Shown piece after piece: positions 1 through 64,000 of a stretch of 64,000 nucleotides of DNA. The notes under the pieces were generated by a model, which was not told where the DNA came from, searched no databases, and saw only the letters and a program-made list of their open reading frames with translations. This stretch comes from Shigella phage vB_SboS_Gloob. Location: sequence record OL615011; one strand, written 5' to 3'. Every line of letters starts with the position of its first letter. Within the stretch, counting starts at the first letter, position 1. The position numbers and the translations under genes are program-made.

Positions 1-753
1 ACAGTTTCTCAGACTTGGAGGTATGCACTTCATCCACCACGATGTCACCGAACTGGTGGAACCATTCTTTCGGCTGGTCTTGAATGCCCTGCCATGTACT
101 GATGACGATTGGTTTGCTGATTTCCTTTGTCGCGCCCTCAAAGATCAACTGAGTGTTGACAACGGGCTTCCAATCACTGCCGTGTGCGTACTCTTCAAAG
201 TTGTCGTACAGCTGAGTGACCAGGTGAATCGACGGCACCACGATAAGCGTCTTCAGAGGACTTTCGAGAGCTTCTCTGCGCTGCCTGTAGTACCGCGCCA
301 TGACATACAGAATAAAGGACTTACCAGCACTTGTAGCCAGTTCACAGACGCATCTGGTTTGACGCATAGCCTTGGCGATGGTGTCGTACTGATAGTCACG
401 GGTCTCAGCATCGATGTATTCGTGATTTTCGGTGCGGATCTTTGGATGGAGACTGTCGATGAAGTCATGGATTTCTTGATCTGGGATGTCCTGAATGTAC
501 TTCAGAGCCGGATCCAGTTCAATGGTGTATTTGTTGTTCTTGCAGAACTTGAACACCTCAAACAGTAGGCCGATATCAATCAGGCCGGATGACTTGGTGA
601 ATAAGCGAACAACCCCGTCCCATTTAGAGAAGGGGTTGGGAACGAAGTTCGGGTCTTCGAATTTGAAGTAGTCATTCAGCTCTTCCCTGATAGAAAGATC
701 TGCGATGCAACGCATGCGGACTTCGTTAACCTTAACAATCTGAATGTCTGCCA
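1..753 (-). CDS. uvsW: UvsW-like SF2 helicase, N-terminal ~250 aa; gene runs off the window edge
   Basis: Minus-strand ATG at 753 with GGGAG SD; translation MADIQIVKVNEV...LATSAGKS (Walker A)...TWQGIQDQPKEWFHQFGDIVVDEVH (DEVH box) matches remembered T4 UvsW; not in ORF track because it is open at the edge. Confidence 0.85.
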
Positions 754-775
754 TACAAAATCTCCCAAGATATAT

Positions 776-786
776 GGGGTATTTAG
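776..786 (-). promoter_or_regulatory. late promoter motif CTAAATACCCC (read on minus strand)
   Basis: Exact 11-mer about 25 nt upstream of the uvsW-like ATG; overlaps stop codon of upstream gene. Confidence 0.5.
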
Positions 787-1556
787 CGATCCGGCCAGAC
801 TCCGTTCTGTTCTTTATCCATGCGATGGTACAGACGAACACGCTCAAACATCTTTGTCAGGATGTCATCGCGGTTGAACTCTATGATGGTTGGCGTCAAC
901 GATGACTCGTTGGCAATCACATTGATGAGGCGGGTGATCTTGACACCGAACATCTGCTGGAACATAACAGAGTACAAGCACAGCTGGATACTGTAGTCCT
1001 CGATCATTCCCCGCGTCTTCATGGTGTTCGATGTCTTGAAGTCGATGATAGCAGGCTTACCCTCATAAACCCCGATAAGGTCCACTCGACCTGCGAGACC
1101 AAGCACCTCGCTATATAACGGGATCTCCTGAGCATAGATCTTTGTCATCTTGTTCAGATAGGGGAACAGCTGCTTGAACATGAACATGTATTCGCCAGCC
1201 GCTTCCAACACTTCTTTCATTGGGCGGTTCTTCAAATACAGTTCACATGCAAGGTGCAGCTTCTCCCCTCGGTCAGCGCAACGCATGGTCTCAAGGTCGG
1301 CGGCCTCTGCACCCAGCTTCTCCCTCCAAGCCTCAAGCCATTCATGATCACCAGTACGCCCCAGCATCGTCGTTACAGACGTCAGCTTGACACCAGTTGG
1401 TGACACATAATGACGACCGTTCTCCGTCGTCACACACTCCAGTTCCTTATGAGGAAGTTCGTACTGCTGGAATGTGTAATGACGATTTTCGAAGTCGTTC
1501 AGCTTGCGCAGGGCTTGGAGAGATGCCATCAGGAACCATCCATATATTTTCGCCAA
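783..1556 (-). CDS. PD-(D/E)xK-type nuclease-like protein (257 aa)
   Basis: ORF track; motif VDLIGVYEGKPAIIDFKTS resembles D...ExK nuclease core; no search performed. Confidence 0.4.
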   Translation of the reverse strand: MAKIYGWFLMASLQALRKLNDFENRHYTFQQYELPHKELECVTTENGRHYVSPTGVKLTSVTTMLGRTGDHEWLEAWREKLGAEAADLETMRCADRGEKLHLACELYLKNRPMKEVLEAAGEYMFMFKQLFPYLNKMTKIYAQEIPLYSEVLGLAGRVDLIGVYEGKPAIIDFKTSNTMKTRGMIEDYSIQLCLYSVMFQQMFGVKITRLINVIANESSLTPTIIEFNRDDILTKMFERVRLYHRMDKEQNGVWPDR

Positions 1557-1981
1557 TCAATGGCATTCTTCACTTCGTATCCCAGCTTGTTCAGGCGATC
1601 CAAACAAGTCTCGATGAACTTGACTTTTGCTTTCTGCTCTTGCAACAGAACAGACAGCTCTACATAGTCATCGTCGGCTTTGACCCATGTATCCAGGTCA
1701 GACTTCAGGGGGCGAACCTTCAGGGGGCGCTCTGCGTAGATGTTCGGGGGTAACTCCCCTGCATAGTAGCGGCGCAGATAGAGATCGATCTGGCGGAAGC
1801 GCCCGTTGAGGAATTCAAGATAACGCCCCTCACGCAGATAATGTCGTTGTACGGCCATCCAAGAGCGCCCGATTTTCAGTGAGATCTGGTCAAGGTTCAT
1901 GTCTTCTGGGTCCACTGTAATCAGCGGCTCCAGTTCGTTCATGATGTCCTCGGTTGCCATTGTCTGTAGTTGTTCTTTCAT
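1529..1981 (-). CDS. uvsY: UvsY-like recombination mediator (150 aa)
   Basis: ORF track; pattern YYAGE...VKADDDYVELSVLLQ...LGYEVKNAIDWR parallels remembered T4 UvsY (YYSGR...VLSADKDVLKVDTSLQ...RGFAIKHIQDMR). Confidence 0.55.
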   Translation of the reverse strand: MKEQLQTMATEDIMNELEPLITVDPEDMNLDQISLKIGRSWMAVQRHYLREGRYLEFLNGRFRQIDLYLRRYYAGELPPNIYAERPLKVRPLKSDLDTWVKADDDYVELSVLLQEQKAKVKFIETCLDRLNKLGYEVKNAIDWRKYMDGS

Positions 1982-2023
1982 AAAATATCCCAGCTTGTCA
2001 ATGTCATAGAATTATACCGTATT

Positions 2024-2524
2024 TCATGGATTAGAATCAATCACCTTCCCACCAGATAGTGGGACCAGCTGCTGGAACTTGAACGTCACTGTCGTCACCA
2101 GCTGAGGTACAGCCGCATCCACATCCACCAGTACGTTGTCCAGAGCAGTCGGACGGGCTTCCTCCAGCACGAGAGTGAGGCCAATCGGTCGGTTGAGGTT
2201 ATCCAGTAATTCAATGGTAATGTCCTTGGAGACAGCCAAATCCTTGCCGACGTTGCTGGTGATCCATTGGTGGATCTGTAACCACGATTTCCAGTCCTCG
2301 TCTATAACGAAAGTAAATACGACGGGATCATAGGTTAAACGTTCTGAAGGGATAGAAACCAGTACGTCGCCAGGAGACGGACCATCGATGCCTTCGGAGT
2401 ACACTCCTGGTATACTGAAGTCGTGGATGTTACGGGTTAGGAGTACAAGGTCTCCGATAGTCAGACGCCACTTATCGGACGCCGCGAAATTAGGGTTTTC
2501 GTTCTTGAATTGTACGTCGGACAT
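2024..2524 (-). CDS. hypothetical protein (166 aa)
   Basis: ORF track, ATG start, non-biased composition. Confidence 0.5.
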   Translation of the reverse strand: MSDVQFKNENPNFAASDKWRLTIGDLVLLTRNIHDFSIPGVYSEGIDGPSPGDVLVSIPSERLTYDPVVFTFVIDEDWKSWLQIHQWITSNVGKDLAVSKDITIELLDNLNRPIGLTLVLEEARPTALDNVLVDVDAAVPQLVTTVTFKFQQLVPLSGGKVIDSNP

Positions 2525-2562
2525 AATAGCACCTTTTGCTGTGGAGATATTTTGTGACCCTG

Positions 2563-3207
2563 ATGCGCGGGATCAGTAGATTGTTGTTGTTGGCATGCGC
2601 GATGCTCTTGCTTACGAGCTGTCGCATCTTTGTCACGCCAATAATTTCTGTTTCCGAACTCTGGAACCCAGAAGTACGCACCGTACCTGTGACGTTGTCG
2701 GCCAGTGTTCCTACTTGTAACAAGGGTATGCTGGACATCATCGTGCAAGAGTTCCAGACCTTCCAGAAGCTCGTGCCTTTGGGTTGCTTCGAGGAGAACA
2801 CGAGCACCCTCAAGCCATACTGGAAGACCACGATTCCCCTCCTGCGTCGTGGCGATGAAGGGAAGATTCCATACCTATCAGCAAGTATTTATTACTCTCA
2901 GAACAACAGCATCATCATCACTTTTAATCCATCATTCTACGCCAAGCTGAAGCAACACATGGTTGGGCGACTGAGTGAAACGTCGGATATAATCGTGACG
3001 TTCAAAATCATGAATGACTCAGACAAGCCAGTACGAATCGCAACTCAGGGTGTGTTCGTCAACAACGACGCAGTTGGGAATGAGATGAATATCTTTGAAG
3101 TTAACCCAGGGGGAACCATCTGGATTAGACTGAGTAATGTGGGTGTGAACTCCCTACTGTTGGATGGCATCGAACCAGTGGGAGTTCTTCCGGCGCGGGA
3201 GCGCTGA
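2563..3207 (+). CDS. putative lipoprotein (214 aa from ATG 2563; track ORF begins at TTG 2536)
   Basis: N-terminus MRGISRLLLLACAMLLLTSC has a signal peptide and lipobox-like LTSC; plus-strand ORF exactly fills the gap between two minus-strand genes. Confidence 0.45.
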   Translation: MRGISRLLLLACAMLLLTSCRIFVTPIISVSELWNPEVRTVPVTLSASVPTCNKGMLDIIVQEFQTFQKLVPLGCFEENTSTLKPYWKTTIPLLRRGDEGKIPYLSASIYYSQNNSIIITFNPSFYAKLKQHMVGRLSETSDIIVTFKIMNDSDKPVRIATQGVFVNNDAVGNEMNIFEVNPGGTIWIRLSNVGVNSLLLDGIEPVGVLPARER

Positions 3208-3209
3208 GA

Positions 3210-3938
3210 TTACTTCAGGGCGCTCTTCAGATTATCAGAACCTATGTTGTTGATAACGCCACCAGCGCACAGGTCTTTAGCCCACTCAGACAGTACATTG
3301 GCGAACGAGAAGTTCAGACACTTGCTGACCATGTCTTGGATGTGGGCTAACTCTGAGGCAATACCATTGGCGATATCCTGACCGATTTGCGCCACCTGAG
3401 CAATAGCATCGTTGATATATCCGGTAACTTCGGCGGCCAGCGCCTGGATCTTTGCTAGGCCAGCGCTTACGCCCTGCGCAACTAACTCAGCCAGTTCGGC
3501 CATCTTGGCAGTAACAGTGCTGAGAGCACCCTCCATAGCCCCGATCCACTGGCGCCCAAGAGTCTGTATGACGCCGAAGGCATTGTTGATCAGATCACAG
3601 TTGGTCGGCTCGCGCTCGATTGACTTCAGGCCAGATTTGTACGACACGGAAGTCCCGATGCGGGAATACGCTTCGTTCACAGTCTGATCACCATAGTTGT
3701 TCAGCGTGGTGAGGCTGGTGTCGGCAGAGGTGAACATCGTGTTCGTTTCATTGAGTTTGGCTGTGGTTAGACCGCCTGCCGTCAGAGCGCCCTGGATTTG
3801 CGTATTTCCGGTGTTTGCCAGTGCAGCTGTAGTCGCCTTGCCGCTGGTGATTAAACCCTGAGACGTGCTGCTGAGGGACGGGAGAGGATTGTTAAATGCG
3901 TTACCCTGCTCAAGGGCGTCATAGATCTGTGCGTTCAT
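3210..3938 (-). CDS. hypothetical late protein, Ala/Gly/Thr-rich (243 aa)
   Basis: ORF track; start taken at MNAQIYD because the upstream in-frame ATG lies inside the promoter palindrome. Confidence 0.5.
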   Translation of the reverse strand: MNAQIYDALEQGNAFNNPLPSLSSTSQGLITSGKATTAALANTGNTQIQGALTAGGLTTAKLNETNTMFTSADTSLTTLNNYGDQTVNEAYSRIGTSVSYKSGLKSIEREPTNCDLINNAFGVIQTLGRQWIGAMEGALSTVTAKMAELAELVAQGVSAGLAKIQALAAEVTGYINDAIAQVAQIGQDIANGIASELAHIQDMVSKCLNFSFANVLSEWAKDLCAGGVINNIGSDNLKSALK

Positions 3939-3961
3939 AGAAAATACCCCCATGGATGATG

Positions 3962-3972
3962 GGGGTATTTAG
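3962..3972 (-). promoter_or_regulatory. late promoter motif CTAAATACCCC inside a palindrome (AAATACCCCCAT / ATGGGGGTATTT)
   Basis: Exact motif 25-30 nt upstream of gene start 3938; inverted repeat spans about 3936-3972. Confidence 0.5.
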
Positions 3973-4185
3973 GGGATCATGGCAGTTTGTAAACGAAGTT
4001 GGACCAGAACTTGCGAGCGAACTTCTTGGCATAGACCTTCCAGTCGGCGTATTCGCCCTCCTTCAGGTCATTGTAGGTCTCGAACCCTACTGCTCCCAAG
4101 AAGTACGCCGTGAAGATATAGCAGAACAGATTGACGACAAACATGATGTATCTCCGCTGTGTGAACTCAAATTATTTATGGTATG

Positions 4186-4608
4186 TTATAAAAGGCGCTT
4201 GGTCTTCGGCTTGCCCATTAGAGTGATGTCCACAGGGAGGCCAGTTTTCTTGCAACGGTTGATCATATCCAGAGTGCCAGTAGACGAGCCGTCCCACATC
4301 GCAATCGGATACACTTCCAGCCTGGTCTGCCTGACGAGTTCCAATGCCTTGTCTAACATGTCCTGATTGCGTTTGTTACCCATCCCTTTCCCATACCTTT
4401 CATAATAGCTCGGAGGGATTGGCATAGGAGTGATATGAACATAATTGATTTCAGCCCAATCACGGCAAATCGTGTCGACACCCGTGGCCTCACCCTCGAT
4501 CAACGTATAGACTTCATGAGGATCGAGAAGTTCGTCCAGCTTGGCGAATACCTTATCCCGCTCGGTGATTGAGCGGGAACCTGTAACGAGTACGATATAC
4601 TTCTTCAT
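4186..4608 (-). CDS. SLOG/DprA-like Rossmann-fold protein (141 aa)
   Basis: Start MKKYIVLVTGSRS; glycine-rich loop after a beta-strand resembles DprA/LOG-like families; weak, by eye only. Confidence 0.35.
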   Translation of the reverse strand: MKKYIVLVTGSRSITERDKVFAKLDELLDPHEVYTLIEGEATGVDTICRDWAEINYVHITPMPIPPSYYERYGKGMGNKRNQDMLDKALELVRQTRLEVYPIAMWDGSSTGTLDMINRCKKTGLPVDITLMGKPKTKRLL

Positions 4609-4613
4609 AGAAC

Positions 4614-4958
4614 TCACAGCGCCCCAAGATTGCCGATGACATACAGGGAGCACAGAGGAGTGCCTGACGAACGGGGTTCGATTGTCATCCCGCTCAGGCG
4701 GATCAGTTCCAGTAAGCCGTCAGTGGTTTGATACGCGCGTGTCGAACCGTTCGGACGGTATAGCTCCAGCTCGGTTCGCCCTTCCTTTAATGCGTTACGA
4801 ATGCGAGTGAACACACTGTGGCCGCCGAACTTCTGCTTCAGAAGGTCCAGCTTGGTGACCAGACGGCGCGATTTGCGCGGCTTACGCTTGTTTGGCTTTT
4901 CTAATTTGACGATGTGGGGGATCTCCACACGGTTGGTCATTTTGGTATCGCATGCCAT
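4614..4958 (-). CDS. hypothetical basic protein (114 aa)
   Basis: ORF track; ATG with GAGGA SD. Confidence 0.45.
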   Translation of the reverse strand: MACDTKMTNRVEIPHIVKLEKPNKRKPRKSRRLVTKLDLLKQKFGGHSVFTRIRNALKEGRTELELYRPNGSTRAYQTTDGLLELIRLSGMTIEPRSSGTPLCSLYVIGNLGAL

Positions 4959-5027
4959 GGTAAAGTCCTCTATTTGTAGGGGATAGGGTATGCGCTTAAC
5001 ATACCCCGTTCAAAGGTTTAGAACAAA

Positions 5028-5336
5028 TCAAGAAAAATTGAACTTGTTGTCAACGAAGGTCAGGCGGGAGCATACTTCTTCAACTGCATCAACCATCATA
5101 AAATCTTTGAATGCTTCATGCAAGGCATTCAGGAAGGAAGCTGGGACTAAACCACAAGCCGGGTTGTCAAACAGAGCTGAAGCAACTACTGCGTTGTAAG
5201 TTGAATCAGGAGTAGCAGACTGGCACAACATCATGGCTTCAGCGTTCTTTACCGCATGGTATTTAAAGGTGTTAACCACAGTGGTTTTGTTGGATTTTGC
5301 CAGTTGAGCTTCGAATTGTTCTTTGGTGATTGTCAT
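5028..5336 (-). CDS. hypothetical protein (103 aa from MTITKEQFE)
   Basis: ORF track; internal ATG chosen because it sits downstream of the promoter-like hairpin. Confidence 0.45.
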   Translation of the reverse strand: MTITKEQFEAQLAKSNKTTVVNTFKYHAVKNAEAMMLCQSATPDSTYNAVVASALFDNPACGLVPASFLNALHEAFKDFMMVDAVEEVCSRLTFVDNKFNFS

Positions 5337-5385
5337 GATATAGTTCCTTCGCTTCAAGTTGGTATTGTGTTGCTTGTCCTTGAAG

Positions 5386-5415
5386 TATACGGGGTTTATT
5401 GAAGAAGTAAACCCC
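5386..5415 (-). promoter_or_regulatory. sigma70-like early promoter overlapping a 10-bp-stem hairpin
   Basis: Minus strand reads GTTTAC-N17-TATACT; hairpin ACGGGGTTTA..TAAACCCCGT encloses the spacer; plus-strand flank is T-rich. Confidence 0.4.
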
Positions 5416-5436
5416 GTTTATTGAATAAATTTAAAA

Positions 5437-5673
5437 TTATTTGAAGCGATCCGGAAGGGTGTCGTGAACCTCGGCGCTCAGCACCAGGTACTTGCCGTCT
5501 TTAGTGGGGAAGCAATAGTCTTTCTTGATGTGTCGCATGTGTTCAGCCGTGGCCGCCACGCAGTCTTCGGTCACATCAGTCTTCTCACCGACCCACATGC
5601 TGGTCTTGGTGTTCAGGGTGCCCTGGAAGATTGTCCCAGTGAGTGGGCTTGCGCCGATCTTTTTAATTCTCAT
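5437..5673 (-). CDS. hypothetical protein (about 78 aa)
   Basis: ORF track. Confidence 0.4.
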   Translation of the reverse strand: MRIKKIGASPLTGTIFQGTLNTKTSMWVGEKTDVTEDCVAATAEHMRHIKKDYCFPTKDGKYLVLSAEVHDTLPDRFK

Positions 5674-6047
5674 AATTTCTCCCAAGTCCAGGTTTGAGCT
5701 TTAGCCTTTCCGATGACAGGAATATCCCGGTGCATATTCCGGAATGACCCAGTCTGATAGAAACTGATCTTCACCCGTTCATGGTTGACGCTCTGAGCCC
5801 ACACATGATGGCCGTCTGGGTAAAATTCACGTTCGTTACCGCCGTCTTTGGCCACCCGAGTTACGACATAAGTGTCGATCAGATAATCGAATACCGTGTT
5901 AGAATCCGGGGTGGCTTCGCCCTGGCTTGTGGTCCAATCACCAACGCAATTTGAGTAAAGAAGATGATTCGGAACCTCAGTCAGGACAGTCATTCCTTCT
6001 TTGATTTCGAACACATCACCAACTTGAAGCAGGGGTAAATTGCTCAT
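5670..6047 (-). CDS. hypothetical protein (125 aa)
   Basis: ORF track. Confidence 0.45.
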   Translation of the reverse strand: MSNLPLLQVGDVFEIKEGMTVLTEVPNHLLYSNCVGDWTTSQGEATPDSNTVFDYLIDTYVVTRVAKDGGNEREFYPDGHHVWAQSVNHERVKISFYQTGSFRNMHRDIPVIGKAKAQTWTWEKL

Positions 6048-6055
6048 AACAGACC

Positions 6056-6493
6056 TCAGCTAATGCGGAACAGATGTGGATAACCACCAGGATGGCCCTG
6101 ACCCGTAACGAACACATCGAACTTAGATCCTTTGATCAGGCCGGGGAGATTACCAGAGTCCAGCAGTTCGCGGATCTGATCCATCGCCAGCATCCAGTTC
6201 TTAGCAGGTTCAGCTTCAGCCTCTCCACGATTGAGGACGAGTTCACCTTCAGAATAATACTTCCCGCTGTCTTTCATATAGTACAGCTTGATATGGATGT
6301 ACTGAGGGGACGGGACCAAACGCCAGCCATCGTCAATCAGATCCTGGCGATCATTATCCAGGGACTGGTAATCGATCTCACCAGACGCCAGACCATAGCT
6401 GCGCATGTAGCGGAACTTCTCAACACGGTCTTTTACGTCAGAGATGAAGAACTCCTTCGTGGCAGGACTGATGAAAATGTATTTCTCTTTTGA
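6056..6493 (-). CDS. hypothetical protein (146 aa from MSKEKYIF)
   Basis: ORF track. Confidence 0.45.
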   Translation of the reverse strand, partial: SKEKYIFISPATKEFFISDVKDRVEKFRYMRSYGLASGEIDYQSLDNDRQDLIDDGWRLVPSPQYIHIKLYYMKDSGKYYSEGELVLNRGEAEAEPAKNWMLAMDQIRELLDSGNLPGLIKGSKFDVFVTGQGHPGGYPHLFRIS

Positions 6494-6513
6494 CATGATA
6501 TAGATCCTTCCTT

Positions 6514-6738
6514 TCAAAGAATGATGTGTTCGTCGATATCGGACTGCGTTGCAATCTCCCAGCGGACGACATTTTCGGTTGTGATGAAATCACGGTTCAG
6601 GTGAGAGGCTGGCACATACACCATCGTGTCGACCATGAAGTAACGCTGCTCGTTGTTCCAGGAGTCAACATAAGCCTCAATAAGGCATACTTCGATCACT
6701 TCGCCTTTCGGCTTCTTCACAGTCTTTTTCAGGTACAT
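6514..6738 (-). CDS. hypothetical protein (about 74 aa)
   Basis: ORF track. Confidence 0.4.
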   Translation of the reverse strand: MYLKKTVKKPKGEVIEVCLIEAYVDSWNNEQRYFMVDTMVYVPASHLNRDFITTENVVRWEIATQSDIDEHIIL

Positions 6739-6798
6739 GGCACAGCCCTCGGATAGTAGACGGGGCAATAATACCTCTCGCCCCGTTATTGAAAACTG

Positions 6799-6999
6799 TT
6801 ATCCTTCTTGTTCTTCCCAACCCCATTCATCTTCCCAAGACTGGCGAGGGGTCTTGCCCGCTTCGTAATCATCACGCCAGGCGTCGGCGTCGGCGGCCGA
6901 ACCACCCTGACTTTTCGCGACTTTGCACAATACGTCGTGCCACTCACGGAAAGTGGAGTTGGCGACTGTGGTGTTTACAGAATCTTCTTTCAGGCTCAT
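6799..6999 (-). CDS. small acidic Trp-rich protein (about 67 aa)
   Basis: ORF track; C-terminus WEDEWGWEEQEG. Confidence 0.4.
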   Translation of the reverse strand: MSLKEDSVNTTVANSTFREWHDVLCKVAKSQGGSAADADAWRDDYEAGKTPRQSWEDEWGWEEQEG

Positions 7000-7058
7000 T
7001 GTGATTTCCTCGATTAATAGAGAGGGTATTATTACCCTCATGCAATCTTTGAAACTCT

Positions 7059-7391
7059 TTATCCAGCCAAAGTCATATTCTGGGAACCAACCCCATCTTC
7101 ACATTCTGGATGACATGAAGTGCCCAGTTTTTCATGGATTACATCCAGATGGGTAAAGATAGCGTCGATGATATCGTCTTGGTCAGACTGGACGTCAATC
7201 ACCAAGCCGACCAGACCAGGCGCGGCCATTTCTTTATCTTCACCTTTCTGAGCGGTTGGGTAATCACCGTCGAGTTGGATACGGATGTTTCTGATATTGG
7301 TGAGGAGGTTGCACAAACGCTCTTTATGAGAACGAGCATTGACCAAGATTTGGGACACGGATTGTGTTGGTGATACGAGGTTACTTGACAT
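7059..7391 (-). CDS. hypothetical protein (about 111 aa)
   Basis: ORF track; SD partly inside an 11-bp perfect inverted repeat at about 7397-7437. Confidence 0.4.
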   Translation of the reverse strand: MSSNLVSPTQSVSQILVNARSHKERLCNLLTNIRNIRIQLDGDYPTAQKGEDKEMAAPGLVGLVIDVQSDQDDIIDAIFTHLDVIHEKLGTSCHPECEDGVGSQNMTLAG

Positions 7392-7483
7392 GATTTGTAC
7401 TCCTGTTGTATGGTTGACTGTACAAGCATACAACAGGCAGGTGTATTGAACAACGCGGGTATTAAATCGACACGATAAAGGAA

Positions 7484-7723
7484 TTAACTCGGAATGTGCC
7501 TAGCGATCTTCTTGTTGATGTCGTCTAGCAGAATATTCATCGTATCTTTGTAGACCTCTACAGCCAATATCGATTTGGAATTCATGAATGAGCTGAAGAT
7601 ACCAGATTTCAAACGCCTCAACTCCTTTTCCGCTTCTTCAATCTGTCTCATGATGTATTTCTTCGCGCCCTGTAGCTCTATAGCACGGATGTCTATTTCT
7701 TTATCGTTCATGATGGCCTCCAA
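7484..7723 (-). CDS. hypothetical coiled-coil protein (79 aa)
   Basis: ORF track. Confidence 0.45.
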   Translation of the reverse strand: MEAIMNDKEIDIRAIELQGAKKYIMRQIEEAEKELRRLKSGIFSSFMNSKSILAVEVYKDTMNILLDDINKKIARHIPS

Positions 7724-7760
7724 TTAGTTTGGCACATCATATAGCGAATCCCCATAATGA

Positions 7761-7784
7761 AAAACCCCGCCGAAGCGGGGTTTT
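7761..7784 (-). terminator. rho-independent terminator after capsid gene
   Basis: Minus strand CCCCGC-TTCG-GCGGGG followed by UUUUUC. Confidence 0.7.
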
Positions 7785-7803
7785 GTAGGACCAGCCTGTT
7801 AGA

Positions 7804-9135
7804 TTAGAACAGACCTTTGATCAGACCTTTACGGAAGTAAGGGTTGCTGTCCTGAGCGATACCATCGGCAGTCACGTAAACCTGTGGGTCCTGGTTCGCT
7901 GGGATCTGTACGAATGGGTTCGCGCAGATGCCGTAACGAGTTTTGAACGCCATACGTGGGCTGAAGGTGGTTTCACCCTGGGTGCGGTACATTTCCAGCG
8001 GCACATACGGCGCGAAGAAGATACCAGCATCCAGCGCGGTTGCGCCTTTGTACGCCAGGGTGATGTATTCAGCAACCGCATACGGGTCGATGTATACACG
8101 CATACCGTTGGACAGTACACCAGCGAAGGTCTGGCCAGTTGGGTCGATCGCCAGCTTGGTGTTTTCCTGCAGCGCCGGAGCGTAATCCAGCATGCCGGAC
8201 ATTGCCAGAGCGGATGCTACGTTCGGAGAACACAGAACACGGTTGCCTTTACCACGACGGGTGTCAACACCGATGCCGTTCGCTTCAACTTCCAGCATGA
8301 AAGTCATGTACTTCCATTTTTCCAGCGCCCAACGACCGGAGATGTCGGTGGAGATGTCTACAACGCCGTTTGCGCCGAATTTTTTGAAGCGTACTGCACT
8401 GAAGTTCATGGTACGGATGAACTCACGGTTCATTTCCGCCTGAATTTCAGTTACCATCACGTCGGACAGGATGCTGTCAACGTCTTCGCCGTGGATCGCC
8501 ATCATGTCCTGGCGCAGTTCATGGCTGTAGTCAGCGTACAGGCCACGAGACTTCGCAGTCACGGTTGCTTTCTGAACGGTGATACCAACACGCGCCCATG
8601 GGTTGGTGGTGGTGCCCAGCAGTTCAGCGTCGGTGGTTGGCATGCCTTTACCGATGGTGGTCACGCCAGCGCCGGAACCTTCGATCTCGGCCTGAGTAAA
8701 GCCAGATGGATCGCCAGCCTGTACAGTACCGTCACCAGAGTAGCCGGAATCAGCTTCCTGCATGAACAGTTCTTTACGGGACTGTTGGGTGTTGGATGAG
8801 TCGCCGACGCCCTGGCGAGCACGCAGAGCAAAGATCTGACCGTCAGGACCAGACAGCGGCTGTACGCCGAAGAAGTCCATCGCGATGTTGATCGGAGCCA
8901 GACGTTTTGCCATGTCGATCAGGACTGGCTGCCATTTGCCCACAGAGTTGTTCACAGAACCAGGAGCGTCAGATTCGCCCAGGTTTTTGGCGTTCCACTC
9001 AGCCTGGTTTTGCAGCAGGCGGACAGCAACGTTTTCGGCAGAAAGCGGCTGGATACTTTCAGATTCTTTCTGAAGAACTGGCAGCCACTGCTCGCGCATT
9101 TGTTCGGTAACAAGTTTCTTAGCCATGATGGTCAT
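7804..9135 (-). CDS. major capsid protein, T4 gp23-like (443 aa)
   Basis: GVQPLSGPDGQIFALRA and C-terminus YFRKGLIKGLF parallel remembered T4 gp23; position after scaffold and protease genes. Confidence 0.9.
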   Translation of the reverse strand: MTIMAKKLVTEQMREQWLPVLQKESESIQPLSAENVAVRLLQNQAEWNAKNLGESDAPGSVNNSVGKWQPVLIDMAKRLAPINIAMDFFGVQPLSGPDGQIFALRARQGVGDSSNTQQSRKELFMQEADSGYSGDGTVQAGDPSGFTQAEIEGSGAGVTTIGKGMPTTDAELLGTTTNPWARVGITVQKATVTAKSRGLYADYSHELRQDMMAIHGEDVDSILSDVMVTEIQAEMNREFIRTMNFSAVRFKKFGANGVVDISTDISGRWALEKWKYMTFMLEVEANGIGVDTRRGKGNRVLCSPNVASALAMSGMLDYAPALQENTKLAIDPTGQTFAGVLSNGMRVYIDPYAVAEYITLAYKGATALDAGIFFAPYVPLEMYRTQGETTFSPRMAFKTRYGICANPFVQIPANQDPQVYVTADGIAQDSNPYFRKGLIKGLF

Positions 9136-9186
9136 TCCTTACATTGATATTCAGTTAAGTTGAAATTACTTAGTAGTTCAAAATCA

Positions 9187-9204
9187 AGCCCCCTTTCGAG
9201 GGCT
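9187..9204 (-). terminator. hairpin terminator after scaffold gene
   Basis: AGCCC..GGGCT stem followed by U-rich tract on minus strand. Confidence 0.45.
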
Positions 9205-9217
9205 GTGGCTGCTAAAA

Positions 9218-10090
9218 TTAGCCGTTGATGCCGAAGCGACGATTATAGTCGGCCAACTGACGCTTGATAGATTCTTTCAGCTCTTTGTCTGTTTCATCTT
9301 CATCGTCTTTGCCATCATCGTCGCCATCATCGCCTTCTTTCTTAGACTTTTTGCCTTCGTCGACTTTGTCTTTGTCGCCTTTGTTGTCGTCGTCACCGTC
9401 TTTGCCGCCGACTTTGTCCTGGAAGTCGTCATCGTCATCGCCTTCTTTCTTAGCAGACTTACCTTCTACCAGGTTGCGGAAGGTGTGTACGCGGGAAGCG
9501 AATTCGCTTTCGGTGGTGAACTGCACCGCTTCCAGCAGATTGACAACCGTTGCTTTCTTGGTGTCGACCATGCCTTCACAGATACGGGCGATCACAGAGT
9601 CGCGCAGAGTCGCATTCGCGGCTTCTTTGATTTGACGGTTTTCGCTTTCAGCAGCCGCAGCGCGTTGTTCTGCTTCGGTCAGGCGGGCAGTCAGCGCAGC
9701 GATCTGGCCGTTTTCGTCAGTCGCAAAGTTGATACCAGCTTCTTTCAGAACGCCAGTCAGGCCAGTCAGCAGGTTTTCAGCTGCTTCACGCTTGATCTGA
9801 GCATCGATTGCAGGAGCGTTGGTGTTAGCCCACTCTTCTACAACAGCGTTCAGGAAGCTGTCAACTTTGGTTGCGATCTCCATCAAGTGAGACTCTTTCA
9901 GCTGAGCAATCTCAGACTGATGAGCTTCAACCAGACGCAGGCGCTCGACGTTGGCAGCGTTTTCGGTTTCTTGAATAGCGGTCAGGCGAGCGGCTTCTAC
10001 TTTAGATTCCAGCAGGCCAGACACTTTATCCAGGAAGTCGGGGCTGAGGCCGTTAACGCCCTCAAACAGTTTTTGCAATTCAGGTTTCAT
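9218..10090 (-). CDS. prohead scaffolding protein, gp22-like (290 aa)
   Basis: Coiled-coil plus poly-acidic D/E/K low-complexity tail; located between protease and capsid genes as in T4. Confidence 0.65.
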   Translation of the reverse strand: MKPELQKLFEGVNGLSPDFLDKVSGLLESKVEAARLTAIQETENAANVERLRLVEAHQSEIAQLKESHLMEIATKVDSFLNAVVEEWANTNAPAIDAQIKREAAENLLTGLTGVLKEAGINFATDENGQIAALTARLTEAEQRAAAAESENRQIKEAANATLRDSVIARICEGMVDTKKATVVNLLEAVQFTTESEFASRVHTFRNLVEGKSAKKEGDDDDDFQDKVGGKDGDDDNKGDKDKVDEGKKSKKEGDDGDDDGKDDEDETDKELKESIKRQLADYNRRFGING

Positions 10091-10114
10091 GATTGTTTCC
10101 TTCTGAACGATTTT

Positions 10115-10124
10115 CAGTATTTAG
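10115..10124 (-). promoter_or_regulatory. late promoter motif variant CTAAATACTG
   Basis: About 25 nt upstream of scaffold ATG 10090. Confidence 0.45.
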
Positions 10125-10135
10125 TGAGGCTGAAT

Positions 10136-10804
10136 TCAGCCCAGATGTCTCAATGCGATATCGAGGCGGCGCAGGAAGTCGTCTTCGAACTGAATATTGG
10201 TTTTCACCAATGAATCGACCACTTGCCCTTTGATGTCTTTAGGAACCCAAATCCCCGAAGATTCATCAAGCTGCCATTCAACAGATTCGCTCACAGCCTT
10301 TACATAACAAACTTGTCCAGAAGGACGGTCGACTGCATCAACAGCAGTGAGCATAAAGCCAGGTTGAACGTCGTCATAACCGTTCACCGACTTGGTCTCA
10401 CCAAGGCCACGTGTAGACACGGCCAAGTTGAAGTCTGCTTCAGCCAGAGCACGAATGATCTGGCCTTTTGGTGTATTTAGCACACGCGCTCGACCGATTG
10501 CGTTTGTACCCTCCCAACGGAGGCTCTCGGTCTTCAGCGCAGCTTCAGCAATATCTGGGAAAGGGTAGTCGGGATGTTTGAGTTCACCGATTGCGCGACG
10601 ATCCTGAACATACTCTTTGTCATATGCTTCGACAGCTGGTATGCCCACTTTCTGGAGATCGTAGTTGCGTCCATTACGGTTCACCTGATTACACATCACG
10701 AATGGACCTTCGATGAACATAGCCTTACCCCCGGTGGAGGTCGTGCTTTCACCAATTTGGAGGTCTTTCCCTATCGCCGTGATCTCACGCAACAGTTTCA
10801 TCAT
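10136..10804 (-). CDS. prohead core protease, gp21-like (222 aa)
   Basis: GELKHP, GRARV, STRGLG, AVDAV parallel remembered T4 gp21 motifs; conserved position. Confidence 0.8.
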   Translation of the reverse strand: MMKLLREITAIGKDLQIGESTTSTGGKAMFIEGPFVMCNQVNRNGRNYDLQKVGIPAVEAYDKEYVQDRRAIGELKHPDYPFPDIAEAALKTESLRWEGTNAIGRARVLNTPKGQIIRALAEADFNLAVSTRGLGETKSVNGYDDVQPGFMLTAVDAVDRPSGQVCYVKAVSESVEWQLDESSGIWVPKDIKGQVVDSLVKTNIQFEDDFLRRLDIALRHLG

Positions 10805-10811
10805 TCGCTCC

Positions 10812-11117
10812 TTAACTCAGTCCCATCATTTTGCGGAACTTCATCGCTTTCTTCTTACGACGCTCAATCTTGCGACTGTAGCCCATACCCATGCGTTTCT
10901 TGGCTCGGATTGCCTTGCGGTTGCCCAGCTTGCGGGTACGGCGCTCACTGGCGACCATAACCTCACAACGAGAACCATCCGCAGACAGTTTGAAACCAGG
11001 AGCGCACTGCAGGCGACGGCGGCGTTTACCTTTTGCATTCACCTTGTCAATGACTTTCTGCTCGTCCATGCGGGAAGCCAGGAAATCAGCGAATGTTGCA
11101 ACTTCTTCGATTTCCAT
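10812..11117 (-). CDS. basic prohead core/internal protein candidate (gp68 position, 101 aa)
   Basis: Highly basic K/R-rich ORF between portal and protease. Confidence 0.4.
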   Translation of the reverse strand: MEIEEVATFADFLASRMDEQKVIDKVNAKGKRRRRLQCAPGFKLSADGSRCEVMVASERRTRKLGNRKAIRAKKRMGMGYSRKIERRKKKAMKFRKMMGLS

Positions 11118-11127
11118 GATGCTCTCC

Positions 11128-11301
11128 TTATTCGTCTTGCGCAGGAGACATGTCTTGACTCAGAGAGTTCATGACATATGCGGTGCCCTGTTGAACGAGT
11201 TCCTGGGCGCGAGCGGACAGTTCAGTTTGACATTCAGCAACAGCAGCATCGGTGTCACCAGCGATGATTGCTTTTACCAGATCGATAGCGGCCATGTTCA
11301 T
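11128..11301 (-). CDS. small prohead core protein candidate (gp67 position, about 58 aa)
   Basis: ATG at 11301 (MNMAAIDLVKAIIAG); position matches T4 gp67. Confidence 0.35.
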   Translation of the reverse strand: MNMAAIDLVKAIIAGDTDAAVAECQTELSARAQELVQQGTAYVMNSLSQDMSPAQDE

Positions 11302-11332
11302 ATCCTCTAAATGTTTTCTATACTTAGTCGAA

Positions 11333-13024
11333 TTATTCTTCACCACCAGGAGGGTTAGTCGCTGGGATGACGTTAGGTCTGAATTTCAGTGGGCTGACTT
11401 CACCGCCGCCGAAGCCGCCTGATTCATCTGCCTGCACTTCAGGATATTTGCCTTCTTTCTTCTCTTGCGCGATCTTCTCTTGCTGATCTTTGATGTCTTC
11501 GTCAGACATACGCAGCAGATTGCGCTGAGCAAAATCGATAGAGAACAGGGTGCCAATGTACGGTTCGATCTGACCAAGAGCAGACATGCGTTGTGCCAGG
11601 ATTTCGTTTTCCTGCTGCTCACGAATGAAGCTGTCAGATGTAAATTCGAACTTGACAAACGGCTTGATCTTTTCGTTCCAATCAGTCTGGTCAGTGATGT
11701 TCTTCAGGATCAGCTGGCGACGAAGAAGTTCAAGGAAGAATCCTGAATAACGACGGCGCAGGCCTGCGCAGAATTTGTTGAAGCGCAGTTCTTCCTGGGT
11801 GATTTCGGCAAGATTGGAACCACCGATGTTGATGGAACCTTCCTCTTGGAGGCGGCTCTTAGGGATCATCAGAGCCTCGTAGAGCTTCTCGCGGAAGTAT
11901 ACCACATGATCCATTTGACCCAGTTGATCGCCGCCACCTACGTTGGATATCTCCGTTGCGTTCTGCCCTTCGCGGCGCGGCAACCAGTAGTCTTCAGCGA
12001 TACCCATCAGATGGGTGTTGCCTGCTACTTTACCAGTGGTGCGATCATACGCCAGACGGTTCTTGAATTTACCCATCATCGCCTGCATATACTCTTCCGC
12101 AGACTTCTTACCCAGAGTACCCACGTCGAGATAGAACGCTCGCTTCTCTGGGGCACGCGTGATGGCGTAGATGACCGTCGCATCCTCAGTTGTAACGAGG
12201 TTGTTCAGGGGACGGATAGCAGGGTTCAACAAGCCTGGGATAACCCCATTGGCCAACGGATCTTCACCACTGTCGATGTAGACAACGCTTTCTTCATCAA
12301 ACACCAGTTCCTGCTGTGACGGCTGGAAGTTCTGAGACGTGCCCGATTGCCCAGTAAACTGATTGCGGTTGTAGTTCGGGTTGTAGTAGTATTGAAGTTT
12401 GACTTCTCCAATTACCTCGATACCGTCGCGAACTTCTTTCTTCACGATGTATACAGGGCGGATGCAGCGCGAATCCAGCATCACCAGTTTGGCAATACCA
12501 CCTTTCTTGTTCTTTGGATCTACGACAACATGGTATGCTTGACGACCTTCTACATACCAACGACGGATCTTTTGATATGCGGTGTTATTGAAGTCCATGA
12601 GTTCAAGAACTTCCTTGAAGGCATCATTGATCTTTTCTTTGATGGAGTCGTCGATGCCTTCAACCTTTTCCAGATTGATTGTGACAGGAGTCTCATCCTC
12701 TTCACAGGTGACGACGTCGTTCACGATAATATCGACAGCCTTACGGATCTCAGGTTGCTGAGCCATAGACTGATATTCTTCGACGACTTGTTTGACGCTG
12801 AGTAGTTCACTCTCAACGCCTACGAAATTGAATGTGTTGGCACCGCCCTGCAAGATGATAGAACCATCCTGAGCATCGTCCAGCGCAACAACAGCCGCTT
12901 TTGAAAGCAACTTCTCTTCTTGGTTCGTTACCAGTTTGTCGGTGTCTACCGGGGCTTCAATCTTCCCGCCAGTACCGAACAGACCGAAGAACCCGTTACC
13001 GAATGCACCATTACCGAATGCCAT
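11333..13024 (-). CDS. portal protein, gp20-like (563 aa)
   Basis: RRWYVEGR, VIYAITRAPEKRAFYLD, EDYWLPRREGQ parallel remembered T4 gp20 (RRWYVDSR, VIYRITRAPDRRVWYVD, EDYWLQRRDGK). Confidence 0.9.
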   Translation of the reverse strand: MAFGNGAFGNGFFGLFGTGGKIEAPVDTDKLVTNQEEKLLSKAAVVALDDAQDGSIILQGGANTFNFVGVESELLSVKQVVEEYQSMAQQPEIRKAVDIIVNDVVTCEEDETPVTINLEKVEGIDDSIKEKINDAFKEVLELMDFNNTAYQKIRRWYVEGRQAYHVVVDPKNKKGGIAKLVMLDSRCIRPVYIVKKEVRDGIEVIGEVKLQYYYNPNYNRNQFTGQSGTSQNFQPSQQELVFDEESVVYIDSGEDPLANGVIPGLLNPAIRPLNNLVTTEDATVIYAITRAPEKRAFYLDVGTLGKKSAEEYMQAMMGKFKNRLAYDRTTGKVAGNTHLMGIAEDYWLPRREGQNATEISNVGGGDQLGQMDHVVYFREKLYEALMIPKSRLQEEGSINIGGSNLAEITQEELRFNKFCAGLRRRYSGFFLELLRRQLILKNITDQTDWNEKIKPFVKFEFTSDSFIREQQENEILAQRMSALGQIEPYIGTLFSIDFAQRNLLRMSDEDIKDQQEKIAQEKKEGKYPEVQADESGGFGGGEVSPLKFRPNVIPATNPPGGEE

Positions 13025-13054
13025 GATTAAGTCCTCAACATTTTCTTGTAATTA

Positions 13055-13083
13055 GTGCTGGGGGAATAAGATTCCCCCAGCAC
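13055..13083 (-). terminator. 13-bp-stem hairpin between tail tube and portal genes
   Basis: GTGCTGGGGGAAT-AAG-ATTCCCCCAGCAC; likely partial terminator after tube gene. Confidence 0.5.
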
Positions 13084-13091
13084 TGAGGACA

Positions 13092-13625
13092 TTACAGAGA
13101 CTTATCAGAAATGGCCTGGAAGTAACGCAGATCGACAGTGAACTGAGTATATGAGTCCATTGCAGACATATCCAGTTCCAGCTGGCCGAGGTTCTGAGGC
13201 CAACCCCCCTGCAGAGTCCAGGTCTTAGTGACGTTGTCGTTCGCATCCAGTAACTCCATGATCACGTCACGGAAATAATCATCTGGATTCGCCGCCGCAC
13301 GGTTGCTGTTGCTTCCGTTAATGTACTGCTGCCAAACTTCAAAGGCGTTGTAAGCAGAGTTGTTCACGACGTTGATGAACGTAATAGGAAGCGCTTCGAA
13401 GCGACGATCACCAGGGAATGGAAGTTCACGACCACCCCAAGGCACAAGGATCTCACCCAGCTGGCCAGTAGGAGTGTTGGTTGTTACTGCCAACAGAGAC
13501 ACGTCGCGAATGGTATCCGCGCCAGCTACGAATGCTGGGAAGTTGACGGTCACACGCCAGCGGTGCTGACGTTGTACGCCGCCCCCACGTGACATGGCCG
13601 CGCGAAATTCATTAACTGTAGCCAT
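13092..13625 (-). CDS. tail tube protein, gp19-like (177 aa)
   Basis: Size and position immediately downstream of sheath gene. Confidence 0.75.
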   Translation of the reverse strand: MATVNEFRAAMSRGGGVQRQHRWRVTVNFPAFVAGADTIRDVSLLAVTTNTPTGQLGEILVPWGGRELPFPGDRRFEALPITFINVVNNSAYNAFEVWQQYINGSNSNRAAANPDDYFRDVIMELLDANDNVTKTWTLQGGWPQNLGQLELDMSAMDSYTQFTVDLRYFQAISDKSL

Positions 13626-13678
13626 TATAGATTCTCCAAAAAGAGTTACACAATTCTAATTAGTGCCTTCAATGAAAT

Positions 13679-13696
13679 TGCCCTCCGAAGAGGGCA
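13679..13696 (-). terminator. hairpin with CUUCGG loop (GCCCTCTTCGGAGGGC) between sheath and tube genes
   Basis: Perfect stem with tetraloop; same 16-mer recurs at 26471. Confidence 0.5.
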
Positions 13697-13703
13697 TGTT
13701 CCA

Positions 13704-15599
13704 TCAGGAAGCGGCTACGATGCCACCGCCAGTTTCGATCTCGCTGAACTCCATGTCCGGACGTACTGCAGCAAAGTCCAGATACACCCAGTTGATGGAG
13801 TATTCTGGTTTCAGCCAGATACCCGCAACCATCTGGTTCGCAGCGATGATGTCGGCGGTGTTGTTGTCGGCGTCGCACTTCACCTGACCATCGTAGATCG
13901 CACCCATGTTGGCCAGCTGGCGGATATACGGGCGTACAGCGTTGCTGAACAGGCTACGAGTGAATTCATCGTTGTTCTCACCAAGGTAGTATTTGGCGAT
14001 TGCAGCGATGTTCTGCTCGGCCATGATGAACAGGCCGCGAACGTTGATGCGGTCAAACGCAGACGGGCGAGTCAGACCAGTCTTGTCGCCGTACAACACG
14101 ATGCCTTCGTTGGAGAAGGTGACGATGCTGTTGATCTGGTTGCGATACAGCACAGCACGCTCATCAGAAGACGCAGACCACGCCATGCGGTTATAGTTGT
14201 TGTATTTGCCACGGTTGTGGAACGCAGGGGATTTGTAGATGCCCGCGATCTCAATGCTGCGTGCCCAAACACCCGCCGTACCACCACAAGCAGGGATCCA
14301 GCGCATCTTGTCGTTGTACTTGTCGTACACATACGCCCAGTTGTCGTCCATGAAGAAGTAGGAAGAGTCACGTACCAGGCTTTCACGCCAGGCCACAACA
14401 TCTTCCATCTCACGACCACGGTTGCCGACCACAACGTCACGCAGAGGAGACACGAAGGACACAGTGTCTTTGCGCTCGGTGGAGAGATCAATCAGCGTCT
14501 GTTGCTCAATGAGTTCTTCGCAGAATGCAAACACAGGCTTGGCGTCATACGCTTCGGCATTGTTCAGGGCTTCAATGGCCGCCACACGGTTGCCAGTGTA
14601 ATCGTCTACACCACCTTCGAGTTCAGTGACGCCAGCAGCCAGGGTAGTGGCGAAGGTGTACACCCAATTTGAGGTGTCGTTGATCACGTCTTTGAAGTAC
14701 GCATTGGAGCCATCGGATTTCTTAGAACCCTGAGTGGCCTGCATCAGTTCATATTTTTCGATAATAGAACCGGAAGCACCAACAGTGGTGGTCACTGCAG
14801 TCGCAGTCAGACCGTTCGCATCAGGAACGATAGCAGTCACAGCCTGAGGACCGATTGCTTTGTGAGTGACGGTGACGGTGTTGGACTTCACGACAACAGA
14901 AGAATACACGTCAGTCAGAGCCGTCAACGCAGTGCCGATTTTGGTCGCCAGGGTGGCCGGGGTGTCAGTATCAGTGTACGCCACGTCTTCGCCAGCAACA
15001 GAGATTGAGCCTGCACCAGTAGCCGTACCGGATACAGAGATACGATCAACCTGACCAACAGCGCCAGAAGAATCTGTGATGCGACCGACTTTGTCAACGA
15101 TGACGATGTGGTATTCGCCAGCCTGTGGAGCATAGGCGAAGTTGTTACGGAATTCCCAAGTCGGGAATCCAGCAGCATCACACACGTTGATCGCAACGTC
15201 GTTACCCAGGGAGCCAGCATAGCGGCCTGTCCAGGTAATAGACGCAGATGGGGACGCGGTTTCGAAGTCCAGTTTGTTACGGATAAGGATTGCAGTCTGA
15301 CCTTTGGTTACAGCGTTACGTGCCGCCGGACCGACCACACGGGTCACCCATGCAACAGAGCTGTAAGACAGGAAGTCAGCAATCACCAGGAAGTCGGTGG
15401 CAGTTGCATCGTTTGGCTTGAAGAATTTCTTCACCAGACCAGTTTCACCACCAGTGACCAACACAGGGAGTTCTGCTTCACCCCATTGGAATTTACCGAC
15501 GGTCGCACCCTGAACAACAACGGATGGAGACGTCTGAAGCGTGGCATCACGCTCAGTCCACTGTACGGACGGCGCAACGCTGAAGCTTTGAGTTGCCAT
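13704..15599 (-). CDS. tail sheath protein, gp18-like (631 aa from MATQSFSV)
   Basis: C-terminal FDRINVRGLF and EYSINWVYLDF parallel remembered T4 gp18; AAGGA SD before ATG 15599. Confidence 0.9.
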   Translation of the reverse strand: MATQSFSVAPSVQWTERDATLQTSPSVVVQGATVGKFQWGEAELPVLVTGGETGLVKKFFKPNDATATDFLVIADFLSYSSVAWVTRVVGPAARNAVTKGQTAILIRNKLDFETASPSASITWTGRYAGSLGNDVAINVCDAAGFPTWEFRNNFAYAPQAGEYHIVIVDKVGRITDSSGAVGQVDRISVSGTATGAGSISVAGEDVAYTDTDTPATLATKIGTALTALTDVYSSVVVKSNTVTVTHKAIGPQAVTAIVPDANGLTATAVTTTVGASGSIIEKYELMQATQGSKKSDGSNAYFKDVINDTSNWVYTFATTLAAGVTELEGGVDDYTGNRVAAIEALNNAEAYDAKPVFAFCEELIEQQTLIDLSTERKDTVSFVSPLRDVVVGNRGREMEDVVAWRESLVRDSSYFFMDDNWAYVYDKYNDKMRWIPACGGTAGVWARSIEIAGIYKSPAFHNRGKYNNYNRMAWSASSDERAVLYRNQINSIVTFSNEGIVLYGDKTGLTRPSAFDRINVRGLFIMAEQNIAAIAKYYLGENNDEFTRSLFSNAVRPYIRQLANMGAIYDGQVKCDADNNTADIIAANQMVAGIWLKPEYSINWVYLDFAAVRPDMEFSEIETGGGIVAAS

Positions 15600-15639
15600 A
15601 ATCTTATTCCTTCTCGGTAGAGTTTCGCTCAATTTGAAA

Positions 15640-15648
15640 GTTATTTAG
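15640..15648 (-). promoter_or_regulatory. late promoter motif variant CTAAATAAC
   Basis: About 40 nt upstream of sheath ATG. Confidence 0.4.
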
Positions 15649-15651
15649 TGA

Positions 15652-17862
15652 TCACCGTCTCAGCCATTCTTCCATGGACATGCCAGAGCGTTCGTCATAC
15701 ACCTGAACTCCACCAAACCCTGGGATACTCTCTATAGAGTGAGGATCTGGTGTTGAAAGCACACCCCCGAAAGGTAACATCTGAGATTCTTCCATCGCAG
15801 ATAATCTTCCTCTCATGTCCACAGAGATACTTGAGTTTGTGAGATCACTAAACCATTCTTGTTTCACCGCCCATGCATAGAGCACGAGAGGCATCACACA
15901 GTCATCATGACAACCATCATCGGCTTCATACCTTGTCCCAGTCCATACGAATGTACTGAGTTCATCTATCGTGTCCTGGTCATCAACCACCAGCATCTCA
16001 CGTTCGATAAGCGCCTTGAGGTTAGCACAACCATTCGAACGCACTTTCTTGTTCGTGTTGATGCCAGGCTCAGGGCGGCGACCACCAATTCGTTTGCCAG
16101 TACCCTTCGCATCTGTGGTAGTGAAGATGATCTCTGGGTATTCAATTTCCTGGTATAGAATTGTGATTACCTGGCCGCCCACGTCGTTGTTGGTTTCAAC
16201 CAGCATCGGACACGTGCCATATTTCTCGCCCATGTCGGCGATAGTGTATGCATACATCATTGGAGGTATCGTGTTGTTCCGATACTTGGCCGCAATCTTG
16301 TGAGGATAGTCTGTGATGTCCAAGATGGTAAGGACAGAGTAATCCCCCTCCACGCCTTTGCCTGTATCGGCGATACCCATGTAGATGCGCTTCGGATCGT
16401 AATCGTGATAGATCTTGGTGAACTCGTTCGGCTCCTGATAGAGTTTCGAGGTCATCTTGTCTAAGCACTTGGCCGGAATCAATGAACCGACGGAACCACG
16501 GAACTTGATACCGAATTCCTGATCGAAACGTGCATCGCCCAGCTTCGCCCTCTGTTTGGATTCCCAGTTCGGATCCTTGGTGTATGTTGGAACACGATAC
16601 CAAGGCACCTCTGTGAGTTTGAAGTCGTTGTACTGAGGGTGTTCTGGGTTCGCCTTGGTGACGATGTCGTAGAACAACCCGCGCTGGCCTTTCGGCGTAC
16701 TGGTCAAGATACAACGTGAAGTCTCTGCAGATGCAATCGCAGGGAATGTTGACTCCCAGAATTCAAAGTCATTTTCGATGAACGCCACTTCGTCCACATA
16801 CAGGAGCGATACAGATCGACCACGGATAGAGTCAGAAGATGTCGCATAAGCATAGATCTTCGATCCGTTTTCGAACTCGATGAGCGTGGAGCCGAACTTC
16901 TCACAACCCTGCTGGAGGAAGAATGGCAAATCCTGGTATGCCTTGCGGATACGGTCTAGGATTTCAATCGCCTGCTTCTCTTTGTTCGCCAGTACCGCGA
17001 TCTCTTTGTCAGAGTGGAACATCGCATACCAGAGCAGGAACGCTGCTACGACTGTCGTGTTGTGGCTGAGGAAGCCGTTGGTGTAGTAGCGCTGATCACT
17101 AGATTTCACCTGTAGGTCATACATGTGATGCATCTCACCAGTCTGCCATACCTCAACGACTTCTTCTAGACCTTCTTCGGTCATCAGCCGTGAACCAGCA
17201 ACCAGATCTTTAGCAAACACTTCCTTCATGTTCTGATTGAAGAACATGTGATCATCGGCCACGTTGATACGACGACCACTGGAAGTGATGACAACGTACT
17301 CTTGGTACAGCTTGGTCTTGTGCGCGGCGATGACAGGCACCCAGCCTTTGTCACAGCGAACAAAATAACGCTTGCCGAAGCGGCTGTCTACGAACTTATC
17401 GTGTTTGCCAAAGGCATTCAGTGGCTCGGCGTGATTTGGTCCCTCGAAGCGGCTGTGAAGCTCCTCGATGGTGACTTTAAACTCTTCTTGGCTGAACGTA
17501 TCGTAAACCTCGACGATGCTGTCACCCTTCACACACTTGCCAGACTGACGCGCCTGGACTACGGCGTTGAAGCGGTGATCCTGGAAGTCATGGAACAGCT
17601 GCTTCTGATAATCATGCATATCGAAGAGGATGAAGCCCTTATCGATGGTCGTGATCTTGTAGTAGTTGGCGGCGAAGTAATGAGCGTCCATCGCGCACTC
17701 AACGAACTCCGATTCTTGATCGTCGGTCAACATCAACTCTACACGAGGAGCACGCACAGACGGCTTGCGCATGAACGTCTGGTCCATACGCAATCTGACA
17801 TCATCAATCTTGAATCCCGTCTTTATCGGGGCATATTCAATATCACGCTTCTGATACGCCAT
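15652..17862 (-). CDS. terminase large subunit, gp17-like, interrupted by a mini-intein
   Basis: Walker A QARQSGK|C...HN|TTVVAAF; ATG at 17862 (track start 17871 is GTG). Confidence 0.9.
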   Translation of the reverse strand: MAYQKRDIEYAPIKTGFKIDDVRLRMDQTFMRKPSVRAPRVELMLTDDQESEFVECAMDAHYFAANYYKITTIDKGFILFDMHDYQKQLFHDFQDHRFNAVVQARQSGKCVKGDSIVEVYDTFSQEEFKVTIEELHSRFEGPNHAEPLNAFGKHDKFVDSRFGKRYFVRCDKGWVPVIAAHKTKLYQEYVVITSSGRRINVADDHMFFNQNMKEVFAKDLVAGSRLMTEEGLEEVVEVWQTGEMHHMYDLQVKSSDQRYYTNGFLSHNTTVVAAFLLWYAMFHSDKEIAVLANKEKQAIEILDRIRKAYQDLPFFLQQGCEKFGSTLIEFENGSKIYAYATSSDSIRGRSVSLLYVDEVAFIENDFEFWESTFPAIASAETSRCILTSTPKGQRGLFYDIVTKANPEHPQYNDFKLTEVPWYRVPTYTKDPNWESKQRAKLGDARFDQEFGIKFRGSVGSLIPAKCLDKMTSKLYQEPNEFTKIYHDYDPKRIYMGIADTGKGVEGDYSVLTILDITDYPHKIAAKYRNNTIPPMMYAYTIADMGEKYGTCPMLVETNNDVGGQVITILYQEIEYPEIIFTTTDAKGTGKRIGGRRPEPGINTNKKVRSNGCANLKALIEREMLVVDDQDTIDELSTFVWTGTRYEADDGCHDDCVMPLVLYAWAVKQEWFSDLTNSSISVDMRGRLSAMEESQMLPFGGVLSTPDPHSIESIPGFGGVQVYDERSGMSMEEWLRR
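17059..17535 (-). mobile_element. mini-intein (159 aa, Hint domain only) inside terminase P-loop
   Basis: Begins CVKGDSIVEV, block B TSSGRRINVADDHMFF, ends MYDLQV...GFLSHN followed by T; excision restores QARQSGKTT. Confidence 0.8.
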
Positions 17863-18544
17863 CGTCTTCACCTTCTTCCTTCGGCTCTGCCTGAACTTCG
17901 ATTACATCTTCTTCGGGATCAGGTCCTTTGGACGCAGCTTTCGCTGCAGTACGTTCTTCAGCACGTTTACGGGCGTCTTCGATGGTCTTCAGTAGATCAC
18001 GGGAAGACCTGGCCTGTTTGCCGACGTTGACCGTGGTTGTACCATCAGGGGACGTGGTGACCTCGACAGTTGTTTCGTCCCCAGGAGGTGGCTCTTTGTC
18101 GCCTGTAACGGCCTTGATGGTCTTCTGGTTCTCCATCAGGTCTTTGTTCAGACCGCGCATGAGTTCGCCCAACTCTTTGAAGACTGTGAACGCGCGGGGT
18201 GCTTCAGTCGTCGTCGCGAGTTTGGCCGCCTGTCCCATCATGAACATCGTGGCTTCCTGCATGGCATAAGTCGTGTCACGGATGCGTTTGTAGTCGGTGG
18301 TGGCGTCCGTGTCTTCGAAGTCTGGAACCTTAGACTCCTTGGACTTCAGCTCTTCTGGGTCCAGAGAAGGAGGGAACACCACAGGCTCATACCCTGCAGG
18401 CTTTTCACCCAACCATTCGCCTGTATCCGGATCATAATCTTTTCCAGCCACAGGCGAGGTCTTCTCCATGACTTCTTGAGCGACCTCATCCCGCGCTTGG
18501 ATAGCACCGAGGGTGGACAATAGGCGTTCTGACATAGCACTCAT
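17843..18544 (-). CDS. putative terminase small subunit (gp16 position, about 233 aa)
   Basis: Immediately upstream of and overlapping terminase large gene; acidic C-terminus; by position only. Confidence 0.45.
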   Translation of the reverse strand: MSAMSERLLSTLGAIQARDEVAQEVMEKTSPVAGKDYDPDTGEWLGEKPAGYEPVVFPPSLDPEELKSKESKVPDFEDTDATTDYKRIRDTTYAMQEATMFMMGQAAKLATTTEAPRAFTVFKELGELMRGLNKDLMENQKTIKAVTGDKEPPPGDETTVEVTTSPDGTTTVNVGKQARSSRDLLKTIEDARKRAEERTAAKAASKGPDPEEDVIEVQAEPKEEGEDDGVSEA

Positions 18545-18546
18545 AA

Positions 18547-19242
18547 TCAATCTCCAGGATGATGTACACCGTCTTTGTCAACACGGAACCATTCTGGTAG
18601 TTCCGTCCACGGCGTTTTCAAATCATTAGACATTTCGATAATTATCTCTTTGATCCCGTTAGGATCCCCGCCACCACCATTGTCCACCCAATAGTCGTAC
18701 CCATAGATGAAGCCGCTCAGCTGGAACATGAAGGAGCAGTCGACGTGTGGTGAATCAGAAGCATCCCCTTCCCAGTTATCGGACATCTGGTGGTTAATCA
18801 GTTGGATCTTGATCTTCTGGTCTTGCTGTAGTGTATCGTTGTCCTTGATGCCACAGTCTAGAGAGGGGGTGAATACCGAATAAACCTGCTCTAGCACCTG
18901 TAACATCTCAACCAATTTCTTGGTTCGGATATTGTACTCAAAATCGATAATCAGGGGAATTCGCTGCTTCGCCCCGGCTGTTGGCGTCGATTGTCGATTG
19001 TGGTACGTCTTCGTCACCTGTTTGTTGATCTCAAACTGACCAAAAGAGAAGGTCGCAAATGGGAGCATGTTGGATGGCACGTTCCTGTTGAGGTCATTGC
19101 GTCTCCCGATGGCCATGTGTAATGGGACTTCCATAAGGCCACGCTCTGTGTTCACCTTCAGATCAGACATAATGGTGGCAAACAGATTGATGTATTTCAT
19201 CAATGAATCATGGTAGAAGTAATTTTCAAATGGTCTGGCCAT
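18547..19242 (-). CDS. tail completion / sheath stabiliser candidate (gp15 position, 231 aa)
   Basis: Gene order gp13-gp14-gp15-gp16-gp17 as in T4. Confidence 0.45.
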   Translation of the reverse strand: MARPFENYFYHDSLMKYINLFATIMSDLKVNTERGLMEVPLHMAIGRRNDLNRNVPSNMLPFATFSFGQFEINKQVTKTYHNRQSTPTAGAKQRIPLIIDFEYNIRTKKLVEMLQVLEQVYSVFTPSLDCGIKDNDTLQQDQKIKIQLINHQMSDNWEGDASDSPHVDCSFMFQLSGFIYGYDYWVDNGGGGDPNGIKEIIIEMSNDLKTPWTELPEWFRVDKDGVHHPGD

Positions 19243-19244
19243 GA

Positions 19245-19895
19245 TTATTCTCCAAAGTCGATCTTCATCTTGTCTACTGCAAGCCCCTTCTCAAGCACAT
19301 CCGCCAAAGCATTGTCGGTCTGCAGAGAAGAATCCTTGTACACGTCCGGTTCGTTCTCTTCGTCCAAGATGGACAGACGTTTGTCGATATCGTCGATCTC
19401 CGGAACGCCTGTATCGAAGTTTTCGTTGCCGTACTGGAACAACGTGCACGGCAGAGAGAACGTATACCATTTGCCAAATTGCATGAAGTCTTCATCGTTG
19501 TTTGGGTTGTTGACCTTGAAGATCTTGTTCGCCAGGGGCAGGTAGATCAGGTCACCTTCCTGAGGTTGTTGTTCAATCCCAACACCGTTGCCTATCACCT
19601 CAGCAAAGCGACGGCGCGAGATAGAGAACGTCACCTCATCCTGTAGATTAATACCCCCGAACTTCTCCCACATCTGGGTGTTGAAGCCCTGGTAATCCTG
19701 CATGTAAACTTCGATGTCGAACGCTTGGTCGAATCGATGGTTTGCATCGTTGGTAACTGGGAATTTTTCAACGATGGAACGTGGTATATACTTGACGTCT
19801 ATCCCACGCAACTGAATCATTTCTTGCACCAAATCTTCAATCAGCTTCTGTGTGCCTTGGTGATTGGTGGCGTTGAAATATTTTGAAGTGGCCAT
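19245..19895 (-). CDS. neck protein candidate (gp14 position, 216 aa)
   Basis: Gene order; late promoter motif upstream. Confidence 0.45.
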   Translation of the reverse strand: MATSKYFNATNHQGTQKLIEDLVQEMIQLRGIDVKYIPRSIVEKFPVTNDANHRFDQAFDIEVYMQDYQGFNTQMWEKFGGINLQDEVTFSISRRRFAEVIGNGVGIEQQPQEGDLIYLPLANKIFKVNNPNNDEDFMQFGKWYTFSLPCTLFQYGNENFDTGVPEIDDIDKRLSILDEENEPDVYKDSSLQTDNALADVLEKGLAVDKMKIDFGE

Positions 19896-19914
19896 ATCGA
19901 TACCCTCAATTTTG

Positions 19915-19925
19915 AAGGTATTTAG
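19915..19925 (-). promoter_or_regulatory. late promoter motif CTAAATACCTT
   Basis: About 20 nt upstream of ATG 19895. Confidence 0.45.
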
Positions 19926-19954
19926 TCGAAGTTTATTCTTTTGAGGAATAACTC

Positions 19955-20167
19955 ATGCAAGTGGAAGACATCAAAGAAGTTCGCAGCGGTCGTCGCGTCC
20001 GAATCATCTGTGTGGACGCCAAGATTGGAGGCGGTGATTACGACATCGTCGGTCTGGTGAAGGAAGTGGATGGCACAGACTTCATTGAGTGGTGGAACTC
20101 CAACGACAAGACCGAAGACGGCCTGCTGCGTGGTAGTGGTAACGGAAACCTGGATTTGAAAATCTAA
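19955..20167 (+). CDS. small hypothetical protein on opposite strand within the neck module (70 aa)
   Basis: GAGGAA SD, ATG start, followed by a strong hairpin. Confidence 0.45.
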   Translation: MQVEDIKEVRSGRRVRIICVDAKIGGGDYDIVGLVKEVDGTDFIEWWNSNDKTEDGLLRGSGNGNLDLKI

Positions 20168-20170
20168 AAG

Positions 20171-20192
20171 AAGGGCGGGGGAACCCGCCTTT
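20171..20192. terminator. bidirectional hairpin terminator AAGGGCGGG-GGAA-CCCGCCTTT
   Basis: Perfect GC stem flanked by A-run and T-run between convergent genes. Confidence 0.65.
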
Positions 20193-20194
20193 CC

Positions 20195-20947
20195 TTATCC
20201 CATAAAGAAGTCAATCGGGTACTGCTGACCAGTACGCAGTTCTTCCTCTAAACGCTCGATCTCGCTTTCGGCTTCACTGAACATAGTATCGCCATCCAGC
20301 TCGATACCACCTGGGAGACGGATGCCTCTTGCCTTCTTGAGTACTTCAGCCCAGCGGCGCTTGACCAACGCAGTTGCATACGCCTTCAGCCACATGTCAT
20401 TCCATGCTTCTTCATTACCCTCTACCTCTGGGTCGATGTTCTGGAAACATTTGAACGCCAAAGCCTCGTCCTTTGTCAGGGCGAATTGTGGGTAGAGTTT
20501 ACGCTGGAATTTCTTGTACACGAAGGTGCGCTTCACGTTCAACACACTGGTGATGTCGGATAAACGCTGTTGCATTGAAACATAGTCGATCAAGCGGATG
20601 GAAACGAGGGCGGCCTTTGGCACCAACATGGCTTGGGCCATCTGCCATTGAGGAGTTGCCCAGTTACCGATCGATTCAATCGGAGGACCGACGATGACTT
20701 CAACCACGTCGTCGATGTCTTTGGGGAATTCGATGTAACCGTTGGCGATAGTTTCTTCAGTCACCTGGTGAACAAAGAATGCGTCCTGACTGCCATCACG
20801 ATGATACTCCCAAAACTTCTGTAGAGCGTCATCGACAGCGTCGGATACCTGTGATGGGTCGAGGTTGATCTGAATTACGGGTGCCCCCAATTTCTTGAGG
20901 ATGTAATTCATAAACCCCTTGCGGTCTCTGATAGAATTAACGGCCAT
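20195..20947 (-). CDS. neck protein, gp13-like (about 250 aa)
   Basis: ILKKLGAPVIQINLDPSQV parallels remembered T4 gp13 ILRRLGAPIINVELTPDQI. Confidence 0.6.
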   Translation of the reverse strand: MAVNSIRDRKGFMNYILKKLGAPVIQINLDPSQVSDAVDDALQKFWEYHRDGSQDAFFVHQVTEETIANGYIEFPKDIDDVVEVIVGPPIESIGNWATPQWQMAQAMLVPKAALVSIRLIDYVSMQQRLSDITSVLNVKRTFVYKKFQRKLYPQFALTKDEALAFKCFQNIDPEVEGNEEAWNDMWLKAYATALVKRRWAEVLKKARGIRLPGGIELDGDTMFSEAESEIERLEEELRTGQQYPIDFFMG

Positions 20948-21275
20948 TGACGTTCCCCTTACCACTCTGGAGGTCAGATACCGTAATCCGCAGAGTTCGC
21001 ACGTCGTCGGACAGACTGCTGCTATTGAGTTTTAATTCAGCAACGTTCTGCTTGACGTAGTTGACGTCTGTGTTTAATACAGCGATCTTCTCACTCATAT
21101 CGTTGACTTTGACAAGGATCTGGTCAACCTTGTTGGAATCCCGCTCAACCACATCAAGACGGTTTTCGAACTTACCCATCATCCAAACAACCGAGCCAAC
21201 AGAGACTATCGCCGCCGTCAGCACCCCGGTGAGGATCGCTTTCACATCGATCACAGTGTTAGTTTGAGTTGTCAT
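20937..21275 (-). CDS. membrane-anchored coiled-coil protein (112 aa from MTTQTNTV)
   Basis: N-terminal TM segment AILTGVLTAAIVSVGSVVWMM then heptad-like region; AGGAGG SD. Confidence 0.45.
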   Translation of the reverse strand: MTTQTNTVIDVKAILTGVLTAAIVSVGSVVWMMGKFENRLDVVERDSNKVDQILVKVNDMSEKIAVLNTDVNYVKQNVAELKLNSSSLSDDVRTLRITVSDLQSGKGNVNGR

Positions 21276-21507
21276 CTTGGCCTCCTGACGGGAGTTCAAT
21301 CCCGAGGTGTTCCGCCATGAGTTGTACCGTCGCTGTCAGTTGATCGATTTGCGCTGCCTGCGCTGCAATAGTTCTGTCCTTTTCTTCCTGATTTCGACGG
21401 GCGTTCAGAGCCGCTAAACCAGCAGCACTGTCTGTGCAGATGATAGCCCCAGGGCAAGAGCTACTTCTCATCATCGATGCATGCCCCTGTACTTTTACAC
21501 CACGCAT
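21259..21507 (-). CDS. hypothetical protein (82 aa)
   Basis: ORF track; GAGGAT SD. Confidence 0.4.
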   Translation of the reverse strand: MRGVKVQGHASMMRSSSCPGAIICTDSAAGLAALNARRNQEEKDRTIAAQAAQIDQLTATVQLMAEHLGIELPSGGQDDNSN

Positions 21508-21526
21508 GATAATATCCTCTGTTGAT

Positions 21527-21545
21527 GGGCGGGGTTTCCCCCGCC
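21527..21545 (-). terminator. hairpin GGCGGGG-UUUC-CCCCGCC after the giant gene
   Basis: Perfect stem immediately downstream of stop at 21559. Confidence 0.45.
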
Positions 21546-21558
21546 TTGGTATTACTAC

Positions 21559-24500
21559 TTATGCCAGAGCAATCAAACGGAAATCTTTGAATGATGGCGG
21601 CGCTGTACGGTTGCCTCTCACCAGCAGGCGGATCTTCAGGCCAACAAACGGATTGGTGCTGTCCACAGTCTTGTCATATTCGTATTCAAAGAATGTGGAA
21701 CCATCGTTGACCAGAGGGGATGTTGGAGTCACGGTTTCCCATGCCACGTCATCCATCTCCTGACCAGCGCGGAGCAGTTTCACCTGTACAGTCATTGAAG
21801 ACTGAGAAGGCAGCATCGCACCGAAGTATTGCTTCAGGGTGGTGCAAGGGTTATCGAAGCCGATATCCTTGGTCACATAACTGAACACGTCTTCAAACGG
21901 ATCCACCCCGTAGGTGTTGAAGATGATAGTGAAATCATCTCCATCGATCATCGGAGCCGTGTACACGTTGCTTTCGTTACGCGTCATTGTCGCCCGCACC
22001 TGGAAGTCACCCACTTGACGATAGATCCCTTCCGTCGGCAGCGGTACGTCCGTATCGGATTCGAACTCAGCCCAATCAGAGAATGAGTTGGAGGTCGCAT
22101 CGCGGTAACGGTATTCCAGTTTCAACACAGATCCTTCCAGCGCAGAGTTGGTGACACTTGCATAGAACATGTCCACCAAGTAGTTACCCAGGAACGACGC
22201 CTCTTCCCCGCCGATCTGGCCGTCAGAGTCCGCGTTGGAACTCAGCACGACTTTGAAGCTGGTGAATGAAGCATCAGTTACAGTGTGCTGGGTGTTCAGC
22301 TGCTCCGGTGTGAATCCACAGCCGCCAGTCAGACCAGACAGCGTCACACTCTCACCAGCAGTCAGGCCATGGCCTGGTGCGTACACGGTAACAGTGGAAG
22401 AACCGCTCACGCAGTTGACCATGTTCAAGCCCAGCGGACGGATCTTCGGACCGACCTTGGCATCGAAGGTCACGATGTTATCACCAGCACTGAAGTTGCA
22501 GCGATATACACGGAACTTCATATCGGCAGTCTGGTTTGGAGTCCAGGTCGTACCGTTTGAAGATGTGAAGAACACGCCAGTGTACGGCTGTTTGGCAATG
22601 AACTCGTTGGTCAGCAGGTTTTTCTTGCCCATCTCGGCGATGTACGCGTTGTAATCCTGGGTGTTGGCCAGTAGTACAATCGCGAATTCAGTCTGAGCCT
22701 GCAGATACACAGGGTAATCGAACTTGAACATCGTCGGCACAGAAGAGTCCGTGGAGATGGAGACTTCTGATGGGTTCAACGTCTTACGAGTGACCACAGT
22801 TGTCGCTGGAAGCCCGTTGCTCATTTCACGTATTTCCAGAGTGATCGGGATATCTCGTGACTTGGTGGAGAAGAACACTTCGATCCCTTCGATGTACTCA
22901 CCACCAATATTGGTAGCAACCATGAAGGATTGAGCAATCGGGTCTTTCCACTTCGCAACTTCAACCGTCTCCGTCTTGTTCTCTGTGGACTTGGTCGCAG
23001 TGTAACCCAGGACGCGAGTGTTGACATAGGTCTTTTGAATGCCCTGTTTCTTACCGAAGGATTTGTGAACCGCTTCAGCATTGGTCAGGGTATCATCAGC
23101 AGACTTGCTGTCAACAGGGCTGTCGGTCAGACGGAAGACGTTGTCGCCCGTGTTGAACTTAACAGTCTCGTTCTGAGGAACTGCGAACACGCCTTTGATG
23201 TTGCCGTTGGCGTCAGTATTCAACGCACCACCCAGGGAGCCGCCGTTGGGTGTACAGTACGCGCTAACATCACGTCCAGAGAAGAACGGATACACGCGAG
23301 TAAACGGACGCAGACCTGTGGCTTCGAAGTTGATGTTCGTTTTGCGCATGTATGGGATTACCTGCGTTTCAACGATCTGCTCGCCAGTCAGGGTAGTGGT
23401 CGTCTTGTCGGTGTACGTGTACGTGGTGACGTCACGGGTAGACACAGTCGTGCGGTAGCGGTAGCCCCACCATACGCCGCCTGCGCCATGCGGTTCCCAC
23501 ACACGCTCAGACACAGACACAGTACGCCATGTGCCATACACGGAACCTTCTTTGATCGCGCCGCGTGTGTTGATCGTTTCGTTGATTACACGTGGAGCAA
23601 CATAGTAGTTCTCGAACCAGTAGTCGGTGGTTGGGTTCAGTTTCAGGAAACCTTCCCAGTTGAACACCGCATATGGGTTCACGTTGATGGTCGTGGTCGC
23701 ATAATCCTGGCGCACAGAGATCTCACGGGTGTAGTTGCATACAACCATGCCATCCTGAACGTTGTTCCAGCCCACTGGCGTCAGGTCAACCGCATTCTGC
23801 TGAACGAACGGGCGTAGGCGACCATTGTCAGTGTCGATTGAACCTACCCAGTCAGCGGACAAATCGTCGATCAGACGGAAGTCTTTGAACGGGTCGGCAG
23901 CGATACCGTTTTTGAAGCGCGGGTTGCCAGTGATCGGGTCGAACACCTGCTGAGTCATAGCTGAAGATTCCAGCTGTGACAGTGAGGTGTAGTATTCAAC
24001 ATTGGAGATACGGGTCTCCAGTTTACCGATATCACGCATCGTGTAACGACGGTTGTCGATGGTACGAATCTGAATATCGTCGATGTTGGCCGTGTAAGGC
24101 GGGATCATCAATTCGTACAGACGCATGCCGTTGTCTGGGATCGCAGGCGAAGCCAGGTTGTTGGAACTCACACCACGCGCAACGTTAAACACGCCGTTGT
24201 CGGCCAGATACACGGCATCAATACGAGGCAGATAGTACTCCGCATCGAGGACGATGGCAGTGTTCGGGCGAACCATGTCCGTGTCGGACGCTCCGCTGGT
24301 GATCTTAGGACGGAAGTCCAGGCTGTCTGCCAGACCATACACAGTACCAGAACTGGATGAAACATAGTTCGGGATGTCTTGGTAGTCGATAGACGAATAG
24401 GAGTCCGCCGTAAAGAAGTCACCGGAGCTGTGGGCGAAATACTGATACACCACCGTGAACACGCCTGAGATGGCTCCAGTAGACGATACGAGGTTAGAAC

Positions 24501-26397
24501 GGTAGTACGCCGCATCGCGCTGGCCGCCGTCCAGAGTGAAGTTCGAGGTGACGTCAGCGCCATTTGCGTTCTTCACGCTGACCAGTTTGTAGCCGTCGTG
24601 ATTGTTCAGCTGTACGCTGGCCGCCGAAGTGAACGTTGCGGTCTCGGTGACTTCGGTCACAGTCTTTGTCTTGATCGTTGCTGTGGTACGCACCATCAGA
24701 GCCAACAGGTTGATGGATTGGTTGGCATAGCCAGCACCCAAAGAGATCTGGAGAGCAGAACCCACTGGTGTACCTGTCAGAGACAGTCCTGAAGAAATAT
24801 CGAACTGAGCTGCAGTGCCATCTGCCTTCGCCGCCGAATACAAAGAGAATTCAGGACTGAAGCTGTAGCCCAGAGGAGCAGAGATAGAGCCTGTGCCTGC
24901 CGCACTCAACGTGATCTTGTTTGACCGCAGGACGGTGTAGTTGATATCAATGGTTCCAGTAGGAGCCAAGGTCTTCACGCCGAATACAGGCAGAGGGAAG
25001 ATCAGGTCAATCGCCGAACTCTGGCTGAACTGATTAGACTCCAGTTCGCAAGAGAACATTGTTGTACCGCTTTCTTCATAAGCGACTTTGGTCACCGTGC
25101 CCATGTCCCCAGTCACGACCAGATCACGCATGTACAGACGGAATTCAGTACCGGAGCGCTCTGCTGAAATCAGCAGCGCCGTTGCCTGGGTCACGCTCGA
25201 AGCGTTCAGGAACTTGTAACGGATTGTGCGAGAGACAACCGGAACCCCTTTGGAGTTCTTGGACACCAGATAGTTGCCAGTCGCAACAGCCACAGGGTTG
25301 TTGTTCAGGGTATCAGTGTCACGGGCTTTATCAATGGTGACCAGCTCTTCGCCGAGGTTTTCGATACGACGGCCACGAACGTAGGAGATCCCTGGCTTCA
25401 TGACCGCCACGAATTTGCTTGCGTCACCACCTTCAGCCGGAGTGTACACGCCGCCGTTGTTGTTCTCTTTCAGATGTTCACGCAGGTCGATCTGATGCGT
25501 AGACACGTTGTAGTCACCATTGGTCTCATAGGTACGCTGAGCCATGGTGTCTTCGAGGATGTTGTACGTTGACTGGGTGACCATGGACTGAATGCGACCG
25601 TCTTTCACCTTCGCCAGTTCAACGAAGTCGGCCACTTCTTCATCATAACCGTAGCGAGACAACACGAGGTCGACGCGCAGGCGATGCGCGCCAGGCGCTT
25701 TAGAGTTCGGAGTACCCTGCGCATTGGAATACAGGCTTTCGTCTTCTGCTTCTGTAACAATGGTTTCTGTTACTTTGAATCCAACGCGGTGTGAAGTAGA
25801 GTTGGACGCGTTATCTACGATCAGAGTAGCTGGTTCAACATCTAGGAACATACCACGAACAAAATAAACACCCTTTGTCATGCGAGCAACAATCGAACCG
25901 CCAACAGTAGCAGCCACACCATAGCCGACGCGGATGAAGTTATCGTTCACGTCGTAGGTGTTGAAGTACAGGTTATCCCCAGCTTCGAAACCGTCTGAAC
26001 TACCACTCTCAGTCATCTCTAAGATGGCATACATTGTATCCGGCTCAGCCAGGTAACGTTCCAGAGACAGGACGCGTGCTTTCGCATTGTTGTCCTTGCC
26101 CAGAACATAGAGTTCGGAGATACCTTCCAGATCAGTGAACTCGCTACCACCAGCCAGAGTGAACTTCATGGACACTGCGGTGTTGGTGATTGTCAGACCG
26201 CCGGGAATAACCATAGATCCTTCTTTGAAAAGATGGTTGCCGATCTTTTCAAGCTGGTCTTGGAAGATAGTCTGAAGCTGGTTCAGTTCACGCGTCTGTA
26301 CTTTGATAGGAGCCGGACGGAACAGGATGCGTGAAAAACGCTTCTCTGGATTCCAGTCATCCCAGTACGGGCGGCGGTTGAGGTTCATTTCTTGCAT
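21559..26397 (-). CDS. giant virion structural protein (1612 aa), function unassigned
   Basis: ATG at 26397 (MQEMNLNRRPYWDDW); the 88-codon extension in the track overlaps the upstream tailspike 3' end and is rejected. Confidence 0.6.
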   Translation of the reverse strand: MQEMNLNRRPYWDDWNPEKRFSRILFRPAPIKVQTRELNQLQTIFQDQLEKIGNHLFKEGSMVIPGGLTITNTAVSMKFTLAGGSEFTDLEGISELYVLGKDNNAKARVLSLERYLAEPDTMYAILEMTESGSSDGFEAGDNLYFNTYDVNDNFIRVGYGVAATVGGSIVARMTKGVYFVRGMFLDVEPATLIVDNASNSTSHRVGFKVTETIVTEAEDESLYSNAQGTPNSKAPGAHRLRVDLVLSRYGYDEEVADFVELAKVKDGRIQSMVTQSTYNILEDTMAQRTYETNGDYNVSTHQIDLREHLKENNNGGVYTPAEGGDASKFVAVMKPGISYVRGRRIENLGEELVTIDKARDTDTLNNNPVAVATGNYLVSKNSKGVPVVSRTIRYKFLNASSVTQATALLISAERSGTEFRLYMRDLVVTGDMGTVTKVAYEESGTTMFSCELESNQFSQSSAIDLIFPLPVFGVKTLAPTGTIDINYTVLRSNKITLSAAGTGSISAPLGYSFSPEFSLYSAAKADGTAAQFDISSGLSLTGTPVGSALQISLGAGYANQSINLLALMVRTTATIKTKTVTEVTETATFTSAASVQLNNHDGYKLVSVKNANGADVTSNFTLDGGQRDAAYYRSNLVSSTGAISGVFTVVYQYFAHSSGDFFTADSYSSIDYQDIPNYVSSSSGTVYGLADSLDFRPKITSGASDTDMVRPNTAIVLDAEYYLPRIDAVYLADNGVFNVARGVSSNNLASPAIPDNGMRLYELMIPPYTANIDDIQIRTIDNRRYTMRDIGKLETRISNVEYYTSLSQLESSAMTQQVFDPITGNPRFKNGIAADPFKDFRLIDDLSADWVGSIDTDNGRLRPFVQQNAVDLTPVGWNNVQDGMVVCNYTREISVRQDYATTTINVNPYAVFNWEGFLKLNPTTDYWFENYYVAPRVINETINTRGAIKEGSVYGTWRTVSVSERVWEPHGAGGVWWGYRYRTTVSTRDVTTYTYTDKTTTTLTGEQIVETQVIPYMRKTNINFEATGLRPFTRVYPFFSGRDVSAYCTPNGGSLGGALNTDANGNIKGVFAVPQNETVKFNTGDNVFRLTDSPVDSKSADDTLTNAEAVHKSFGKKQGIQKTYVNTRVLGYTATKSTENKTETVEVAKWKDPIAQSFMVATNIGGEYIEGIEVFFSTKSRDIPITLEIREMSNGLPATTVVTRKTLNPSEVSISTDSSVPTMFKFDYPVYLQAQTEFAIVLLANTQDYNAYIAEMGKKNLLTNEFIAKQPYTGVFFTSSNGTTWTPNQTADMKFRVYRCNFSAGDNIVTFDAKVGPKIRPLGLNMVNCVSGSSTVTVYAPGHGLTAGESVTLSGLTGGCGFTPEQLNTQHTVTDASFTSFKVVLSSNADSDGQIGGEEASFLGNYLVDMFYASVTNSALEGSVLKLEYRYRDATSNSFSDWAEFESDTDVPLPTEGIYRQVGDFQVRATMTRNESNVYTAPMIDGDDFTIIFNTYGVDPFEDVFSYVTKDIGFDNPCTTLKQYFGAMLPSQSSMTVQVKLLRAGQEMDDVAWETVTPTSPLVNDGSTFFEYEYDKTVDSTNPFVGLKIRLLVRGNRTAPPSFKDFRLIALA

Positions 26398-26432
26398 TTT
26401 GATGCTCCATCGATAGGTGCCATTATAGACAT

Positions 26433-26443
26433 ATTTAGTATAC
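26433..26443 (-). promoter_or_regulatory. late promoter motif variant CTAAATATGTC
   Basis: About 35 nt upstream of giant-gene ATG. Confidence 0.4.
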
Positions 26444-26470
26444 AGCCAACCGAGGAATAGAAAGAAATAA

Positions 26471-26486
26471 GCCCTCCGAAGAGGGC
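26471..26486 (-). terminator. terminator GCCCTCTTCGGAGGGC plus U-tract after tailspike array
   Basis: Stem-tetraloop followed by UAUUUCUUUCU on minus strand. Confidence 0.65.
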
Positions 26487-26492
26487 TCTGAT

Positions 26493-28955
26493 TTAGTTGA
26501 CAGAATCCAGCATCGACAAACATTTCAGCTGAACTTGCACAACACTTTCGTTGGTCACGGCTGGAACAGTCAACCCAGATGCAGATATGCCGAAATTCGC
26601 TATGAAGCCTGTGGTCTGACTCCGCACGACATCTGTACCCGTGCCGCTCCCACCGTTGCAAGCAAACTGGGTCTGTTTCGAACCGAAAGCATCACCATTA
26701 CCACTTACACATAACTGCCAAACTCCGCGAGGAAGAGTTCCCGGTATTGTTATGGAAGCCGCCCCCGCAGGCCTGGTGAATTTAATATTTTCAAAGAAAA
26801 TAGTATCTTCAATTGTAGCCGTGTTTCGTGTTCCGAAACTCAGTGCCTGGTTTCCAACAAAACTGATGGATGTGCGACTGTCAAGAACAAAGCTAGACAA
26901 AAGCCCAGTCTGTGCTGTGACGTTACAGTCGACGATGTTGCCGTGTGCAGTGACCGCTTTCGGAATACCCTGAATTTTGTAACCAACAGTCCGGTAATTC
27001 AGAGAAAGGTTATTCAATTGTTTAACAGTATTCCCGATCATCTTGACTTTCTGGCCGCGATAAACCTGACCAGAAGTTGCCCCCGCATTAACGCAAATCC
27101 CCTCCGTTTTGTTATTAGAGGTATTGCATTTCATGACCACGGTATTATGGCTGATGTCTATATCGTTGTAAACAAAGTACGAGCTGTCCCCCGCACCAGT
27201 TGCTATGGAAACACCGTCGACAGAACGGAGTTCGCAATAGTTGTTTAGCACTTTCACGAAAGGTTCAGGATAAGTTGTGCTCGTGGGTTCACCCCCGCCC
27301 CCGACGTCGATAGACCTGGTATACTTCGCCCCAATCAATGGACCCGTGGTCTCACTGTCTGGAATGTCGCGAGAACGGACGTAGTTGTTTGCAATTATCA
27401 GGTTATACGGCTCATAATTTGGACTCCAGCCGACGCCACATTTGGCATAAATACCCACAACGCCGTGTTCTAAACATTGGTTTCCCGTGATGATCGCTTG
27501 TCCACCACCATGGAAATCAATACATTTTCTACGACAATTTTGGATCTGATTGTTGGTGACTGTAACGTTTCTGACTCGGCGGTTTCGGCCGTGTGTAATG
27601 CCATACCCAGGGTCATAACTGGCGTTGACCAAGTCATCACCGGATGGATGCCCGATATCATTAATGACGTTGGCGTCGTAGTTCAGGCGATAACCAGATA
27701 GCACATAAATGCCGCCACTGTAGCATTTACTGATAGTAGAATTGACCACCAAAATACCGTTCGGTACGTCTGAATCCACGGTGTAGTCGGCTGTCCCATA
27801 AGCAACAGCGGCGTTCCTGATACCGATACCAACCCCAGCAAAGTTGAATCCGGTTATATGACAGTTATTAATCAAAATGCCACGACATGCTCTCTGCACT
27901 TTAATCCCACACGCCCAGCTTCCGATGTAACCACCAAGGAAAGTGCCCCAAGTGCTCCTCCAACCCGCAATTTGGGTGCCTGCGGAGTCGTAGGAAGGGA
28001 ACTGCCCAGATACACCAGAATAAGCACCACTAGTGTAAGCAGAACTGTCAACTGAATTGTTGGGTCCTGTGATTTGAGCTGAATCATACCCAAAGCCAGT
28101 TTCACCTTTCTCTGCATACCCGGTGGTTGGGTCTATCGCTGGGAAAATGCTGGGTCCGGTTATCGTCAGTTGCACAGTAACGTTTTCACAATTAACTAAT
28201 GATAAAGCGTCAAGTCCGTGTGTATTGACTTTAATCGAACCATTGAATACCTTTATCCCTTTCTTGTTCACGAGCGCTAAACAAGGGCTGAAGTTTCTTG
28301 TTCCATCAGAAAAGTCAGATTCACCGGGATATTTGTTAGCCAACGCAGGATTTTTGGACACGAGGTAATTTCCTCCACCCAAATTCAAATCCCCAGAAAC
28401 TGATTCAAAGAAAGCTTGGAGGGCTAACGTGTCGTCCGTGCTACCATCACCGATAGCACCGAAGTCTTTTGGAGTCAAAATTCTTTTGGCTGGGTTAGAT
28501 TGTAAAACCCAGGTAGAAGAAGAAATGCCTCCTGTGTTAGAGACTGTGTCGTTCGCCGATACCGTCTTCGGCAGAGAACCCGCCCAACGATACAATTCCT
28601 TCCCGTCACTCACCAATTCGTTCTTGACGCGGATAGTGAATCCAGACGTAAAGTTTTCGACCAGAGTAACGAACTCCCCACGTATTACAGCCAAAGCACC
28701 CAGGTCGACAGTGCCCGTATTGTGTACAAGAATGCCGTCTGTCAGGCTGGTGATGGTAGCGCCAGCAGGCAGGTTAGAAGGTAGTGCATAGGAGCGCTGA
28801 GTGACCTTATCGTAGATTACCTTGTAACCAGTCAGGGTGGAACCTGGTTTAGCATACAGAACTTCGGACTTCTTGCATCCAAACTTGCGAGCAATGGAGT
28901 CCTTGTTTGTCTCTTTGGAGACAGAGCCTTTCGGCTGTGAAAATTGCGGATTCAT
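26493..28955 (-). CDS. tailspike protein (about 820 aa), beta-helix depolymerase-like
   Basis: Start MNPQFSQPKGS with AGGAG SD; N-terminal WAGSLPKTV docking motif; Asn/Gly-rich repeats typical of right-handed beta-helix. Confidence 0.7.
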   Translation of the reverse strand: MNPQFSQPKGSVSKETNKDSIARKFGCKKSEVLYAKPGSTLTGYKVIYDKVTQRSYALPSNLPAGATITSLTDGILVHNTGTVDLGALAVIRGEFVTLVENFTSGFTIRVKNELVSDGKELYRWAGSLPKTVSANDTVSNTGGISSSTWVLQSNPAKRILTPKDFGAIGDGSTDDTLALQAFFESVSGDLNLGGGNYLVSKNPALANKYPGESDFSDGTRNFSPCLALVNKKGIKVFNGSIKVNTHGLDALSLVNCENVTVQLTITGPSIFPAIDPTTGYAEKGETGFGYDSAQITGPNNSVDSSAYTSGAYSGVSGQFPSYDSAGTQIAGWRSTWGTFLGGYIGSWACGIKVQRACRGILINNCHITGFNFAGVGIGIRNAAVAYGTADYTVDSDVPNGILVVNSTISKCYSGGIYVLSGYRLNYDANVINDIGHPSGDDLVNASYDPGYGITHGRNRRVRNVTVTNNQIQNCRRKCIDFHGGGQAIITGNQCLEHGVVGIYAKCGVGWSPNYEPYNLIIANNYVRSRDIPDSETTGPLIGAKYTRSIDVGGGGEPTSTTYPEPFVKVLNNYCELRSVDGVSIATGAGDSSYFVYNDIDISHNTVVMKCNTSNNKTEGICVNAGATSGQVYRGQKVKMIGNTVKQLNNLSLNYRTVGYKIQGIPKAVTAHGNIVDCNVTAQTGLLSSFVLDSRTSISFVGNQALSFGTRNTATIEDTIFFENIKFTRPAGAASITIPGTLPRGVWQLCVSGNGDAFGSKQTQFACNGGSGTGTDVVRSQTTGFIANFGISASGLTVPAVTNESVVQVQLKCLSMLDSVN

Positions 28956-28988
28956 AACGAATCTCCTGTTGTTATTCTCAATGGAAAG

Positions 28989-29011
28989 CCCCACTTAGTT
29001 AATAAGTGGGG
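28989..29011 (-). terminator. hairpin CCCCACTTA-GTTAA-TAAGTGGGG between tailspike genes
   Basis: 9-bp perfect stem downstream of stop at 29034. Confidence 0.45.
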
Positions 29012-29033
29012 AAAGGAAAGGTGTAAAATTAAT

Positions 29034-31241
29034 TTAAGAAGATGCAGACCATTGTGGCATGCTGAGTGTCCACTTACCAATTGACGTCCAATAAGTAGCA
29101 GTAAATGTAGCAGTCTTAGTTGTGGCAGTATTCGCACCCGTAACATCAACAGGAACACCTGCAAAACTCAAAGATGCAATGTTACTACCACGAACCAACA
29201 TATTAATTTTTTGCCCGTTATACGGTGTTCCAGACACTGTGATATTCAAACCGGAAGTCACATTTAGATAATATAATGCGTATCCCTGTCGGACATCTAT
29301 AGGAAGTGTTCCAGCTGTATATTGTGCAAAGGATTGTGTACCACGGTCTACAGCCAAGCCGTCTGTGTTACCTATTGGGATAACGGTTCCGCCAGGGAAT
29401 GCCCTAGCCCTTGGAATATAGGCGTAACATTGGCTTGCCCCAGAGAAATCAAACCAACGGGTTCTCAGTCCATTATTAGGAGCATGGATCACAGCCCCAA
29501 CACAACCACGACCTCGATACATACAGTCACCGATGGAATGACTATGATTTATACCGGCACAATAAAAGTCCCGGCTTCCTCCGCTTAGGTTGATATCAGC
29601 AATATCATTACGCTCAAAGTACATTCCGTAGACGTTTGTTCCGTCTGCGCTGTCGTAAAGTCCAAACTGACTGGTGTTCTGGCTAAATCCACCTGTAATG
29701 CACACGGCAGATGTGGAAAAGGTATTCACGTAATCGACATCAGTGCTTCCGTCAGTGCTGTTAAAAACTACGATGCCATAATCGCACTTGTTAGCAGGGT
29801 CGCCAGAGTATCCTCGATGGTCTTTAATCGTAATAGCATTCGGGCCATTAAGGACAAACAGACGTTTACCACCTATTCCACCGTTCAAAACCTCAGAGTT
29901 AGATATAATAACCCCATAACTCATAAACTCGATTCTAATTCCGGTGTTTCCTGTTCCTAGCCCCATATCAATCCAAGGGTCGAAAACACCAGTGTTGTTT
30001 CTGGCGCTGTATAAATGCAAGCCGATACAGTTGTTAAACCCAGAAAGGTCAATACGTATATCGTGAGTCTTACAGTTTCGAATAAAGGCGCTATTAACGT
30101 CTAATGAAGAAGCTCGTGCTACAGTGACTCCATCCGCCCCAGCTTTAATTTTTGCATTGGGATGGAAAAATACTTGGGTGTTCTGACCGAATTTAATGGT
30201 TTCTGCTGCCGTTGATACGGTGTAGTCTCCTGCATTGAAATAAATCCCACCACCAGCGGCCAAAATTGTGTTGATTTCCGCGTTGGTCATCGTCGGATAG
30301 ATGTTTTTCAACGGGAAAACGCCGGTTTTAACGGCATAATCATCGAAAATAGTACCACCATACCCGCTGCCAATTAATTTAGTTCCTATATCAGAAGCCA
30401 ATTGGTCACGTAAAGAATTTTGGTCTACTCGTACCCAAGCATCAACATCAATACCACCAGTGGTAACTGGAGTAGATCCGGCTACCACAGTTTTAGGCAG
30501 CGTGCCTGCCCAACGATACAATTTACCTTCTGCCTTATATCCGACAGACTGAGAAGCCGTAATAACAGTAGCACCAGCTTCAAACGTGCCTACCATAGGC
30601 AAACCAGATTCGGCAGCTAATCGACTCAGGATAGGATCGAGAGCACCACTGAAATTACCAGAGGCTTGTTTAAGTGTATTAATCTCCTCTTGCACCGTCT
30701 GCCCAGAAGACGTACCAATCAGACTTGCTCCTCCATCGGAAGAGAGCGCCAGGTAATTTTGTTTGATGGACATCTCGGCCACGACCCAAACCCCAGCCGC
30801 TGGTGAACCTGTAAGGAAACTCACAACTCCTGTTGTGCTATTGTAGGTGTAGTCAACCCCAGGAACCTGGAACTTACCATCGATATACAGGGTCTGCACA
30901 CCATATGTGGTGAAGTCGGGTGTGAACGTTGTTTCGTTGCCAACGGCCTGGAACTTGTAGATTCGGATCCCGTTTTCATAATCTTCTGGGGACAGGATCT
31001 TGTCAAACAGACAGTACACAACGTCTTCTGGTTCAAGAGATCGACCGAGGTTGACAGTGTTACCATCGATTTCATAATTGTCGACAGGAACCTGGACGCC
31101 GCCGTTGATGGTGATGAAGCCCGTAACAGGATAGAACGGGAGGGAGATAAACGTCTCTCCGCCCGTTGCGGTATAAGTGTATGGAATCTGGTGCGGGGCT
31201 GTTACAACCGCTCCAAAGATACTCTCGACGTTTCTGGTCAT
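29034..31241 (-). CDS. tailspike protein with extended N-terminal attachment domain (about 735 aa)
   Basis: Start MTRNVESIFG; WAGTLPKTV motif at about residue 250; beta-helix-like repeats. Confidence 0.7.
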   Translation of the reverse strand: MTRNVESIFGAVVTAPHQIPYTYTATGGETFISLPFYPVTGFITINGGVQVPVDNYEIDGNTVNLGRSLEPEDVVYCLFDKILSPEDYENGIRIYKFQAVGNETTFTPDFTTYGVQTLYIDGKFQVPGVDYTYNSTTGVVSFLTGSPAAGVWVVAEMSIKQNYLALSSDGGASLIGTSSGQTVQEEINTLKQASGNFSGALDPILSRLAAESGLPMVGTFEAGATVITASQSVGYKAEGKLYRWAGTLPKTVVAGSTPVTTGGIDVDAWVRVDQNSLRDQLASDIGTKLIGSGYGGTIFDDYAVKTGVFPLKNIYPTMTNAEINTILAAGGGIYFNAGDYTVSTAAETIKFGQNTQVFFHPNAKIKAGADGVTVARASSLDVNSAFIRNCKTHDIRIDLSGFNNCIGLHLYSARNNTGVFDPWIDMGLGTGNTGIRIEFMSYGVIISNSEVLNGGIGGKRLFVLNGPNAITIKDHRGYSGDPANKCDYGIVVFNSTDGSTDVDYVNTFSTSAVCITGGFSQNTSQFGLYDSADGTNVYGMYFERNDIADINLSGGSRDFYCAGINHSHSIGDCMYRGRGCVGAVIHAPNNGLRTRWFDFSGASQCYAYIPRARAFPGGTVIPIGNTDGLAVDRGTQSFAQYTAGTLPIDVRQGYALYYLNVTSGLNITVSGTPYNGQKINMLVRGSNIASLSFAGVPVDVTGANTATTKTATFTATYWTSIGKWTLSMPQWSASS

Positions 31242-31247
31242 TTGAAG

Positions 31248-31288
31248 ATACCCCATAGAGGATTTGCCAATATGGGGTATTTAGTGAA
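31248..31288 (-). repeat. 41-nt module ATACCCCATAGAGGATTTGCCAATATGGGGTATTTAGTGAA, copy 1 (late promoter plus leader palindrome)
   Basis: Identical to 33467-33507; contains CTAAATACCCC on minus strand and inverted repeat ATACCCCATA / TATGGGGTAT. Confidence 0.75.
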
Positions 31289-31440
31289 TGGATAAGGAGT
31301 CGCAGGACTCCCACTTGTTTTATATGATTACGAATTTACCCAGGCTGATATCGTTAATCAGCGTAGCCACTATGTTTGCCAGTTGGGTGGTTGTTAACGT
31401 GTTCACATGACCACGCAATTGCTGGCTACAACAATGATTG

Positions 31441-33462
31441 TTAGCTTAGATTTAGACTAAACCCACCATTTGACTTGCTTATCATACCACGAACAGTTTT
31501 GTTGCCTCCACCGCTGTATTCGTCATATTGCATTTTGACATTTACAGCGATGTTGGCGTCAATTGAATCCCATCCAGCAAAGTTCAGGAACACATTTCCG
31601 CTAGTGTCTACTGATATTGTTGGCGTGGCGGCTGTTCCTTTTGTGAACGTACTTTGCACTGAACCTTCCATTGTGCTTGCTGCTGGAGTTGTGCCCATCA
31701 CCAATGTTCCCTGCAATCGCCCATGCCATGCGCTAGAAACACCTGAAACCGGGGAGTTGGCTACAACATCAACCGTCCACAAACTTACGTTTCGGTACGT
31801 ACTCACAGTGCCAATTTTAAAATTCCTGGAATCTCCAGCGGCTTTAATGAACAGCATTGAACCCGTAGCGCATTTACTTGAATCAGGCGCTGCACCTACA
31901 GATGCAAAATCAGAGAATGTGCAATTATCAAATTTTACTTTGCTATAATCGGTAGCTGTTAACTTAGCTTCTGGCGCATTAACATTTTCGAATTTAACTC
32001 CGCCATAGTTCGCCACTGCGCCTGTAAGCTGATTGGTATTGACATATACATCACCACCATTCAGCTTTCGGACCACCAGGTCACGACAGATAAATCCGTT
32101 AATAGAATCTCCCGACGTCCAGTTGTCGTTGGTGTTGAAGTTAAAGAACCATGCATGGTTACCAGAGTCTCCGCCGCCAAGTTCTATGCGTCCGGTGATC
32201 ACAATATTTGAATAACCATATCCACGCGGGTTATTATCTGCTACAGACTCGTCAATCAGCTTTGTTGCGCCAATAACACTTCCCCAATTCCCCCCGACGA
32301 CATCATAATTGATGGTTATGTTACGCATCAGTCCGGCAATCATCGTCTCTGTTATGGTGCTGTCCCAACCCCAATCCAGCCATATTGGTGCTACGCGGTA
32401 CGGAAGCGTGTAACGCCCTGTGCTACGATATTTGTAATTGACTGTAAGATTAGATATTTGATTATCCATGTTACCGTTATAGAAATACATTTTGATTGGC
32501 GTACCCTGTTGAGTATCAATGGCATCAACAGTTATCTGGCCACCACCACAATTGTTCGTCAGAAAGAAATCACGACGGCAACCATTATTAACTGTATGGA
32601 TGTCAACTACACCAACATTACCAAGGAGATGTGGATAGCGAGTGTCATTGTTCACACTGCGAGCAAAAAGATTTTTTACATTAGTACATTCGTAGCCCTG
32701 ATAGCACTTGTTAGTCTTGCCAATAAATGTGAAATTATTGCATCCATTCAGGCGCAGCGGGGTTAGTCCGCGTTTGTCATCACCGACATACTCAAGGGTG
32801 GAAGAAGCATCCACTTCAAACACCAGATTGGTGATATTCGTCAGGTCGAACACGCGCGTCAGGTCAAATGCACCGGAGTAAAGCAGGGTGTCCCTGATAA
32901 CCAGTCCGCGAATTTCAAGGCAGTCCATATTACTTAAAGTAAAGATGGTACTAAGACCGCCACTACCAGGACCAAAGTTCACAACCTGGTCAAAAATAAT
33001 TTCAACACTTTTTAGGTTGTTAGACGTGATGTAAGACTGTAAAGATTGCAGTGTACCGAATCGGGAGAAGTAAAGGACACGTTTGTTTACAACCGAATCA
33101 AGAGCATCTTTTACTGTAGATGATTCGTATCCGACAAGACTTGCCTTTTCACCCGTCAGCAGTTCAGAACCCAGCGTTTTGCTTTCAACGCTAACCCATG
33201 CTGAAGATGATACACCACCAGTTGATTGTGGTGTTGAGTTTTTGTCTACAGTCTTGGGCAAAGACCCACCCCAGGTATAACACTGGGCACCATTGATGTG
33301 CCACACGGCGTCGGTTGCGGTCGTTACAGTAGCACCGTCTTCAAAACTACCTTCGACCAAATTAAGACCCGATTCCAACAAAGCCCGCCGCCACAATTCG
33401 CGCGGGTTTTTGTTGATTTCTTTGGCTGTTGAACCTTTCGGCTGATTGAATTGCGGATTCAT
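31441..33462 (-). CDS. tailspike protein (about 673 aa)
   Basis: Start MNPQFNQPKGS; WGGSLPKTV motif; beta-helix-like. Confidence 0.7.
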   Translation of the reverse strand: MNPQFNQPKGSTAKEINKNPRELWRRALLESGLNLVEGSFEDGATVTTATDAVWHINGAQCYTWGGSLPKTVDKNSTPQSTGGVSSSAWVSVESKTLGSELLTGEKASLVGYESSTVKDALDSVVNKRVLYFSRFGTLQSLQSYITSNNLKSVEIIFDQVVNFGPGSGGLSTIFTLSNMDCLEIRGLVIRDTLLYSGAFDLTRVFDLTNITNLVFEVDASSTLEYVGDDKRGLTPLRLNGCNNFTFIGKTNKCYQGYECTNVKNLFARSVNNDTRYPHLLGNVGVVDIHTVNNGCRRDFFLTNNCGGGQITVDAIDTQQGTPIKMYFYNGNMDNQISNLTVNYKYRSTGRYTLPYRVAPIWLDWGWDSTITETMIAGLMRNITINYDVVGGNWGSVIGATKLIDESVADNNPRGYGYSNIVITGRIELGGGDSGNHAWFFNFNTNDNWTSGDSINGFICRDLVVRKLNGGDVYVNTNQLTGAVANYGGVKFENVNAPEAKLTATDYSKVKFDNCTFSDFASVGAAPDSSKCATGSMLFIKAAGDSRNFKIGTVSTYRNVSLWTVDVVANSPVSGVSSAWHGRLQGTLVMGTTPAASTMEGSVQSTFTKGTAATPTISVDTSGNVFLNFAGWDSIDANIAVNVKMQYDEYSGGGNKTVRGMISKSNGGFSLNLS

Positions 33463-33466
33463 GATA

Positions 33467-33507
33467 ATACCCCATAGAGGATTTGCCAATATGGGGTATT
33501 TAGTGAA
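33467..33507 (-). repeat. 41-nt promoter/leader module, copy 2
   Basis: Identical to 31248-31288. Confidence 0.75.
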
Positions 33508-33518
33508 ACATTTTACCG

Positions 33519-36500
33519 CTACACGTATACAATGCGCATTATTGCGTTCGTTCCGGCCTCAACAATTGATGTGACAGAACCAATTTTTACGCCAGTCGAA
33601 TCAGTAATTCTTACTACCCCGTCCACATTGTCAATCTTTGAATTAACAGTCTGGTTAATCTGTATGGCATTCACTTTGTTTGAGGATATTTCGCTTGCAA
33701 CCAGAGTACCAGTGGTCATGACTATACCCACAGAAGAACTTCCCTGGTTTAATACAGCGTCACGGATAATGGCTTTGGTGACATTTCCACCAAACTGAAT
33801 ATCTGCAGACGTAGTTGATGCCTGATTAATACGTTTTACACCAGATATTGTGATCAAAGATATTACACCTGAAGTGATGTCCAAGGAAATAGCACCTTTG
33901 TTCGTGGCTGGACTGGACAAGGAAATATCAGACAAGTGAACAACGCCAATGGTATTCCCAGCCCTTTGTTGAAAACGAATACCGCCGCTGTATCCTTGTC
34001 CGTATATCCCATTTATATGGGCATACGGAACGTTACCCAGCGCGTCGCGAATCGCAACTACATATTCAGCACCTTCGGACCATATATTTGTTGCGTTAAC
34101 TTGTCCTGAGTTTATCAACAAACCCGCACCGATCCCCGCCAATGTGTCAGAACCTGTGCGCTCTGTATTCAAGAACAGATTGCTAACATGGTTTAGGCCA
34201 TACGCACAATCAACTCCATTCGATATGCGTCCGCGTCCTGTGATCGATTCCGCCCACCCATTTTCACCATATAAACTAACGATAGAATACATGGCCGTGT
34301 CTGTGGTATCGCAAACTGCGTTAACAATCTTAACTGAAACATCATTGGCTTGAATTTTAACAGCACGTTTACGAACGTTGTAACAATCAATGTCTTCGAC
34401 GCGAATATTCTTTGCGCTCAACATCGTCGAGGTCGAGTCATATATCTGTACAACGACCCCATCACAATCTTCAAATGGAGCCAATTCGCGAACACGTATT
34501 GATTTGATCAAACCACTGGAAACTGTGGATTGCGTCGGCGCAGGATCGAGTGCTGTTCCGACGATAATGCCACGACATGGGCCATCCGCATCCCCTTGTG
34601 AGCCGTTCGCAACTGAAGTCAGGTTACGAATAGTCACATCATAAACCAAAAAATCTGTGATACCATTAGCATCGACAAATATCCCGTTGGCATTGGTTGC
34701 TCCTGTGCTGTCAAATACTTCAACAGAAACAACTCGAGGTCTAGAAGATCCCGTTTTAAGGTGAACGGCGCGGCGAATTGCTTTGTTATTACAATTCACC
34801 TTTACGTCCCGTAGAGTTGTAGAATTTACGGTTACAAACGAACCAGTATCACCCAATGCTACAACTTCACCATTGAATAATTTCTTGACAATATTCAAGC
34901 TAGAAACAGGAACGGCATATCCGTTCAAATCAACATCGAGTCCAAATTCCATGATGGCTTCGATGGATTCTTTTGCATCAGCAAGTCCCGTGGTATACAC
35001 ACCAGGCCAGCGCAGCTTACCACCATTGGGTAATAATTTGTACGAATTGGAATTGTAAGTCAGATACAAATGAGAACTCTGAACTGAAAATCCTTCAGAA
35101 AGACCCGTCACCGAAGTATCCAAGACGTAAACTTCGCCAGAAATGATTATGGTTTCAAACGCTTCGGTATCCATTTCTTGCCCAGCGTGAACCCCGCCAC
35201 CAATATAGTTGATCCCTACACTGGAACCCAAGAGACTAGACAAATGGTCTGCAGAGCCCAAGTATGGTATCAAAGTCACAACGACGTCACCAGGAGCATA
35301 CGTCAGGGTGCTACCGCTGACAGACACGATAGAAGCGCCCGTTGGAATGCCCGCAGGTAAACCCCAAATCTTCTGAGCAACTACATCGTAAATGATCGTC
35401 TTGCCGCCCAATTTGGTCACAGTATCCGAAGTCATGATCACCTGGGAAAGAGGGACATTGGTTGCCCGCGCCACTTCGTTTGGTGTGCGGTCAATCTGAT
35501 TGTACAGTGTTGGATCACCATTAATGACGACAACAACCTCATCACCAGCTTCGAGTTCGTCGGCCAGCGTGATGATCTTCGTAACAGAGTCATAAGTGAA
35601 GCCCAGGCCTTTCTGCTGGCGGGATCCATCGATAAAGATCTCAGAAACATCTTCGGCATCCACGTCCAACTCAATCTCAGTTTCACCACCCACAGCTGAT
35701 CCACTATTGTAGATCCAAGTGATAACCGTACCACCACCCGCACCGCCGGAGCCATTGCCCAACTGGATCGGGACGTATTGGATGACCTGCAGCTCGGAAC
35801 CTGATGGGATTGATGGACTGAAGTCGACATTGAAACCATTGAGGGAATACTTTGACTCTAGCAGGCGCTTCCCGTCAACATACACATCAACAATGGACGG
35901 CTGTGTGGTGAGAGTTACCTGAGCTGTGTCTGATGCAACTGTCTCAGTGAAGATGGTACGACTGTAAACGCGCCCCTGACCAAGACCGACGCCAGCAGTC
36001 ACAATCCAACCACGCGCGTCTCCAGACCAGGTAAAGGTCGCAGACACGCTATCGGTGGAGAGAGTCATAGGCTCTACAGAGCCGTACATTGGGCGACCAT
36101 TTGGGTCAATGGTCAGAGGATACAGGGAGAACTTTCCATACAAGTCACAGACTGTAACAGAATCACCAATGCGCGTAGGGGAAGGAAACACCACCGTAGA
36201 GACGCCCGTGGAGTTGTCTACCAGATAGCCTCGCCCTTCAGTGAGCGTTGCCGTAGAGGCATGCGGAAGGGCTTCCCAGCGAATACCACCGCCACCCAGC
36301 GGCATCCATCCACCATTTTCGTAGAAGCCCTCAAATTCGTCGGAGTCGGCATTGTAGCGAACAGAAGACGGGAGACCTGCGCTGGCATTACCCTCGGGTA
36401 AAGTCAGGACAGCATCTGGTCCATGCTCAATCGTACCCGTGTTGAGGATACCAGCCAAAGTAGACTGCTCTTCAGCCACCAGACCGAGAGGGAAAACAGG

Positions 36501-36521
36501 CTGTGTTGGTTTATTAGCCAT
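33519..36521 (-). CDS. large tailspike / branch-anchor protein (about 1000 aa)
   Basis: Start MANKPTQPVF; long N-terminal region then beta-helix-like C-terminal part; first gene of the array. Confidence 0.65.
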   Translation of the reverse strand: MANKPTQPVFPLGLVAEEQSTLAGILNTGTIEHGPDAVLTLPEGNASAGLPSSVRYNADSDEFEGFYENGGWMPLGGGGIRWEALPHASTATLTEGRGYLVDNSTGVSTVVFPSPTRIGDSVTVCDLYGKFSLYPLTIDPNGRPMYGSVEPMTLSTDSVSATFTWSGDARGWIVTAGVGLGQGRVYSRTIFTETVASDTAQVTLTTQPSIVDVYVDGKRLLESKYSLNGFNVDFSPSIPSGSELQVIQYVPIQLGNGSGGAGGGTVITWIYNSGSAVGGETEIELDVDAEDVSEIFIDGSRQQKGLGFTYDSVTKIITLADELEAGDEVVVVINGDPTLYNQIDRTPNEVARATNVPLSQVIMTSDTVTKLGGKTIIYDVVAQKIWGLPAGIPTGASIVSVSGSTLTYAPGDVVVTLIPYLGSADHLSSLLGSSVGINYIGGGVHAGQEMDTEAFETIIISGEVYVLDTSVTGLSEGFSVQSSHLYLTYNSNSYKLLPNGGKLRWPGVYTTGLADAKESIEAIMEFGLDVDLNGYAVPVSSLNIVKKLFNGEVVALGDTGSFVTVNSTTLRDVKVNCNNKAIRRAVHLKTGSSRPRVVSVEVFDSTGATNANGIFVDANGITDFLVYDVTIRNLTSVANGSQGDADGPCRGIIVGTALDPAPTQSTVSSGLIKSIRVRELAPFEDCDGVVVQIYDSTSTMLSAKNIRVEDIDCYNVRKRAVKIQANDVSVKIVNAVCDTTDTAMYSIVSLYGENGWAESITGRGRISNGVDCAYGLNHVSNLFLNTERTGSDTLAGIGAGLLINSGQVNATNIWSEGAEYVVAIRDALGNVPYAHINGIYGQGYSGGIRFQQRAGNTIGVVHLSDISLSSPATNKGAISLDITSGVISLITISGVKRINQASTTSADIQFGGNVTKAIIRDAVLNQGSSSVGIVMTTGTLVASEISSNKVNAIQINQTVNSKIDNVDGVVRITDSTGVKIGSVTSIVEAGTNAIMRIVYV

Positions 36522-36554
36522 TTCAAATACCCCTAAATGTGTTCGTTTCATCTA

Positions 36555-36565
36555 GGGGTATTTAG
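36555..36565 (-). promoter_or_regulatory. late promoter motif CTAAATACCCC with downstream palindrome
   Basis: Exact motif about 30 nt upstream of ATG 36521. Confidence 0.5.
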
Positions 36566-36573
36566 TTTTCACT

Positions 36574-37785
36574 TTAGAAAGAAGCGACTAGATTGTAGTC
36601 AACGGAGCAAGCAGTCGTCGTGTTCGCATTTGTTATCGTCAAACGAAGTTTTGAAGACACTACAGAACCCGCGAATGTCACCGTACCGGAAGTGGACTTC
36701 TGAATCAACAACTCCGACTTGATAGTCCCGTCACGAGTGATCGTCACTCGATACGTATCCACGACGTTGCCCGTACCCCATTGCGCGCTAATCAACACCT
36801 GGCAAAGGTTCACCAAGTCGAAGTCAGGCAATGCCGAGTTACCAGAAGCAGAGATAGTGATACTGCTTAGGTTGGTCTTCCCGATCTTTACACGGGCGGC
36901 AATGTCGGCGTCCAGGCTCGTCATTTTGGCGTTGTAGGTCGATGTGTTGACCTTTCCAGACAACGTGGTATTGATCGTGCCGATATCACTCTGAATGCCG
37001 CTGATGGAACTGTCCAACGCCGCCATCTTCGTGTTATACGTACTGACGTTCACTTTGTTGTTCGTCAGATCCAGTATACTGGTGTCCAGGCTAGACATCT
37101 TGGAGTTGTAAGTCGACGTGTTGACCTTCGCAGCCAGAGTGGTGTTGACAGTGTTGAACTGAGACTGGATATCCAACATATCGGCATCATATTCAACAAC
37201 CTTCAGATACGCGTTGAAACGCGTATCATTGAAGATAGAAGTCACAAACGCAGATGTGTCGTACTTGACAGTGTCGGTTCCACTCACCAGTAACATGGTA
37301 GTTGGCACACCAGTACCAGAGTAAGTGGTCAGATTTGTGCCATCGAAAGTGAGTTTGTTGTAGCCGCCAGATAACAACTCGATTTTCAGACCAGAGTTAA
37401 CCCCGGCAGTGTCTTCACTCACGCCGTGCTTGCGCAGCATAGACAGATTGACGCCATCAGTGGAATCAACTGGCTCATCTGCGATGGTAAGTTTCTTCCC
37501 CGTAGGGATACTGACACCAGCATTGGCTCGGATTTCTGCGGCAAAAGTCTTCCGCCCGTTGATAGTTTGTTCCCCGCCGTCGGTGCGAATCACCTTATTA
37601 TCCAACGTGTCGTAGATGTTATCCACAGAACGCTTCAGTTCATACGTCAAACGAGCAGACGGTGGAAACAGAGGATCGTTCACCGCAAAGTCGTCGATGA
37701 CATCGTTCTTGCTTACTTTATCGTCAACAGAAGAAAGGATTTCATCAATCTGCTGACCTGTGTATTGACTCAGAAAATCGGCCAT
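36574..37785 (-). CDS. tail fibre-like protein with internal tandem repeats (403 aa)
   Basis: AAGGAG SD; three about 25-aa repeats (KVNTSTYNSKMSSLD, KVNVSTYNTKMAALD, KVNTSTYNAKMTSLD). Confidence 0.55.
   Translation of the reverse strand: MADFLSQYTGQQIDEILSSVDDKVSKNDVIDDFAVNDPLFPPSARLTYELKRSVDNIYDTLDNKVIRTDGGEQTINGRKTFAAEIRANAGVSIPTGKKLTIADEPVDSTDGVNLSMLRKHGVSEDTAGVNSGLKIELLSGGYNKLTFDGTNLTTYSGTGVPTTMLLVSGTDTVKYDTSAFVTSIFNDTRFNAYLKVVEYDADMLDIQSQFNTVNTTLAAKVNTSTYNSKMSSLDTSILDLTNNKVNVSTYNTKMAALDSSISGIQSDIGTINTTLSGKVNTSTYNAKMTSLDADIAARVKIGKTNLSSITISASGNSALPDFDLVNLCQVLISAQWGTGNVVDTYRVTITRDGTIKSELLIQKSTSGTVTFAGSVVSSKLRLTITNANTTTACSVDYNLVASF
36880..37200 (-). repeat. about 75-nt imperfect tandem repeats inside the fibre gene
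   Basis: Repeated GTTGACCTT / GTCGA(C/T)GTG units encoding the repeated peptide. Confidence 0.5.
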
Positions 37786-37787
37786 TT

Positions 37788-38642
37788 TTAACTCCTTGAA
37801 CTTTCCAGGAATACAGTAAACCCAGCAGGATGGAAATGCTGACGGAAGACGCGCTCAAACACACCTTCAAAATCAGATACGTCGCCAGGAACTCTTATCA
37901 CATACGTGAATTCATCATAGTAGTAATCGTCACGCATTCCTGTCGCGCCGTCACATTCAAAGTTATCGTCCAGACCACCAATTTCTTCCTTGGGATAGTA
38001 CACACTCACAGGGCAACCAAAATAAATCCAGAAAAACAATTCAATCGCTTTCTTCGTCCCACGAATGCGATAAATGTGTTTAAGCAACTTCAACCAGCGG
38101 ACATGGTCCAGCGTTCGACGTTTGGTTCCCTCGACATACACAGAGAGCGTGTCTCCGTCTGAAGTCACCAAACTGTCCGAACCAACTGGCACAAACTTCC
38201 CGAACTCCAGGAAGGTCTTATCAACCGTTCTCTGGAATCCAAAATCAGCATACCAATCGTCGATGCGTTCGTTCTTGTCTTCCATTGAGATTAATGGCCG
38301 ACCGTCTACATCCAGCAAATTTTCGAAGTCTAGCGCCATCATGTTCTCAAACGTGCGCGTCAGGAACTTGTCTTCCAAGAAGTCCTTGGCCTCGGTCCCT
38401 GGTGTCTTGCGCTTCTTGATGTCAATCAGCTGCTCAATAGGAGATTGATCCGTATTTGGGTTCACCCAACCATCAGTGTCTGCCAGATACGCCAAGATCT
38501 CCTCTTCGGTGAATCCCTGCTGGCGATACAGCCAGTTGAAGAACGTGTCCATGAACTCGATGAACACTGGGAATTCATTCTGGTAGAACAATGGGGTTTC
38601 ATATTTCACCCCATTGTGTCCGTTATTGAGATCTTTGGACAT
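37788..38642 (-). CDS. baseplate-associated protein candidate (284 aa)
   Basis: Position between gp6-like gene and fibre gene; by position only. Confidence 0.35.
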   Translation of the reverse strand: MSKDLNNGHNGVKYETPLFYQNEFPVFIEFMDTFFNWLYRQQGFTEEEILAYLADTDGWVNPNTDQSPIEQLIDIKKRKTPGTEAKDFLEDKFLTRTFENMMALDFENLLDVDGRPLISMEDKNERIDDWYADFGFQRTVDKTFLEFGKFVPVGSDSLVTSDGDTLSVYVEGTKRRTLDHVRWLKLLKHIYRIRGTKKAIELFFWIYFGCPVSVYYPKEEIGGLDDNFECDGATGMRDDYYYDEFTYVIRVPGDVSDFEGVFERVFRQHFHPAGFTVFLESSRS

Positions 38643-40404
38643 AACGCACCTCCGGCTCCACAGTTACAGCACCGATGCGAAGCACCTGGTTCTGTGTGGC
38701 CTGAATGTTCTGGTCAAGACCGTCTGGAGACACGATGATAGTCACTCCCTCGGTGTTGTAGTTGGATACTGTGATGCGCTGGAGTTCAACAACGCCATTC
38801 ACATAATCAACCGTTCCAACAGCTTGTACCAGATATTCCTTGGTCGTGTCTGCTGTACTCACCTTGTAGATATTCAGGACACCGCTGACATCGCGCATGT
38901 AGTAAGTGAAGTCGACCTCGGCCGGAAGCGGCTTAAACCCACTGATACGCACAGAACCAGATGCAATTGAGCGTCCATAATCGAACGTGAAGCTGTCCAG
39001 TACCCCATAGTCTGGCTTGAAGTGGCGCTTGTACTTCACGGAAGCGATGTTTGACGCTATCGATCTGTCCATGTCGGTGATGGCCGACTGCAACTGCTCT
39101 TTATCGAACAGTTCGTCGAATCCTTCCAGGTTCCCCAAGCCCCAGTTGACAACACCGTTCTTTACGACTGTCTTCAACTGCTCTTCGGTGTAGGCTGTGG
39201 AAGTCGGATCCCAGAACACGCGGGTGGTGACATCAACATAAGTCAGTTCGGCGTCGACAATCTTGGGTGTGATCGTACCCACATTGTACTTGTCCAAAGT
39301 CGCCACGATATCTGCCTTCTCAGCGTCCGACAGCGTCTCACCAACAGAAGGTACTACAGCAATGTAAACGTATCCAGAGTCGGGCGGAGATAGCGTGTCT
39401 CCGCCATATGCTTTGGCGCGGGAGACGTTGGAGAACAGACGCTCGGTCAACACAGCATAATCGACTTCGGCTACCGCCGCACCCTCAGCCTGATAAGCCA
39501 GCGGAGCAAGGCGCTTGATGTCCTCAATGCTCTCTGGGTCTGTACCGCCAGAAGAACGTTCTGACACCAGTTCAACATCTACAAGGTTGAAGCCCCCGAT
39601 GGAAGACGCAGAGGACAAGGCAGTGATGTCATTGCCGTCTGCACCAGAGGTCTCCAGATACTGAAGGTACACGACGTTCCCGTCTTCTACTCGTTTACAG
39701 ATATACCCATCACCGAATTCAAACGTGTACATCCCGTCTAACCCCAGCTCAACGAAGTAGAGTTGTGCATACTGGCTCAAATCGAACGGGCTGACATATC
39801 GTGAGAAGGTAGACCGCACGTCGGAGGTCTCAGATTCCTGTACCTGCACCACCATGTGGTTGATGTCCACGGAAGAAGATGGGATCACATAGGTAGAGAT
39901 CGCGCTGCCTTCCACGTCATAGGACTTGTACAGCCAGTTGCCCTGCACGAGTTTGATGTTCTCGAACTTGTAAGAGCCGTCTACAAGAGAGGCGCTCACA
40001 GGTTGGTCAACCGTGAAGTTGTAGGATTTGCCATCCTTCGCCCCAATGAACATCGCCCGGCGATCCATTACAATCGTGTCTGGAGCCGTGCTGGCGTCAT
40101 ATGGAGTGACTGTGACGTTTGCGTACAGGAACGCCGCCTGGTAGTTGTGAGGGGTGTAAGACAAGAACCCCGCCGCCAGACCGACATTAGAACGCTGTTG
40201 AGCAGAGTGAAGATGGCTTTCGCCATTCAGCATGTTCTGCATGAACCCGATAGAGTTGGCATCCGAGGCCAAGATACGCACGATTGCACTGAGACCAGAA
40301 CCTTCAAAGTCATAATCCTTGAAAGTTGGATCAGCTTTCATGCGCTTCTTGATAAGATACTCGAAAGCCCTGACATCGAGTGAAGGAACTGTTTGTGTGG
40401 CCAT
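38623..40404 (-). CDS. baseplate wedge protein, gp6-like candidate (about 593 aa)
   Basis: Start MATQTVPSL at ATG 40404; size and position; no search. Confidence 0.45.
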   Translation of the reverse strand: MATQTVPSLDVRAFEYLIKKRMKADPTFKDYDFEGSGLSAIVRILASDANSIGFMQNMLNGESHLHSAQQRSNVGLAAGFLSYTPHNYQAAFLYANVTVTPYDASTAPDTIVMDRRAMFIGAKDGKSYNFTVDQPVSASLVDGSYKFENIKLVQGNWLYKSYDVEGSAISTYVIPSSSVDINHMVVQVQESETSDVRSTFSRYVSPFDLSQYAQLYFVELGLDGMYTFEFGDGYICKRVEDGNVVYLQYLETSGADGNDITALSSASSIGGFNLVDVELVSERSSGGTDPESIEDIKRLAPLAYQAEGAAVAEVDYAVLTERLFSNVSRAKAYGGDTLSPPDSGYVYIAVVPSVGETLSDAEKADIVATLDKYNVGTITPKIVDAELTYVDVTTRVFWDPTSTAYTEEQLKTVVKNGVVNWGLGNLEGFDELFDKEQLQSAITDMDRSIASNIASVKYKRHFKPDYGVLDSFTFDYGRSIASGSVRISGFKPLPAEVDFTYYMRDVSGVLNIYKVSTADTTKEYLVQAVGTVDYVNGVVELQRITVSNYNTEGVTIIVSPDGLDQNIQATQNQVLRIGAVTVEPEVRYVQRSQ

Positions 40405-40442
40405 GTTTATCTCCATCACCTGAACTTGAATATGGTGTTGAA

Positions 40443-40451
40443 GATATTTAG
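40443..40451 (-). promoter_or_regulatory. late promoter motif variant CTAAATATC
   Basis: About 40 nt upstream of ATG 40404. Confidence 0.35.
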
Positions 40452-40753
40452 CGGGATGGGATTGAATCTTCCTCGCGCGTTATTTTATTATACTATCACT
40501 CGCTCCACTGCGTTCCGCTCGGATAACACCGCCTTGACAGGCAGTCCCATTCCACAGCCATGGAGGCTGCTTTTCGTTGTTCGTTAACACTCACAACTCA
40601 AAGGGCACCACAGTAAGATACAGTCTCTGAGTGGTGTAGAAAAGTAGTTTTTGCCTATTAATAAACCACGCTCCTATTTGTTGGCCTTTAATTCAATAAC
40701 ACTTCCACCAATATAATAGTCCGGTCAATCAACCGTATATTAAGGAACCTCTC

Positions 40754-41326
40754 ATGCACATCAACACTGCTATCACGAAACACATCATTCCTTTGTTAGA
40801 GAAATATGAAGGGAAGAAATCAAAGGATATTTCGTTTGAAGATATATCCGCCGAAGTGAAGCGCTTGACACGTAAAGAAGTCAATTTCCGCCGTGTCCCC
40901 CCATCTGCAGTAGATCGGGCAAAGTCAGATTTGAACACGGCTTCCACTTTCTCCTTTAATATCGATGCCACGGCGACATTGGTATCCGAATTAACGCAGT
41001 CGTCACAAGCCCGTCGCGATCGCTTCCGCCATTTATGTGTGGCCAACGACTACCCCAGCACCCGTGTCGGCATCAAGCTTGAAGCAATCCGCTCCGAGGT
41101 GTGCTTCACAGTGAACTACATCCTGGAGCCTGAAACCAGCAACATTTATTTCGCAGCCATCATCGGCTTCTATGGTACATCCATTAATGGTTGGGCTGAG
41201 CGCGTTGAATTAAAAGAGACTCTGAACAAACACAGCATCCCGTCCACCCATTATATGTCGCTGGCCGCCGCTCGCGAATATGTGTATCTGCTCGAGCGTG
41301 ATGTGAAGTTAAAAGTGGTAAAATAA
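40754..41326 (+). CDS. hypothetical protein (190 aa)
   Basis: ORF track; AAGGA SD. Confidence 0.5.
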   Translation: MHINTAITKHIIPLLEKYEGKKSKDISFEDISAEVKRLTRKEVNFRRVPPSAVDRAKSDLNTASTFSFNIDATATLVSELTQSSQARRDRFRHLCVANDYPSTRVGIKLEAIRSEVCFTVNYILEPETSNIYFAAIIGFYGTSINGWAERVELKETLNKHSIPSTHYMSLAAAREYVYLLERDVKLKVVK

Positions 41327-41383
41327 CGCTTTATTCAATACAGAATTGCAGTAAAGTTAGTTGCATGGAAGGGAGGGAACACT

Positions 41384-41530
41384 ATGTTTTACATGATGTT
41401 GCTCCTCATCCTCCTGATCGGGATTACCTTTACTCTCCTGGGTCTACCCGATCAGTCCGGTAAACAGTCGCCCACTTCGGTGCATCCGGTTTTGAGTGAA
41501 GGTTCGTCCGCACTGCTGTGGGTAGTGTAA
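41384..41530 (+). CDS. small hydrophobic peptide (48 aa)
   Basis: Strong SD GGAAGGGAGGG; MFYMMLLLILLIGITFTLLGL is a single TM helix; too short for the ORF track. Confidence 0.4.
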   Translation: MFYMMLLLILLIGITFTLLGLPDQSGKQSPTSVHPVLSEGSSALLWVV

Positions 41531-43413
41531 CTCAAAGAGGAGAGGACTTTTCAAATTAGCTGGGCTGCGGTAAAGTATTAAACGTGAGGCGAACAGCGCA
41601 TTGAGTTAGGCATCTAAAGCCGACCTCACTAATCCCAGTCTCAGGGGCATGCGTGAATAGAGGCGTGACATCCACCTTGCATGGTGTTAGTGGACGCACT
41701 GACCGTCGGAGAACGAAACTCCCTGTTGTAGCGTGATTAGCTCAGAAATAGAGAGCACCCCGTTGGCAAGTCGACACCAACACATAGGGGAGGTCGGGGG
41801 CGCTAATCTCCATCACGCCGACAACATTATGAGTCTTCACAGAGGGTTCATAATGTTGCGTCAAAGGGCAACACAAAGGTTCCTGTTGGTTGAATTAACT
41901 TGATTCATAGTTCCTGCTGATCTTCCCGGATTCGAAGGAGCACCAACAGGCGAGGCCGGATGCGTAAGTTCCGGCAAATCGATGGCGAGGTGGTGCATTG
42001 GTGACACGGGGTAGCGCCCAGAAGTGTGGTTCGATTCCACACCCTCGCCAACAAATTAAAGGGTTTTCAATAACGGGTTGTAGAGTATAGTTAACCCACT
42101 GAACGAAAAGCTGTTTGGGCATTAGACAAACACTTCGATGTGAACCCAGGACATGGCGTCTTGTGCTCAAACAGGTTTTCGTTCTCGTTGCTTGCGGCTT
42201 TGCGGGTTTTAAGAAACAGACCACAAAGATAAATGCAAATGATAACGCTTATCTGGCAGTAGCTTAACAGCTAAAACACCAGTGAGGTCTTCCGACTCCT
42301 CATAACGAAATTCGGCGCACTAAAATAGGCGGGAGGGTGTGATTAATAAGCTCCCGCCGACATCTGAGAGGGCACTTGATCGAGGTCGGTATCCGCTATA
42401 CGGGATGCTGTAAAATGAATCCACGGAGTGTCCTCCCAGATGTGACTCACAGCACATCAGTTTGCAGTTATGCAAGCTTCAATAAGTTAAAACACGCCTC
42501 AGGCGTTCTGGGATGAAGCCCTGAAAAGTGGAATCCCCAGGGCTGGCAATCCCTGTTAAAGAAGTAGCCGTGTGGGGGTCAGCCCCCCACAACGCAAAGT
42601 AGAGTCCTCTGGACATTGAACTTAACCCAAGGGTTGATTCACATGGTGAACGTTCCCGGCGGCGATAGTACAAGATGAGGGGTCATTGAAGTTCAGAGAA
42701 CTCTACTTTGCGGCAGGTACTGCAAAACAGTGATCATCCTGACAAGTGTGATCACTCTACGATACAAACTGAGTTCGGGCTATCAACCCATACCGTTCTG
42801 GCGGGTCACAAAATACCAGAGAACAAGTTTGCTATCGGCCAGCCTCGTTTGGTCTGAACGTTAGAGGACAAGTGCTGAAGTGTGACGAAGACACTGAAGT
42901 GCGGGTTGTTTAGTGAATCCTGCTAAGCGCAAGGGTTGAGTGGCAAGAACCACCTGAGGATAAGTCAACGCCATTATTCGCCATGATAATGGCATCGGGA
43001 GGCACCCGACACTAAACCGTTTGGCCTGGCGAAAGCAGGCAAGTATCTGGGGTCGATCACCTTATCCTCACCCAGATGCGGGTTGCAGCCTGGCTGCAAC
43101 TCTGATGGCTCTCAATATTCCATAATGTATATCGGTTGTGGATGACAGGTAAATGAGCGGAAAGGCGAGAGCCATCAGAGTTGTGACCAACCCGATCTTG
43201 CAAGCCCGTATCCCTGTATGGTCAAGACTTGCAAGTGGAAAGCCCTGGAAAAATAAACGCCTGTTGTGAGGCCACGGTGCAAGCCAATGACCAACAGAAG
43301 CGCATGCCGTGAGGCGCACAAAGAGGCCTGCATGAACTGATCATGCACAAACGGGATAAAGGGTTGACAGTCCTTGGTTGGTTGCACAATAATGTGTATT
43401 AGGAGCAACATCA
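41531..43413. other. ORF-free, hairpin-dense region; candidate structured ncRNA(s) or cis-acting DNA element
   Basis: No credible ORF on either strand; long perfect inverted repeats and reiterated GGGTTG motif (see findings). Confidence 0.5.
41949..42050 (+). other. tRNA-like element with canonical T-arm and acceptor 3' half but aberrant 5' half
   Basis: TGTGG-TTCGATT-CCACA then CCTCGCC pairing with upstream GGCGAGG; body does not fit a standard cloverleaf. Confidence 0.25.
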
Positions 43414-43635
43414 ATGAGTTATTTTGTATGTGTCTGTGATGTTGAATATTTTGATAAATTTGCTAGGGAATCTTTCTATTCTTTCTTACCGATCCAATCG
43501 TTTAAAACTGAATCGGAAGCAAATAAATCAATGGAACTAATGAGACCTCTTTACAGGAAGGAACTTGCTATTTTGCAGGATTCTGACCTAATAATCATGG
43601 GTAATAGGATCACAAGATCGGTGCCCAAGATATAA
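43414..43635 (+). CDS. hypothetical protein (73 aa) abutting tRNA-Met
   Basis: AGGAG SD; stop 6 nt before tRNA. Confidence 0.45.
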   Translation: MSYFVCVCDVEYFDKFARESFYSFLPIQSFKTESEANKSMELMRPLYRKELAILQDSDLIIMGNRITRSVPKI

Positions 43636-43641
43636 AATTTC

Positions 43642-43717
<76 letters not shown>

Positions 43718-44126
43718 TATTAAGGGGCGATAGTTTAAGGGATAGCTGTCCGGACAGCGAATCCTCATAGAGAACGGCTGGGCGGCCAAACCCAGCAGGT
43801 GAGGTGAAAAGCCTCAGACCCCGCCAAATTTGTGTTGAAGAGACGTTGGGTCAGAACCAACTCGCCCGAAAGGGGGATCGTATAGCGGTAATTATGCTTC
43901 GACACAACAGCATTATGGGGAGCACCGATGAGATGAGGGTTCGGGCGAGTTAAGCGACGGCCGATTAAGTCCTGTACTCTGTTCAAGGTGGTCTTAACCT
44001 CCCCACCAAATATTGTTGGACTGCCAGCAAGCTCCGGTCTACGGCAGGCGTGATGGGATCGCGGAATTCAAATACCGCCTTGGGAGCACCTAAATAAACC
44101 AGTTGTTCAATAAACAGTTGGTGAGT

Positions 44127-44327
44127 ATGATGAAAACGTTCGGTGATTTTATTGCTGAGTGGGATGGCCTCGCTACCGACAACAAAGAGATTGTCGAGTT
44201 TGTTGAAAAGCGAGGTGACAAGTGGGTTGTCCTTGACCACACCAAGACGAAGGTTCTTGGTACACATGACACCAAAGCTGACGCTGATGCCCAATTAAGG
44301 GCGATTGAAGCGAACAAGCACGGATAA
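44127..44327 (+). CDS. hypothetical protein (about 66 aa) abutting tRNA-Asn
   Basis: ORF track (track start is TTG at 44103; ATG at 44127). Confidence 0.4.
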   Translation: MMKTFGDFIAEWDGLATDNKEIVEFVEKRGDKWVVLDHTKTKVLGTHDTKADADAQLRAIEANKHG

Positions 44328-44328
44328 A

Positions 44329-44404
44329 GACGATGTAGTTCAGTCGGTAGAACGGTGGACTGTTAATCCATATGTCACAGGTTCAAGTCCTGTCATCGTC
44401 GCCA
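44329..44404 (+). tRNA. tRNA-Asn (anticodon GTT)
   Basis: GACGATG acceptor, D-arm GTTC-AGTCGGTA-GAAC, anticodon loop CTGTTAA, T-arm ACAGG-TTCAAGT-CCTGT, CCA encoded. Confidence 0.8.
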
Positions 44405-44661
44405 GACAATGGGTGTGAACGAAAGTGAATAGGCACGAAGTACGCGACCGACAAGCTCCAAGCCTCTGTCCAATAGCCGAACGGAATCTGAAGACGACGA
44501 TAGTAACGCCCACCAAATTCAGAGTGTAGAGGCTACAGTAGTGCGCACCTCACGGGTTGCTACACCGGACACTCTGATACAAATCTGCCGCTGCGTGGAT
44601 TAGCTGAGGAAGGATGGCCGATGTCCTCGAGCGTGGCCCAGCACGCAGCGGTAGACCAAAT

Positions 44662-44745
44662 GTGAGTGTGGCAGAGCGGTCGAATGCAGGAGACTGTAAA
44701 TCTCCCCGTAACAGCGCGGTGGTTCGAATCCATCCACTCACACCA
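44662..44745 (+). tRNA. tRNA-Tyr (anticodon GTA), long variable arm
   Basis: Acceptor GTGAGTG/CACTCAC, anticodon stem GGAGA/TCTCC with loop CTGTAAA, T-loop TTCGAAT, CCA encoded. Confidence 0.7.
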
Positions 44746-44886
44746 AACACAGTAAGCGTTGCAGCCACGCTGTGTATCTGGCCAGAAGGCACTGGTCGCC
44801 AGTTAACCAATCGGCGCTGAGAAGCGCGGGGAGTTGGGCTACGGCAGATCAAATGCTCAATCGGGTGTGAAGCCCGTCTAAATTTC

Positions 44887-44970
44887 GCGGGAGCCATAGG
44901 GGTTGGACAGTAGCCGACTGATCATCGGCGACGATCACTGGACAGGTTCGAATCCTGATCTCCCGCTCCA
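44887..44970 (+). tRNA. probable tRNA-Ile (anticodon GAT) with atypical T-stem and long variable region
   Basis: Acceptor GCGGGAG/CTCCCGC, anticodon stem GCCGA/TCGGC with loop CTGATCA, T-loop TTCGAAT; geometry imperfect by eye. Confidence 0.4.
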
Positions 44971-44974
44971 AATT

Positions 44975-45063
44975 GGAAGGTTGCCCGAGAGGTTTAAGAG
45001 ACTCGACTGCTAATCGAGTGGGGCTTTTAGCCCCCGAAGGTTCGAATCCTTCACCTTCCGCCA
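44975..45063 (+). tRNA. tRNA-Ser (anticodon GCT), long variable arm
   Basis: Acceptor GGAAGGT/ACCTTCC, anticodon stem CTCGA/TCGAG with loop CTGCTAA, variable arm TGGGGCTTTTAGCCCCC, T-arm GAAGG-TTCGAAT-CCTTC, CCA encoded. Confidence 0.75.
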
Positions 45064-45158
45064 AATTTGCGATCATCGCGGAAATCCCAGACGCGAGTGG
45101 AGGCCAGGGTGAAGACTGGCACAGTTCATCGACGGCAAAGATGGCTGTCTCCTGGAAT

Positions 45159-45224
45159 TGGGTGGCCTGAATGGTAGGGAAAGCGAGCCAAGCGTCGTGG
45201 GTTCAATTCCCACTCACCCAGCCC
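45159..45224 (+). other. truncated tRNA-like element (about 62 nt)
   Basis: T-arm GTGGG-TTCAATT-CCCAC and acceptor TGGGTGG/TCACCCA but only about 31 nt where D and anticodon arms should be. Confidence 0.25.
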
Positions 45225-45474
45225 CAGATGGAATGGGTCCATCATCGCAAATCATATTTTGGGCGTGACTTCCTGAAGAGTTAGAAGATGTGCATGTCGA
45301 CTCTCTCGTAATCAGGTGTTTAGGAAGTTAAGAAAATCGGAGCGAGGATGGTGAAATGCAAATAGCTTTCTCTACGCTTACGACTTCGGGTTCGATTCCC
45401 GACGCGCTCTCCCATAGGGCAGTACCAGTGCAAAGTGTGTAGTCTTTTCAACCCATCCCCATCGATGTGGCATA

Positions 45475-45503
45475 GCCAGGTAAGGAAACCTGGCTTTCTT
45501 TTG
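45475..45503 (+). terminator. rho-independent terminator ending the tRNA region
   Basis: GCCAGGT-AAGGAA-ACCTGGC followed by TTTCTTTTG. Confidence 0.7.
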
Positions 45504-45508
45504 TCCGG

Positions 45509-45516
45509 TATAAATA
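45509..45516 (+). promoter_or_regulatory. T4-type late promoter box TATAAATA
   Basis: Exact T4 late consensus about 28 nt upstream of ATG 45544. Confidence 0.4.
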
Positions 45517-45543
45517 GATCTGAACTTGTACAGGAGGTGTATC

Positions 45544-45780
45544 ATGGCAACAGCCAAGTTTACTCTGGATGCAAGTACATGGACGCAAGTCTCAGATGGC
45601 ACATCATTGAAAACAATACAAGTGACTCAAGGTTCTGTGTATTTGTGCGATAACCCAACCACGCCGAGTGCTTCCTCTCCGGCTCATACTCTCTATCAAG
45701 GTAATATCGTTGTGCTCACCCCGCCGACTGTTGGGTGGGTTAAGAGCGCGTCTTCTGCTTCCTCTGTTATCGTGTCCTAG
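45544..45780 (+). CDS. hypothetical protein (78 aa)
   Basis: AGGAGG SD; ATG. Confidence 0.5.
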   Translation: MATAKFTLDASTWTQVSDGTSLKTIQVTQGSVYLCDNPTTPSASSPAHTLYQGNIVVLTPPTVGWVKSASSASSVIVS

Positions 45781-45788
45781 GAGGAGCC

Positions 45789-46307
45789 ATGGCCATTCTA
45801 CCTTCTCCTTACCTGGGCAATATGCTCCAGACGCACCGCATCAAAGTTGAAGTGAGGTTCTCTGGCCTCACAGCGGCTTTGCCTGCTGGAGCGACTGGTG
45901 TTGATCTCTTAACGTTGTTGGACGGCAAAACACCGCATCCTTCGTCTGTGACTGGGTTAGCCCCTTTCTTCAAATTGTCCGACCATAAGTTCCATGCATT
46001 TCCGGTCGATTCTATCTTGCCTGTCAAGGTGAACATCATCGGAACATGGTCCGGGTCGACCTCCAACCGAACAATGTTGCTGGACTTTGTCGGCTCAACA
46101 GGCAACCAGATATCCAAGAGTCGAGATTCCAGCGTACCACCCCCAGACGTTCTCTCCTTCATCACGTTCTTCAGTGTTGACAAGGCGGGGAACCTCGCGA
46201 CCAACGGGGCGCAGATGAAGCTGTATTCTTATGGTGGCGACTTCACCGTTAATGAGATCGTTCTGATCGCAGAGCAGGTGGTTCCTCTCTACATGAATAT
46301 CATCTAA
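45789..46307 (+). CDS. hypothetical protein (172 aa)
   Basis: GGAGGAG SD; ATG. Confidence 0.5.
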   Translation: MAILPSPYLGNMLQTHRIKVEVRFSGLTAALPAGATGVDLLTLLDGKTPHPSSVTGLAPFFKLSDHKFHAFPVDSILPVKVNIIGTWSGSTSNRTMLLDFVGSTGNQISKSRDSSVPPPDVLSFITFFSVDKAGNLATNGAQMKLYSYGGDFTVNEIVLIAEQVVPLYMNII

Positions 46308-46324
46308 TTTGTTCAACAACTAAT

Positions 46325-46354
46325 AGGGGTTTAAAATTTAACCGTTAAACCCCT
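46325..46354 (+). terminator. hairpin GGGGTTTAA...TTAAACCCC
   Basis: Perfect 9-bp stem after stop at 46307. Confidence 0.5.
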
Positions 46355-46377
46355 ATCATTGATTTGAGGATACACCA

Positions 46378-47076
46378 ATGCGTAATGTTTCTATCTGGGA
46401 AAATACTGAAGAATGGGAATTGCAGTCCACCCCAACTATAATCCGTATGTTCCAATACAAAGGCAACAAGCGTACTCTGAACGAGTTCTTGTCGCCGAAT
46501 TATATCCATCGCGGCTCCCAGCTCGCTCCGCGTGATCTCAACCAGCCTGGCGAATGCACGCCCTTTGATCTCGACGTGAAGGGGCAGGTTGTTCTTATGG
46601 GTTACTCTAGTATTACCGCCGCCGAAGAGGGCGACGGTCAGCCGTTCAAAGTATTCTATACGCGTGAACAGGCAATCCATTGGCTGGTCAAAAACTTCTT
46701 CTATTTCTATGGTGATGAAAGCGCAACCCGCCGTTGTCGTAAAGCCGTTTCTATGGACTTCGACGCAGAGAATCGGAAGTACCAGGCCATGGCTCGCGAG
46801 TACGAAAAGAATCTCGTCAAGCCTGTCACTGTGGTTGACAACAAATACGTCGCTGAATCCCCGCGTCATACAGTGAATATCGTTCCGGCTACGAAGGACG
46901 CCTCATTGGGCGAGATTGAAGAAAGCCTGAATCGAAAATATGTAGAGCCACCTGTGGCTCCTACCCCTCCGGCCAGTCGTGTTCTGAATGATCAGGGTGC
47001 TCCGGTAAAACAAAAGGTCAAGAAGCCGACTTTCATGGAAAACATGATGAAGTTCCTTCGTCTGTTCAAGAAGTAA
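46378..47076 (+). CDS. hypothetical protein (232 aa)
   Basis: ORF track. Confidence 0.5.
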   Translation: MRNVSIWENTEEWELQSTPTIIRMFQYKGNKRTLNEFLSPNYIHRGSQLAPRDLNQPGECTPFDLDVKGQVVLMGYSSITAAEEGDGQPFKVFYTREQAIHWLVKNFFYFYGDESATRRCRKAVSMDFDAENRKYQAMAREYEKNLVKPVTVVDNKYVAESPRHTVNIVPATKDASLGEIEESLNRKYVEPPVAPTPPASRVLNDQGAPVKQKVKKPTFMENMMKFLRLFKK

Positions 47077-47145
47077 GCCGAGATTCTCCTTTTCTATACT
47101 CCTGTAGATACGCTATGATAAGCCAATGTCTACAGGAGAAATAGA

Positions 47146-48444
47146 ATGAACGACAAAACTCAGAAACTTATAGATATCACCAAACAGGCGATAGAAGAAA
47201 ACGCCAGCCCTTTTATCTTTGCTCCATATACCCCGGATGCCCTTATGGGCGACCGCAAAACTATCTTCAATGCTCTCTCGCTTGACCGCAATGTCATCCA
47301 CTGGGAAGACTATCTCTACAAGCACACCCCGTGCGAACTCGTTGCCAACCCCGAAACCAATCAGCAGGTCTGGTTCAAGCGTGAAGATTACTTTGCACCG
47401 CTGTCCAATTACGCAAATGGTCAGCAGGGCATCAATGGCAGTAAGTTGCGCCAGGCCATCTGGCTGATGGTTGAGCACCTGAAGGCCGGAGGTTCCCCTG
47501 ACATCATCCACGGCACTGTCGTTGGTAGTCCGCAATCCCCTATGGCGACGGCAGTCTCTCGGCACTTCGGCGGCAAGACAACCACTGTACTCGGCGCGAC
47601 CAAACCAACCACTTGCATGAACCATGGCATGGTTGAGATGAGCGCCTGGTTCGGCAGTGAGTTCAACTTCGTCGGCTCCGGCTACAACAGCACGATCCAG
47701 CCGCGCTGTAAGAAGCTCATCGAGCAGGTGAATCCAAAGGCGTACTACCTGGAATATGGTATTACCCTGGACCACACAGTGCATTCCCCCGAGCGCATCG
47801 CAGGATTCCATATGCTGGGCGGCGAGCAGGTTGCTAACATCCCGGACCATATCACCGACCTGATCATCCCGGCTGGCTCATGCAACTCATGTACGAGTAT
47901 CCTGACCGGACTGGCGATGCATCCGAAGCCTAATCTGAAGCGTGTGTATCTGATCGGCATCGGTCCGAACCGCCTGGACTTCATTGAGAGCCGCCTGCGC
48001 ATCATCGGCAAACAGGCCAATCTACCGCATATCACAGACTTCACCCGCCGTTATCACGACAACCCAGACTATGTCCACGGCAAGAAGGAGCTTCAGCATG
48101 CCTCTAAGAGCGTTTCGCTGGCTGGCCTCCTAAGTGGTATCAGGCAGAAGGGAGAGCCAGAGGTCGTGCTTCCTCGTTTTGAGGTACACCATTGGGATCT
48201 CCACACCACCAATTGGGTTCGTTACAATGACCTGATGGATTATCAGTGGGGTGATATCGAATTGCACCCGCGTTATGAAGGCAAGGTCATGACCTGGGTC
48301 CAGCAACACAAGCCCGAGTTGCTCAATGAGAACACTCTGTTCTGGATTGTGGGCAGCAAGCCGTACATCGAGCCAATGAAGGCCGCATGCCCTGAGCTGG
48401 CTATCCCAGATGAAGTGAACGTCAACACCTTCACTCCTTCCTGA
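47146..48444 (+). CDS. PLP-dependent fold-type-II enzyme candidate (432 aa)
   Basis: GINGSKLRQAIWLM resembles the GGNKxRKLE lysine loop of the ACC deaminase / D-cysteine desulfhydrase family; by eye. Confidence 0.45.
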   Translation: MNDKTQKLIDITKQAIEENASPFIFAPYTPDALMGDRKTIFNALSLDRNVIHWEDYLYKHTPCELVANPETNQQVWFKREDYFAPLSNYANGQQGINGSKLRQAIWLMVEHLKAGGSPDIIHGTVVGSPQSPMATAVSRHFGGKTTTVLGATKPTTCMNHGMVEMSAWFGSEFNFVGSGYNSTIQPRCKKLIEQVNPKAYYLEYGITLDHTVHSPERIAGFHMLGGEQVANIPDHITDLIIPAGSCNSCTSILTGLAMHPKPNLKRVYLIGIGPNRLDFIESRLRIIGKQANLPHITDFTRRYHDNPDYVHGKKELQHASKSVSLAGLLSGIRQKGEPEVVLPRFEVHHWDLHTTNWVRYNDLMDYQWGDIELHPRYEGKVMTWVQQHKPELLNENTLFWIVGSKPYIEPMKAACPELAIPDEVNVNTFTPS

Positions 48445-48450
48445 TCCCTC

Positions 48451-48461
48451 CTAAATACCCC
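48451..48461 (+). promoter_or_regulatory. late promoter CTAAATACCCC with leader palindrome (ATACCCCA / TGGGGTAT)
   Basis: Exact motif about 22 nt upstream of ATG 48484. Confidence 0.5.
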
Positions 48462-48483
48462 ATACAATCCGTGTGGGGTATCT

Positions 48484-48942
48484 ATGAAAACCTTCCTGCA
48501 ATACCTACAAGAATCAGAACATCCTGTTTTCGGCAACCTGTTGTTGTATCATGGGTCTAATTGTGAATTCGATGAGTTCGACTTCAAGCGCTTCGGTCAG
48601 ACAGACTGCGGTACGCTCGGTCCTGGCTTCTATCTGACTGGGTTAGAAGAAGAGGCGCAGCGTTATGCAGACAACGCTGTCCGATATCGACAGGAAGGGG
48701 AACCCCACGTGATGAGTTTCCGTGTTCGCCTCAACAACCCTATTGTGCTGGATTCCAACAATGCCTCAGCCTGGGAAGACCGGATGAGGGAACTTGGCAT
48801 AGAACCAGGAAAGGTTCACGACAATGCAAAAGAGTTGATGGCTCAGGGCTATGACTCCGTCATCATTATTGATCCGGCGGCTCTGCCTATGGTGAGGGAA
48901 GTTGTTGTGTACAAACCAGGCCTGGCAGTGCGGGAAGCCTAA
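48484..48942 (+). CDS. late-expressed hypothetical protein (152 aa)
   Basis: ORF track; contains LLLYHGSN; function unassigned. Confidence 0.5.
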   Translation: MKTFLQYLQESEHPVFGNLLLYHGSNCEFDEFDFKRFGQTDCGTLGPGFYLTGLEEEAQRYADNAVRYRQEGEPHVMSFRVRLNNPIVLDSNNASAWEDRMRELGIEPGKVHDNAKELMAQGYDSVIIIDPAALPMVREVVVYKPGLAVREA

Positions 48943-48949
48943 ATACCCC
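48939..48949 (+). promoter_or_regulatory. late promoter CTAAATACCCC
   Basis: Exact motif about 28 nt upstream of ATG 48978. Confidence 0.5.
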
Positions 48950-48977
48950 ATATGGCTAACCCACTGAGGAACCCAAC

Positions 48978-49436
48978 ATGCCAACCTCCAAATTGTTTGA
49001 ATCAGAATACACCAATGACATCCCCGTATGGACTGGTGTTCAAGACGGTATCACGATTGAGCTGTTTGATCGTGAAGAGACGGGCGCGGAAGAGATCTAT
49101 GCAGGCGTTGAAGGCACTGATGTTGTTCGCGCCGCCGTAGCCCTTGCCACCTTCCTTGAAGATGCACCGATTGATGGTGTGCCGTTCGAGGCGCACGTAG
49201 ATCCCGAGGATCCAACGTCTATCATTATTACAGTGAATGGGGTGCCATACACTTCGTACAGTATCGAGACGGACGAAGAGGGCAGCGGAGCGCTGTATAT
49301 TGCCACTGACCTGCAGCTGGAAGACGATGAGATGGATTATCTGATTCAGAATGGGGTACTGCCGCCGTTCACCGATGAAGACCTGGACACAGAACTGGCC
49401 GCCGTCGGTGATGATGACGACTTCTGGGAAGAATAA
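48978..49436 (+). CDS. late-expressed strongly acidic protein (152 aa)
   Basis: D+E about 25 percent, almost no K/R; GAGGAA SD. Confidence 0.5.
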   Translation: MPTSKLFESEYTNDIPVWTGVQDGITIELFDREETGAEEIYAGVEGTDVVRAAVALATFLEDAPIDGVPFEAHVDPEDPTSIIITVNGVPYTSYSIETDEEGSGALYIATDLQLEDDEMDYLIQNGVLPPFTDEDLDTELAAVGDDDDFWEE

Positions 49437-49437
49437 C

Positions 49438-49464
49438 AAAAGGGGCGTTAAGCCCCTTTCTTTT
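49438..49464. terminator. bidirectional terminator AAAGGGGCG-TTAA-GCCCCTTTCTTTT
   Basis: Between convergent genes. Confidence 0.65.
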
Positions 49465-49837
49465 AAATCTCGCCCGTGTGGGCTGTGAATCTCATGGTAA
49501 CGATTTCGGTTCGCTCATCCTTTCGGAATTCGAATTTCAGACCTTCCCGGAGCATCCTTTCTTCCAGCAACTTCTTGAACTTTTTCATTTCGTGCTCTGA
49601 CGGATAATGAGAACATCTGTAAGCCTGGTGGAATGCCGTGAACATATTGTCAAAGGTGTGCCCACAAACGACGTATGCCATATCGTCAATTTCAACGCCT
49701 CGTGACGCCTCGAGCATAAGGTTTTTCTTCACTTCCTTGACAAAGATGTCGACAGCCTTTTCAACTTTGCTCATAGCATTCCAGGCCTGAGCCTGGGTTA
49801 TGGTTGCTTGCAGTTCCTGCGCGAAATTGTTCATCAT
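49463..49837 (-). CDS. hypothetical protein (124 aa)
   Basis: ORF track. Confidence 0.45.
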   Translation of the reverse strand: MMNNFAQELQATITQAQAWNAMSKVEKAVDIFVKEVKKNLMLEASRGVEIDDMAYVVCGHTFDNMFTAFHQAYRCSHYPSEHEMKKFKKLLEERMLREGLKFEFRKDERTEIVTMRFTAHTGEI

Positions 49838-50400
49838 TTCACCTTCCGAGTTGGATATTGGTTAAAGAGTTTACCCAGCTTCGACACGTTGATGATAGTC
49901 TGGGTCTTCCAGCGCTGGATCCCTTCCGGAGTAGTCACGGTCAGAATTGAATGCCCCCAAATATGGGAACCGTCCAGCACAGCCGCGCTGTGGCCGCCAA
50001 TCTTGTCTTCCAGTTTGCAGATGAAAGACTCATACTGATGTGCAGCGTTGCGACGGGCTTCCTTGATGAACAGACGTTGGCGCTCTGGATCGGCCTTGAC
50101 GATGTTCGGTGCACCTGGCCGATAAGAGCGGGTTGGTGGGTTATTGTCGGCAGTCAGGCTCATATACAAAGACTGCTTTGCCTTCATCCGATGGTAATCG
50201 TGATGCCCCATTCGGATGCCGACAGTTGACGGCCAAGGAGCACACTTCTGAAGATCCCAGCCATTGGCGGCCAGGTCGTCCATCACGTTCTTGATGATTT
50301 TGTTCGCGTACTGCTCGGCAGCTTCTTCGGCCTGCGACAGCAGAGGCTCAACAGCGATACGGACAGGAGTTTTGGGCATAGCCATGATATAGTCCTTCAT
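49834..50400 (-). CDS. hypothetical protein (188 aa)
   Basis: ORF track; start ATG overlaps stop of upstream small ORF (ATGA). Confidence 0.45.
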   Translation of the reverse strand: MKDYIMAMPKTPVRIAVEPLLSQAEEAAEQYANKIIKNVMDDLAANGWDLQKCAPWPSTVGIRMGHHDYHRMKAKQSLYMSLTADNNPPTRSYRPGAPNIVKADPERQRLFIKEARRNAAHQYESFICKLEDKIGGHSAAVLDGSHIWGHSILTVTTPEGIQRWKTQTIINVSKLGKLFNQYPTRKVK

Positions 50401-50561
50401 TCAGATACTTCAAATGCTAACAGGGTCACCATAGACATCATGGCACGAGTGAGTTCTTCTTTGACATCAGCGGAGAATGGGTACTCGCGGAGGAGTTTGG
50501 CCAATTCTTCCAATTTCGCGCCCACCTTCCGGTGCTCTGATTCGGTATATTCGATTGCCAT
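50397..50561 (-). CDS. small hypothetical protein (54 aa, MAIEYTESEH...)
   Basis: AAGGA SD; translationally coupled to downstream gene; too short for the ORF track. Confidence 0.35.
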   Translation of the reverse strand: MAIEYTESEHRKVGAKLEELAKLLREYPFSADVKEELTRAMMSMVTLLAFEVSE

Positions 50562-50583
50562 GATATAGTCCTTCAGTTCAAAG

Positions 50584-50606
50584 TAAGCCCCCGCAGGGGC
50601 TTCATC
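50584..50606 (-). terminator. hairpin GCCCC-UGCG-GGGGC
   Basis: Downstream of stop at 50610. Confidence 0.45.
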
Positions 50607-50609
50607 ATA

Positions 50610-51137
50610 TTAAAGACGGGAATCCAGCCAGGCGTTCTTTTCGTTCTGCCACTCCCAGGCCGCCTGGCCGCCTGCCATGATCACTTCCAAGGAAGGAGTA
50701 TTGTCATCTTCACCGCCATGAAGATCAGGGTCGAAGCCGTCATCTTCAGGATCGTCTTCGCATTCATTCTGATAAGCGGAATATTCGATATAATGGGCTT
50801 CGGCTTCGCAATCCATGTCGCCCAGAGCAGCCTCAAGAGTCATTTTACCTTCTGCGATCAGTTCGGCAGTCGCGTCGTCCAGGCCTGCGTCTTTCGCTTC
50901 AACGAAGAGTTCGTGACGTTTCTGGAAGAGGAAGAAGTTCATGGCATCAACGTATGAGTCAAATTTCTGTTTCAACTCTTGGCGGACGCCTTTCATGATA
51001 AGATGATACACCACCATGTAACGGCCAGCAGAAAGTTTGTCGCCGTCTGCCGCGCCGAAGAAGTTACCGAAGACGTGACCTTCACCTGCGTCAGACAGAA
51101 CTGTGTTTTTGTTTGCGGTTTCTGCTAAAATTTTCAT
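50610..51137 (-). CDS. hypothetical protein with acidic C-terminus (about 176 aa from MKILAET)
   Basis: ORF track; internal ATG chosen because early-promoter-like element lies just upstream. Confidence 0.45.
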   Translation of the reverse strand: MKILAETANKNTVLSDAGEGHVFGNFFGAADGDKLSAGRYMVVYHLIMKGVRQELKQKFDSYVDAMNFFLFQKRHELFVEAKDAGLDDATAELIAEGKMTLEAALGDMDCEAEAHYIEYSAYQNECEDDPEDDGFDPDLHGGEDDNTPSLEVIMAGGQAAWEWQNEKNAWLDSRL

Positions 51138-51232
51138 GATGTATTTCCTTCTCTTCAGATTGTTGTTTGTTCGTACTACAATTAGAAGTATACGCCAGTT
51201 ATTGAAGAAGTAAACTTTATTCAATAAATATT

Positions 51233-51445
51233 TTAATAAATTTTGAACTCTGCTCCCTTGTACGTTGCCGACCCTCGTTCTATGAGACCGTCTGGGACAA
51301 TCACCTTTGTCGGCCAACCACCATCTGGAGCCTTAACAGTCAGGCGTGTCTTGTGATCACCCAGCTGTGTCTGTTCATAGATCCTTCCGCGCACTATCGT
51401 CGCCCCGCCTTGGGTGACGAGCAATCTCTTGTTTACCACTTTCAT
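51233..51445 (-). CDS. hypothetical protein (70 aa)
   Basis: ORF track. Confidence 0.4.
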   Translation of the reverse strand: MKVVNKRLLVTQGGATIVRGRIYEQTQLGDHKTRLTVKAPDGGWPTKVIVPDGLIERGSATYKGAEFKIY

Positions 51446-51463
51446 TCCCTAAACACCAAAAGA

Positions 51464-51483
51464 AAGGGGAGTTTCCTCCCCTT
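51464..51483 (-). terminator. terminator AAGGGGAG-GAAAC-CTCCCCTT plus U-run
   Basis: Immediately after stop at 51488. Confidence 0.6.
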
Positions 51484-51487
51484 GAAC

Positions 51488-52060
51488 TTATTTCTTCAGA
51501 TCAGGCCACGCACCAGAGGTCGCAGTAGACCCAGCTGGGGGAGCAGACTCAAGATCGGGAGCACCCGACTGAGTAACAACAGTGGGATCTTTCTGTACGA
51601 CCCGGACCCCAAACTGCTTGAGAGCATCCACAGCCTGGGCTTTTCGCCCGTTGCTTTTGTAGTGGTTGTAGCCTTTGATACCGAATGATGCACTAATTGC
51701 TGTCAATAATGAATAGGTATACCATTCAGGTGCGGTATCGAGCGCCTGGAGGCCACCGATTACTGCTTTGATGAAATCCCCTTTATGATACTCACCAGGG
51801 AACAAAATCAGTTCCACAACCGGAGCAGTCATGACGAGGATAGCGGGTACGGCTAACACGATAGTCCAGAATTCGTCTTTCCAAGATCCGCCGACTTCGG
51901 TGATCTTAGACAGCTCCCAATCTGAGGAGGACTTGATGGCCTCCAGCTTGACGTCGTGTTTGGCTTGAACAACTTCCCGCTTATATTGAATCAAATCAGT
52001 CCCGAGGTTCCAGAGTTGCTTGAGCGCCCCTGGGATCATACCAACGAGGGGGATTGCCAT
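51488..52060 (-). CDS. membrane protein (about 191 aa)
   Basis: AAGGAG SD; hydrophobic segment FWTIVLAVPAILVMTAPVV. Confidence 0.45.
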   Translation of the reverse strand: MAIPLVGMIPGALKQLWNLGTDLIQYKREVVQAKHDVKLEAIKSSSDWELSKITEVGGSWKDEFWTIVLAVPAILVMTAPVVELILFPGEYHKGDFIKAVIGGLQALDTAPEWYTYSLLTAISASFGIKGYNHYKSNGRKAQAVDALKQFGVRVVQKDPTVVTQSGAPDLESAPPAGSTATSGAWPDLKK

Positions 52061-52139
52061 AATAAACTCCTTGGTCAATGAATGGCTCTATGGTTAAATA
52101 TGCCCACGTGCTAACGGCACGGATAACCTGGAGAATTAC

Positions 52140-55139
52140 ATGACCGTTTTCTATACGAACGTTGCCCGTCGGGGCAATGACCTGTTGATTCGAATCGCAG
52201 ATGACATGGGTAATCGCCGTCTGTTGAAAAAGAAATTCGAACCCACTCTCTATTTACCCACGGCTGATTATTCAAATGTTGAAAAGGTCGGCTTGCTCAA
52301 TGAACCCCTGGTGGCCAAGCAGTTCCCTGACATGCGCACTGCTGACAACTACCTTGAAGAGTACAAGGAAGTCCAGGGCGCGGCCATCTATGGACAGACG
52401 GATTATGCATACCAGTTCATCGCCCACAGTTTCCCCGGGAAGATCGAACCGGATTACTCCAACATCCATATCGCCAACCTCGATATCGAAGTGTTCACCG
52501 CCGGGTGGAAAGACGGGGAGATGACCAAGGGTCCATTTCCTCATCCGACTATTGAGCAGCAGACGTTCAAAGGTAGCGAGGCACGCATCCGCCGCTTCCA
52601 TCAGCAGGTACTGGCCAACCATGACTTCATCCGTGAGCACTTTCCCAGTTCCTTTATCAGCAACAACGTGACCGACCAGTTCCCTATCATTGATAGCAAT
52701 GGCAAGATCACCCAGGACATGAATGCAGCGTTCCCTATCACGCTCATCCAGCTTCAGGACATGGCGACCAATAAGTTCATGGTGTGGGGTATGCCGTGCG
52801 CGAAGGATCGTGCGAAGTTCAGATACGATCCAGAAGACGCGGAGATCGGTGGACTTGAGGTGGAGTACAAGGAGTTTGTCACCGAGCAGGATCTGCTGCG
52901 ATCTTTCCTTGACTTCTGGTCACAGCGTCAGTTTGATGGCTGGACAGGCTGGAACATCGAGACGTTTGATAGCCCGTACCTTGTTGAGCGCATGAACCAG
53001 GTTCTGGGCGAAGCCGAAACATCTCGCCTCAGCCCGTGGGGAATCATCAAGAAGCGCACCATCCGCGATAAGAAGGGTGACATCACGACATATCAGTTCG
53101 TGGGCTGCCCTATGCTTGACTACATGCAGATCTACAAGAAGCACACGTACACCACGCGTGAGCGGTACTCTCTTGATTGGATTGCGTATTGTGAGCTGGG
53201 TGAGAAGAAGATGGACTACAGTGAGAGCAAGTCGCTCTTTGACCTGTACTTCAACGACTATGCCAAACACACCCGATATGGTATCAAGGACGTCAAGCTG
53301 GTATGGCGTCTTGAGCAGAAGCTGCGTTTGCTTCAGCTGATGTTCGTCCTTGCGTACCGCACCAAGTCCAACTATGAAGACGGCCTGGGTACAGTGGCTC
53401 CGTGGCTGGCCATGTGCTACTATCGTCTGTATGAGAAGGGGATAGTGCCTAAGATCCAGCGTGTATACGATGGTCCGACCGATTTTGAGGGCGCATACGT
53501 CATGGAGGTGACACCAGGAATCTACTTCTGGGTCTTCTCTGAGGACTTGAACTCCCTCTACCCTCACATCATCCAGCAATACAACCTCGGTCCTGAGACT
53601 ATCGTTGGCGACAAACACCAGCGCCGTGAGATCATTGAGGCTATGTGTGAAGAGCTGGCTGCTCAGATGAATAACATGGCAACGCCGATGCACAAACGTC
53701 GGTTGATGAAAGCCCTTCACGACAAACTGTTGCGTGCGATTGACGAACGCCTGCAGGTTGTTGATGAACTGGTTGCCCTGGGTGAGTTCCACTTTGAGAC
53801 CCTGCGCCGCTACAACGTGTCCTTCACGCCGAACGTTCAGTTCTTCAGCAACGAGAAGATGTCGTTCCTGTCTGAAATCATGCGTGGTATCTACAGCGAC
53901 CGTAAAGTAGAGAAAGCCAAGGGTCTGAAGTATGAGCAGTGGGCTGGCTGGTGTAAAGAGATGGCGAAGGGTGACTTCCATCTTGAATCTGCGATGAAGT
54001 CGCGCTTCTATGATCCAGAGTGGTATGAAGAGCACAAGAACATTGATCTTGATGCACTGACCGAAGTGATGAAGAAGTGGGAAGATCTGGGGGTTGCCCA
54101 AGATACTCTTCAGCAAGGTCTGAAGATCTTGATGAACGCAGGTTATGGTGCGATCTCAAACGTCTGGTTCAAAGAGTACTTCAACCTCAACATCGCCGAA
54201 GCCATCACAACGTCCGGTCAGCTGATCAACAAGTGGAACAAGCGCTACACCGATGACTATCTGAACAAGCTGTGCGGCACGACAGGCCAGGACTTCGTCA
54301 TCGCGGGTGATACTGACTCCAACTACATCTGCATTGAGCGTCTTGTCAAGCAGTTGTGGCCTGATGTTACTGACCATCATGCTATGGTTGATAATATCGA
54401 CCAATGGATCAAGGACAACTACCAGCCGAAGACCAATGAGTGGGCACAGCTTCTGTGTAACACCATGAACGGATTTGAACAGCGCATGGTGTGGGAGCGT
54501 GAAGTAATTGCATCAGCTGCCGTCTGGCGAGCCAAGAAGATGTATGCCATGGCCGTGTACGACAGTGAGGGTATCAAGTACGAGAAGCCGAAGATCAAGT
54601 TCAAAGGTCTGGAAGCCCGTAAGTCCACCACGCCGGAATGGTGTCGTGAGCGTCTTGTTAAGTGCTATGAGAAGATCCTGCTCGGCACCGAAGAGGAAGT
54701 ACAGACGCTCATCTCCCAGTACAAAGAGGAGTACATGAAGCTCTCTGTAGACGATATCGCCAAGGCATCCGGTGTGTCCGACATAGAGAAGTGTGTGGCC
54801 GCCGACGGCTCGTTCATCTCTGGTGCTCACTATGCTGCCAAGGCATGTGTGGGTTACAACCGCATGGTAGAGAAGAACGAAGACCTCGGCCTGCCGATGA
54901 TTGAGTCGGGTGATAAGGTCAACATGGTACTGCTGAAGAATGGCAACCCGTTTGGCCAGAATTACTTCGCATATCCTGAGTTCTTCCCCGAGGAACTGGG
55001 TATGGGTAAATGGGTGGATTACCATACAGCCTTTGAGAAGTCCTTCATCGACCCTATTCAGTCCATCCTTGACGTGGTCGGCTGGTCACACAAGCGTCGT
55101 GTGAACCTTCTTGCCATGATGCAAAAGAAGAAAGGTTGA
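52140..55139 (+). CDS. DNA polymerase, family B, T4 gp43-like (999 aa)
   Basis: Exo I NLDIEVF, motif A DLNSLYPHII, motif C IAGDTDS. Confidence 0.95.
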   Translation: MTVFYTNVARRGNDLLIRIADDMGNRRLLKKKFEPTLYLPTADYSNVEKVGLLNEPLVAKQFPDMRTADNYLEEYKEVQGAAIYGQTDYAYQFIAHSFPGKIEPDYSNIHIANLDIEVFTAGWKDGEMTKGPFPHPTIEQQTFKGSEARIRRFHQQVLANHDFIREHFPSSFISNNVTDQFPIIDSNGKITQDMNAAFPITLIQLQDMATNKFMVWGMPCAKDRAKFRYDPEDAEIGGLEVEYKEFVTEQDLLRSFLDFWSQRQFDGWTGWNIETFDSPYLVERMNQVLGEAETSRLSPWGIIKKRTIRDKKGDITTYQFVGCPMLDYMQIYKKHTYTTRERYSLDWIAYCELGEKKMDYSESKSLFDLYFNDYAKHTRYGIKDVKLVWRLEQKLRLLQLMFVLAYRTKSNYEDGLGTVAPWLAMCYYRLYEKGIVPKIQRVYDGPTDFEGAYVMEVTPGIYFWVFSEDLNSLYPHIIQQYNLGPETIVGDKHQRREIIEAMCEELAAQMNNMATPMHKRRLMKALHDKLLRAIDERLQVVDELVALGEFHFETLRRYNVSFTPNVQFFSNEKMSFLSEIMRGIYSDRKVEKAKGLKYEQWAGWCKEMAKGDFHLESAMKSRFYDPEWYEEHKNIDLDALTEVMKKWEDLGVAQDTLQQGLKILMNAGYGAISNVWFKEYFNLNIAEAITTSGQLINKWNKRYTDDYLNKLCGTTGQDFVIAGDTDSNYICIERLVKQLWPDVTDHHAMVDNIDQWIKDNYQPKTNEWAQLLCNTMNGFEQRMVWEREVIASAAVWRAKKMYAMAVYDSEGIKYEKPKIKFKGLEARKSTTPEWCRERLVKCYEKILLGTEEEVQTLISQYKEEYMKLSVDDIAKASGVSDIEKCVAADGSFISGAHYAAKACVGYNRMVEKNEDLGLPMIESGDKVNMVLLKNGNPFGQNYFAYPEFFPEELGMGKWVDYHTAFEKSFIDPIQSILDVVGWSHKRRVNLLAMMQKKKG

Positions 55140-55173
55140 TTCAATAAACCAAAGGGGGATATAATTCCCCCTG
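55136..55173 (+). promoter_or_regulatory. sigma70-like promoter TTGATT-N18-TATAAT with the -10 hexamer in the loop of hairpin AAGGGGGA..TCCCCCT
   Basis: Overlaps polymerase stop codon; also plausible as polymerase terminator. Confidence 0.4.
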
Positions 55174-55201
55174 TTAACCCTTTGACAAACAGGTGATTGA
55201 A

Positions 55202-55543
55202 ATGAAACTCAATAAGATTCTTCTGGTGTGTGCTCTGGCTTTCTCTACCACCGCATGCTCTACCCTTGTGGACGTTGCGTCTACTGTAGACCTTGACGCG
55301 CCGACGTTCACCAATGAGCAGGCCGTGTCTAAGATGGAAGATACCATCAAGGCTCATGCCGCTCTTGACAACACCACTCCTGGTCCATTACAGACCGTCT
55401 GCAACTATGACGATTCCATCCAGGAAGACGAAACCTACCACTGCACCACCCACGTGAAGCAGGCTTCCGTCGTTCTGTATGCGGATTGTACCGAAGAACA
55501 GTGCGTTGCTACGGGCTACGACAAAGTTGAGGAAGACAAATGA
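55202..55543 (+). CDS. putative lipoprotein (about 113 aa)
   Basis: MKLNKILLVCALAFSTTACS has a signal peptide and lipobox-like motif. Confidence 0.5.
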   Translation: MKLNKILLVCALAFSTTACSTLVDVASTVDLDAPTFTNEQAVSKMEDTIKAHAALDNTTPGPLQTVCNYDDSIQEDETYHCTTHVKQASVVLYADCTEEQCVATGYDKVEEDK

Positions 55544-56319
55544 ACAACCTGGTCTGTCTCTATGATATGAAATCAAAGGTCGGTGGTCTGTATCGCGTCC
55601 TCGTGGATGTTGACCTGACGCTGGTCGACAGCCTCTCCCCTTGGGTGCAGTGGTTCAACGAAGAGAACATCGCTGCCGCTGCTATTGCTACGGGGGAACA
55701 TAAGTCATATCAGTTCCAGCCGATCACCAAAGAGTGCTATATGGCTCATGCTGGCGACCTGGCTATTCTGATGCGAGAACGTGCACATCCGGCGTGGTTG
55801 ATACGCCGCGTGTACCTCGCTGGGCAATGGATGTATGCTCCTACAGGGCGTGATCCTATGGATTGGTGGCGTCGCCCTGACCTGTACGCCAAGATGAACC
55901 CGCTTCCAGGTGCTTACGAGTTCCTGGTGAATCTGAAGAAGATTCTGCTCGAAGACTTTGACAATGTTGAATTCATCGCAGTGTCCAAGTGTGAGCCGGA
56001 ACACGAGCGCAGCAAGCGCCAGTTTGTCTATGACAAGTTCCCTGGTATCTTCAACGGATTTGTCAGTACTGACGAAAAGCATCTGCTGGCAGGCGATGTC
56101 CTGATTGATGACAATCCGAAGTATGTTGAGCCGTGCGGCCTGAACAACATCTTCGTCATCTTTGTTCCTCAGGGCAATTATGAAAAACTGGATCTTTCGA
56201 ATTCGGAAGATATGCTTTATATTAAACCAGTAGAAGGCCAGAACCACTTCGACTTCCTGAATCACAATATTGTTGAAGTGGTGAACCGCTTGATTGGTCA
56301 TTATCAATACGTCCGATAG
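55540..56319 (+). CDS. HAD-superfamily hydrolase, 5'(3')-deoxyribonucleotidase-like (259 aa)
   Basis: Motif I VLVDVDLTLVD (DxDxT). Confidence 0.55.
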   Translation: MNNLVCLYDMKSKVGGLYRVLVDVDLTLVDSLSPWVQWFNEENIAAAAIATGEHKSYQFQPITKECYMAHAGDLAILMRERAHPAWLIRRVYLAGQWMYAPTGRDPMDWWRRPDLYAKMNPLPGAYEFLVNLKKILLEDFDNVEFIAVSKCEPEHERSKRQFVYDKFPGIFNGFVSTDEKHLLAGDVLIDDNPKYVEPCGLNNIFVIFVPQGNYEKLDLSNSEDMLYIKPVEGQNHFDFLNHNIVEVVNRLIGHYQYVR

Positions 56320-56328
56320 GAGGACATC

Positions 56329-56634
56329 GTGCAAGAACAATCCAAGTTTGGGGAAACCCCAGACAAGCGTTCCGGTGATAGCGATATGGATGGCGTGATT
56401 ATCCATGTCAACAACTTTATTCGCCAGCAGGAGACTCCGACTCCTATCGGCGCAGCCAAGGCTCTTCATGACGTACTGGTGGAGATCGGTCAGCGCTCTG
56501 AAGCGGATGAAATCTTCTATAACTTCGACGACCAGTATAAAGTGAAGTTTGAAGAGAATGGCCGCCCACAGGTTGCTGTATTCTGGGCACCATGGATGGG
56601 CGGCGTGAGCTGGCGTATTGAGGATATTGCATAA
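56329..56634 (+). CDS. hypothetical protein (101 aa, GTG start)
   Basis: AGGAGG SD 7 nt upstream of GTG. Confidence 0.4.
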   Translation: MQEQSKFGETPDKRSGDSDMDGVIIHVNNFIRQQETPTPIGAAKALHDVLVEIGQRSEADEIFYNFDDQYKVKFEENGRPQVAVFWAPWMGGVSWRIEDIA

Positions 56635-57551
56635 TGGCTAAAATAATTGTAGTGAAAGGAACCAGTGCTACGGGCAAGGGTACGAGAGTGGTTCAGTTCA
56701 TCGAATGGCTCCGTACGAAGCTGGAGCCTACCGAACTAACCTACACTATCGGCGACAAGACGCGTCCGTTTGGGCTGAAGTTTGAAGAGATGAAGTTAAT
56801 CTTCGTCGGCCAGTACACTGTGTCCAACAAATCTGGCCTGGCCTCCTGGACTTCCATGGATGCTATCCACGCGGCCACAGGCTCCGGCGATATCGCTCGT
56901 GACCTGGTCAAAGGCTGGCTGGCCCAGGGTTACACCCTGGTGTGTGAGGGCGAACCTCTGATGCTGTCGGATAAATGGCGTCCTGAATGGATGTTCAAGA
57001 ACTATCCGATTGAATCACTGTCACTGCTGTACTTTGCATACCCTGACCGCTATCAGTACGATGCCCGCATCCGTGGTCGCTCTGGTAAAGAAGCAGGGGA
57101 CTCCGGCTGGTCGCGCAACGAATCTTACTCCAAGGAGTTTGAGAAGTCGAAGGCCGAAATGCTGGCGCTGGGCTTTACTGTGGCTGTTGATGATTTCAGC
57201 GGACAGGATATCCTGTATAAAGCACCAGAGGCCAACACCCAGGAGTTCACGACCAAACAGCAGTCCGAGTTGGCGGTGCTCCCATACGACGCCCCGCTGT
57301 GGGTTGTGGGTATTGCGATTTGTCATCAGATACGCTCTGAACTGCGCGATGTTGACATGCATACCAAAGACTTCTACGCCTACTGCGAAACCAATCCGAT
57401 GACCCGTGAGGTCGGTGGCCGGGATCCTTTGGCGCACAGAGTCCCTGAGAAGCCGCAGAAGGCATCCAAAACTAAAACCAAGGCGAGCGCCCAGCCAGAA
57501 GCACCGAAGGCAGCGTCGCGCTCTCTCCTTGACCTGATGAAGAAGGGGTGA
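56634..57551 (+). CDS. P-loop kinase, candidate 5-hydroxymethyluracil DNA kinase (305 aa)
   Basis: Walker A VVKGTSATGKGT; association with polymerase and PLP-enzyme genes. Confidence 0.45.
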   Translation: MAKIIVVKGTSATGKGTRVVQFIEWLRTKLEPTELTYTIGDKTRPFGLKFEEMKLIFVGQYTVSNKSGLASWTSMDAIHAATGSGDIARDLVKGWLAQGYTLVCEGEPLMLSDKWRPEWMFKNYPIESLSLLYFAYPDRYQYDARIRGRSGKEAGDSGWSRNESYSKEFEKSKAEMLALGFTVAVDDFSGQDILYKAPEANTQEFTTKQQSELAVLPYDAPLWVVGIAICHQIRSELRDVDMHTKDFYAYCETNPMTREVGGRDPLAHRVPEKPQKASKTKTKASAQPEAPKAASRSLLDLMKKG

Positions 57552-57553
57552 TC

Positions 57554-57751
57554 ATGAAACGGTTGTCTAATTATCTGTTATTCGTCGGTCTGGTTATGGC
57601 AGCCGTTTCAATGTGCGCTGCCCTAGCCTATCATTTCACCCCTCTGGACTTAACAACCTCAGAGAAGTTGAACGTGACTGTGATGTACTGTATTGGCGCG
57701 GTGATGTCTATCGGCGCTGCTGGTTACAAAATATTCAAGGAACCAAAATGA
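57554..57751 (+). CDS. small membrane protein (about 65 aa, two predicted TM segments)
   Basis: ORF track; ATG at 57554. Confidence 0.4.
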   Translation: MKRLSNYLLFVGLVMAAVSMCAALAYHFTPLDLTTSEKLNVTVMYCIGAVMSIGAAGYKIFKEPK

Positions 57752-58104
57752 AAATTCAAATCCCTCGCGATGCTGTGGCTGTCGCAATTGACTACACCGG
57801 AAACGCCAAGCACATTACTGCTGTGCGCCTGATTCCTGAAAAGAACTGCGTGATCCCTCAGTTCCAGCTGAATGCCAACCCGTCGTCTAAAGACTTCGGT
57901 CAGTGGCTGCAAGCGGCTCCGTTCCGTACCCAGACGAATGCCCAGATGTTCATCTCGGGTAAGACTCACACTGCAGCCCGTCTGTGGTTCGTGACCGCTG
58001 ACCGTCGCTTTATCGATATGTGGGAACGCCCGATGGGGTTCGTGAAACCAGAAGACATTCAGCTGGCTCCTGAAGAGGAAGCGAAAGATGACGCATCTAT
58101 CTAA
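57748..58104 (+). CDS. hypothetical protein (118 aa)
   Basis: AAGGAA SD; ATG 57748 inside longer track ORF. Confidence 0.45.
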   Translation: MKIQIPRDAVAVAIDYTGNAKHITAVRLIPEKNCVIPQFQLNANPSSKDFGQWLQAAPFRTQTNAQMFISGKTHTAARLWFVTADRRFIDMWERPMGFVKPEDIQLAPEEEAKDDASI

Positions 58105-59314
58105 AATGCCGACGGGATATACACCCCCGGCTGAATGGAAGTACCCGATTGACCTGGCTGTTGACTATCGCAAGCCGGAGAATCGCATGTACCTGCTCAA
58201 GGCTTGGGTGGAGGCGCTGTCCTACACCGAAGAGCACAACCAGCAGATGCGTCTGATGGATTATGCGATCGAAGTCACAGAAGGCATCACGCAGATTGAG
58301 AAGATCGAGCGCAAAATCTGGATGTCGTTCCTTTGGGGCTGCTGTTACAACGCCATCGGACCGTGGACAATCTACAGTGAGTTCCCTGTACCTCCTCAGT
58401 CCAAAGAAGAGATGCAGCGCTTCTCTGATTGGTACAACCTGAACTTTGAACGCATGCGCTTCGATACCGATTGCCGTTACCGCAAGTCCAAGATGATCCC
58501 GTGTGTTCAGTCCTACATTGATTGGCTGGCTGGGCGCTCCCAGATGGATGCTTTCCGCCCGATGTTAGAATTGGATATTCCTGTACACCAATTCACGAAT
58601 TTGTGGGATACGGCGATGTCCTGGAAATACTTCGGCCGCCTGAGCGCCTGGAACTTCCTGGAAGCCCTGAACATGGTGTTTGGCAACATGTGGGAGATTG
58701 ACGTCCCTGGCTTCATGCTGCGTGACCGTGATGGTAGTGAATCCAACCGCAACGGTGCGGCGTTCTTGTCCAACCGTGACGACTGGGTGACTAAGCACGG
58801 GAAGAAAAAGATCAACGGCTGTCCTATCACGGATGAAGAGTGTGACATCCTTGAGGCCGACCTTGAGCAGGCGTTCCAGGATTGTGTGGCCGAGTTCGGG
58901 CATCTGACGTTCATCAATCGCCTGAACTTTGAGACCTCCGGTGCATGCTGGCTGAAGAAGTTCTTCCGTGAAAAGAACACCCGTTACATTGGTTGGGATG
59001 CCGAGCGTACCTGGGATGAGATCGACTACATGGAACGCATCTGGCCGGAGTACTCCTGCGCAGCGCTCTGGGAAGCCCGTTCACTCTGGCTACCAGATAC
59101 CCTGTTGTGCGAAAAGGCTCCTCCAGGGCACGTTCCAGGCGTCCAGAAGTGGAAGATGCCTGTGTTCTTTGAGACTGGCGTTCCTCTACATATCTGGCAT
59201 CTGCAAAAGGGTACGCGCTGGGAGCCTGGCCAGGTGTATCGAGAATTGGGTAAACCGAAGATTGATAAACCGAAGTCCAACAGCGTCAACCTCATGGCAC
59301 TCTTGAAACGCTGA
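58088..59314 (+). CDS. hypothetical enzyme-sized protein (408 aa), candidate DNA base-modification transferase
   Basis: Size and neighbourhood only; no motif recognised. Confidence 0.3.
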   Translation: MTHLSKMPTGYTPPAEWKYPIDLAVDYRKPENRMYLLKAWVEALSYTEEHNQQMRLMDYAIEVTEGITQIEKIERKIWMSFLWGCCYNAIGPWTIYSEFPVPPQSKEEMQRFSDWYNLNFERMRFDTDCRYRKSKMIPCVQSYIDWLAGRSQMDAFRPMLELDIPVHQFTNLWDTAMSWKYFGRLSAWNFLEALNMVFGNMWEIDVPGFMLRDRDGSESNRNGAAFLSNRDDWVTKHGKKKINGCPITDEECDILEADLEQAFQDCVAEFGHLTFINRLNFETSGACWLKKFFREKNTRYIGWDAERTWDEIDYMERIWPEYSCAALWEARSLWLPDTLLCEKAPPGHVPGVQKWKMPVFFETGVPLHIWHLQKGTRWEPGQVYRELGKPKIDKPKSNSVNLMALLKR

Positions 59315-59350
59315 TATAAATATCCTCGCCTATAAAGTGAGGATATTATC

Positions 59351-59518
59351 ATGTTACAAGATCTGTTGGTCTACGCACTTCCGGGTGTGGTTGTTGGATT
59401 CATCGCAGGTGCTCTGGTCTTCCGTAAACACGCGCAAGACGGTGAAGTGATTGTTCAAAAGGGTAAAGACATCCTGGAACAAATCGAAGCCAAACTGGAA
59501 GAGCTGAAGAAAAAGTAA
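59351..59518 (+). CDS. small membrane protein (55 aa)
   Basis: GTGAGGA SD; TM segment LVYALPGVVVGFIAGALVF; too short for the ORF track. Confidence 0.4.
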   Translation: MLQDLLVYALPGVVVGFIAGALVFRKHAQDGEVIVQKGKDILEQIEAKLEELKKK

Positions 59519-59545
59519 TCTGACTGCGATTGCGTTCTTCAATAA

Positions 59546-59585
59546 AGGGGAATGGGTTATTATTAGCCCGTTCCCCTTTCTTTTT
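59546..59585 (+). terminator. terminator GGGGAATGGG-TTATTATTA-GCCCGTTCCCC plus T-run; -10-like TATTAT in loop
   Basis: Preceded by GTTCTTCAATAAA; same architecture at 62342. Confidence 0.6.
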
Positions 59586-59600
59586 GCAAGGAAATACATC

Positions 59601-59813
59601 ATGGCAATGCAACGAATTGAAGATATGTCCCTACTGGATATGGAAGCGACTTTTGGTGATTACTTTGAGTCCACTCCGAAACAAAAAGACCCTCTGGTTG
59701 GCCGTCTGGTGGTTTCTGAAGCGTTCGCACAGAAAGTTCGCGAAGGTCTTCCACCTGAATATGGGTGCTTCCGTAATGGCGCTTCCGTTATCGTCATGGG
59801 TGAATCTAAATGA
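59601..59813 (+). CDS. hypothetical protein (70 aa)
   Basis: ORF track. Confidence 0.45.
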   Translation: MAMQRIEDMSLLDMEATFGDYFESTPKQKDPLVGRLVVSEAFAQKVREGLPPEYGCFRNGASVIVMGESK

Positions 59814-60196
59814 CACAGTCCGAATACAAACAGTACCTGTACGATCTGTTCATGAAAGAAACGGATGGTACACTCCACCCTAAGAAAGCCACTATCGTCG
59901 TGCTGTATTCACAAGGTGCCCTGTCATTCTCCTATCTTTTCAAAGAATTGGATCTGATGGGCATTGAATATAAAAAGCACATTACGCCAGAACGCACTCT
60001 GAAGCGCGCAACCGCTCACTGCGTCCACTCGGTGGCGACTATCATGTTCCGCCATCATATTACATTCGATGAAGCGCTGGACCCACAGTATCACGAAGAA
60101 CGCTGGGGACTGCTGTTGCATAACGGTGCCAAGCCTGAGCACAAAGATCAACTCCTTGGGATGACCAAGGCGCAACTCGTGGATGGTGTGTTATGA
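59810..60196 (+). CDS. hypothetical protein (128 aa)
   Basis: ORF track. Confidence 0.45.
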   Translation: MTQSEYKQYLYDLFMKETDGTLHPKKATIVVLYSQGALSFSYLFKELDLMGIEYKKHITPERTLKRATAHCVHSVATIMFRHHITFDEALDPQYHEERWGLLLHNGAKPEHKDQLLGMTKAQLVDGVL

Positions 60197-61308
60197 TCTA
60201 TCTCCTGTTTGGTGTGCCATTGATATTGGCCATCCTGTTTGTGGTCTACCACCGCAAGACCCATGAGCCGAAAGAGACTCTGATTGCGACGGCGATTGTG
60301 GTGGTGCTGTCCTGTCTGATTCAGGTCGGGGCTTATGCTGCGTTCTCCCTCGGCAGTTCAGGGGACGTTGAGATCCTGAACGGTTACGTCACTGGCAAAG
60401 AGCGCAATAAGGTGAGCTGCGAGCACTCGTATCAGTGCAACTGCTATTACACCACATCATGCTCCGGCTCCGGTAGCAGCAAGTCCTGCACCCGTACCCG
60501 TCATTGTAGTACCTGCTATGAGCATTCGTATGACGTGGACTGGGATGTGTTGACGACTGTTGGTAATCTGACGATTGACCGCATTGACCGCCGTGGTCTT
60601 GGCCAGCCGCCGCGCTGGGCGCAGGTTCAGATTGGTGAGCCAGCCGCCCGTGAGCACTCCTACATGAACTATGTGCTGGGCAACAAGGACTCTCTGTTCT
60701 CCCGCTCAGACCAGCAGTTTGCTGAGCGCTTCAAAGACAAGATTCCCAAGTACCCTGAGGTCTATGACTACTATCGTGTCACTCGTGTCCTGAACGTGTC
60801 CGGCCTGACTTTGCCAACCACATACTGGAACGACTACCTGAATGATGTTCTGAAGAAGCTGGGCGCAGCCAAGCAGGTGAACATCGTCTGGGTTGTCACA
60901 TCCGGCCAGCCAGTTGAATATTTCCAGGGCTTGGTCTATGCATGGGATGGCGGTAAAAAGAACGACGTTATCGTCGTGACCGACATCAGCAAAGATCTGA
61001 AGATCAATTGGGGTAAGAGCACTTCGTTCGCTGATGGTATGCACAACCGTGAACTTCACTCCCGCAACGGTATGGACCTGACTGGGCATGATATGGGTAT
61101 CGGCGTCATGACAGACGTTGTTGCCAACATCACCAAAGGCTACAACCGCGTTGAGATGAAGGAAATGGAGTACCTGAAGTGGCGGGAACTCAAGACCTGG
61201 GAAGTTGTGGTTGTTGTTCTGCTGGGCTGCTTGCCGTTCACCGCAATTTTCATATTGCAGCGAATGGAGTACAATGGTGGCCGTCGTCGTTATCCGTTTA
61301 AATTTTAA
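60193..61308 (+). CDS. Cys-rich integral membrane protein (371 aa)
   Basis: N- and C-terminal TM segments; 12 Cys within about 40 residues (CEHSYQCNCYYTTSCSGSGSSKSCTRTRHCSTCYEH). Confidence 0.5.
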   Translation: MIYLLFGVPLILAILFVVYHRKTHEPKETLIATAIVVVLSCLIQVGAYAAFSLGSSGDVEILNGYVTGKERNKVSCEHSYQCNCYYTTSCSGSGSSKSCTRTRHCSTCYEHSYDVDWDVLTTVGNLTIDRIDRRGLGQPPRWAQVQIGEPAAREHSYMNYVLGNKDSLFSRSDQQFAERFKDKIPKYPEVYDYYRVTRVLNVSGLTLPTTYWNDYLNDVLKKLGAAKQVNIVWVVTSGQPVEYFQGLVYAWDGGKKNDVIVVTDISKDLKINWGKSTSFADGMHNRELHSRNGMDLTGHDMGIGVMTDVVANITKGYNRVEMKEMEYLKWRELKTWEVVVVVLLGCLPFTAIFILQRMEYNGGRRRYPFKF

Positions 61309-61326
61309 TCAAAAGAGGAAGTAAGA

Positions 61327-61896
61327 ATGTCTCAATCTAAGGGTATTTCAACAGGATGGATCGTTGGTTTGGTTGTTCTGGCACTGGTGGTGGTCGGCTT
61401 CGGCACCGTGATCAGCTACTTCAACGACTTCAACCGCACTGAGCAGCAGGTCAAGAAGTTCAACAAAGACTCTGAGAACTATCTGAGCAACTACACGCTC
61501 AAGGTTCAGGAGACGGCGCAGATTCCTGACATGTACAAAGACGGCCTGAAGGAAGTGATCAAAGGCACGTTCGAAGGTCGTTATGGTGCCGATGGTTCCA
61601 AGGCGGTGATGCAGTGGATCCAGGAACAGAACATCCAGTTTGATTCAAGCCTGTACAAAGAGATTCAGGTGGTGATCAGTTCTGGCCGTGACGAGTTCCG
61701 TATCAGCCAGACCAAGAAGCTGGATATTTGCGCAATGTACGAAACCAAGCTGGCTCAGTTCCCTGGTTCGTTGATTGCTGGCATGTTCGGCTACCCGCGC
61801 ATCGATCTTGACAAGACCTGTCAGGTGGTGAGCGATACCCGTACCCAGGCTGCGTTTGACGCTGGGGTTCAGAAACCGATCAACTTCAAAGGCTGA
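61327..61896 (+). CDS. LemA-family protein (189 aa)
   Basis: N-terminal TM; FPGSLIAGMFGYPRID matches the LemA C-terminal signature as I remember it. Confidence 0.55.
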   Translation: MSQSKGISTGWIVGLVVLALVVVGFGTVISYFNDFNRTEQQVKKFNKDSENYLSNYTLKVQETAQIPDMYKDGLKEVIKGTFEGRYGADGSKAVMQWIQEQNIQFDSSLYKEIQVVISSGRDEFRISQTKKLDICAMYETKLAQFPGSLIAGMFGYPRIDLDKTCQVVSDTRTQAAFDAGVQKPINFKG

Positions 61897-61900
61897 TATC

Positions 61901-62326
61901 ATGAGCGTGAAACTCACTGAATCACTGACGCTGGACCAGCAGCAGGCGCTGTTAGACGAAGTGGTGATCTCTGCTGTCAAACAGGGGATCATCCGTGACG
62001 ACACACTGATCAACCGCCCGGAGATGATTCATCATCTGGCGGTGTGCCTGGGTGAGGCCAGCAACCCTCGCAAGAAGATCCGTATGTTCAAGGGCGGCGT
62101 GATCTATCCAAACGGGCGTTTCGGTTTCATTGAACCAGTGCTGAAGACCGACGGCACCCCAAACAATAATGGTGGTCATATCAAGACCTCTGTTCCAGTA
62201 ACGCCGTATACTGAAGGGGTCGATCAGCTGTCTTGGTTCGAGACAATCAACACCATCTATATCATGGCACCTGACGGAGAGCCTGTTCAGGATTTGCGAG
62301 GCGTCAAAGTAGAATCTGAAGACTAA
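61901..62326 (+). CDS. hypothetical protein (142 aa)
   Basis: ATG 61901 inside longer track ORF. Confidence 0.4.
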   Translation: MSVKLTESLTLDQQQALLDEVVISAVKQGIIRDDTLINRPEMIHHLAVCLGEASNPRKKIRMFKGGVIYPNGRFGFIEPVLKTDGTPNNNGGHIKTSVPVTPYTEGVDQLSWFETINTIYIMAPDGEPVQDLRGVKVESED

Positions 62327-62341
62327 TCGTTCTTCAATAAA

Positions 62342-62375
62342 AGGGGATAGGGTATTATTGCTCTATCCCCTTTTT
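62342..62375 (+). terminator. terminator GGGGATAGGG-TATTATTG-CTCTATCCCC plus TTTTT
   Basis: Preceded by GTTCTTCAATAAAA. Confidence 0.6.
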
Positions 62376-62388
62376 CGTGGACAGGAAC

Positions 62389-62754
62389 ATGACAGACAAG
62401 CCAAGAAAGATCGCGATTATTGGAGCCGGACTGGGATCTCGGTTGATCAAAGTTCTACTGGAAGAGAAGCTGCCAGGAGTTGAGGTTGTGCACATCACTC
62501 CCGATGATATCCCGAAGCGTCGAAGTGAATCGGGTGAACGCATGATCATCTGTGACGATCTACAGCAGATGCCAGACACCAAGGAATTGATCGCCAAGCT
62601 GAAACGACTGGATGAAAGAGAATTACCAGCCGAGGCCAGCATGCGTGAATTTTACGCCGACCGCCGCTATCAAGAACCCACACGCCTGCGTGGAGCCGCT
62701 GCTCACAAACGTCAGGCCACTAAAATGAAGAACAAACGCCGGAGCAAACGCTGA
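62389..62754 (+). CDS. hypothetical basic protein (about 121 aa)
   Basis: ATG at 62389 (track start is GTG 62377). Confidence 0.4.
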   Translation: MTDKPRKIAIIGAGLGSRLIKVLLEEKLPGVEVVHITPDDIPKRRSESGERMIICDDLQQMPDTKELIAKLKRLDERELPAEASMREFYADRRYQEPTRLRGAAAHKRQATKMKNKRRSKR

Positions 62755-63191
62755 TGACTACCAAACCAACTTATGAAGAACTGGCGCAGACCGTTCTGAC
62801 CTTCGACAGCACCCTGAAGAATCTGTACAAGGTGCTGGGAAATAACCCGACTTCGGAGTCAGGCAACACAGTCAATCTTCTGTTACTGCTGAACCCTCTG
62901 TGGGATATTGATGCCACTGTTGCTGCCCTGAAGGAACCCACACCAGAGCCAGCCCCTGTATCCACGGGCATTCAGAATTATCTGGAGAACTTTGATGAGT
63001 ACTCCTTCACCGACCTGCTCCTGCGTGATATGATCAACGCAGAACGCCGTCGCCAGGAAAAGAACTGTCCTGTGGTCCAGTCTGATGAAGAAATCGAGCA
63101 GAGCGTTCGCGAAGGGCTGGAGGCTTCTATTGGCCTGGCTGTGATGATTGTTCAGGCGCTGTCCTATGCTGCCAAGGGGGAAACGAAATGA
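62754..63191 (+). CDS. hypothetical protein (145 aa)
   Basis: ORF track; TGATG stop-start overlap. Confidence 0.45.
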   Translation: MTTKPTYEELAQTVLTFDSTLKNLYKVLGNNPTSESGNTVNLLLLLNPLWDIDATVAALKEPTPEPAPVSTGIQNYLENFDEYSFTDLLLRDMINAERRRQEKNCPVVQSDEEIEQSVREGLEASIGLAVMIVQALSYAAKGETK

Positions 63192-63391
63192 AGCCGAAGA
63201 TGTCTTCAGTTGTTGTGGCTGCGGCTCTGGCGTTGTCGGAGAGCGTTCAGGTTGCCAAATACCGTGGTGATTTCTGGGATGAAAGTCGCTACGTCAACAG
63301 TGGTCCTGGCACCGCCGGACATGGTCGCCCGTCTGTAACCCGCAAGAAGAAGGCGAAGACCAATGGAAAGAACAAGCGCAAACGTAAGTGA
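63188..63391 (+). CDS. small basic protein (67 aa)
   Basis: ORF track. Confidence 0.4.
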   Translation: MKPKMSSVVVAAALALSESVQVAKYRGDFWDESRYVNSGPGTAGHGRPSVTRKKKAKTNGKNKRKRK

Positions 63392-63546
63392 GGAGCGCCT
63401 GAAGGATTTGTCCGTTGGCAATCCCAAGTTAGCCAGATCATGGGTGATGTTTGAAGAAGGTAAGATGATGGCCGACGAGATCATCTTCCTTCGAGCAGAG
63501 GTCGCTCGATTAAGTAAAACCGAACCCAAAAAGTAGAGGATATGTT

Positions 63547-63894
63547 ATGAGTTCTATTGAACAGCTGATCACCCCACAGTATGTGTACTCCAACATCGTT
63601 GAGCACCTGCGCTCACAGTTGAACGTGGGAACCCTGAGCAGCACTGACCTGAAAGATCTACAGATCACTGAAGTTGAAGTGGCCGCGTTCGGTAGCCGTT
63701 ATCACTTCAATGTGGACTACACGCGTGTAGAAGAGCAGCAGTCCTCTATCATCGCACTGGCCACTCCGGTCAACCCTCGCAAAGAGCCTGTGTCAGTCAC
63801 CCGCACGGTCGTGGGTTATCTTGAGGAAACTCTTGAGCCTGGGGCAACCCGACCGACATTCAACTTCCAGGCACGATTTGCCACCGAAGATTGA
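63547..63894 (+). CDS. hypothetical protein (115 aa)
   Basis: ORF track. Confidence 0.45.
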   Translation: MSSIEQLITPQYVYSNIVEHLRSQLNVGTLSSTDLKDLQITEVEVAAFGSRYHFNVDYTRVEEQQSSIIALATPVNPRKEPVSVTRTVVGYLEETLEPGATRPTFNFQARFATED

Positions 63895-63901
63895 TCTGAA
63901 C

Positions 63902-63925
63902 AAAGCCCTCAGCCGAGGGCTTTTT
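63902..63925 (+). terminator. terminator AAAGCCCTC-AGCC-GAGGGCTTTTT
   Basis: Perfect stem plus T-run after stop. Confidence 0.7.
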
Positions 63926-64000
63926 CAATTGAAGCCCACCACAGTATCATACCCACTCAAACAATATGTTTCCCTTTGACATTGATAGGATTTCTATACT

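Follow-up and report, generated by a model that had tools for sequence, protein, structure and literature searches.

The 64,000-nt stretch of Shigella phage vB_SboS_Gloob analysed here (the window) derives from an Agtrevirus with ~96% identity to Salmonella phage SKML-39, and the regulatory cassettes that it carries belong to an Ackermannviridae (ViI-like) phage. Two classes of element are present (Table 1). In class A, exactly 12 bp separate the box TTCAATAA from a TATAAT-like -10 downstream of it, whereas class B is T4-early-like, GTTTAC-N17-TATACT, with TTCTTCAATAA within the spacer, 6 bp from the -10. The five sites cited in the initial annotation exist as it described them. Further members are found at 6760-6793(-), 7022-7053(-), 7400-7450(-), 40692-40717, 42066-42091, 44106-44131 and 46312-46356. 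The cassettes adjoin variable genes, and that at 6760..6795 sits in a hypervariable region. Conservation was compared across 22 related genomes from several genera.

Table 1. Class A and class B elements of the window, with their hairpins and predicted transcription starts
Feature	Coordinates	Strand	Details
Class A cassette	55136..55172	+	After DNA polymerase gene; TTGATT-18-TATAAT, 10/12; box TTCAATAA 55140-55147; -10 TATAAT 55160-55165, the loop of hairpin 55153-55172
Hairpin	55153-55172	+	AGGGGGA/TCCCCCT; -14.1 kcal/mol; no T-run
Predicted +1	~55172	+	30 nt before ATG at 55202
Class A cassette	59534..59588	+	GTTCTT-18-TATTAT; box 59538-59545; -10 TATTAT 59558-59563
Hairpin	59544-59579	+	Encloses -10; then T-run CTTTCTTTTT; 16 pairs; -26.1 kcal/mol, z -6.0
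Predicted +1	~59570	+	Within 3' arm
Class A cassette	62329..62379	+	GTTCTT-18-TATTAT; box 62333-62340; -10 TATTAT 62353-62358
Hairpin	62339-62374	+	Encloses -10; then TTTTT; -23.9 kcal/mol, z -6.0
Predicted +1	~62365	+	
Class A cassette	6760..6795	-	TTTTCA-16-TATTAT; box 6786-6793; -10 TATTAT 6768-6773
Hairpin	6760-6786	-	ACGGGGCGA/TTGCCCCGT; -10 in 9-13-nt loop; no T-run; -15.6 kcal/mol, z -3.0
Degenerate class A cassette	7022..7053	-	TTCAAAGA 7046-7053, N12, AATAAT 7028-7033
Hairpin	7022-7039	-	GAGGGTA/TACCCTC; encloses AATAAT; -12.5 kcal/mol, z -4.2
Class A cassette	7400..7450	-	TTCAATAC 7443-7450, N12, TATGCT 7425-7430
Stem	7400-7440	-	11 bp; 5' arm holds -10; 3' arm holds Shine-Dalgarno of next gene; -19.1 kcal/mol, z -4.1
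Class A cassette	46312..46356	+	TTCAACAA 46312-46319, N12, TAAAAT 46332-46337
Hairpin	46323-46356	+	-10 at 5' arm/loop junction; -14.6 kcal/mol, z -4.3
Class A promoter (predicted), no hairpin	40692..40717	+	TTCAATAA-N12-TATAAT; divergent intergenic region
Predicted +1	~40724	+	30 nt before ATG at 40754
Class A promoter (predicted)	42066..42091	+	TTCAATAA-N12-TATAGT; tRNA-like region; weak hairpin, -6.6 kcal/mol, z -1.0
Class A motif, no hairpin	44106..44131	+	TTCAATAA-N12-TATGAT
Class B cassette	5384..5436	-	AT-rich palindrome TTTATTCAATAAA; -35 GTTTAC 5407-5412; TTCTTCAATAA in 17-bp spacer; -10 TATACT 5384-5389
Hairpin	5389-5417	-	Spans -35 and spacer, not -10; -14 kcal/mol, z -4.5
Class B cassette	51187..51232	-	TTTATTGAATAAA; -35 GTTTAC 51210-51215; TTCTTCAATAA in spacer; -10 TATACT 51187-51192; no hairpin

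Results

A box at a fixed distance from the -10
The element had initially been defined as a -35-like hexamer followed by CAATAAA. It is indeed recurrent, but the box, at exactly 12 bp from the -10, is a stricter constant of the element than the -35 hexamer. The box alone occurs 13 times in the window (2.1 expected), and TTCAATAA-N12-TAnnnT with at most one mismatch likewise 13 times against 0.81 expected, a count reached in 0 of 100 shuffles. All seven exact matches in the window are intergenic and oriented toward the next gene. At each of them, and at 13 of 13 SKML-39 sites, the co-oriented start codon is 30-95 nt away; the predicted 5'UTR measures 23-34 nt at six of the seven, and the predicted +1 is a purine at 8 of 9 sites with a correctly placed box.

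All 22 genomes keep the same box, -10 and 12-bp distance, whereas the sequence of the spacer differs among them; at 40692..40717, box and -10 are unchanged in 13 distinct relatives, with only 2-3 of 12 spacer columns invariant. At each of the three plus-strand loci, conservation within +/-360 nt peaks in the 30-nt segment from box to -10 (identity 0.94-0.96 vs 0.5-0.85 in the flanks). The cassette at 55136..55172, which is Porf237 in the list of the AG3 paper, is conserved in 19 relatives. That at 59534..59588, Torf248 in the same paper, is 95-100% identical in ~200 phage records and, where annotated, is called a terminator only. The box occupies approximately -32 to -25. Resemblance to a -35 is poor: a generic sigma-70 scan picks up 55136 and 6795 alone, and neither 59538 nor 62333. 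The three bases needed in front of the box to fill a -35 hexamer vary, the best -35 matches being 2-4/6.

Class B is a separate class
The two minus-strand sites of the initial annotation had been taken for the same element, an assignment that does not hold: they carry TTCTTCAATAA in the spacer, and the hairpin at 5389-5417 misses the -10. Both cassettes are followed by a conserved leader of ~55 nt and an SD. Class B resembles T4 early promoters (an A/T-rich element and then GTTTAC-N17-TATAAT) in its GTTTAC, 17-bp spacer, TATACT and AT-rich upstream region, but is distinguished by TTCTTCAATAA in the spacer, an upstream TTTATT(C/G)AATAAA palindrome and the conserved leader.

Hairpins around the -10
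A hairpin with dG <= -15 kcal/mol encloses the -10 at four of the seven exact sites, compared with 3% of 1277 random TAnnnT hexamers (binomial P ~3e-5), and strong hairpins also enclose it at three sites with degenerate boxes. Conversely, 41 SKML-39 hairpins have TAnnnT in the loop, and 10 of these have a box (<=2 mismatches) 11-13 bp upstream, where 0.5 would be expected (P ~8e-11). Three hairpins with the hexamer in the loop had been proposed as terminators; two of them, 59544-59579 and 62339-62374, are canonical and are the only ones with a U-run, whereas 55153-55172 lacks it, as do 6760-6786 and 7022-7039. Judged by its sequence, 59534..59588 is a canonical intrinsic terminator with a nested predicted promoter.

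All 12 hairpin-bearing sites follow a co-directional CDS; the three sites preceded by divergent or tRNA-like DNA have no hairpin, one exception aside (Fisher ~0.007). At most loci, G-U pairs give the sense-strand RNA a better fold than the antisense. This folding preference, together with the association of hairpins with an upstream co-directional gene, suggests that the hairpin acts in RNA coming from upstream. Stems of unrelated sequence adopt the same architecture at independent loci and in distant relatives (L025, GGGGTTACAG/CTGTAACCCC; L023, GGCGGT/AGCCGCC). Orthologous stems show little covariation, being too similar in sequence. By position, the hairpins fall into subclasses: around the -10, across the -35 and spacer (5389-5417), or just upstream of the -35 (SKML-39 63365).

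Discussion

The cassettes are likely to be pre-replicative promoters for the host RNA polymerase that lie within terminator or attenuator hairpins, an Ackermannviridae counterpart of PeSL (promoter-early stem-loop) cassettes. Host RNA polymerase core with sigma-70 would read the near-consensus -10 (TATAAT, TATTAT), and upstream recognition would occur through the family-specific box at its fixed distance. In cassettes that closely follow the end of a co-directional gene, GC-rich inverted repeats flank the -10, and RNA arriving from upstream would fold into a hairpin with the -10 sequence as its loop. A U-run after the hairpin (59544-59588, 62339-62379) would make it an intrinsic terminator; the hairpins that lack this run (55153-55172, 6760-6786, 7022-7039) more probably attenuate transcription or stabilise the 3' end. 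The transcript of the nested promoter is predicted to start ~7 nt past the -10, within the 3' arm or beyond it; for want of the 5' arm, it would escape termination. A cassette of ~40 bp would probably stop transcription of the upstream gene and restart it for the next, insulating adjacent genes and re-setting transcription in a single element. Class B would be built likewise, with the hairpin at another position. The coupling of termination to promoter activity proposed in the initial annotation thus agrees with the anatomy, the conservation and the PeSL precedent, and at least two hairpins appear to be the terminator of the upstream gene.

PeSLs are known from the T4-like phages RB49/phi1, PST/T4 and nt-1/KVP40 (Arbiol et al. 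2010, PMC2839356; Comeau et al. 2014, PMC4122927). In RB49/phi1, lacZ reporters revealed both promoter and terminator activities (PMC2839356), and the stem-loops lie mostly between -35 and -10 or overlap the -10 (PMC2839356; PMC4122927). Like the present cassettes, PeSLs are repeated intergenic composites of a sigma-70-type early promoter, a GGGG...CCCC stem-loop and SD/ATG, occur in several positional subclasses, and cluster in variable regions beside small orphan genes. They serve as terminators or attenuators for upstream transcription, a role that we infer here from sequence. Unlike the Ackermannviridae cassettes, PeSLs belong to Straboviridae and have a near-consensus TTGACA instead of a box at a fixed 12 bp; class A also has no evident AT-rich UP region. 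A literature search for TSS, 3'-end or reporter data on Ackermannviridae phages found none. Their genomic DNA contains hypermodified thymidine (PMC5889632), which might affect how the -10 is recognised.

The weak -35 and the fixed 12-bp geometry leave room for a MotA-like activator. Class A could, tentatively, consist of activator-dependent 'middle-type' promoters, in which TTCAATAA is the site of a phage-encoded factor replacing -35 recognition, as MotA/AsiA do in T4, and nesting in terminators sets the time at which early read-through gives way to re-initiation that depends on the factor; this possibility would refine nested promoters and does not exclude them. Hinton is said to have placed the T4 MotA box, in 2010, 12 +/- 1 bp from the -10 and centred near -30. 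Class A shares this geometry, its box being invariant at 8/8 positions, along with the -10 TAnnnT and the want of a good -35, including the unconserved bases upstream of the box. The spacing tolerance of only 11-13 bp and the DNA-metabolism and tRNA-type functions of the genes downstream also fit an activator, as does the symmetry of the sites: the box makes up one half of TTnTT-C-AATAA, a near-palindrome, and the class B promoters are preceded by perfect palindromes, TTTATT(C/G)AATAAA. Middle promoters on Mot boxes are likewise fused to stem-loops in the PmSL cassettes of vibriophage nt-1 (PMC4122927). However, the box is unrelated to the TGCTT of the T4 element, (a/t)3TGCTT(t/c)A; MotA and AsiA homologues, as well as Alt and ModA, are not recognisable in ViI-like phages (PMC3184105), and this analysis identified no candidate binding protein. 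With a 16-bp spacer, moreover, TTTTCA or TCTTCA can be read as a -35 that is weak but would be usable.

It is unlikely that the cassettes are primarily recombination modules, kept as short homologies for swapping adjacent small genes (PeSL-type shuffling), with regulation a secondary role. The gene at 5028-5336, directly downstream of the class B cassette 5384..5436, is found in 0/22 relatives and the cassette itself in 18; the 6.5-7.75 kb stretch with three cassettes occurs in only 1-4 relatives; alignment breakpoints cluster at 5320, 51120 and 59560; and the 82-bp cassette 59519-59600 is 97-100% identical between genera with ~60-70% genome identity. Yet only 3-5 of 12 cassettes match breakpoint clusters, those at 55140, 62333 and 40692 lie in fully syntenic DNA, and recombination alone leaves the exact 12-bp spacing and the -10-in-loop position unexplained. 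Plain terminators, with AT-rich loops resembling TATAAT by accident, AATAAA as the A-tract of a bidirectional terminator and no promoter, are a very unlikely account. Hairpins 59544-59588 and 62339-62379 do resemble intrinsic (Rho-independent) terminators, with a GC-rich stem of 10-16 pairs and then a U-run; stems are flanked by an A-tract and a T-tract, 55153-55172 is terminator-like on the minus strand, and terminator is the only label that the 59544 hairpin has in GenBank records and in the AG3 paper. But the needed U-run is missing from three hairpins, and the 6-13-nt loops hold a functional-looking -10 hexamer, whereas plain terminators of the same window have 4-7-nt GNRA/UUCG-type loops. 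Against accident also stand the constant start-codon distance, the box enrichment upstream of loop hexamers, and a box and -10 at 12 bp equally invariant without a hairpin (40692, 44106, SKML-39 39041). That the loop holds the -10 so precisely at many independent loci could suggest a DNA-level hairpin, a cruciform in supercoiled DNA that hides the -10 or presents it single-stranded as for the N4 virion RNAP, but this is extremely improbable. Occlusion of the -10 until the hairpin melts, as initially suggested, is not supported: duplex DNA has no such hairpin, and the loops of 6-13 nt and G-T pairs in stems make extrusion unlikely; G-U pairing favours sense RNA, hairpins track the upstream co-directional gene, and three or four good box/-10 sites have no repeat at all. 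N4-type promoters have 3-nt loops and require the virion RNAP, which is not known in Ackermannviridae.

Among the predicted host-RNA-polymerase promoters, the role of 44106..44131 is doubtful because its -10 shares bases with the start codon of the following ORF; its predicted start falls within that ORF. The site at 42066..42091 apparently drives a structured RNA of ~85 nt.

A box and a -10 hexamer in fixed register

The element is genuine, strongly conserved and not a product of chance. The box TTCAATAA occurs 13 times in the window against 2.1 expected, and the informative pattern is TTCAATAA followed by exactly 12 bases and TAnnnT, here called class A. It has seven exact matches; allowing up to one mismatch raises the count to 13, where 0.81 would be expected. 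Each of the seven exact sites lies between genes and is oriented toward the next gene. Their -10 hexamers come close to consensus (two are TATAAT, three TATTAT, one TATAGT and one TATGAT), and the 12-bp spacing holds at every one of them and in all relatives, widening to 11-13 bp in degenerate members. With +1 predicted 7 nt past the hexamer, 8 of the 9 sites whose box is correctly placed would start with a purine. The predicted 5'UTR measures 23-34 nt at six of the seven exact sites; for the degenerate sites 7450 and 46312 it comes to 27-34 nt. Across the sites as a whole the range is 20-34 nt, which does not extend to 42066, which has no ORF downstream, or to 44106, where the -10 overlaps an ORF start.

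The genome of Salmonella phage SKML-39, the nearest complete one, was put together from five fetched pieces and carries 28 copies of TTCAATAA, which most often stand 12 bases from TAnnnT (8 cases, with at most 3 at any other spacing). Class A sites, defined there as a box with at most two mismatches and N11-13, lie 30-95 nt upstream of co-oriented annotated genes in 13 of 13 cases.

Whole-genome k-mer over-representation was dominated by codon bias. TTCTTC alone is no evidence, because GAAGAA, a product of codon bias, reads TTCTTC on the other strand. An IMG/VR scan for TTCAATAA-N8-16-TATAAT gave scattered single matches among those listed and is uninformative on taxonomic distribution.

Coordinates of gene blocks, class A sites and hairpins in the window. 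The gene map is the SKML-39 annotation transferred onto the window.
Feature	Position	Strand	Description
Late structural genes block	1-40404	-	SKML-39 annotation mapped
Block including four tRNAs	40.7-49.4 kb	+	SKML-39 annotation mapped
Short block	49.5-52.1 kb	-	SKML-39 annotation mapped
Block opening with DNA polymerase gene	from 52140	+	SKML-39 annotation mapped
Exact class A site	6768-6793	-	TTCAATAA-N12-TAnnnT
Exact class A sites	40692, 42066, 44106, 55140, 59538, 62333	+	TTCAATAA-N12-TAnnnT
Degenerate box TTCAAAGA	7046-7053	-	12-bp register kept
Degenerate box TTCAATAC	7443-7450	-	12-bp register kept
Degenerate box TTCAACAA	46312	+	12-bp register kept
Hairpin	59544-59579	+	dG -26.1 kcal/mol, z -6.0
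Hairpin	62339-62374	+	dG -23.9 kcal/mol, z -6.0
Hairpin	6760-6786	-	dG -15.6 kcal/mol, z -3.0
Hairpin	55153-55172	+	dG -14.1 kcal/mol, z -1.9
Hairpin	7400-7440	-	dG -19.1 kcal/mol, z -4.1
Hairpin	46323-46356	+	dG -14.6 kcal/mol, z -4.3
Hairpin	7022-7039	-	dG -12.5 kcal/mol, z -4.2
Class B hairpin spanning -35 and spacer	5389-5417	-	dG -14.0 kcal/mol, z -4.5

Hairpins and a probable coupling of termination to initiation

In class A cassettes a hairpin often encloses the -10. The -10 is enclosed, with at least 6 pairs around the hexamer in a fold of -15 kcal/mol or better, at four of the seven exact sites versus 3% of the 1277 TAnnnT hexamers in the window (binomial P ~3e-5). Such stricter MFE-based criteria replaced a lax MFE criterion with an 18% null rate; a contiguous-stem metric allowing G-T pairs was also discarded, having a 20% null rate and missing large-loop hairpins. 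The 42066 hairpin is not significant by folding (-6.6, z -1.0), and folding found no hairpin at 40692 or 44106. The association also appears in reverse: among the 41 SKML-39 hairpins with TAnnnT in the loop, 10 have a box 11-13 bp upstream, where ~0.5 would be expected by chance (P ~8e-11). Loops are 4-7 nt in the plain terminators of the window versus 6-13 nt in the cassettes, which is just the size needed for holding a hexamer.

The initial annotation had taken three of the hairpins for terminators of the upstream gene. Two of them, at 59544-59588 and 62339-62379, have the U-run of an intrinsic terminator (at 62339-62379, TTTTT after CCCC), but the third, at 55153-55172, has none, and neither do the hairpins at 6760-6786 and 7022-7039. 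A terminator scan lists 59544-59588 and misses 62339-62379 because the tool stretches the stem through the AAAA/TTTT flanks. Hairpins are found at all 12 hairpin-bearing sites after a co-directional CDS and are absent at the three whose upstream neighbour is a divergent gene or tRNA-like DNA; the one exception to this pattern is SKML-39 39041 (Fisher ~0.007). At most loci, the sense-strand RNA folds better than the antisense because of G-U pairs.

Where a site bears a hairpin, transcription is predicted to start within or past the 3' arm, so that the cassette's own transcript would lack the hairpin, which RNA from the upstream gene could form. A hairpin confined to upstream-gene RNA would explain why the hairpins track co-directional upstream CDSs. 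Taken as a whole, the cassette would most likely act as a coupled stop and restart. Of the two possibilities raised initially, coupled termination and initiation is supported, and occlusion of the -10 by the hairpin is unsupported.

Conservation of the box and change in the stems

Three protein-anchored IMG/VR searches recovered ~21-kb loci from 22 Ackermannviridae genomes. All 19 genomes whose locus was recovered retain the box, the -10 and their 12-bp separation at the sites orthologous to 55140, 59538 and 62333. In sliding 30-nt windows, the box-to-(-10) interval exceeds every other stretch within +/-360 nt in conservation at each of these three plus-strand loci, with an identity of 0.94-0.96 versus 0.5-0.85 in the flanking genes. 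At 40692, ATTCAATAA and TATAAT are unchanged in 13 distinct sequences, with only 2-3 of the 12 spacer columns invariant. The 82-bp intergenic cassette at 59519-59600 is 95-100% identical in ~200 GenBank records from several genera, where its label, if any exists, is 'terminator'.

Among relatives the stems alter in a structure-preserving manner. In the Klebsiella-phage group GGGG and CCCC are each one base shorter, and G-U pairs become G-C pairs. The distant genome L025 has a wholly different 10-bp stem, GGGGTTACAG/CTGTAACCCC, around TATGAT at the identical position and register, so that 7 pairs differ on both sides between it and the window. Two further relatives, L023 and L024, have hairpins of the GGCGGT-TATAAT-AGCCGCC type at another locus. 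The covariation is described by direct comparison only, as the orthologous sequences are otherwise too similar for formal statistics and, in the Klebsiella-phage group, the compensating one-base deletion per arm shifts the register of the alignment.

A second class on the minus strand

The sequence at each of the five sites named in the initial annotation reads as described there, and the plus-strand sites belong to class A. The two minus-strand sites form a separate class (class B) with GTTTAC-N17-TATACT and TTCTTCAATAA in the spacer, 6 bp from the -10. Class B also has an AT-rich upstream region and a conserved leader of ~55 nt. With GTTTAC, the 17-bp spacer and the AT-rich upstream region, it resembles T4 early promoters. 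Plausibly, class B would be immediate-early and class A delayed-early or middle. Both class B cassettes carry, upstream of the -35, a perfect palindrome of 13 bp, TTTATTCAATAAA or TTTATTGAATAAA, at 5417-5436(-) and 51216-51232(-). It reads TTTATT(C/G)AATAAA, of which TTCAATAA is one half, and might bind a protein dimer or act as an UP-like element.

What reads the class A box

The -35 region of class A has 2-4 of 6 matches, and the conserved TTCAATAA, covering about -32 to -25, stands in its place; at a 17-bp spacing, the three bases needed to fill out a -35 hexamer are unconserved. A generic sigma-70 scan of the window detects 55136 (10/12) and 6795, 5411 and 51214 (9/12 each), and leaves 59538 and 62333 undetected. 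At least four of six matches in both hexamers at 16-18 bp are found at 55136, 6795, 5411 and 51214, and not at 59538, 62333, 40692 or 44106. A box-to-(-10) distance of 12 +/- 1 bp is the geometry of T4 MotA-dependent middle promoters. Class A has this geometry, with the box centred near -30, 12 +/- 1 bp from TAnnnT, and replacing the -35. It is conceivable, though in our judgement rather improbable, that TTCAATAA is the operator of an unrecognised phage-encoded transcription factor acting by MotA/AsiA-like sigma appropriation, with the -10 in terminator loops serving as a temporal switch. The MotA-box sequence (a/t)(a/t)(a/t)TGCTT(t/c)A is not matched by the TTCAATAA box of the class A sites, and MotA, AsiA, Alt and ModA are reported absent from ViI-like phages (PMC3184105). 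Such a factor would be at work in a family with no detectable MotA or AsiA homologue. Each cassette would then halt host-type read-through and restart only with the factor present, and TTCAATAA would be the defining mark of the early/middle promoters that the authors of the CBA120 paper said they were unable to find. The fixed 12-bp geometry and the poor -35 give a handle for finding the missing regulator, if one exists.

Two other readings were rejected. IHF binding to the box was dropped because no TTR lies 4 bp downstream. N4-type hairpin promoters, which require a virion RNA polymerase acting on extruded DNA, have a 5-7-bp stem and a 3-nt loop, and the loops here have 6-13 nt with a sigma-70 -10.

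Comparison with PeSL cassettes and gene shuffling

On their sequence, we file the cassettes as putative PeSL-like composite promoter-terminator cassettes, here in Ackermannviridae. PeSLs (promoter-early stem-loops) of T4-like phages, the nearest system described so far, combine strong sigma-70-like promoters with GGGG...CCCC stem-loops that are 'effective transcription terminators' and lie most often in the -35/-10 spacer or across the -10; they concentrate in hyperplastic regions and are implicated in modular gene shuffling (PMC2839356; PMC4122927). Class A and B share the architecture and positional subclasses, and partly the genomic behaviour. A repeated intergenic sigma-70-type -10 upstream of the SD and start codon of a co-oriented gene is present at the seven exact and three degenerate sites of the window and at 13 of 13 in SKML-39. 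Eight cassettes have a stable stem-loop in or abutting the promoter (dG -12.5 to -26.1 kcal/mol, z -1.9 to -6.0). The PeSL -35, at 17 bp, is TTGACA in RB49 and TTTACW in PST/T4, next to the GTTTAC of class B at the same distance. Phage nt-1 has Mot-box-based PmSLs (PMC4122927). Promoter and terminator activity of PeSLs, and mini-circles from cassette recombination, come from reporter assays and inverse PCR (PMC2839356). The present cassettes, unlike PeSLs, belong to Ackermannviridae, have the TTCAATAA box instead of a consensus -35 and are known from sequence alone.

Siting in variable DNA is clear for 5.0-5.4 kb and 6.5-7.75 kb, and not for 55140, 62333 or 40692. The gene at 5028-5336, after a class B cassette, is present in 0 of 22 relatives, whereas its cassette is present in 18. 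Only 1-4 relatives share the 6.5-7.75 kb stretch, which holds three cassettes and small ORFs. Alignment breakpoints cluster at 5320, 51120 and 59560, and 3-5 of 12 cassettes lie at such clusters; several others are in fully syntenic DNA.

Several of the box-bearing SKML-39 hairpins are the 'terminators' Torf069, Torf131, Torf138, Torf152 and Torf248 of the Ag3 paper, which lists as promoters no more than the site at 55136 (Porf237), a single class B-like site (Porf138) and one overlapping pair (Porf067/Torf069). The box/-10 reading corrects public annotation that labels the cassettes only as terminators. According to the 2011 CBA120 paper, the early promoters of these phages were unidentifiable by informatics and the T4 early and middle regulators are lacking from them. 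The box/-10 consensus, with ~13-15 sites per genome, offers a concrete, testable promoter map for Ackermannviridae (ViI, CBA120, LIMEstone, Det7 and relatives), which are widely used biocontrol and therapy phages. The PeSL design, a 'terminator with a promoter inside', would thereby reach beyond T4-like phages, and the cassettes could serve as compact insulator-promoter parts for phage engineering. The literature searched held nothing relevant on TSS or RNA-seq data for Ackermannviridae or on the motif string, and an earlier description of the box in the subscription literature is possible. The abstract of Adriaenssens et al. 2012 (Arch Virol) is said to mention 'conserved regulatory sequences' in this genus.

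Other hairpin-fused motifs and tRNA-like DNA

Late-promoter-like CTAAATA/TATAAATA motifs are fused to hairpins at 3939-3976(-), 31242-31440(-), 33463-33518(-), 36522-36573(-), 48445-48483(+) and 59315-59350(+). The 3' end of the motif, ATACCCC, is the 5' arm of ATACCCC...GGGGTAT stem-loops such as cTAAATAcccccatcatccatgggggtattttct. Since the motifs form hairpin arms, the late promoters seem to be built like the cassettes, with a putative 'promoter inside a hairpin' design. The SD lies within the 3' arm at 59315-59350. The long hairpins at 7400-7440(-) and 47099-47138(+) hold the SD of the next gene (CAGGAG) in the 3' arm and a -10-like hexamer in the loop or 5' arm. A translational layer is possible, in which read-through RNA would sequester the ribosome-binding site and RNA from the nested promoter would leave it free.

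The ~4 kb at 41531-45543(+) have few ORFs and are strongly divergent between relatives. ARAGORN and Rfam give four tRNAs there (Met, Asn, Tyr, Ser), the only Rfam matches. Further T-arm-like sequences, e.g. GGTTCGATTCCACACCCTCGCCA just before 42066, suggest degenerate or unusual tRNAs. A structured RNA of ~85 nt at 42092-42190(+) appears to be driven by the class A promoter at 42066. It has a conserved basal stem CUGUUUG/CAAACAG and the 3' end GGUUUUCGUU, and among 9 relatives three or four of its pairs show compensatory changes; Rfam does not match it and it is not called as a tRNA. At 44106-44142(+), relatives show no change in the box or in TATGAT. This -10 overlaps the ATG(s) of a conserved small ORF at ~44127-44327, which puts the predicted start within the ORF; the promoter may instead be that of the tRNA-Asn downstream, or translation of the ORF may depend on transcripts from upstream alone.

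Relation to other phages

By megablast against GenBank phages, 50000-64000 is 96% identical to SKML-39 (98% query coverage) and 95% identical to Shigella phages MK-13 and Ag3 (Ackermannviridae, Agtrevirus). Related records number 284, and their hosts include Salmonella, Klebsiella, Escherichia and Dickeya. Insertion or deletion points versus close relatives lie at 13626-13703, 17823-17862, 56634 and 58073-58088, where a small membrane-protein gene (SKML-39 gp183) is missing. The window also lacks the homing endonuclease genes gp011 and gp014 of SKML-39 and the SegD-like gene of Ag3. Only the N-terminal ~230-1260 nt of the tail-spike/tail-fibre genes at 26493-36521(-) match SKML-39 (84-95% identity) and the remainder is unrelated, as expected from host-range module swapping. 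The repeat cactaaataccccatattggcaaatcctctatggggtat precedes two of these genes.

Follow-up and report, generated by a model that had tools for sequence, protein, structure and literature searches.

Inteins inserted in phage large terminases (TerL) constitute a known class, as stated in the earlier note on this DNA. The TerL1-a inteins of mycobacteriophages are placed between the Walker A lysine and the nucleophilic threonine of the large terminase, and it was reported that this Lys/Thr position in the P-loop is a 'classic' insertion and that several mycobacteriophage TerL inteins splice efficiently (Kelley et al. 2016, PMC5050341). In the same study, the inteins of Terminase_6 hosts were placed at the C-motif (site f), outside the P-loop. 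Another set of relatives comprises VidaL (6VGV), AceL-TerL, GOS-TerL, and the consensus intein Cat (6DSL), which are atypically split and have in common a block B of the form [AS]xxH, a block F reading MYD or YD, and a block G reading YYTNG[IF][LV]SHN. Ultra-fast splicing was ascribed to VidaL in a work that also described the S2 split position, where AceL-TerL and GOS-TerL are split (PMC13014065), and AceL-TerL, GOS-TerL, and Cat use a Cys at position +1 (PMC11766414, table). Closer still, a TerL intein of Ackermannviridae was published in 2013 (PMC3853055) and 2019 (PMC6763660), and the literature found on Ackermannviridae TerL inteins consisted only of annotation-level statements. RefSeq annotates an orthologous 159-aa intein in two Kuttervirus phages of Salmonella, Marshall and Maynard, and in the Klebsiella phage Magnus (Taipeivirus); the Marshall record reads 'intein from Cys110 to Asn268', and the Magnus record lists it as a mat_peptide.

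The element discussed here was found in the window, the whole stretch of 64,000 nucleotides analysed from Shigella phage vB_SboS_Gloob (OL615011). It is a real intein, but an already known one, the same intein being annotated in these sister phages. The copies of the window, Marshall, Maynard, and Magnus, all belonging to Ackermannviridae, share the gene, the GK/T site, a length of 159 aa (477 nt), and the boundaries, and the window intein is 73-75% identical to the other three at the amino acid level. The window copy corresponds to the Agtrevirus/Limestonevirus allele, which is 96-99% identical to the copies of Dickeya phage LIMEstone1 and Shigella phage ChubbyThor. TerL1-a is likened to it by insertion site and not by sequence, the TerL1-a host being a Terminase_1 and the window host a T4-type Terminase_6. 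VidaL, AceL-TerL, GOS-TerL, and Cat are related to the window intein in sequence and structure as members of one family, at about 20% identity, and share with it the forms of blocks B, F, and G given above, but they are split, whereas the window intein is contiguous and predicted to splice in cis. Since AceL-TerL, GOS-TerL, and Cat use Cys+1 where the window has Thr, they presumably occupy another TerL site.

The interrupted terminase gene and the anatomy of the insert

The host gene and its neighbour were delimited as follows.

15652-17862, minus strand: TerL precursor gene of T4 gp17 type (ORF list, Pfam, PHROG_2, identity to Ag3)
17536-17862, minus strand: N-extein, aa 1-109, ending ...QARQSGK, the first half of Walker A (aligned with ...SRQLGK of T4 gp17)
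17059-17535, minus strand: 159 aa assigned as a class-1 mini-intein, 18.5 kDa, single HINT domain (translation, phiEa2809 gap, AF2, Foldseek, PDB profile)
15652-17058, minus strand: C-extein, 468 aa plus stop, starting TTVVAAFLLWY (Pfam, alignments with T4 gp17 and phiEa2809)
17843-18550, minus strand: small terminase gene, gp16-like (ORF list, synteny with Ag3, Marshall, and phiEa2809)

The terL open frame covers 15652-17871 on the minus strand, reaching a GTG at 17871, and the ATG at 17862 is probably the real start, in agreement with the annotations of Ag3, Marshall, and AV101. From this ATG, a precursor of 736 aa (84.6 kDa, computed) is encoded, in which the intein corresponds to Cys110-Asn268. 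The host protein matched Terminase_6N (4e-17) and Terminase_6C (3e-6) in Pfam, as well as PHROG_2 (2e-55), and the gene was 98.3% identical at the nucleotide level to terL of Shigella phage Ag3, the nearest genome, whose annotated CDS has 2211 nt and carries no intein annotation. The predicted spliced TerL aligned with T4 gp17 (3EZK/3CPE) over residues 32-520 (E 2e-71), and the intein-deleted protein did so without gaps across SRQLGKTTVVAIF. The proposal that removing the insert restores a canonical P-loop was thereby borne out, the T4-like Walker A RQSGKT being recovered in the alignments with both T4 gp17 and the TerL of Erwinia phage phiEa2809. The architecture of the host was that of T4 gp17, with an N-terminal ATPase containing Walker A and a C-terminal RNaseH-like nuclease; the C-extein holds the remaining ATPase domain and the nuclease domain. 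The small terminase gene (terS) is placed directly upstream of terL and overlaps its start. According to the ORF list and synteny, no free-standing homing endonuclease is found in the terS-terL interval of the window, unlike LIMEstone1, in which the F-LimIX endonuclease gene occupies the terS/terL position.

The plus-strand reading of 17059-17535 presented many stop codons, which places the feature on the minus strand. Translation of this strand (477 nt) gave CVKGDSIVEV...TSSGRRINVADDHMFF...GFLSHN, preceded by QARQSGK and followed by TTVVAAF, contiguously and in frame. The coordinates given in the earlier note were exact, and the insert begins with Cys and ends with His-Asn before a Thr, as had been described. 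Its conserved elements are listed below.

17506-17535, minus strand: block A, CVKGDSIVEV (translation, DNA junction)
17395-17439, minus strand: loop, intein residues 33-47, after helix alpha1 (pLDDT, split point of relatives)
17239-17277, minus strand: block B, GRRINVADDHMFF (family alignments)
17107-17130, minus strand: block F, HHMYDLQV (invariant columns Met138 and Asp140)
17056-17085, minus strand: block G, YTNGFLSHN, plus residue +1 (DNA junction; His158, Asn159, then Thr)

Cys1 (codon TGT, 17533-17535), the putative N-terminal nucleophile, occupied the first position in all contiguous family members aligned, and residue +1 is a Thr (ACG, 17056-17058), which after splicing would serve as the Thr of Walker A. 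In family alignments of 32 and 34 sequences, the invariant columns were A93, H96, M138, D140, L156, H158, and N159, and S157 was conserved in at least 90%. Among the readable top 150 family representatives, the junction consisted of HN followed by T or S, with two exceptions, one with Cys+1 and one ending in ...SHK (P0061). The block-B-like motif mentioned earlier stood in part: its histidine, His96, is one of the invariant columns, but Ala93, likewise invariant, is found where the textbook TxxH has Thr, so that the motif reads A-D-D-H (AxxH). VidaL presents A-F-N-H at the aligned position, and since this form is common to an intein described as ultra-fast splicing, AxxH is probably compatible with activity.

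The block A Cys, the block F Asp, the block G His-Asn, and a nucleophilic +1 residue, by which inteins are classified, were all present. Moreover, the 159 aa correspond to one HINT domain, in which a 15-residue loop is the sole non-core segment, and no endonuclease family was found in the Pfam results for the intein or the host protein. The window intein is encoded by one uninterrupted ORF and is not a naturally split intein, and no further inteins of this family were found within the window.

The intein-free allele, distribution, and selection

The comparison with intein-free homologues suggested in the earlier note supported its reading. The TerL of phiEa2809, also of Ackermannviridae, reads QARQSGK immediately followed by TTVVAAF, lacking exactly the 159 residues, and at the DNA level 58/72 nt of this empty site were identical between the window and phiEa2809. 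The segment is, in this way, an in-frame insert at a conserved site, missing in a close homologue, whose removal restores the host protein.

The family was found by an exhaustive search of representatives, and a word-index search with the intein alone returned the Marshall/Maynard intein and a fragment. The 477-nt element was detected in 281 phage records at a coverage of at least 80%, and the best 60 junction-peptide matches all spanned 723 nt, corresponding to 246 + 477. Homologues carrying the 159 aa as a non-splicing domain were sought, and the opposite was observed: five Ackermannviridae copies were read along their whole length (those of the window, Marshall, LIMEstone1, 0507-KN2-1, and AV101), and all five presented 159 aa, Cys1, and SHN followed by TT, while the invariant columns of the family were the catalytic ones. 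In Ag3 and many sister records the product is called "terminase large subunit" or "hypothetical protein", or is misnamed as a "pretoxin HINT domain protein", and in terL-based phylogenies the intein inflates divergence.

The intein evolves under purifying selection, with dN/dS of 0.04-0.19 where dS was unsaturated; the usable comparisons were those among the window, LIMEstone1, and AV101, together with KN2-1 versus AV101 and KN2-1 versus Marshall (extein only), and dN/dS between genera is not computable because dS is saturated. A sharp breakpoint was observed between the window and AV101 at about codon 130. The divergence patch between these two genomes was considered as an intein-specific swap and rejected, the N-extein presenting a dS of 0.77 too; therefore, mosaicism extends over the entire gene, and the signal cannot be cleanly assigned to the intein.

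These observations bear on whether the segment could be removed at the RNA level, by a group I/II intron or translational bypass, or could represent an assembly artefact. Self-splicing introns do occur in certain essential genes of T4-like phages (PMC7409376), but the window presents an uninterrupted in-frame ORF with a HINT fold, the dN/dS range above reflects conservation at the protein level, and about 280 phage genomes, sequenced independently, present the identical architecture. No Rfam family matched the region at E<=1, and an intron or other RNA element was rejected on this ground, leaving such explanations extremely improbable.

Fold, profile matches, and the non-splicing alternative

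The AF2 model of the intein (pLDDT 92.8, pTM 0.86) consisted of one domain with the HINT fold, and only the loop region was modelled with low confidence, pLDDT falling below 50 at residues 36-41 and being low across blocks 31-50. A Foldseek search against the PDB retrieved 70 matches at E<=0.001, in which inteins filled the 42 top ranks, TM-scores reached 0.83, and VidaL was the best match (1.1e-14). The BIL2 domain ranked 43rd or lower, and BIL and Hedgehog domains were placed far below the inteins. Both AF2 and Foldseek results, which revealed a single HINT domain, agree with the earlier statement that the insert leaves no room for a homing endonuclease. The family profile searched against the PDB gave 10 matches, all of them inteins, including VidaL, again the best match (6.5e-15), gp41-1 (7.1e-11), and CatC (7e-9). 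Of these, gp41-1 (6QAZ), a cyanophage-like split intein, is also a small phage HINT domain and was recovered by Foldseek at 1.3e-10, but it differs from the window intein in being inserted in the gp41 helicase, split at the canonical site, and shorter (128 aa fused).

The search for Hint domains with HMMs, a check proposed in the earlier note, had a divided outcome. The profile of the family found only inteins in the PDB, whereas the curated intein HMMs of Pfam and NCBIfam all remained sub-threshold on this intein, as near misses: PF14890 (Intein_splicing) scored 34.6 bits for the isolated intein and 28.1 for the whole protein against a cut-off of 35.8, TIGR01445 scored 16.9 against 24.5 bits, and TIGR01443 scored 13.2 against 15.6. 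Across the family, 27/34 members matched PF14890 at E<=0.01. A profile threshold is an aid to detection and not a defining property of inteins. Since the curated HMMs were only sub-threshold, intein membership is based on the fold, the motifs, and the PDB profile matches.

These sub-threshold scores could also be read as the mark of a dead HINT domain, be it a decayed intein, a BIL-like domain, or a pretoxin-HINT, kept as an ordinary part of the terminase. Some GenBank records of Dickeya phages indeed say 'pretoxin HINT domain protein', and Pfam PT-HINT (PF07591) matched weakly (E 0.003-0.0004, 18-21 bits), below its cut-off of 27.7. Pretoxin-HINT and BIL domains are found on the C-terminal side of variable toxins or secreted proteins, usually with no conserved +1 nucleophile, whereas this insert lies in a conserved, essential enzyme and is followed by a conserved Thr at +1. 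Moreover, a P-loop could not accommodate 159 aa kept permanently between its Walker A lysine and threonine, none of the splicing residues is missing and these residues form the invariant columns of the family, dN/dS is well under 1, the boundaries match the gap of the intein-free homologue to the residue, and the nearest structures are those of splicing-competent inteins, with BIL and Hedgehog domains ranking much lower. A non-splicing domain is, thus, very unlikely.

Predicted splicing, its possible regulation, and split relatives

Altogether, the segment is very probably a contiguous class-1 mini-intein whose canonical cis-splicing would recreate the GKT of Walker A. The gene would be translated as the 84.6-kDa precursor, with its ATP-binding loop split by the 18.5-kDa HINT domain; because of this interruption, the precursor should neither bind nor hydrolyse ATP. 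From the conserved residues, splicing would begin with an N-S acyl shift at Cys1, in which His96 of block B would assist, after which the hydroxyl of Thr+1 would attack the resulting thioester. The terminal Asn159 would then cyclise, with the assistance of His158 and of Asp140 in block F, and an O-N acyl shift would generate a normal Lys-Thr peptide bond. Splicing is predicted to yield a TerL of 66.1 kDa in which RQSGKTT is intact and whose ligated junction would contain ...ARQSGKTTVVAAF...; NAVVQARQSGKTTVVAAF is an example of a chymotryptic peptide that would span it. Having no endonuclease, the intein would now be inherited together with the gene, and it would persist because any mutation that blocked splicing would cost the phage an enzyme essential for packaging.

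If this is so, packaging would depend on splicing, and the packaging motor of Ackermannviridae, a family of widely used biocontrol phages, would be made as an inactive precursor that needs splicing, a need that would make the phages vulnerable at a single point and might act as a timing step. It was considered that splicing might be conditional, so that besides restoring the enzyme the intein would time or gate the terminase late in infection instead of being a neutral passenger. The cue could be the temperature, the redox state of Cys1, the state of assembly, or the presence of TerS or the procapsid. The P-loop position should guarantee that the precursor is off, the positions of TerL inteins were argued to have a bearing on regulation and pentamer assembly to be unlikely with the intein in place (PMC5050341), and the intein has been retained in at least four Ackermannviridae genera with no endonuclease. 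However, no second conserved Cys is available for a redox trap, Cys61 of the window being replaced by Ser in Marshall, 0507-KN2-1, and AV101; the intein-free phiEa2809 and Vibrio phages package their DNA anyway; and the lethality of imprecise loss explains persistence well enough. Such an added regulatory function is, therefore, unlikely. The mini-intein itself, as a compact Cys1/Thr+1 relative of the VidaL/TerL split inteins, predicted to splice in cis and found in an enterobacterial phage that is mesophilic, might be of use to protein engineers as a scaffold; the current understanding of inteins is unchanged by these results.

The window intein belongs to a large phage family in which most members appear to be naturally split. 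Among the top 150 relatives, 103 look split. The intein of Delftia phage PhiW-14 is one of the split relatives, in which the C-fragments (IntC) begin at a KF[VI][DE]S motif aligned with residues 47-51 of the window intein. The loop of residues 33-47 coincides with the S2 site, where most relatives appear to be split into two genes. A broader reading would join these observations: a large family of inteins at P-loop GK/T or GK/S sites would switch between fused and S2-split states, the window intein being one of these states and its loop a scar or a precursor of the split; the element would still be exchanged through recombination when phages co-infect, perhaps with help in trans from free-standing endonucleases like F-LimIX, encoded beside terL in LIMEstone1, and might also gate terminase activity post-translationally. 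Taken as a whole, this reading is unlikely, and the observations in its favour, the sharply mosaic pattern of the intein between the window and AV101 and the proportion of split-looking relatives, are no more than suggestive.

The interrupted terminase gene

An ORF on the minus strand of the window was identified as the gene of the large terminase (TerL) by its matches to the Pfam domains Terminase_6N (4e-17) and Terminase_6C (3e-6) and to PHROG_2, 'terminase large subunit' (2e-55). Its DNA shared 98.3% identity with the terL gene of Ag3, a Shigella phage of the genus Agtrevirus (Ackermannviridae), and 330 phage records matched it. The neighbourhood was composed of the T4-like late genes gp14, gp15, terS (gp16), terL (gp17) and the sheath gene gp18, in the order found in annotated relatives.

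15652-17871, minus strand: terL ORF in its longest form, with a GTG start at 17871 (MKTM...)
17862, minus strand: ATG, likely terL start (MAYQKRD...), 3 codons downstream of the GTG, with an AGGTGA-like Shine-Dalgarno sequence upstream
17059-17535, minus strand: insert of 159 residues in the TerL P-loop
17843-18550: terS, its end overlapped by about 20 nt by terL

The ATG equivalent to 17862 is the start annotated in Ag3, Salmonella phage Marshall and Escherichia phage AV101, and it gives a precursor of 736 aa in which the intein spans Cys110 to Asn268. Elsewhere in the window, a four-tRNA cluster (Met-CAT, Asn-GTT, Tyr-GTA, Ser-GCT) was observed on the plus strand at 43642-45063.

An earlier note, made from the sequence alone, had placed a mini-intein splitting the terminase Walker A motif at 17059-17535, and these coordinates proved exact, the coding strand being the minus one. 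Translation of the plus strand contained stop codons, and that of the minus strand gave 159 residues, CVKGDSIVEV...GRRINVADDHMFF...YYTNGFLSHN, flanked in the ORF by ...FNAVVQARQSGK before and TTVVAAFLLWY... after. Without these residues, TerL comprised 580 aa (577 aa from the ATG) and matched T4 gp17 (PDB 3EZK/3CPE) with an E-value of 2e-71, in an alignment unbroken across the junction (query ARQSGKTTVVAAF against T4 SRQLGKTTVVAIF). An 82-aa spliced-junction peptide was then searched against 50,697 phage records for empty sites. It matched enterobacterial Ackermannviridae in two pieces over 723 nt (246 + 477). A single unbroken match of 246 nt was obtained in a group of Vibrio phages, at 72% identity, and in phiEa2809, an Erwinia phage of the genus Nezavisimistyvirus (Ackermannviridae), at 90%. 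A three-way protein alignment revealed that phiEa2809 TerL reads QARQSGK/TTVVAAF (the slash marking the junction here and below) and that its gap there is exactly 159 columns long; 58 of the 72 DNA positions of this empty site matched the joined flanks of the window. The comparison with intein-free homologues, which the note had proposed, therefore favours an intein, phiEa2809 lacking exactly those 159 residues; the restoration of the P-loop on removal of the insert was likewise borne out, since T4 gp17 and phiEa2809 align through the junction. An RNA intron in the region was considered and rejected, as no RNA family matched. No second intein of the same family was found in the window.

Fold, conserved residues and proposed splicing

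Taken alone, the insert gave weak single-sequence matches in PDB (phmmer), of which all meaningful ones were inteins, and a Pfam Intein_splicing match of 2e-8; with the curated intein HMMs, every score fell just under its own threshold. Relatives were sought exhaustively among 1.84 billion representatives of 50%-identity clusters; 738 clusters matched at E<=1e-3, and 347 did so at E<=1e-10. The family-alignment profile matched 10 PDB entries, all of them inteins, including VidaL (6.5e-15), gp41-1 (7e-11) and CatC, the consensus atypical TerL intein (7e-9). An AlphaFold2 model built with the family alignment (pLDDT 92.8, pTM 0.86) presented a single all-beta domain with one short helix (residues 23-29) and only one poorly defined loop (residues ~33-47). 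The absence of any extra domain in this model bears out the note, which had seen no space for a homing endonuclease domain. In a Foldseek search of PDB, places 1-42 were all occupied by inteins, among them VidaL (1.1e-14), NpuDnaB, CDC21, TFIIB, RadA, GyrA and RecA, and the BIL and Hedgehog domains ranked below all 42.

Invariant columns were taken from an alignment of 32-34 relatives and comprised A93 and H96 in block B (as AxxH), M138 and D140 in block F, and L156, H158 and N159 in block G, in which S157 was at least 90% conserved; G64, T74 and G122 were also invariant and are probably structural residues. The Cys start and the His-Asn end followed by Thr had been recognized beforehand, and Cys1, H158 and N159 are indeed conserved in the aligned relatives. 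As for the block-B-like motif, the invariant His96 is present, but Ala stands where the textbook motif has Thr; AxxH in block B is shared with VidaL, for which ultra-fast splicing has been described (PMC13014065). Cys1 was kept in all contiguous members of the aligned family, and the readable junctions among the best 150 relatives showed HN followed by Thr or Ser, and by Cys in one case, with P0061 (...SHK) as the sole relative among them without the terminal HN. The insert in the TerL Walker A loop is a genuine class-1 mini-intein, and very probably one that splices.

This anatomy fits canonical class-1 cis-splicing, in which a thioester would form between Cys1 and the N-extein residue Lys109 (numbered from the ATG start) and would be attacked by Thr+1, the first C-extein residue; Asn159 would then cyclise, helped by His158 and Asp140, and an O-N shift would produce the native Lys-Thr bond of the Walker A GKT. 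The 84.6 kDa precursor would be expected to yield products of 66.1 kDa and 18.5 kDa. Because a folded domain separates the P-loop Lys and Thr in the precursor, TerL ATPase and packaging activity should depend on splicing. In T4 gp17, almost no substitution is reportedly allowed at the Gly, Lys and Thr of Walker A, a finding attributed to Rao and Mitchell in 2001.

Previous annotation of the element

In the RefSeq record of phage Marshall (NC_022772), mat_peptide features are given for an 'intein from Cys110 to Asn268', and the identical element is also annotated in Maynard and Klebsiella phage Magnus; a homologous-protein search returned 'intein [Salmonella phage Maynard]', with 73% identity to the window intein. 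The Ackermannviridae TerL intein was stated in genome announcements of 2013 (PMC3853055) and 2019 (PMC6763660), and the publications found on it are confined to annotation-level statements. TerL is the phage protein richest in inteins, and the Lys/Thr position is the 'classic' P-loop insertion (PMC5050341). Since the element is already annotated and its site is classic, its novelty is low: it is a known Ackermannviridae intein. Annotation of the terL product across public records is inconsistent, given that the intein is unmarked in the RefSeq record of Ag3, the nearest to the window, the protein is mislabelled 'pretoxin HINT domain protein' in Dickeya phages phiDP10.3, phiDP23.1, phiD3 and RC-2014, and many other records name it 'hypothetical protein'.

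Relatives, recombination and constraint

Apparently split relatives were seen in metagenomes. Among the best 150 relatives, 103 start inside the intein (M...RKF[IV][DE]S), comprise its C-terminal ~113 residues and then run into the C-extein. Only in nine did the alignment begin at residue 1 of the intein, and 40 matched internally and in part; on boundary mapping, 26 of these 40 proved to contain a contiguous intein with Cys1. This suggests that most of the family is split naturally, after helix alpha1, although truncation of the gene call at a contig end could account for some of the 103. The apparent split point of these relatives is the S2 site described for AceL-TerL and GOS-TerL (PMC13014065), and it coincides with the poorly defined loop in the model of the window intein.

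In Delftia phage PhiW-14 (GQ357915), an unannotated 155-aa ORF at 2009-2476 ends ...ARQMGK/CVQGDTEIKL..., with a 43-aa N-intein, and is closed by two consecutive stop codons (TGA TAA). Between the halves lie a hairpin, rich in G+C and with a T-run, and then a GGAG ribosome-binding site; the annotated gp17 (2525-4282) begins inside the intein (MDKPSRKFVGS...VASHN/TTTVAAFLLW). This gene layout suggests that terL of this cultured phage has a natural split in the same GK/T intein, of the atypical S2 type. The annotated TerL of Vibrio phage vB_VmeM-32 (KU160494, 1102-3216) also opens inside a homologous P-loop intein (MNDKFLEIN...NNIASHN/TTVTAILL), whose N-half was not found upstream within the record, and a further intein, this one contiguous, lies at its Walker B region (YVDE/CVSGDT...GIESHN/CAFIENF).

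Around terL, the window and AV101 were 92-100% identical in DNA. Within the intein, codons 1-130 (17146-17535) were ~70% identical (dS 1.2, dN 0.20) and codons 131-159 (17059-17145) were 100% identical (dS 0). Such a sharp change of identity implies a breakpoint inside the intein and points to recombination within or around it; however, the N-extein is also divergent from AV101 at synonymous sites, so the case for an intein-specific exchange is not clean. The window intein shared 96% identity with its counterpart in LIMEstone1 (NC_019925), a Dickeya phage in which a free-standing homing endonuclease gene, F-LimIX, lies between terS and terL at 809-1693. No homing endonuclease gene was found between terS and terL in the window phage, Ag3, Marshall, AV101 or 0507-KN2-1; the position matching the F-LimIX insertion is ~17843-17871 of the window.

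Selection was assessed in five Ackermannviridae (the window phage, Marshall, LIMEstone1, 0507-KN2-1 and AV101), all of whose intein copies have 159 aa, Cys1 and SHN/TT, with no difference in G+C content between intein and extein. Considering only pairs with unsaturated dS, the dN/dS of the window intein was 0.04 against LIMEstone1 and 0.19 against AV101, and the remaining usable pairs gave 0.10-0.12, compared with 0.02-0.04 for the exteins. The intein is therefore constrained, less so than the enzyme, as expected for an element obliged to keep splicing.

The same intein family was also observed at GK/T of other P-loop proteins, such as the relatives P0054 (...GTGVGK/C) and P0101 (...GEPGTGK/C). 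In Campylobacter phage CPt10 (NC_027996, 78-2273), a homologous intein with 29% identity is placed 3 residues upstream in the same P-loop (MQPRQ/CIEAN...VLSHN/SSKSTT, with Ser+1), which suggests that the point of insertion within this one motif is either independent or shifted.

Follow-up and report, generated by a model that had tools for sequence, protein, structure and literature searches.

vriC of an Agtrevirus-like phage encodes an enlarged relative of the baseplate tripod protein

Our analysis covered a window of 64,000 nucleotides from Shigella phage vB_SboS_Gloob (sequence record OL615011), an Agtrevirus-like member of the Ackermannviridae, and focused on a gene at 21559..26397 (minus strand) whose 1612-aa product is an enlarged relative of the baseplate tripod protein. 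This protein is known as gp119 of Staphylococcus phage 812 (PDB 9EUF, 9EUI, 9EUJ, and 9EUK) and as Gp106 of Listeria phage A511, and it has the DUF4815 domain in common with the protein studied here. The gene itself is the conserved vriC of Ackermannviridae (VrlC-like, DUF4815) and thus already known and ordinary; finding it is no news because textbooks would list vriC as a marker gene of this family. As the best explanation of the evidence as a whole, we consider it probable that vriC encodes a tripod homolog serving these phages as a peripheral baseplate or secondary-adhesion module.

Identity, expression signals, and setting of vriC

The ORF list and the translation agree on a single 1612-codon reading frame on the minus strand that runs from an ATG at 26397 to the stop codon at 21559-21561, as a previous sequence-only reading of this region had described it. 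Mechanically, the ORF reaches beyond this ATG to a TTG at 26661, and the extension overlaps the tailspike ORF before it (26493..28994), lying inside the 3' part of that ORF and upstream of its terminator-like hairpin. Because of this location and because all vriC homologs start at the equivalent of M1 (consensus MxxTNxNxxPYFDD), we conclude that the extension is not translated, in line with the earlier view that its translation is unlikely. The gene is real, belongs to the late region, and evolves under purifying selection, with 93.0% nucleotide versus 98.3% amino acid identity to Salmonella phage SKML-39 (the latter by tblastn).

The sequence-only reading had recognized no motif in the protein, which did not hold up: Pfam DUF4815 (PF16075) matches it in three stretches with 203.1 bits at a cut-off of 30 (E = 8.4e-60) and places it in the named vriC/VrlC family. 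PF16075 was found in 120/120 homologs among the matches listed, the DUF4815 family comprises 4959 cluster representatives at E<=1e-3, and homologs of vriC occur in around 1700 phage genomes. By megablast, the gene is 93% identical at the nucleotide level to its counterparts in SKML-39 and Ag3, which are labeled "virulence-associated VriC protein" and "putative VrlC protein" in the database, and the range across Ag3, MK-13, P46FS4, and AV101 (records annotated as VriC or VrlC) is 90-93%. In members of Kuttervirus and Taipeivirus, the amino acid identity is still around 84%. Conservation is even over the full length, with identities of roughly 0.6-0.9 in close and 0.16-0.56 in distant homologs and no hypervariable end. 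In the literature, vriC is a conserved gene of Ackermannviridae used as a marker that flanks the tailspike (tsp) cluster (PMC8432352 and PMC11721090), and it is named after VrlC, which is encoded in the vrl locus of Dichelobacter nodosus. Like the named vriC genes, to which it is highly identical, the gene studied here encodes around 1600 aa and flanks the tsp cluster opposite the wedge genes. It is the same gene as Ag3 ORF206 and the vriC genes of SKML-39, AV101 (WJJ54140), and Sajous1 (gp140), with 1612 aa in the slot between the tsp cluster and gp13, and differs from them in nothing substantial, i.e., it is a new allele with 93% nucleotide identity to the nearest deposited phage.

Upstream of vriC, four tailspike genes occupy 26493..36551 on the same strand (26493-28994, 29034-31256, 31441-33489, and 33519-36551), encoding proteins of 833, 740, 682, and 1010 aa, the last of which is TSP4-like; they were assigned by Pfam Tail_spike_N and Beta_helix, PHROG tail spike families, and the AV101 annotation. 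Beyond them lie the wedge-side genes (36574..40419, minus strand) for a gp6-like protein (598 aa), a PF23786 Baseplate_wedge protein (284 aa), and a conserved 403-aa protein. On the 3' side of vriC, two small ORFs, one for an 82-aa virion structural protein (phrog_4322) and one for a protein of 112-120 aa, are followed by homologs of gp13, gp14, and gp15 (20195..21507, minus strand, up to the gp13-like neck protein). The gene order is therefore gp6, wedge, 403-aa protein, four tailspikes, vriC, and gp13, and the earlier placement of the gene between a tailspike array and neck genes was correct, with four tailspikes 5' and gp13/gp14 3' of it. The positional analogy to genes 11, 12, and wac of T4 likewise holds, given the order gp6, gp7-like, tailspikes, vriC, and gp13.

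A late-promoter-like motif, CTAAATAT, is found 34 nt 5' of the vriC ATG (26438-26431, minus strand). The T4 late promoter TATAAATA itself is absent 5' of vriC, where the local variant is CTAAATAY, and this variant is present at 12 sites in the window versus 1.5 expected, 11 of them with an ATG no more than 60 nt downstream (the exception is at 10480). These numbers bear out the assignment of a late-promoter variant to vriC, and CTAAATAT is a putative promoter because of its likeness to the late promoter of T4. A sigma-70-like TTGGCT-16-TATAAT sequence (10/12 matches in a consensus scan) overlaps the late motif at 26422..26449 on the minus strand, but such sites are not more numerous in the region than expected by chance. 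Reading of the sequence further revealed a Shine-Dalgarno GGAG 8 nt 5' of the ATG (26405..26408, minus strand).

The claim that vriC also has its own terminator could not be upheld. The only canonical intrinsic terminator near the gene, a hairpin followed by a T-run at 26488-26469 on the minus strand (-14.7 kcal/mol, z = -4.1), terminates the preceding tailspike gene and not vriC. A GC hairpin (GGCGGGG-GAAA-CCCCGCC) located 13 nt past the vriC stop codon (21545-21528, minus strand; in a fold of -18.3 kcal/mol, z = -3.1) has no T-run and was not called by the terminator scan.

Relationship of VriC to the tripod protein

The structure of the tripod of Staphylococcus phage 812 has recently been solved and revealed homotrimers, 12 per baseplate, each attached to a loop of the arm scaffold. 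Its spine helices are combined with beta domains termed flap, base, fin, leg, and anchor, and its CBM16/61-like domains and LysM-like hook are proposed to bind the cell wall (PMC13433997). The behavior of the tripod Gp106 of phage A511 has been described in PMC11406892. VriC matched PDB chain 9euf_0 with E = 5.7e-52 in phmmer and E = 9e-120 in a profile search; we take this chain to be tripod protein gp119 from the gene order g116-g123 of Kayvirus Stab23 and the numbering in PMC13433997. In hhalign, VriC aa 3-1607 aligned to aa 2-1152 of a 1158-aa tripod ortholog with a probability of 100% and E = 2.8e-69. As judged by these sequence comparisons, VriC is homologous to the tripod over its whole length and collinear with it.

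Structure prediction points in the same direction. AlphaFold2 models were made of an N-terminal part (aa 1-1000; pLDDT 75.9, with good confidence as far as around aa 800 and low confidence at aa 810-1000) and a C-terminal part (aa 1101-1612; pLDDT 84.8). Foldseek returned tripod chains as best matches of both, 9eui_Q for the N-terminal (E = 2.5e-21) and 9euf_0 for the C-terminal model (E = 3.9e-15, TM 0.54), and found no non-tripod PDB match for either of them at E<1e-3. In this comparison of whole models, the predicted fold of VriC is the same as that of the tripod, i.e., spine helices combined with beta domains. The two proteins share an order of three spine-type helices (H34-56, H280-293, and H787-815 in VriC) followed by a chain of beta-sandwich domains, and the gene for each lies within a block of baseplate and receptor-binding genes. 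By homology, the N-terminal module also resembles the "shoulder" fold of TssK from type VI secretion and of the receptor-binding proteins of lactococcal siphophages p2 and 1358.

VriC differs from the tripod in being 454 residues longer, owing to three all-beta insertions (aa 97-171, 359-568, and 1339-1414), and in belonging to a phage of a gram-negative host, whereas the host of phage 812 is gram-positive. From the N-terminus, a conserved segment with the first long "spine" helix (aa 1-62; 26212..26397, minus strand as for all following segments) aligns to tripod aa 2-60 and contains the invariant residues P10, D13, Q34, R36, E37, Q48, and G60. It is followed by an all-beta domain (aa 63-171; 25885..26211; pLDDT around 80-86) that is the least conserved part among distant homologs and of which aa 97-171 are, by hhalign, inserted compared to the 812-type tripod. 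The conserved N-terminal part of DUF4815 with the second helix (aa 172-358; 25324..25884) corresponds to tripod aa 75-240, and a large beta-barrel or beta-sandwich insertion (aa 359-568; 24694..25323) has nearly no counterpart in the 812-type tripod. The DUF4815 core with the long third helix (aa 569-991; 23425..24693) corresponds to tripod aa 274-675; it holds the best Pfam and PDB stretches and, at aa 751-850, the most conserved region of the protein.

Next to the core, beta-sandwich domains with a conserved DPIAQSF...SSNGSTWT block (aa 992-1310; 22468..23424) correspond to tripod aa 676-955, and the model has a pLDDT of 84-95 from aa 1151 onward. The tripod was also the best Foldseek match of these domains, besides weak matches of the C-terminal part to the CBM22 tandem 4xup (probability 0.95-0.98, E = 5e-3), and no CBM or LysM Pfam domain was detected at threshold in VriC. 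The third insertion forms a small beta-barrel resembling Phage_spike_2 and endosialidase beta-barrels (aa 1311-1414; 22156..22467; Pfam, profile, and hhalign), with a match of aa 1351-1421 to PF18781 at 24 bits (cut-off 25), a weak one to PF12195, and a profile match to aa 192-258 of the phi92 endosialidase. The C-terminal beta-sandwich domains (aa 1415-1612; 21562..22155; pLDDT >90) are again homologous to the C-terminus of the tripod (aa 972-1152) by hhalign and phmmer domain 4.

The other parts of the 812 baseplate are less readily recognized in the window, where the arm scaffold with its docking loops and the gp8-like arm segment have no clear counterpart. The 284-aa wedge protein matched the N-terminus of the 812-type arm scaffold (g117) weakly (E = 0.007) and nothing in a PDB sequence search, while the 403-aa protein had no BLASTP match to this scaffold and only spurious PDB sequence matches to ubiquitin and HA2. 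The 82-aa protein encoded downstream of vriC did not align with the small gene following the tripod gene in Kayvirus.

Virion presence and proposed role of VriC

Published proteomics show that orthologs of VriC are abundant in purified virions. In phage Ag3, the ortholog ORF206 (177.2 kDa) is among the six most intense virion bands and was identified with 36 peptides at 39.6% coverage (PMC3121705), and by spectral count (311 spectra), VriC of Sajous1 (gp140) ranks with the most abundant proteins of the virion (PMC10892097). The sequence-only reading had proposed a structural protein and named absence from virions as what would refute it; these data contradict such an absence. Its suggestion of a baseplate protein or adhesin fares best in light of the homology to the 812 and A511 tripods, with which the Foldseek results of both models agree. 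A search of the literature, including cryo-EM and tomography of baseplates, yielded no structure or location of VriC in Ackermannviridae virions.

By analogy with the tripod, VriC is most likely a trimeric module of the baseplate periphery that contacts the cell surface and rearranges upon adsorption; we extrapolate its location, oligomeric state, and number of copies from phages of gram-positive hosts at around 26% identity. A helix-plus-beta module at the N-terminus would attach the VriC trimers to a loop in a wedge or arm protein, with the C-terminal beta-sandwich domains facing the cell. After binding and cleavage of the O-antigen or capsule by the tailspikes, the trimers would change their orientation and touch a conserved envelope layer, which would help to fix the baseplate and to relay the conformational change that triggers contraction of the sheath. 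Since VriC is evenly conserved among phages whose tailspike sets and hosts are unrelated, we infer that it is a generic baseplate or secondary-adhesion module and not a host-range determinant. It is also the best candidate for the "prong-like" structures that have been seen by electron microscopy under the baseplates of Ackermannviridae.

The ligands proposed for the 812 tripod (wall glycans, and peptidoglycan via the LysM-like hook) cannot apply as such to VriC because its host is gram-negative: teichoic acid glycans and peptidoglycan are either absent from enterobacteria or not exposed on them. A more specific idea, which we put forward tentatively and hold to be possible rather than probable, is that VriC is a tripod adapted to gram-negative hosts whose prong trimers flip once the tailspikes have cleared the O-antigen or capsule and use the lineage-specific inserted beta-barrels to bind a conserved component of the envelope, for instance the LPS core, so that this step rather than tailspike binding licenses contraction. 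If true, the tripod switch mechanism would reach beyond Herelleviridae into a large clade of proteobacterial myoviruses with genomes of 150-175 kb, and perhaps into T4-like cyanophages. Tailspike swapping has already been used to retarget Ackermannviridae phages, and a conserved secondary receptor step, if present, would limit or enable such designs. The solved tripod of phage 812 offers a concrete structural template for testing VriC as a host-independent adsorption or trigger step.

Alternative readings

Another way to explain the location of vriC is that its product is the scaffold or adaptor of the branched tailspike complex, as the sequence-only reading had considered, with the anchor domain of TSP4 binding to VriC instead of the wedge. 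The gene always adjoins the tsp cluster (PMC8432352), the protein is large and abundant, and Ackermannviridae lack gp9-gp11 (PMC11721090), so that something else must hold the tailspike complex. Nothing indicates that this is VriC, however: the tripod of phage 812 carries nothing, and tripods and receptor-binding proteins attach independently to the separate arm scaffold (PMC13433997), while the tailspike complex of CBA120 is reportedly anchored via the N-terminal anchor domain of TSP4 (review PMC11721090). Furthermore, comparison by VriC sequence alone finds homologs of around 1600 aa with 31-41% identity at full coverage in Ralstonia phage RSP15, Delftia phage PhiW-14, Vibrio phages, and many metagenomic sequences. 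We therefore regard a scaffold function as unlikely.

Some database records call VriC a "tail fiber protein" or "adsorption-associated tail protein", and a sialidase activity has been speculated for VrlC-like domains (PMC10199479), which together with the small endosialidase-type barrel could suggest that VriC sets the host range much as tailspikes do, either by host-specific receptor binding or by an enzymatic activity (sialidase or depolymerase). But Pfam revealed no catalytic domain and only matches to non-catalytic barrels below its cut-off, and the models are chains of beta-sandwiches without any beta-helix, with endosialidase matches that cover nothing but the small barrel. In the absence of a Beta_helix or enzyme domain, identity as a tailspike or depolymerase was rejected. 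VriC is moreover 84% identical across phages of Salmonella, E. coli O157, and Klebsiella with differing tailspikes, and this identity and its even conservation are the opposite of what characterizes a host-range determinant, which makes this explanation very unlikely.

Given that vriC fills the slot of T4 wac beside gp13 and gp14, and that one cyanophage homolog is annotated as "neck protein", VriC might alternatively replace fibritin as a neck, collar, or whisker protein. With T4 gp11, gp12, and fibritin, VriC nevertheless shares nothing but a place in the gene order flanked by gp10-like proteins and gp13, and no sequence or fold similarity to them was found in Pfam, PHROGs, the PDB sequence search, or Foldseek, so that identity as fibritin or gp12 was rejected. 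There is also no long coiled coil, as the model of aa 1-1000 contains just three helices of 14-29 residues and that of aa 1101-1612 contains none, and the protein to which VriC is homologous over its full length has been seen by cryo-EM as part of the baseplate. A neck protein is thus highly implausible.

Finally, we give practically no credence to VriC as a phage-borne virulence factor of bacterial type and rejected this identity: nothing but the name inherited from VrlC speaks for it, we know of no effect of VriC on a eukaryotic host apart from phage particles, and the protein is an abundant virion component homologous to a baseplate protein and found in around 1700 phage genomes, encoded in a late structural module behind a late-promoter motif.

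Position, reading frame and gene family of vriC

On sequence grounds, vB_SboS_Gloob belongs to the Ackermannviridae, subfamily Aglimvirinae; the window matches two Agtrevirus phages best, Salmonella phage SKML-39 and Shigella phage Ag3, and after them phages of Enterobacter, Escherichia and Dickeya. Its vriC gene comprises 1612 codons on the minus strand, from an ATG at 26397 to the stop codon at 21559-21561 (ORF list and translation). The mechanical ORF runs further upstream to a TTG at 26661, and this extension falls within the 3'-terminal part of the ORF before it (26493..28994, minus strand), upstream of that tailspike gene's terminator-like hairpin (26488-26469). In the homologue alignment, the start at M1 is equivalent in all sequences (consensus MxxTNxNxxPYFDD, P10 and D13 invariant), and a GGAG stands 8 nt 5' of the ATG, so the coordinates and the dismissal of the upstream extension in an earlier sequence-only reading were correct. 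The 93.0% DNA and 98.3% protein identity to the closest deposited relative indicate that vriC is a real coding sequence under purifying selection.

From Pfam and PHROGs matches together with the phage AV101 annotation, the minus-strand gene order was assigned as a gp6-like wedge protein (38623-40419), a 284-aa PF23786 Baseplate_wedge protein (37788-38642), a conserved 403-aa protein of unassigned function (36574-37785), a TSP4-like tailspike (33519-36551), three further tailspikes (31441-33489, 29034-31256 and 26493-28994), vriC (21559-26397), an 82-aa virion protein (21259-21507), a protein of about 112 aa without assigned function (20937-21299) and, from 20195, gp13 followed by gp14, gp15, terminase, sheath and tube. 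The order in T4 is 6-7-8-9-10-11-12-wac-13, so vriC occupies the slot of T4 genes 11, 12 and wac, as had been proposed. The G+C content of the tailspike genes is 0.44-0.48 (26001-34000) against 0.53 for vriC (22001-26000) and about 0.50 for the rest of the late region, consistent with horizontal exchange of tailspike modules beside a stable vriC.

No motif had been recognised in the gene, but its product does match Pfam DUF4815 (E 8.4e-60; 203 bits, cut-off 30). Deposited orthologues are labelled "virulence-associated VriC protein", "putative VrlC protein", "tail fiber protein" or "hypothetical protein"; the name goes back to VrlC, encoded in the virulence-related locus of Dichelobacter nodosus, and is uninformative on function. 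Published work regards vriC as a conserved marker beside the tailspike cluster, and the gene served to locate this cluster in 99 Ackermannviridae genomes (PMC8432352; PMC11721090). Homologues were found by tblastn in 1691 phage records spanning Ackermannviridae, Vibrio, Stenotrophomonas and rhizobial phages, T4-like cyanophages and Herelleviridae, and a search of 1.84 billion proteins gave 4959 cluster representatives at E<=1e-3. At 31-41% identity, full-length homologues (about 1600 aa) extend as far as Ralstonia phage RSP15 and Delftia phage PhiW-14.

Absence from virions, which would speak against a structural role, is contradicted by published data on two orthologues. Ag3 ORF206 (177.2 kDa; 92.9% nucleotide identity to vriC) forms band A, among the six most intense in CsCl-purified virions, with 36 peptides and 39.6% coverage (PMC3121705), and VriC of Salmonella phage Sajous1, with 311 spectra, is named as one of the five best-represented gene products (PMC10892097). 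The gene is already on record under this name, published work places its product in virions, and a structure is available for its closest structural homologue.

Homology to the phage 812 tripod protein

By sequence, the sole PDB relative of VriC is a 1152-aa "DUF4815 domain-containing protein" in 9EUF, 9EUI, 9EUJ and 9EUK (E 5.7e-52 for the single sequence and 9e-120 for a profile built from 109 homologues), entries that show the Staphylococcus phage 812 baseplate (PMC13433997). The Kayvirus Stab23 encodes a Baseplate_J wedge protein (g116), a protein without functional annotation in its record (g117), a gp8-like protein (g118) and a DUF4815 protein (g119), with g121, g122 and g123 as next genes; the phage 812 paper uses the same numbering for wedge, arm scaffold, arm segment, tripod, RBP1, coupler and RBP2 (PMC13433997). 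Gene order and numbering agree exactly, and the PDB chain is therefore taken to be the tripod protein.

A local hhalign comparison of the 120-sequence VriC alignment with Stab23 g119 gave a probability of 100% and E 2.8e-69, with VriC aa 3-1607 collinear with tripod aa 2-1152 of 1158. The two differ mainly by three insertions in VriC (aa 97-171, 359-568 and 1339-1414), the third of which resembles a small Phage_spike_2/endosialidase beta-barrel (24 bits, just under the Pfam cut-off of 25) and matches residues 192-258 of the phi92 endosialidase in a profile search. Structure prediction agrees: the AlphaFold2 model of aa 1101-1612 (pLDDT 84.8) is all-beta, and its best PDB match in Foldseek is the pre-contraction tripod chain (E 3.9e-15, TM 0.54, 482 columns), with a poorer fit to the post-contraction chains (TM 0.29). 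For aa 1-1000 (pLDDT 75.9; confident at about aa 40-800, poor at 810-1000), tripod chains were again best (E 2.5e-21), and neither model matched any non-tripod structure in the PDB at E<1e-3. Three helices in the N-terminal model (34-56, 280-293 and 787-815) match the three "spine" helices of the tripod (PMC13433997). Tripod homology and the virion data on orthologues support the description of VriC as a structural, adhesin-like baseplate protein.

Because the motif RAT...(S/A)P(L/M)(M/I) is shared (Staphylococcus phage Stab23, 8995-12471; PDB 9EUF), a peptidoglycan-specific role may not be the whole story for the domain that carries it. In Herelleviridae, a small gene directly follows the tripod gene (A511 gp107, Stab23 g120), just as the 82-aa ORF (21259-21507, minus strand; PHROG "virion structural protein") lies directly 3' of vriC, though the two show no sequence similarity.

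Proposed role and docking partner

In phage 812, each arm scaffold protein has two triangular docking loops, and twelve tripod trimers sit on these loops. Upon adsorption the trimers rotate, those on the outside by about 170 degrees, and the beta-sandwich domains named base, fin and leg are rearranged toward the cell wall; this frees the central spike and is linked to the contraction trigger (PMC13433997). Gp106 of Listeria phage A511 forms equivalent pyramids that reorient toward the wall (PMC11406892). The literature searched yielded no structure of an Ackermannviridae baseplate; by homology, VriC would form trimers at the periphery of this baseplate, with the C-terminal beta-sandwich chain pointing at the cell. 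The trimers would act once tailspikes have bound and cut surface polysaccharide, and may dock on a wedge or arm loop, bind a conserved envelope component and take part in triggering.

VriC is conserved evenly from end to end, without a hypervariable C-terminus (identity per 50-residue window 0.60-0.91 in 24 close and 0.16-0.56 in 95 distant homologues), and is about 84% identical across Salmonella, E. coli O157 and Klebsiella phages with differing tailspikes. These patterns therefore mark it as a generic module rather than a host-range determinant, which fits a review's suggestion that VriC forms "prong-like" structures beneath the baseplate (PMC11721090).

The sequence-only reading had also offered, as one possibility, that VriC is a scaffold carrying the tailspike complex, which would have the anchor domain of TSP4 bind VriC. 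We consider this quite improbable, as nothing found here favours it and the related phage 812 system speaks against it. The original observation holds and its description is largely accurate; its interpretation is right in part and wrong in part. What the tripod-like VriC still offers is a template for testing the tripod role in phages of Gram-negative hosts.

As a possible docking partner, the 284-aa wedge protein (37788-38642, minus strand) shows only a weak match to the N-terminal region of the 812-type arm scaffold (aa 172-279 versus 68-174, 28% identity, E 0.007) and stops where the scaffold goes on into the docking loops. It appears to be a gp7/TssG-type wedge subunit in truncated form, its distal part either missing or separately encoded. 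It covers only the first 272 of 978 PHROG profile positions; the matching Kayvirus arm scaffold protein has 746 aa. For the 403-aa protein (36574-37785, minus strand), a PDB sequence search and comparison with the 812-type arm scaffold gave no informative relative; it may serve the tailspike complex as a fibre or adaptor. This protein (phrog_3838) sits between the wedge genes and TSP4, has repeated "STYN(S/A/T)KM..LD" segments at about aa 225-295 and shows weak coiled-coil-type matches (NPV_P10, HA2).

Promoter and terminator signals

The late-promoter variant ascribed to vriC was recovered as a motif, CTAAATAT at 26438-26431 (minus strand), 34 nt 5' of the ATG. The pattern CTAAATAY occurs at 12 sites in the window versus 1.5 expected (a count of 12 was reached in 0 of 100 shuffles), all but one (10480) with an ATG at most 60 nt downstream; a promoter function is suggested by analogy with T4 TATAAATA. 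A sigma-70-like TTGGCT-16-TATAAT overlaps the vriC motif, and such sites showed no enrichment in the region in a consensus scan.

The gene had further been credited with its own terminator. A strong GC hairpin does follow the stop codon (21545-21528; local fold -18.3 kcal/mol, z -3.1), but it lacks a T-run and escaped the terminator scan; the claim holds loosely at best, and we count it among the errors of that reading. The only canonical terminator nearby, GAGCCCTC-TTCG-GAGGGCTT followed by ATTTCTTTCT (26488-26469), is that of the tailspike gene upstream.

At both vriC (26438) and gp6 (40451) the site is the CTAAATAT variant, without a leader hairpin. Elsewhere, CTAAATAC extends to CTAAATACCCCAT at 786, 3972, 31284, 33503 and 36565 (minus strand) and at 48451 and 48939 (plus strand), with an inverted copy, ATGGGGTAT, immediately 5' of the start codon, so that the predicted transcript leader would open with a hairpin, probably carrying the ribosome-binding site in its 3' arm.
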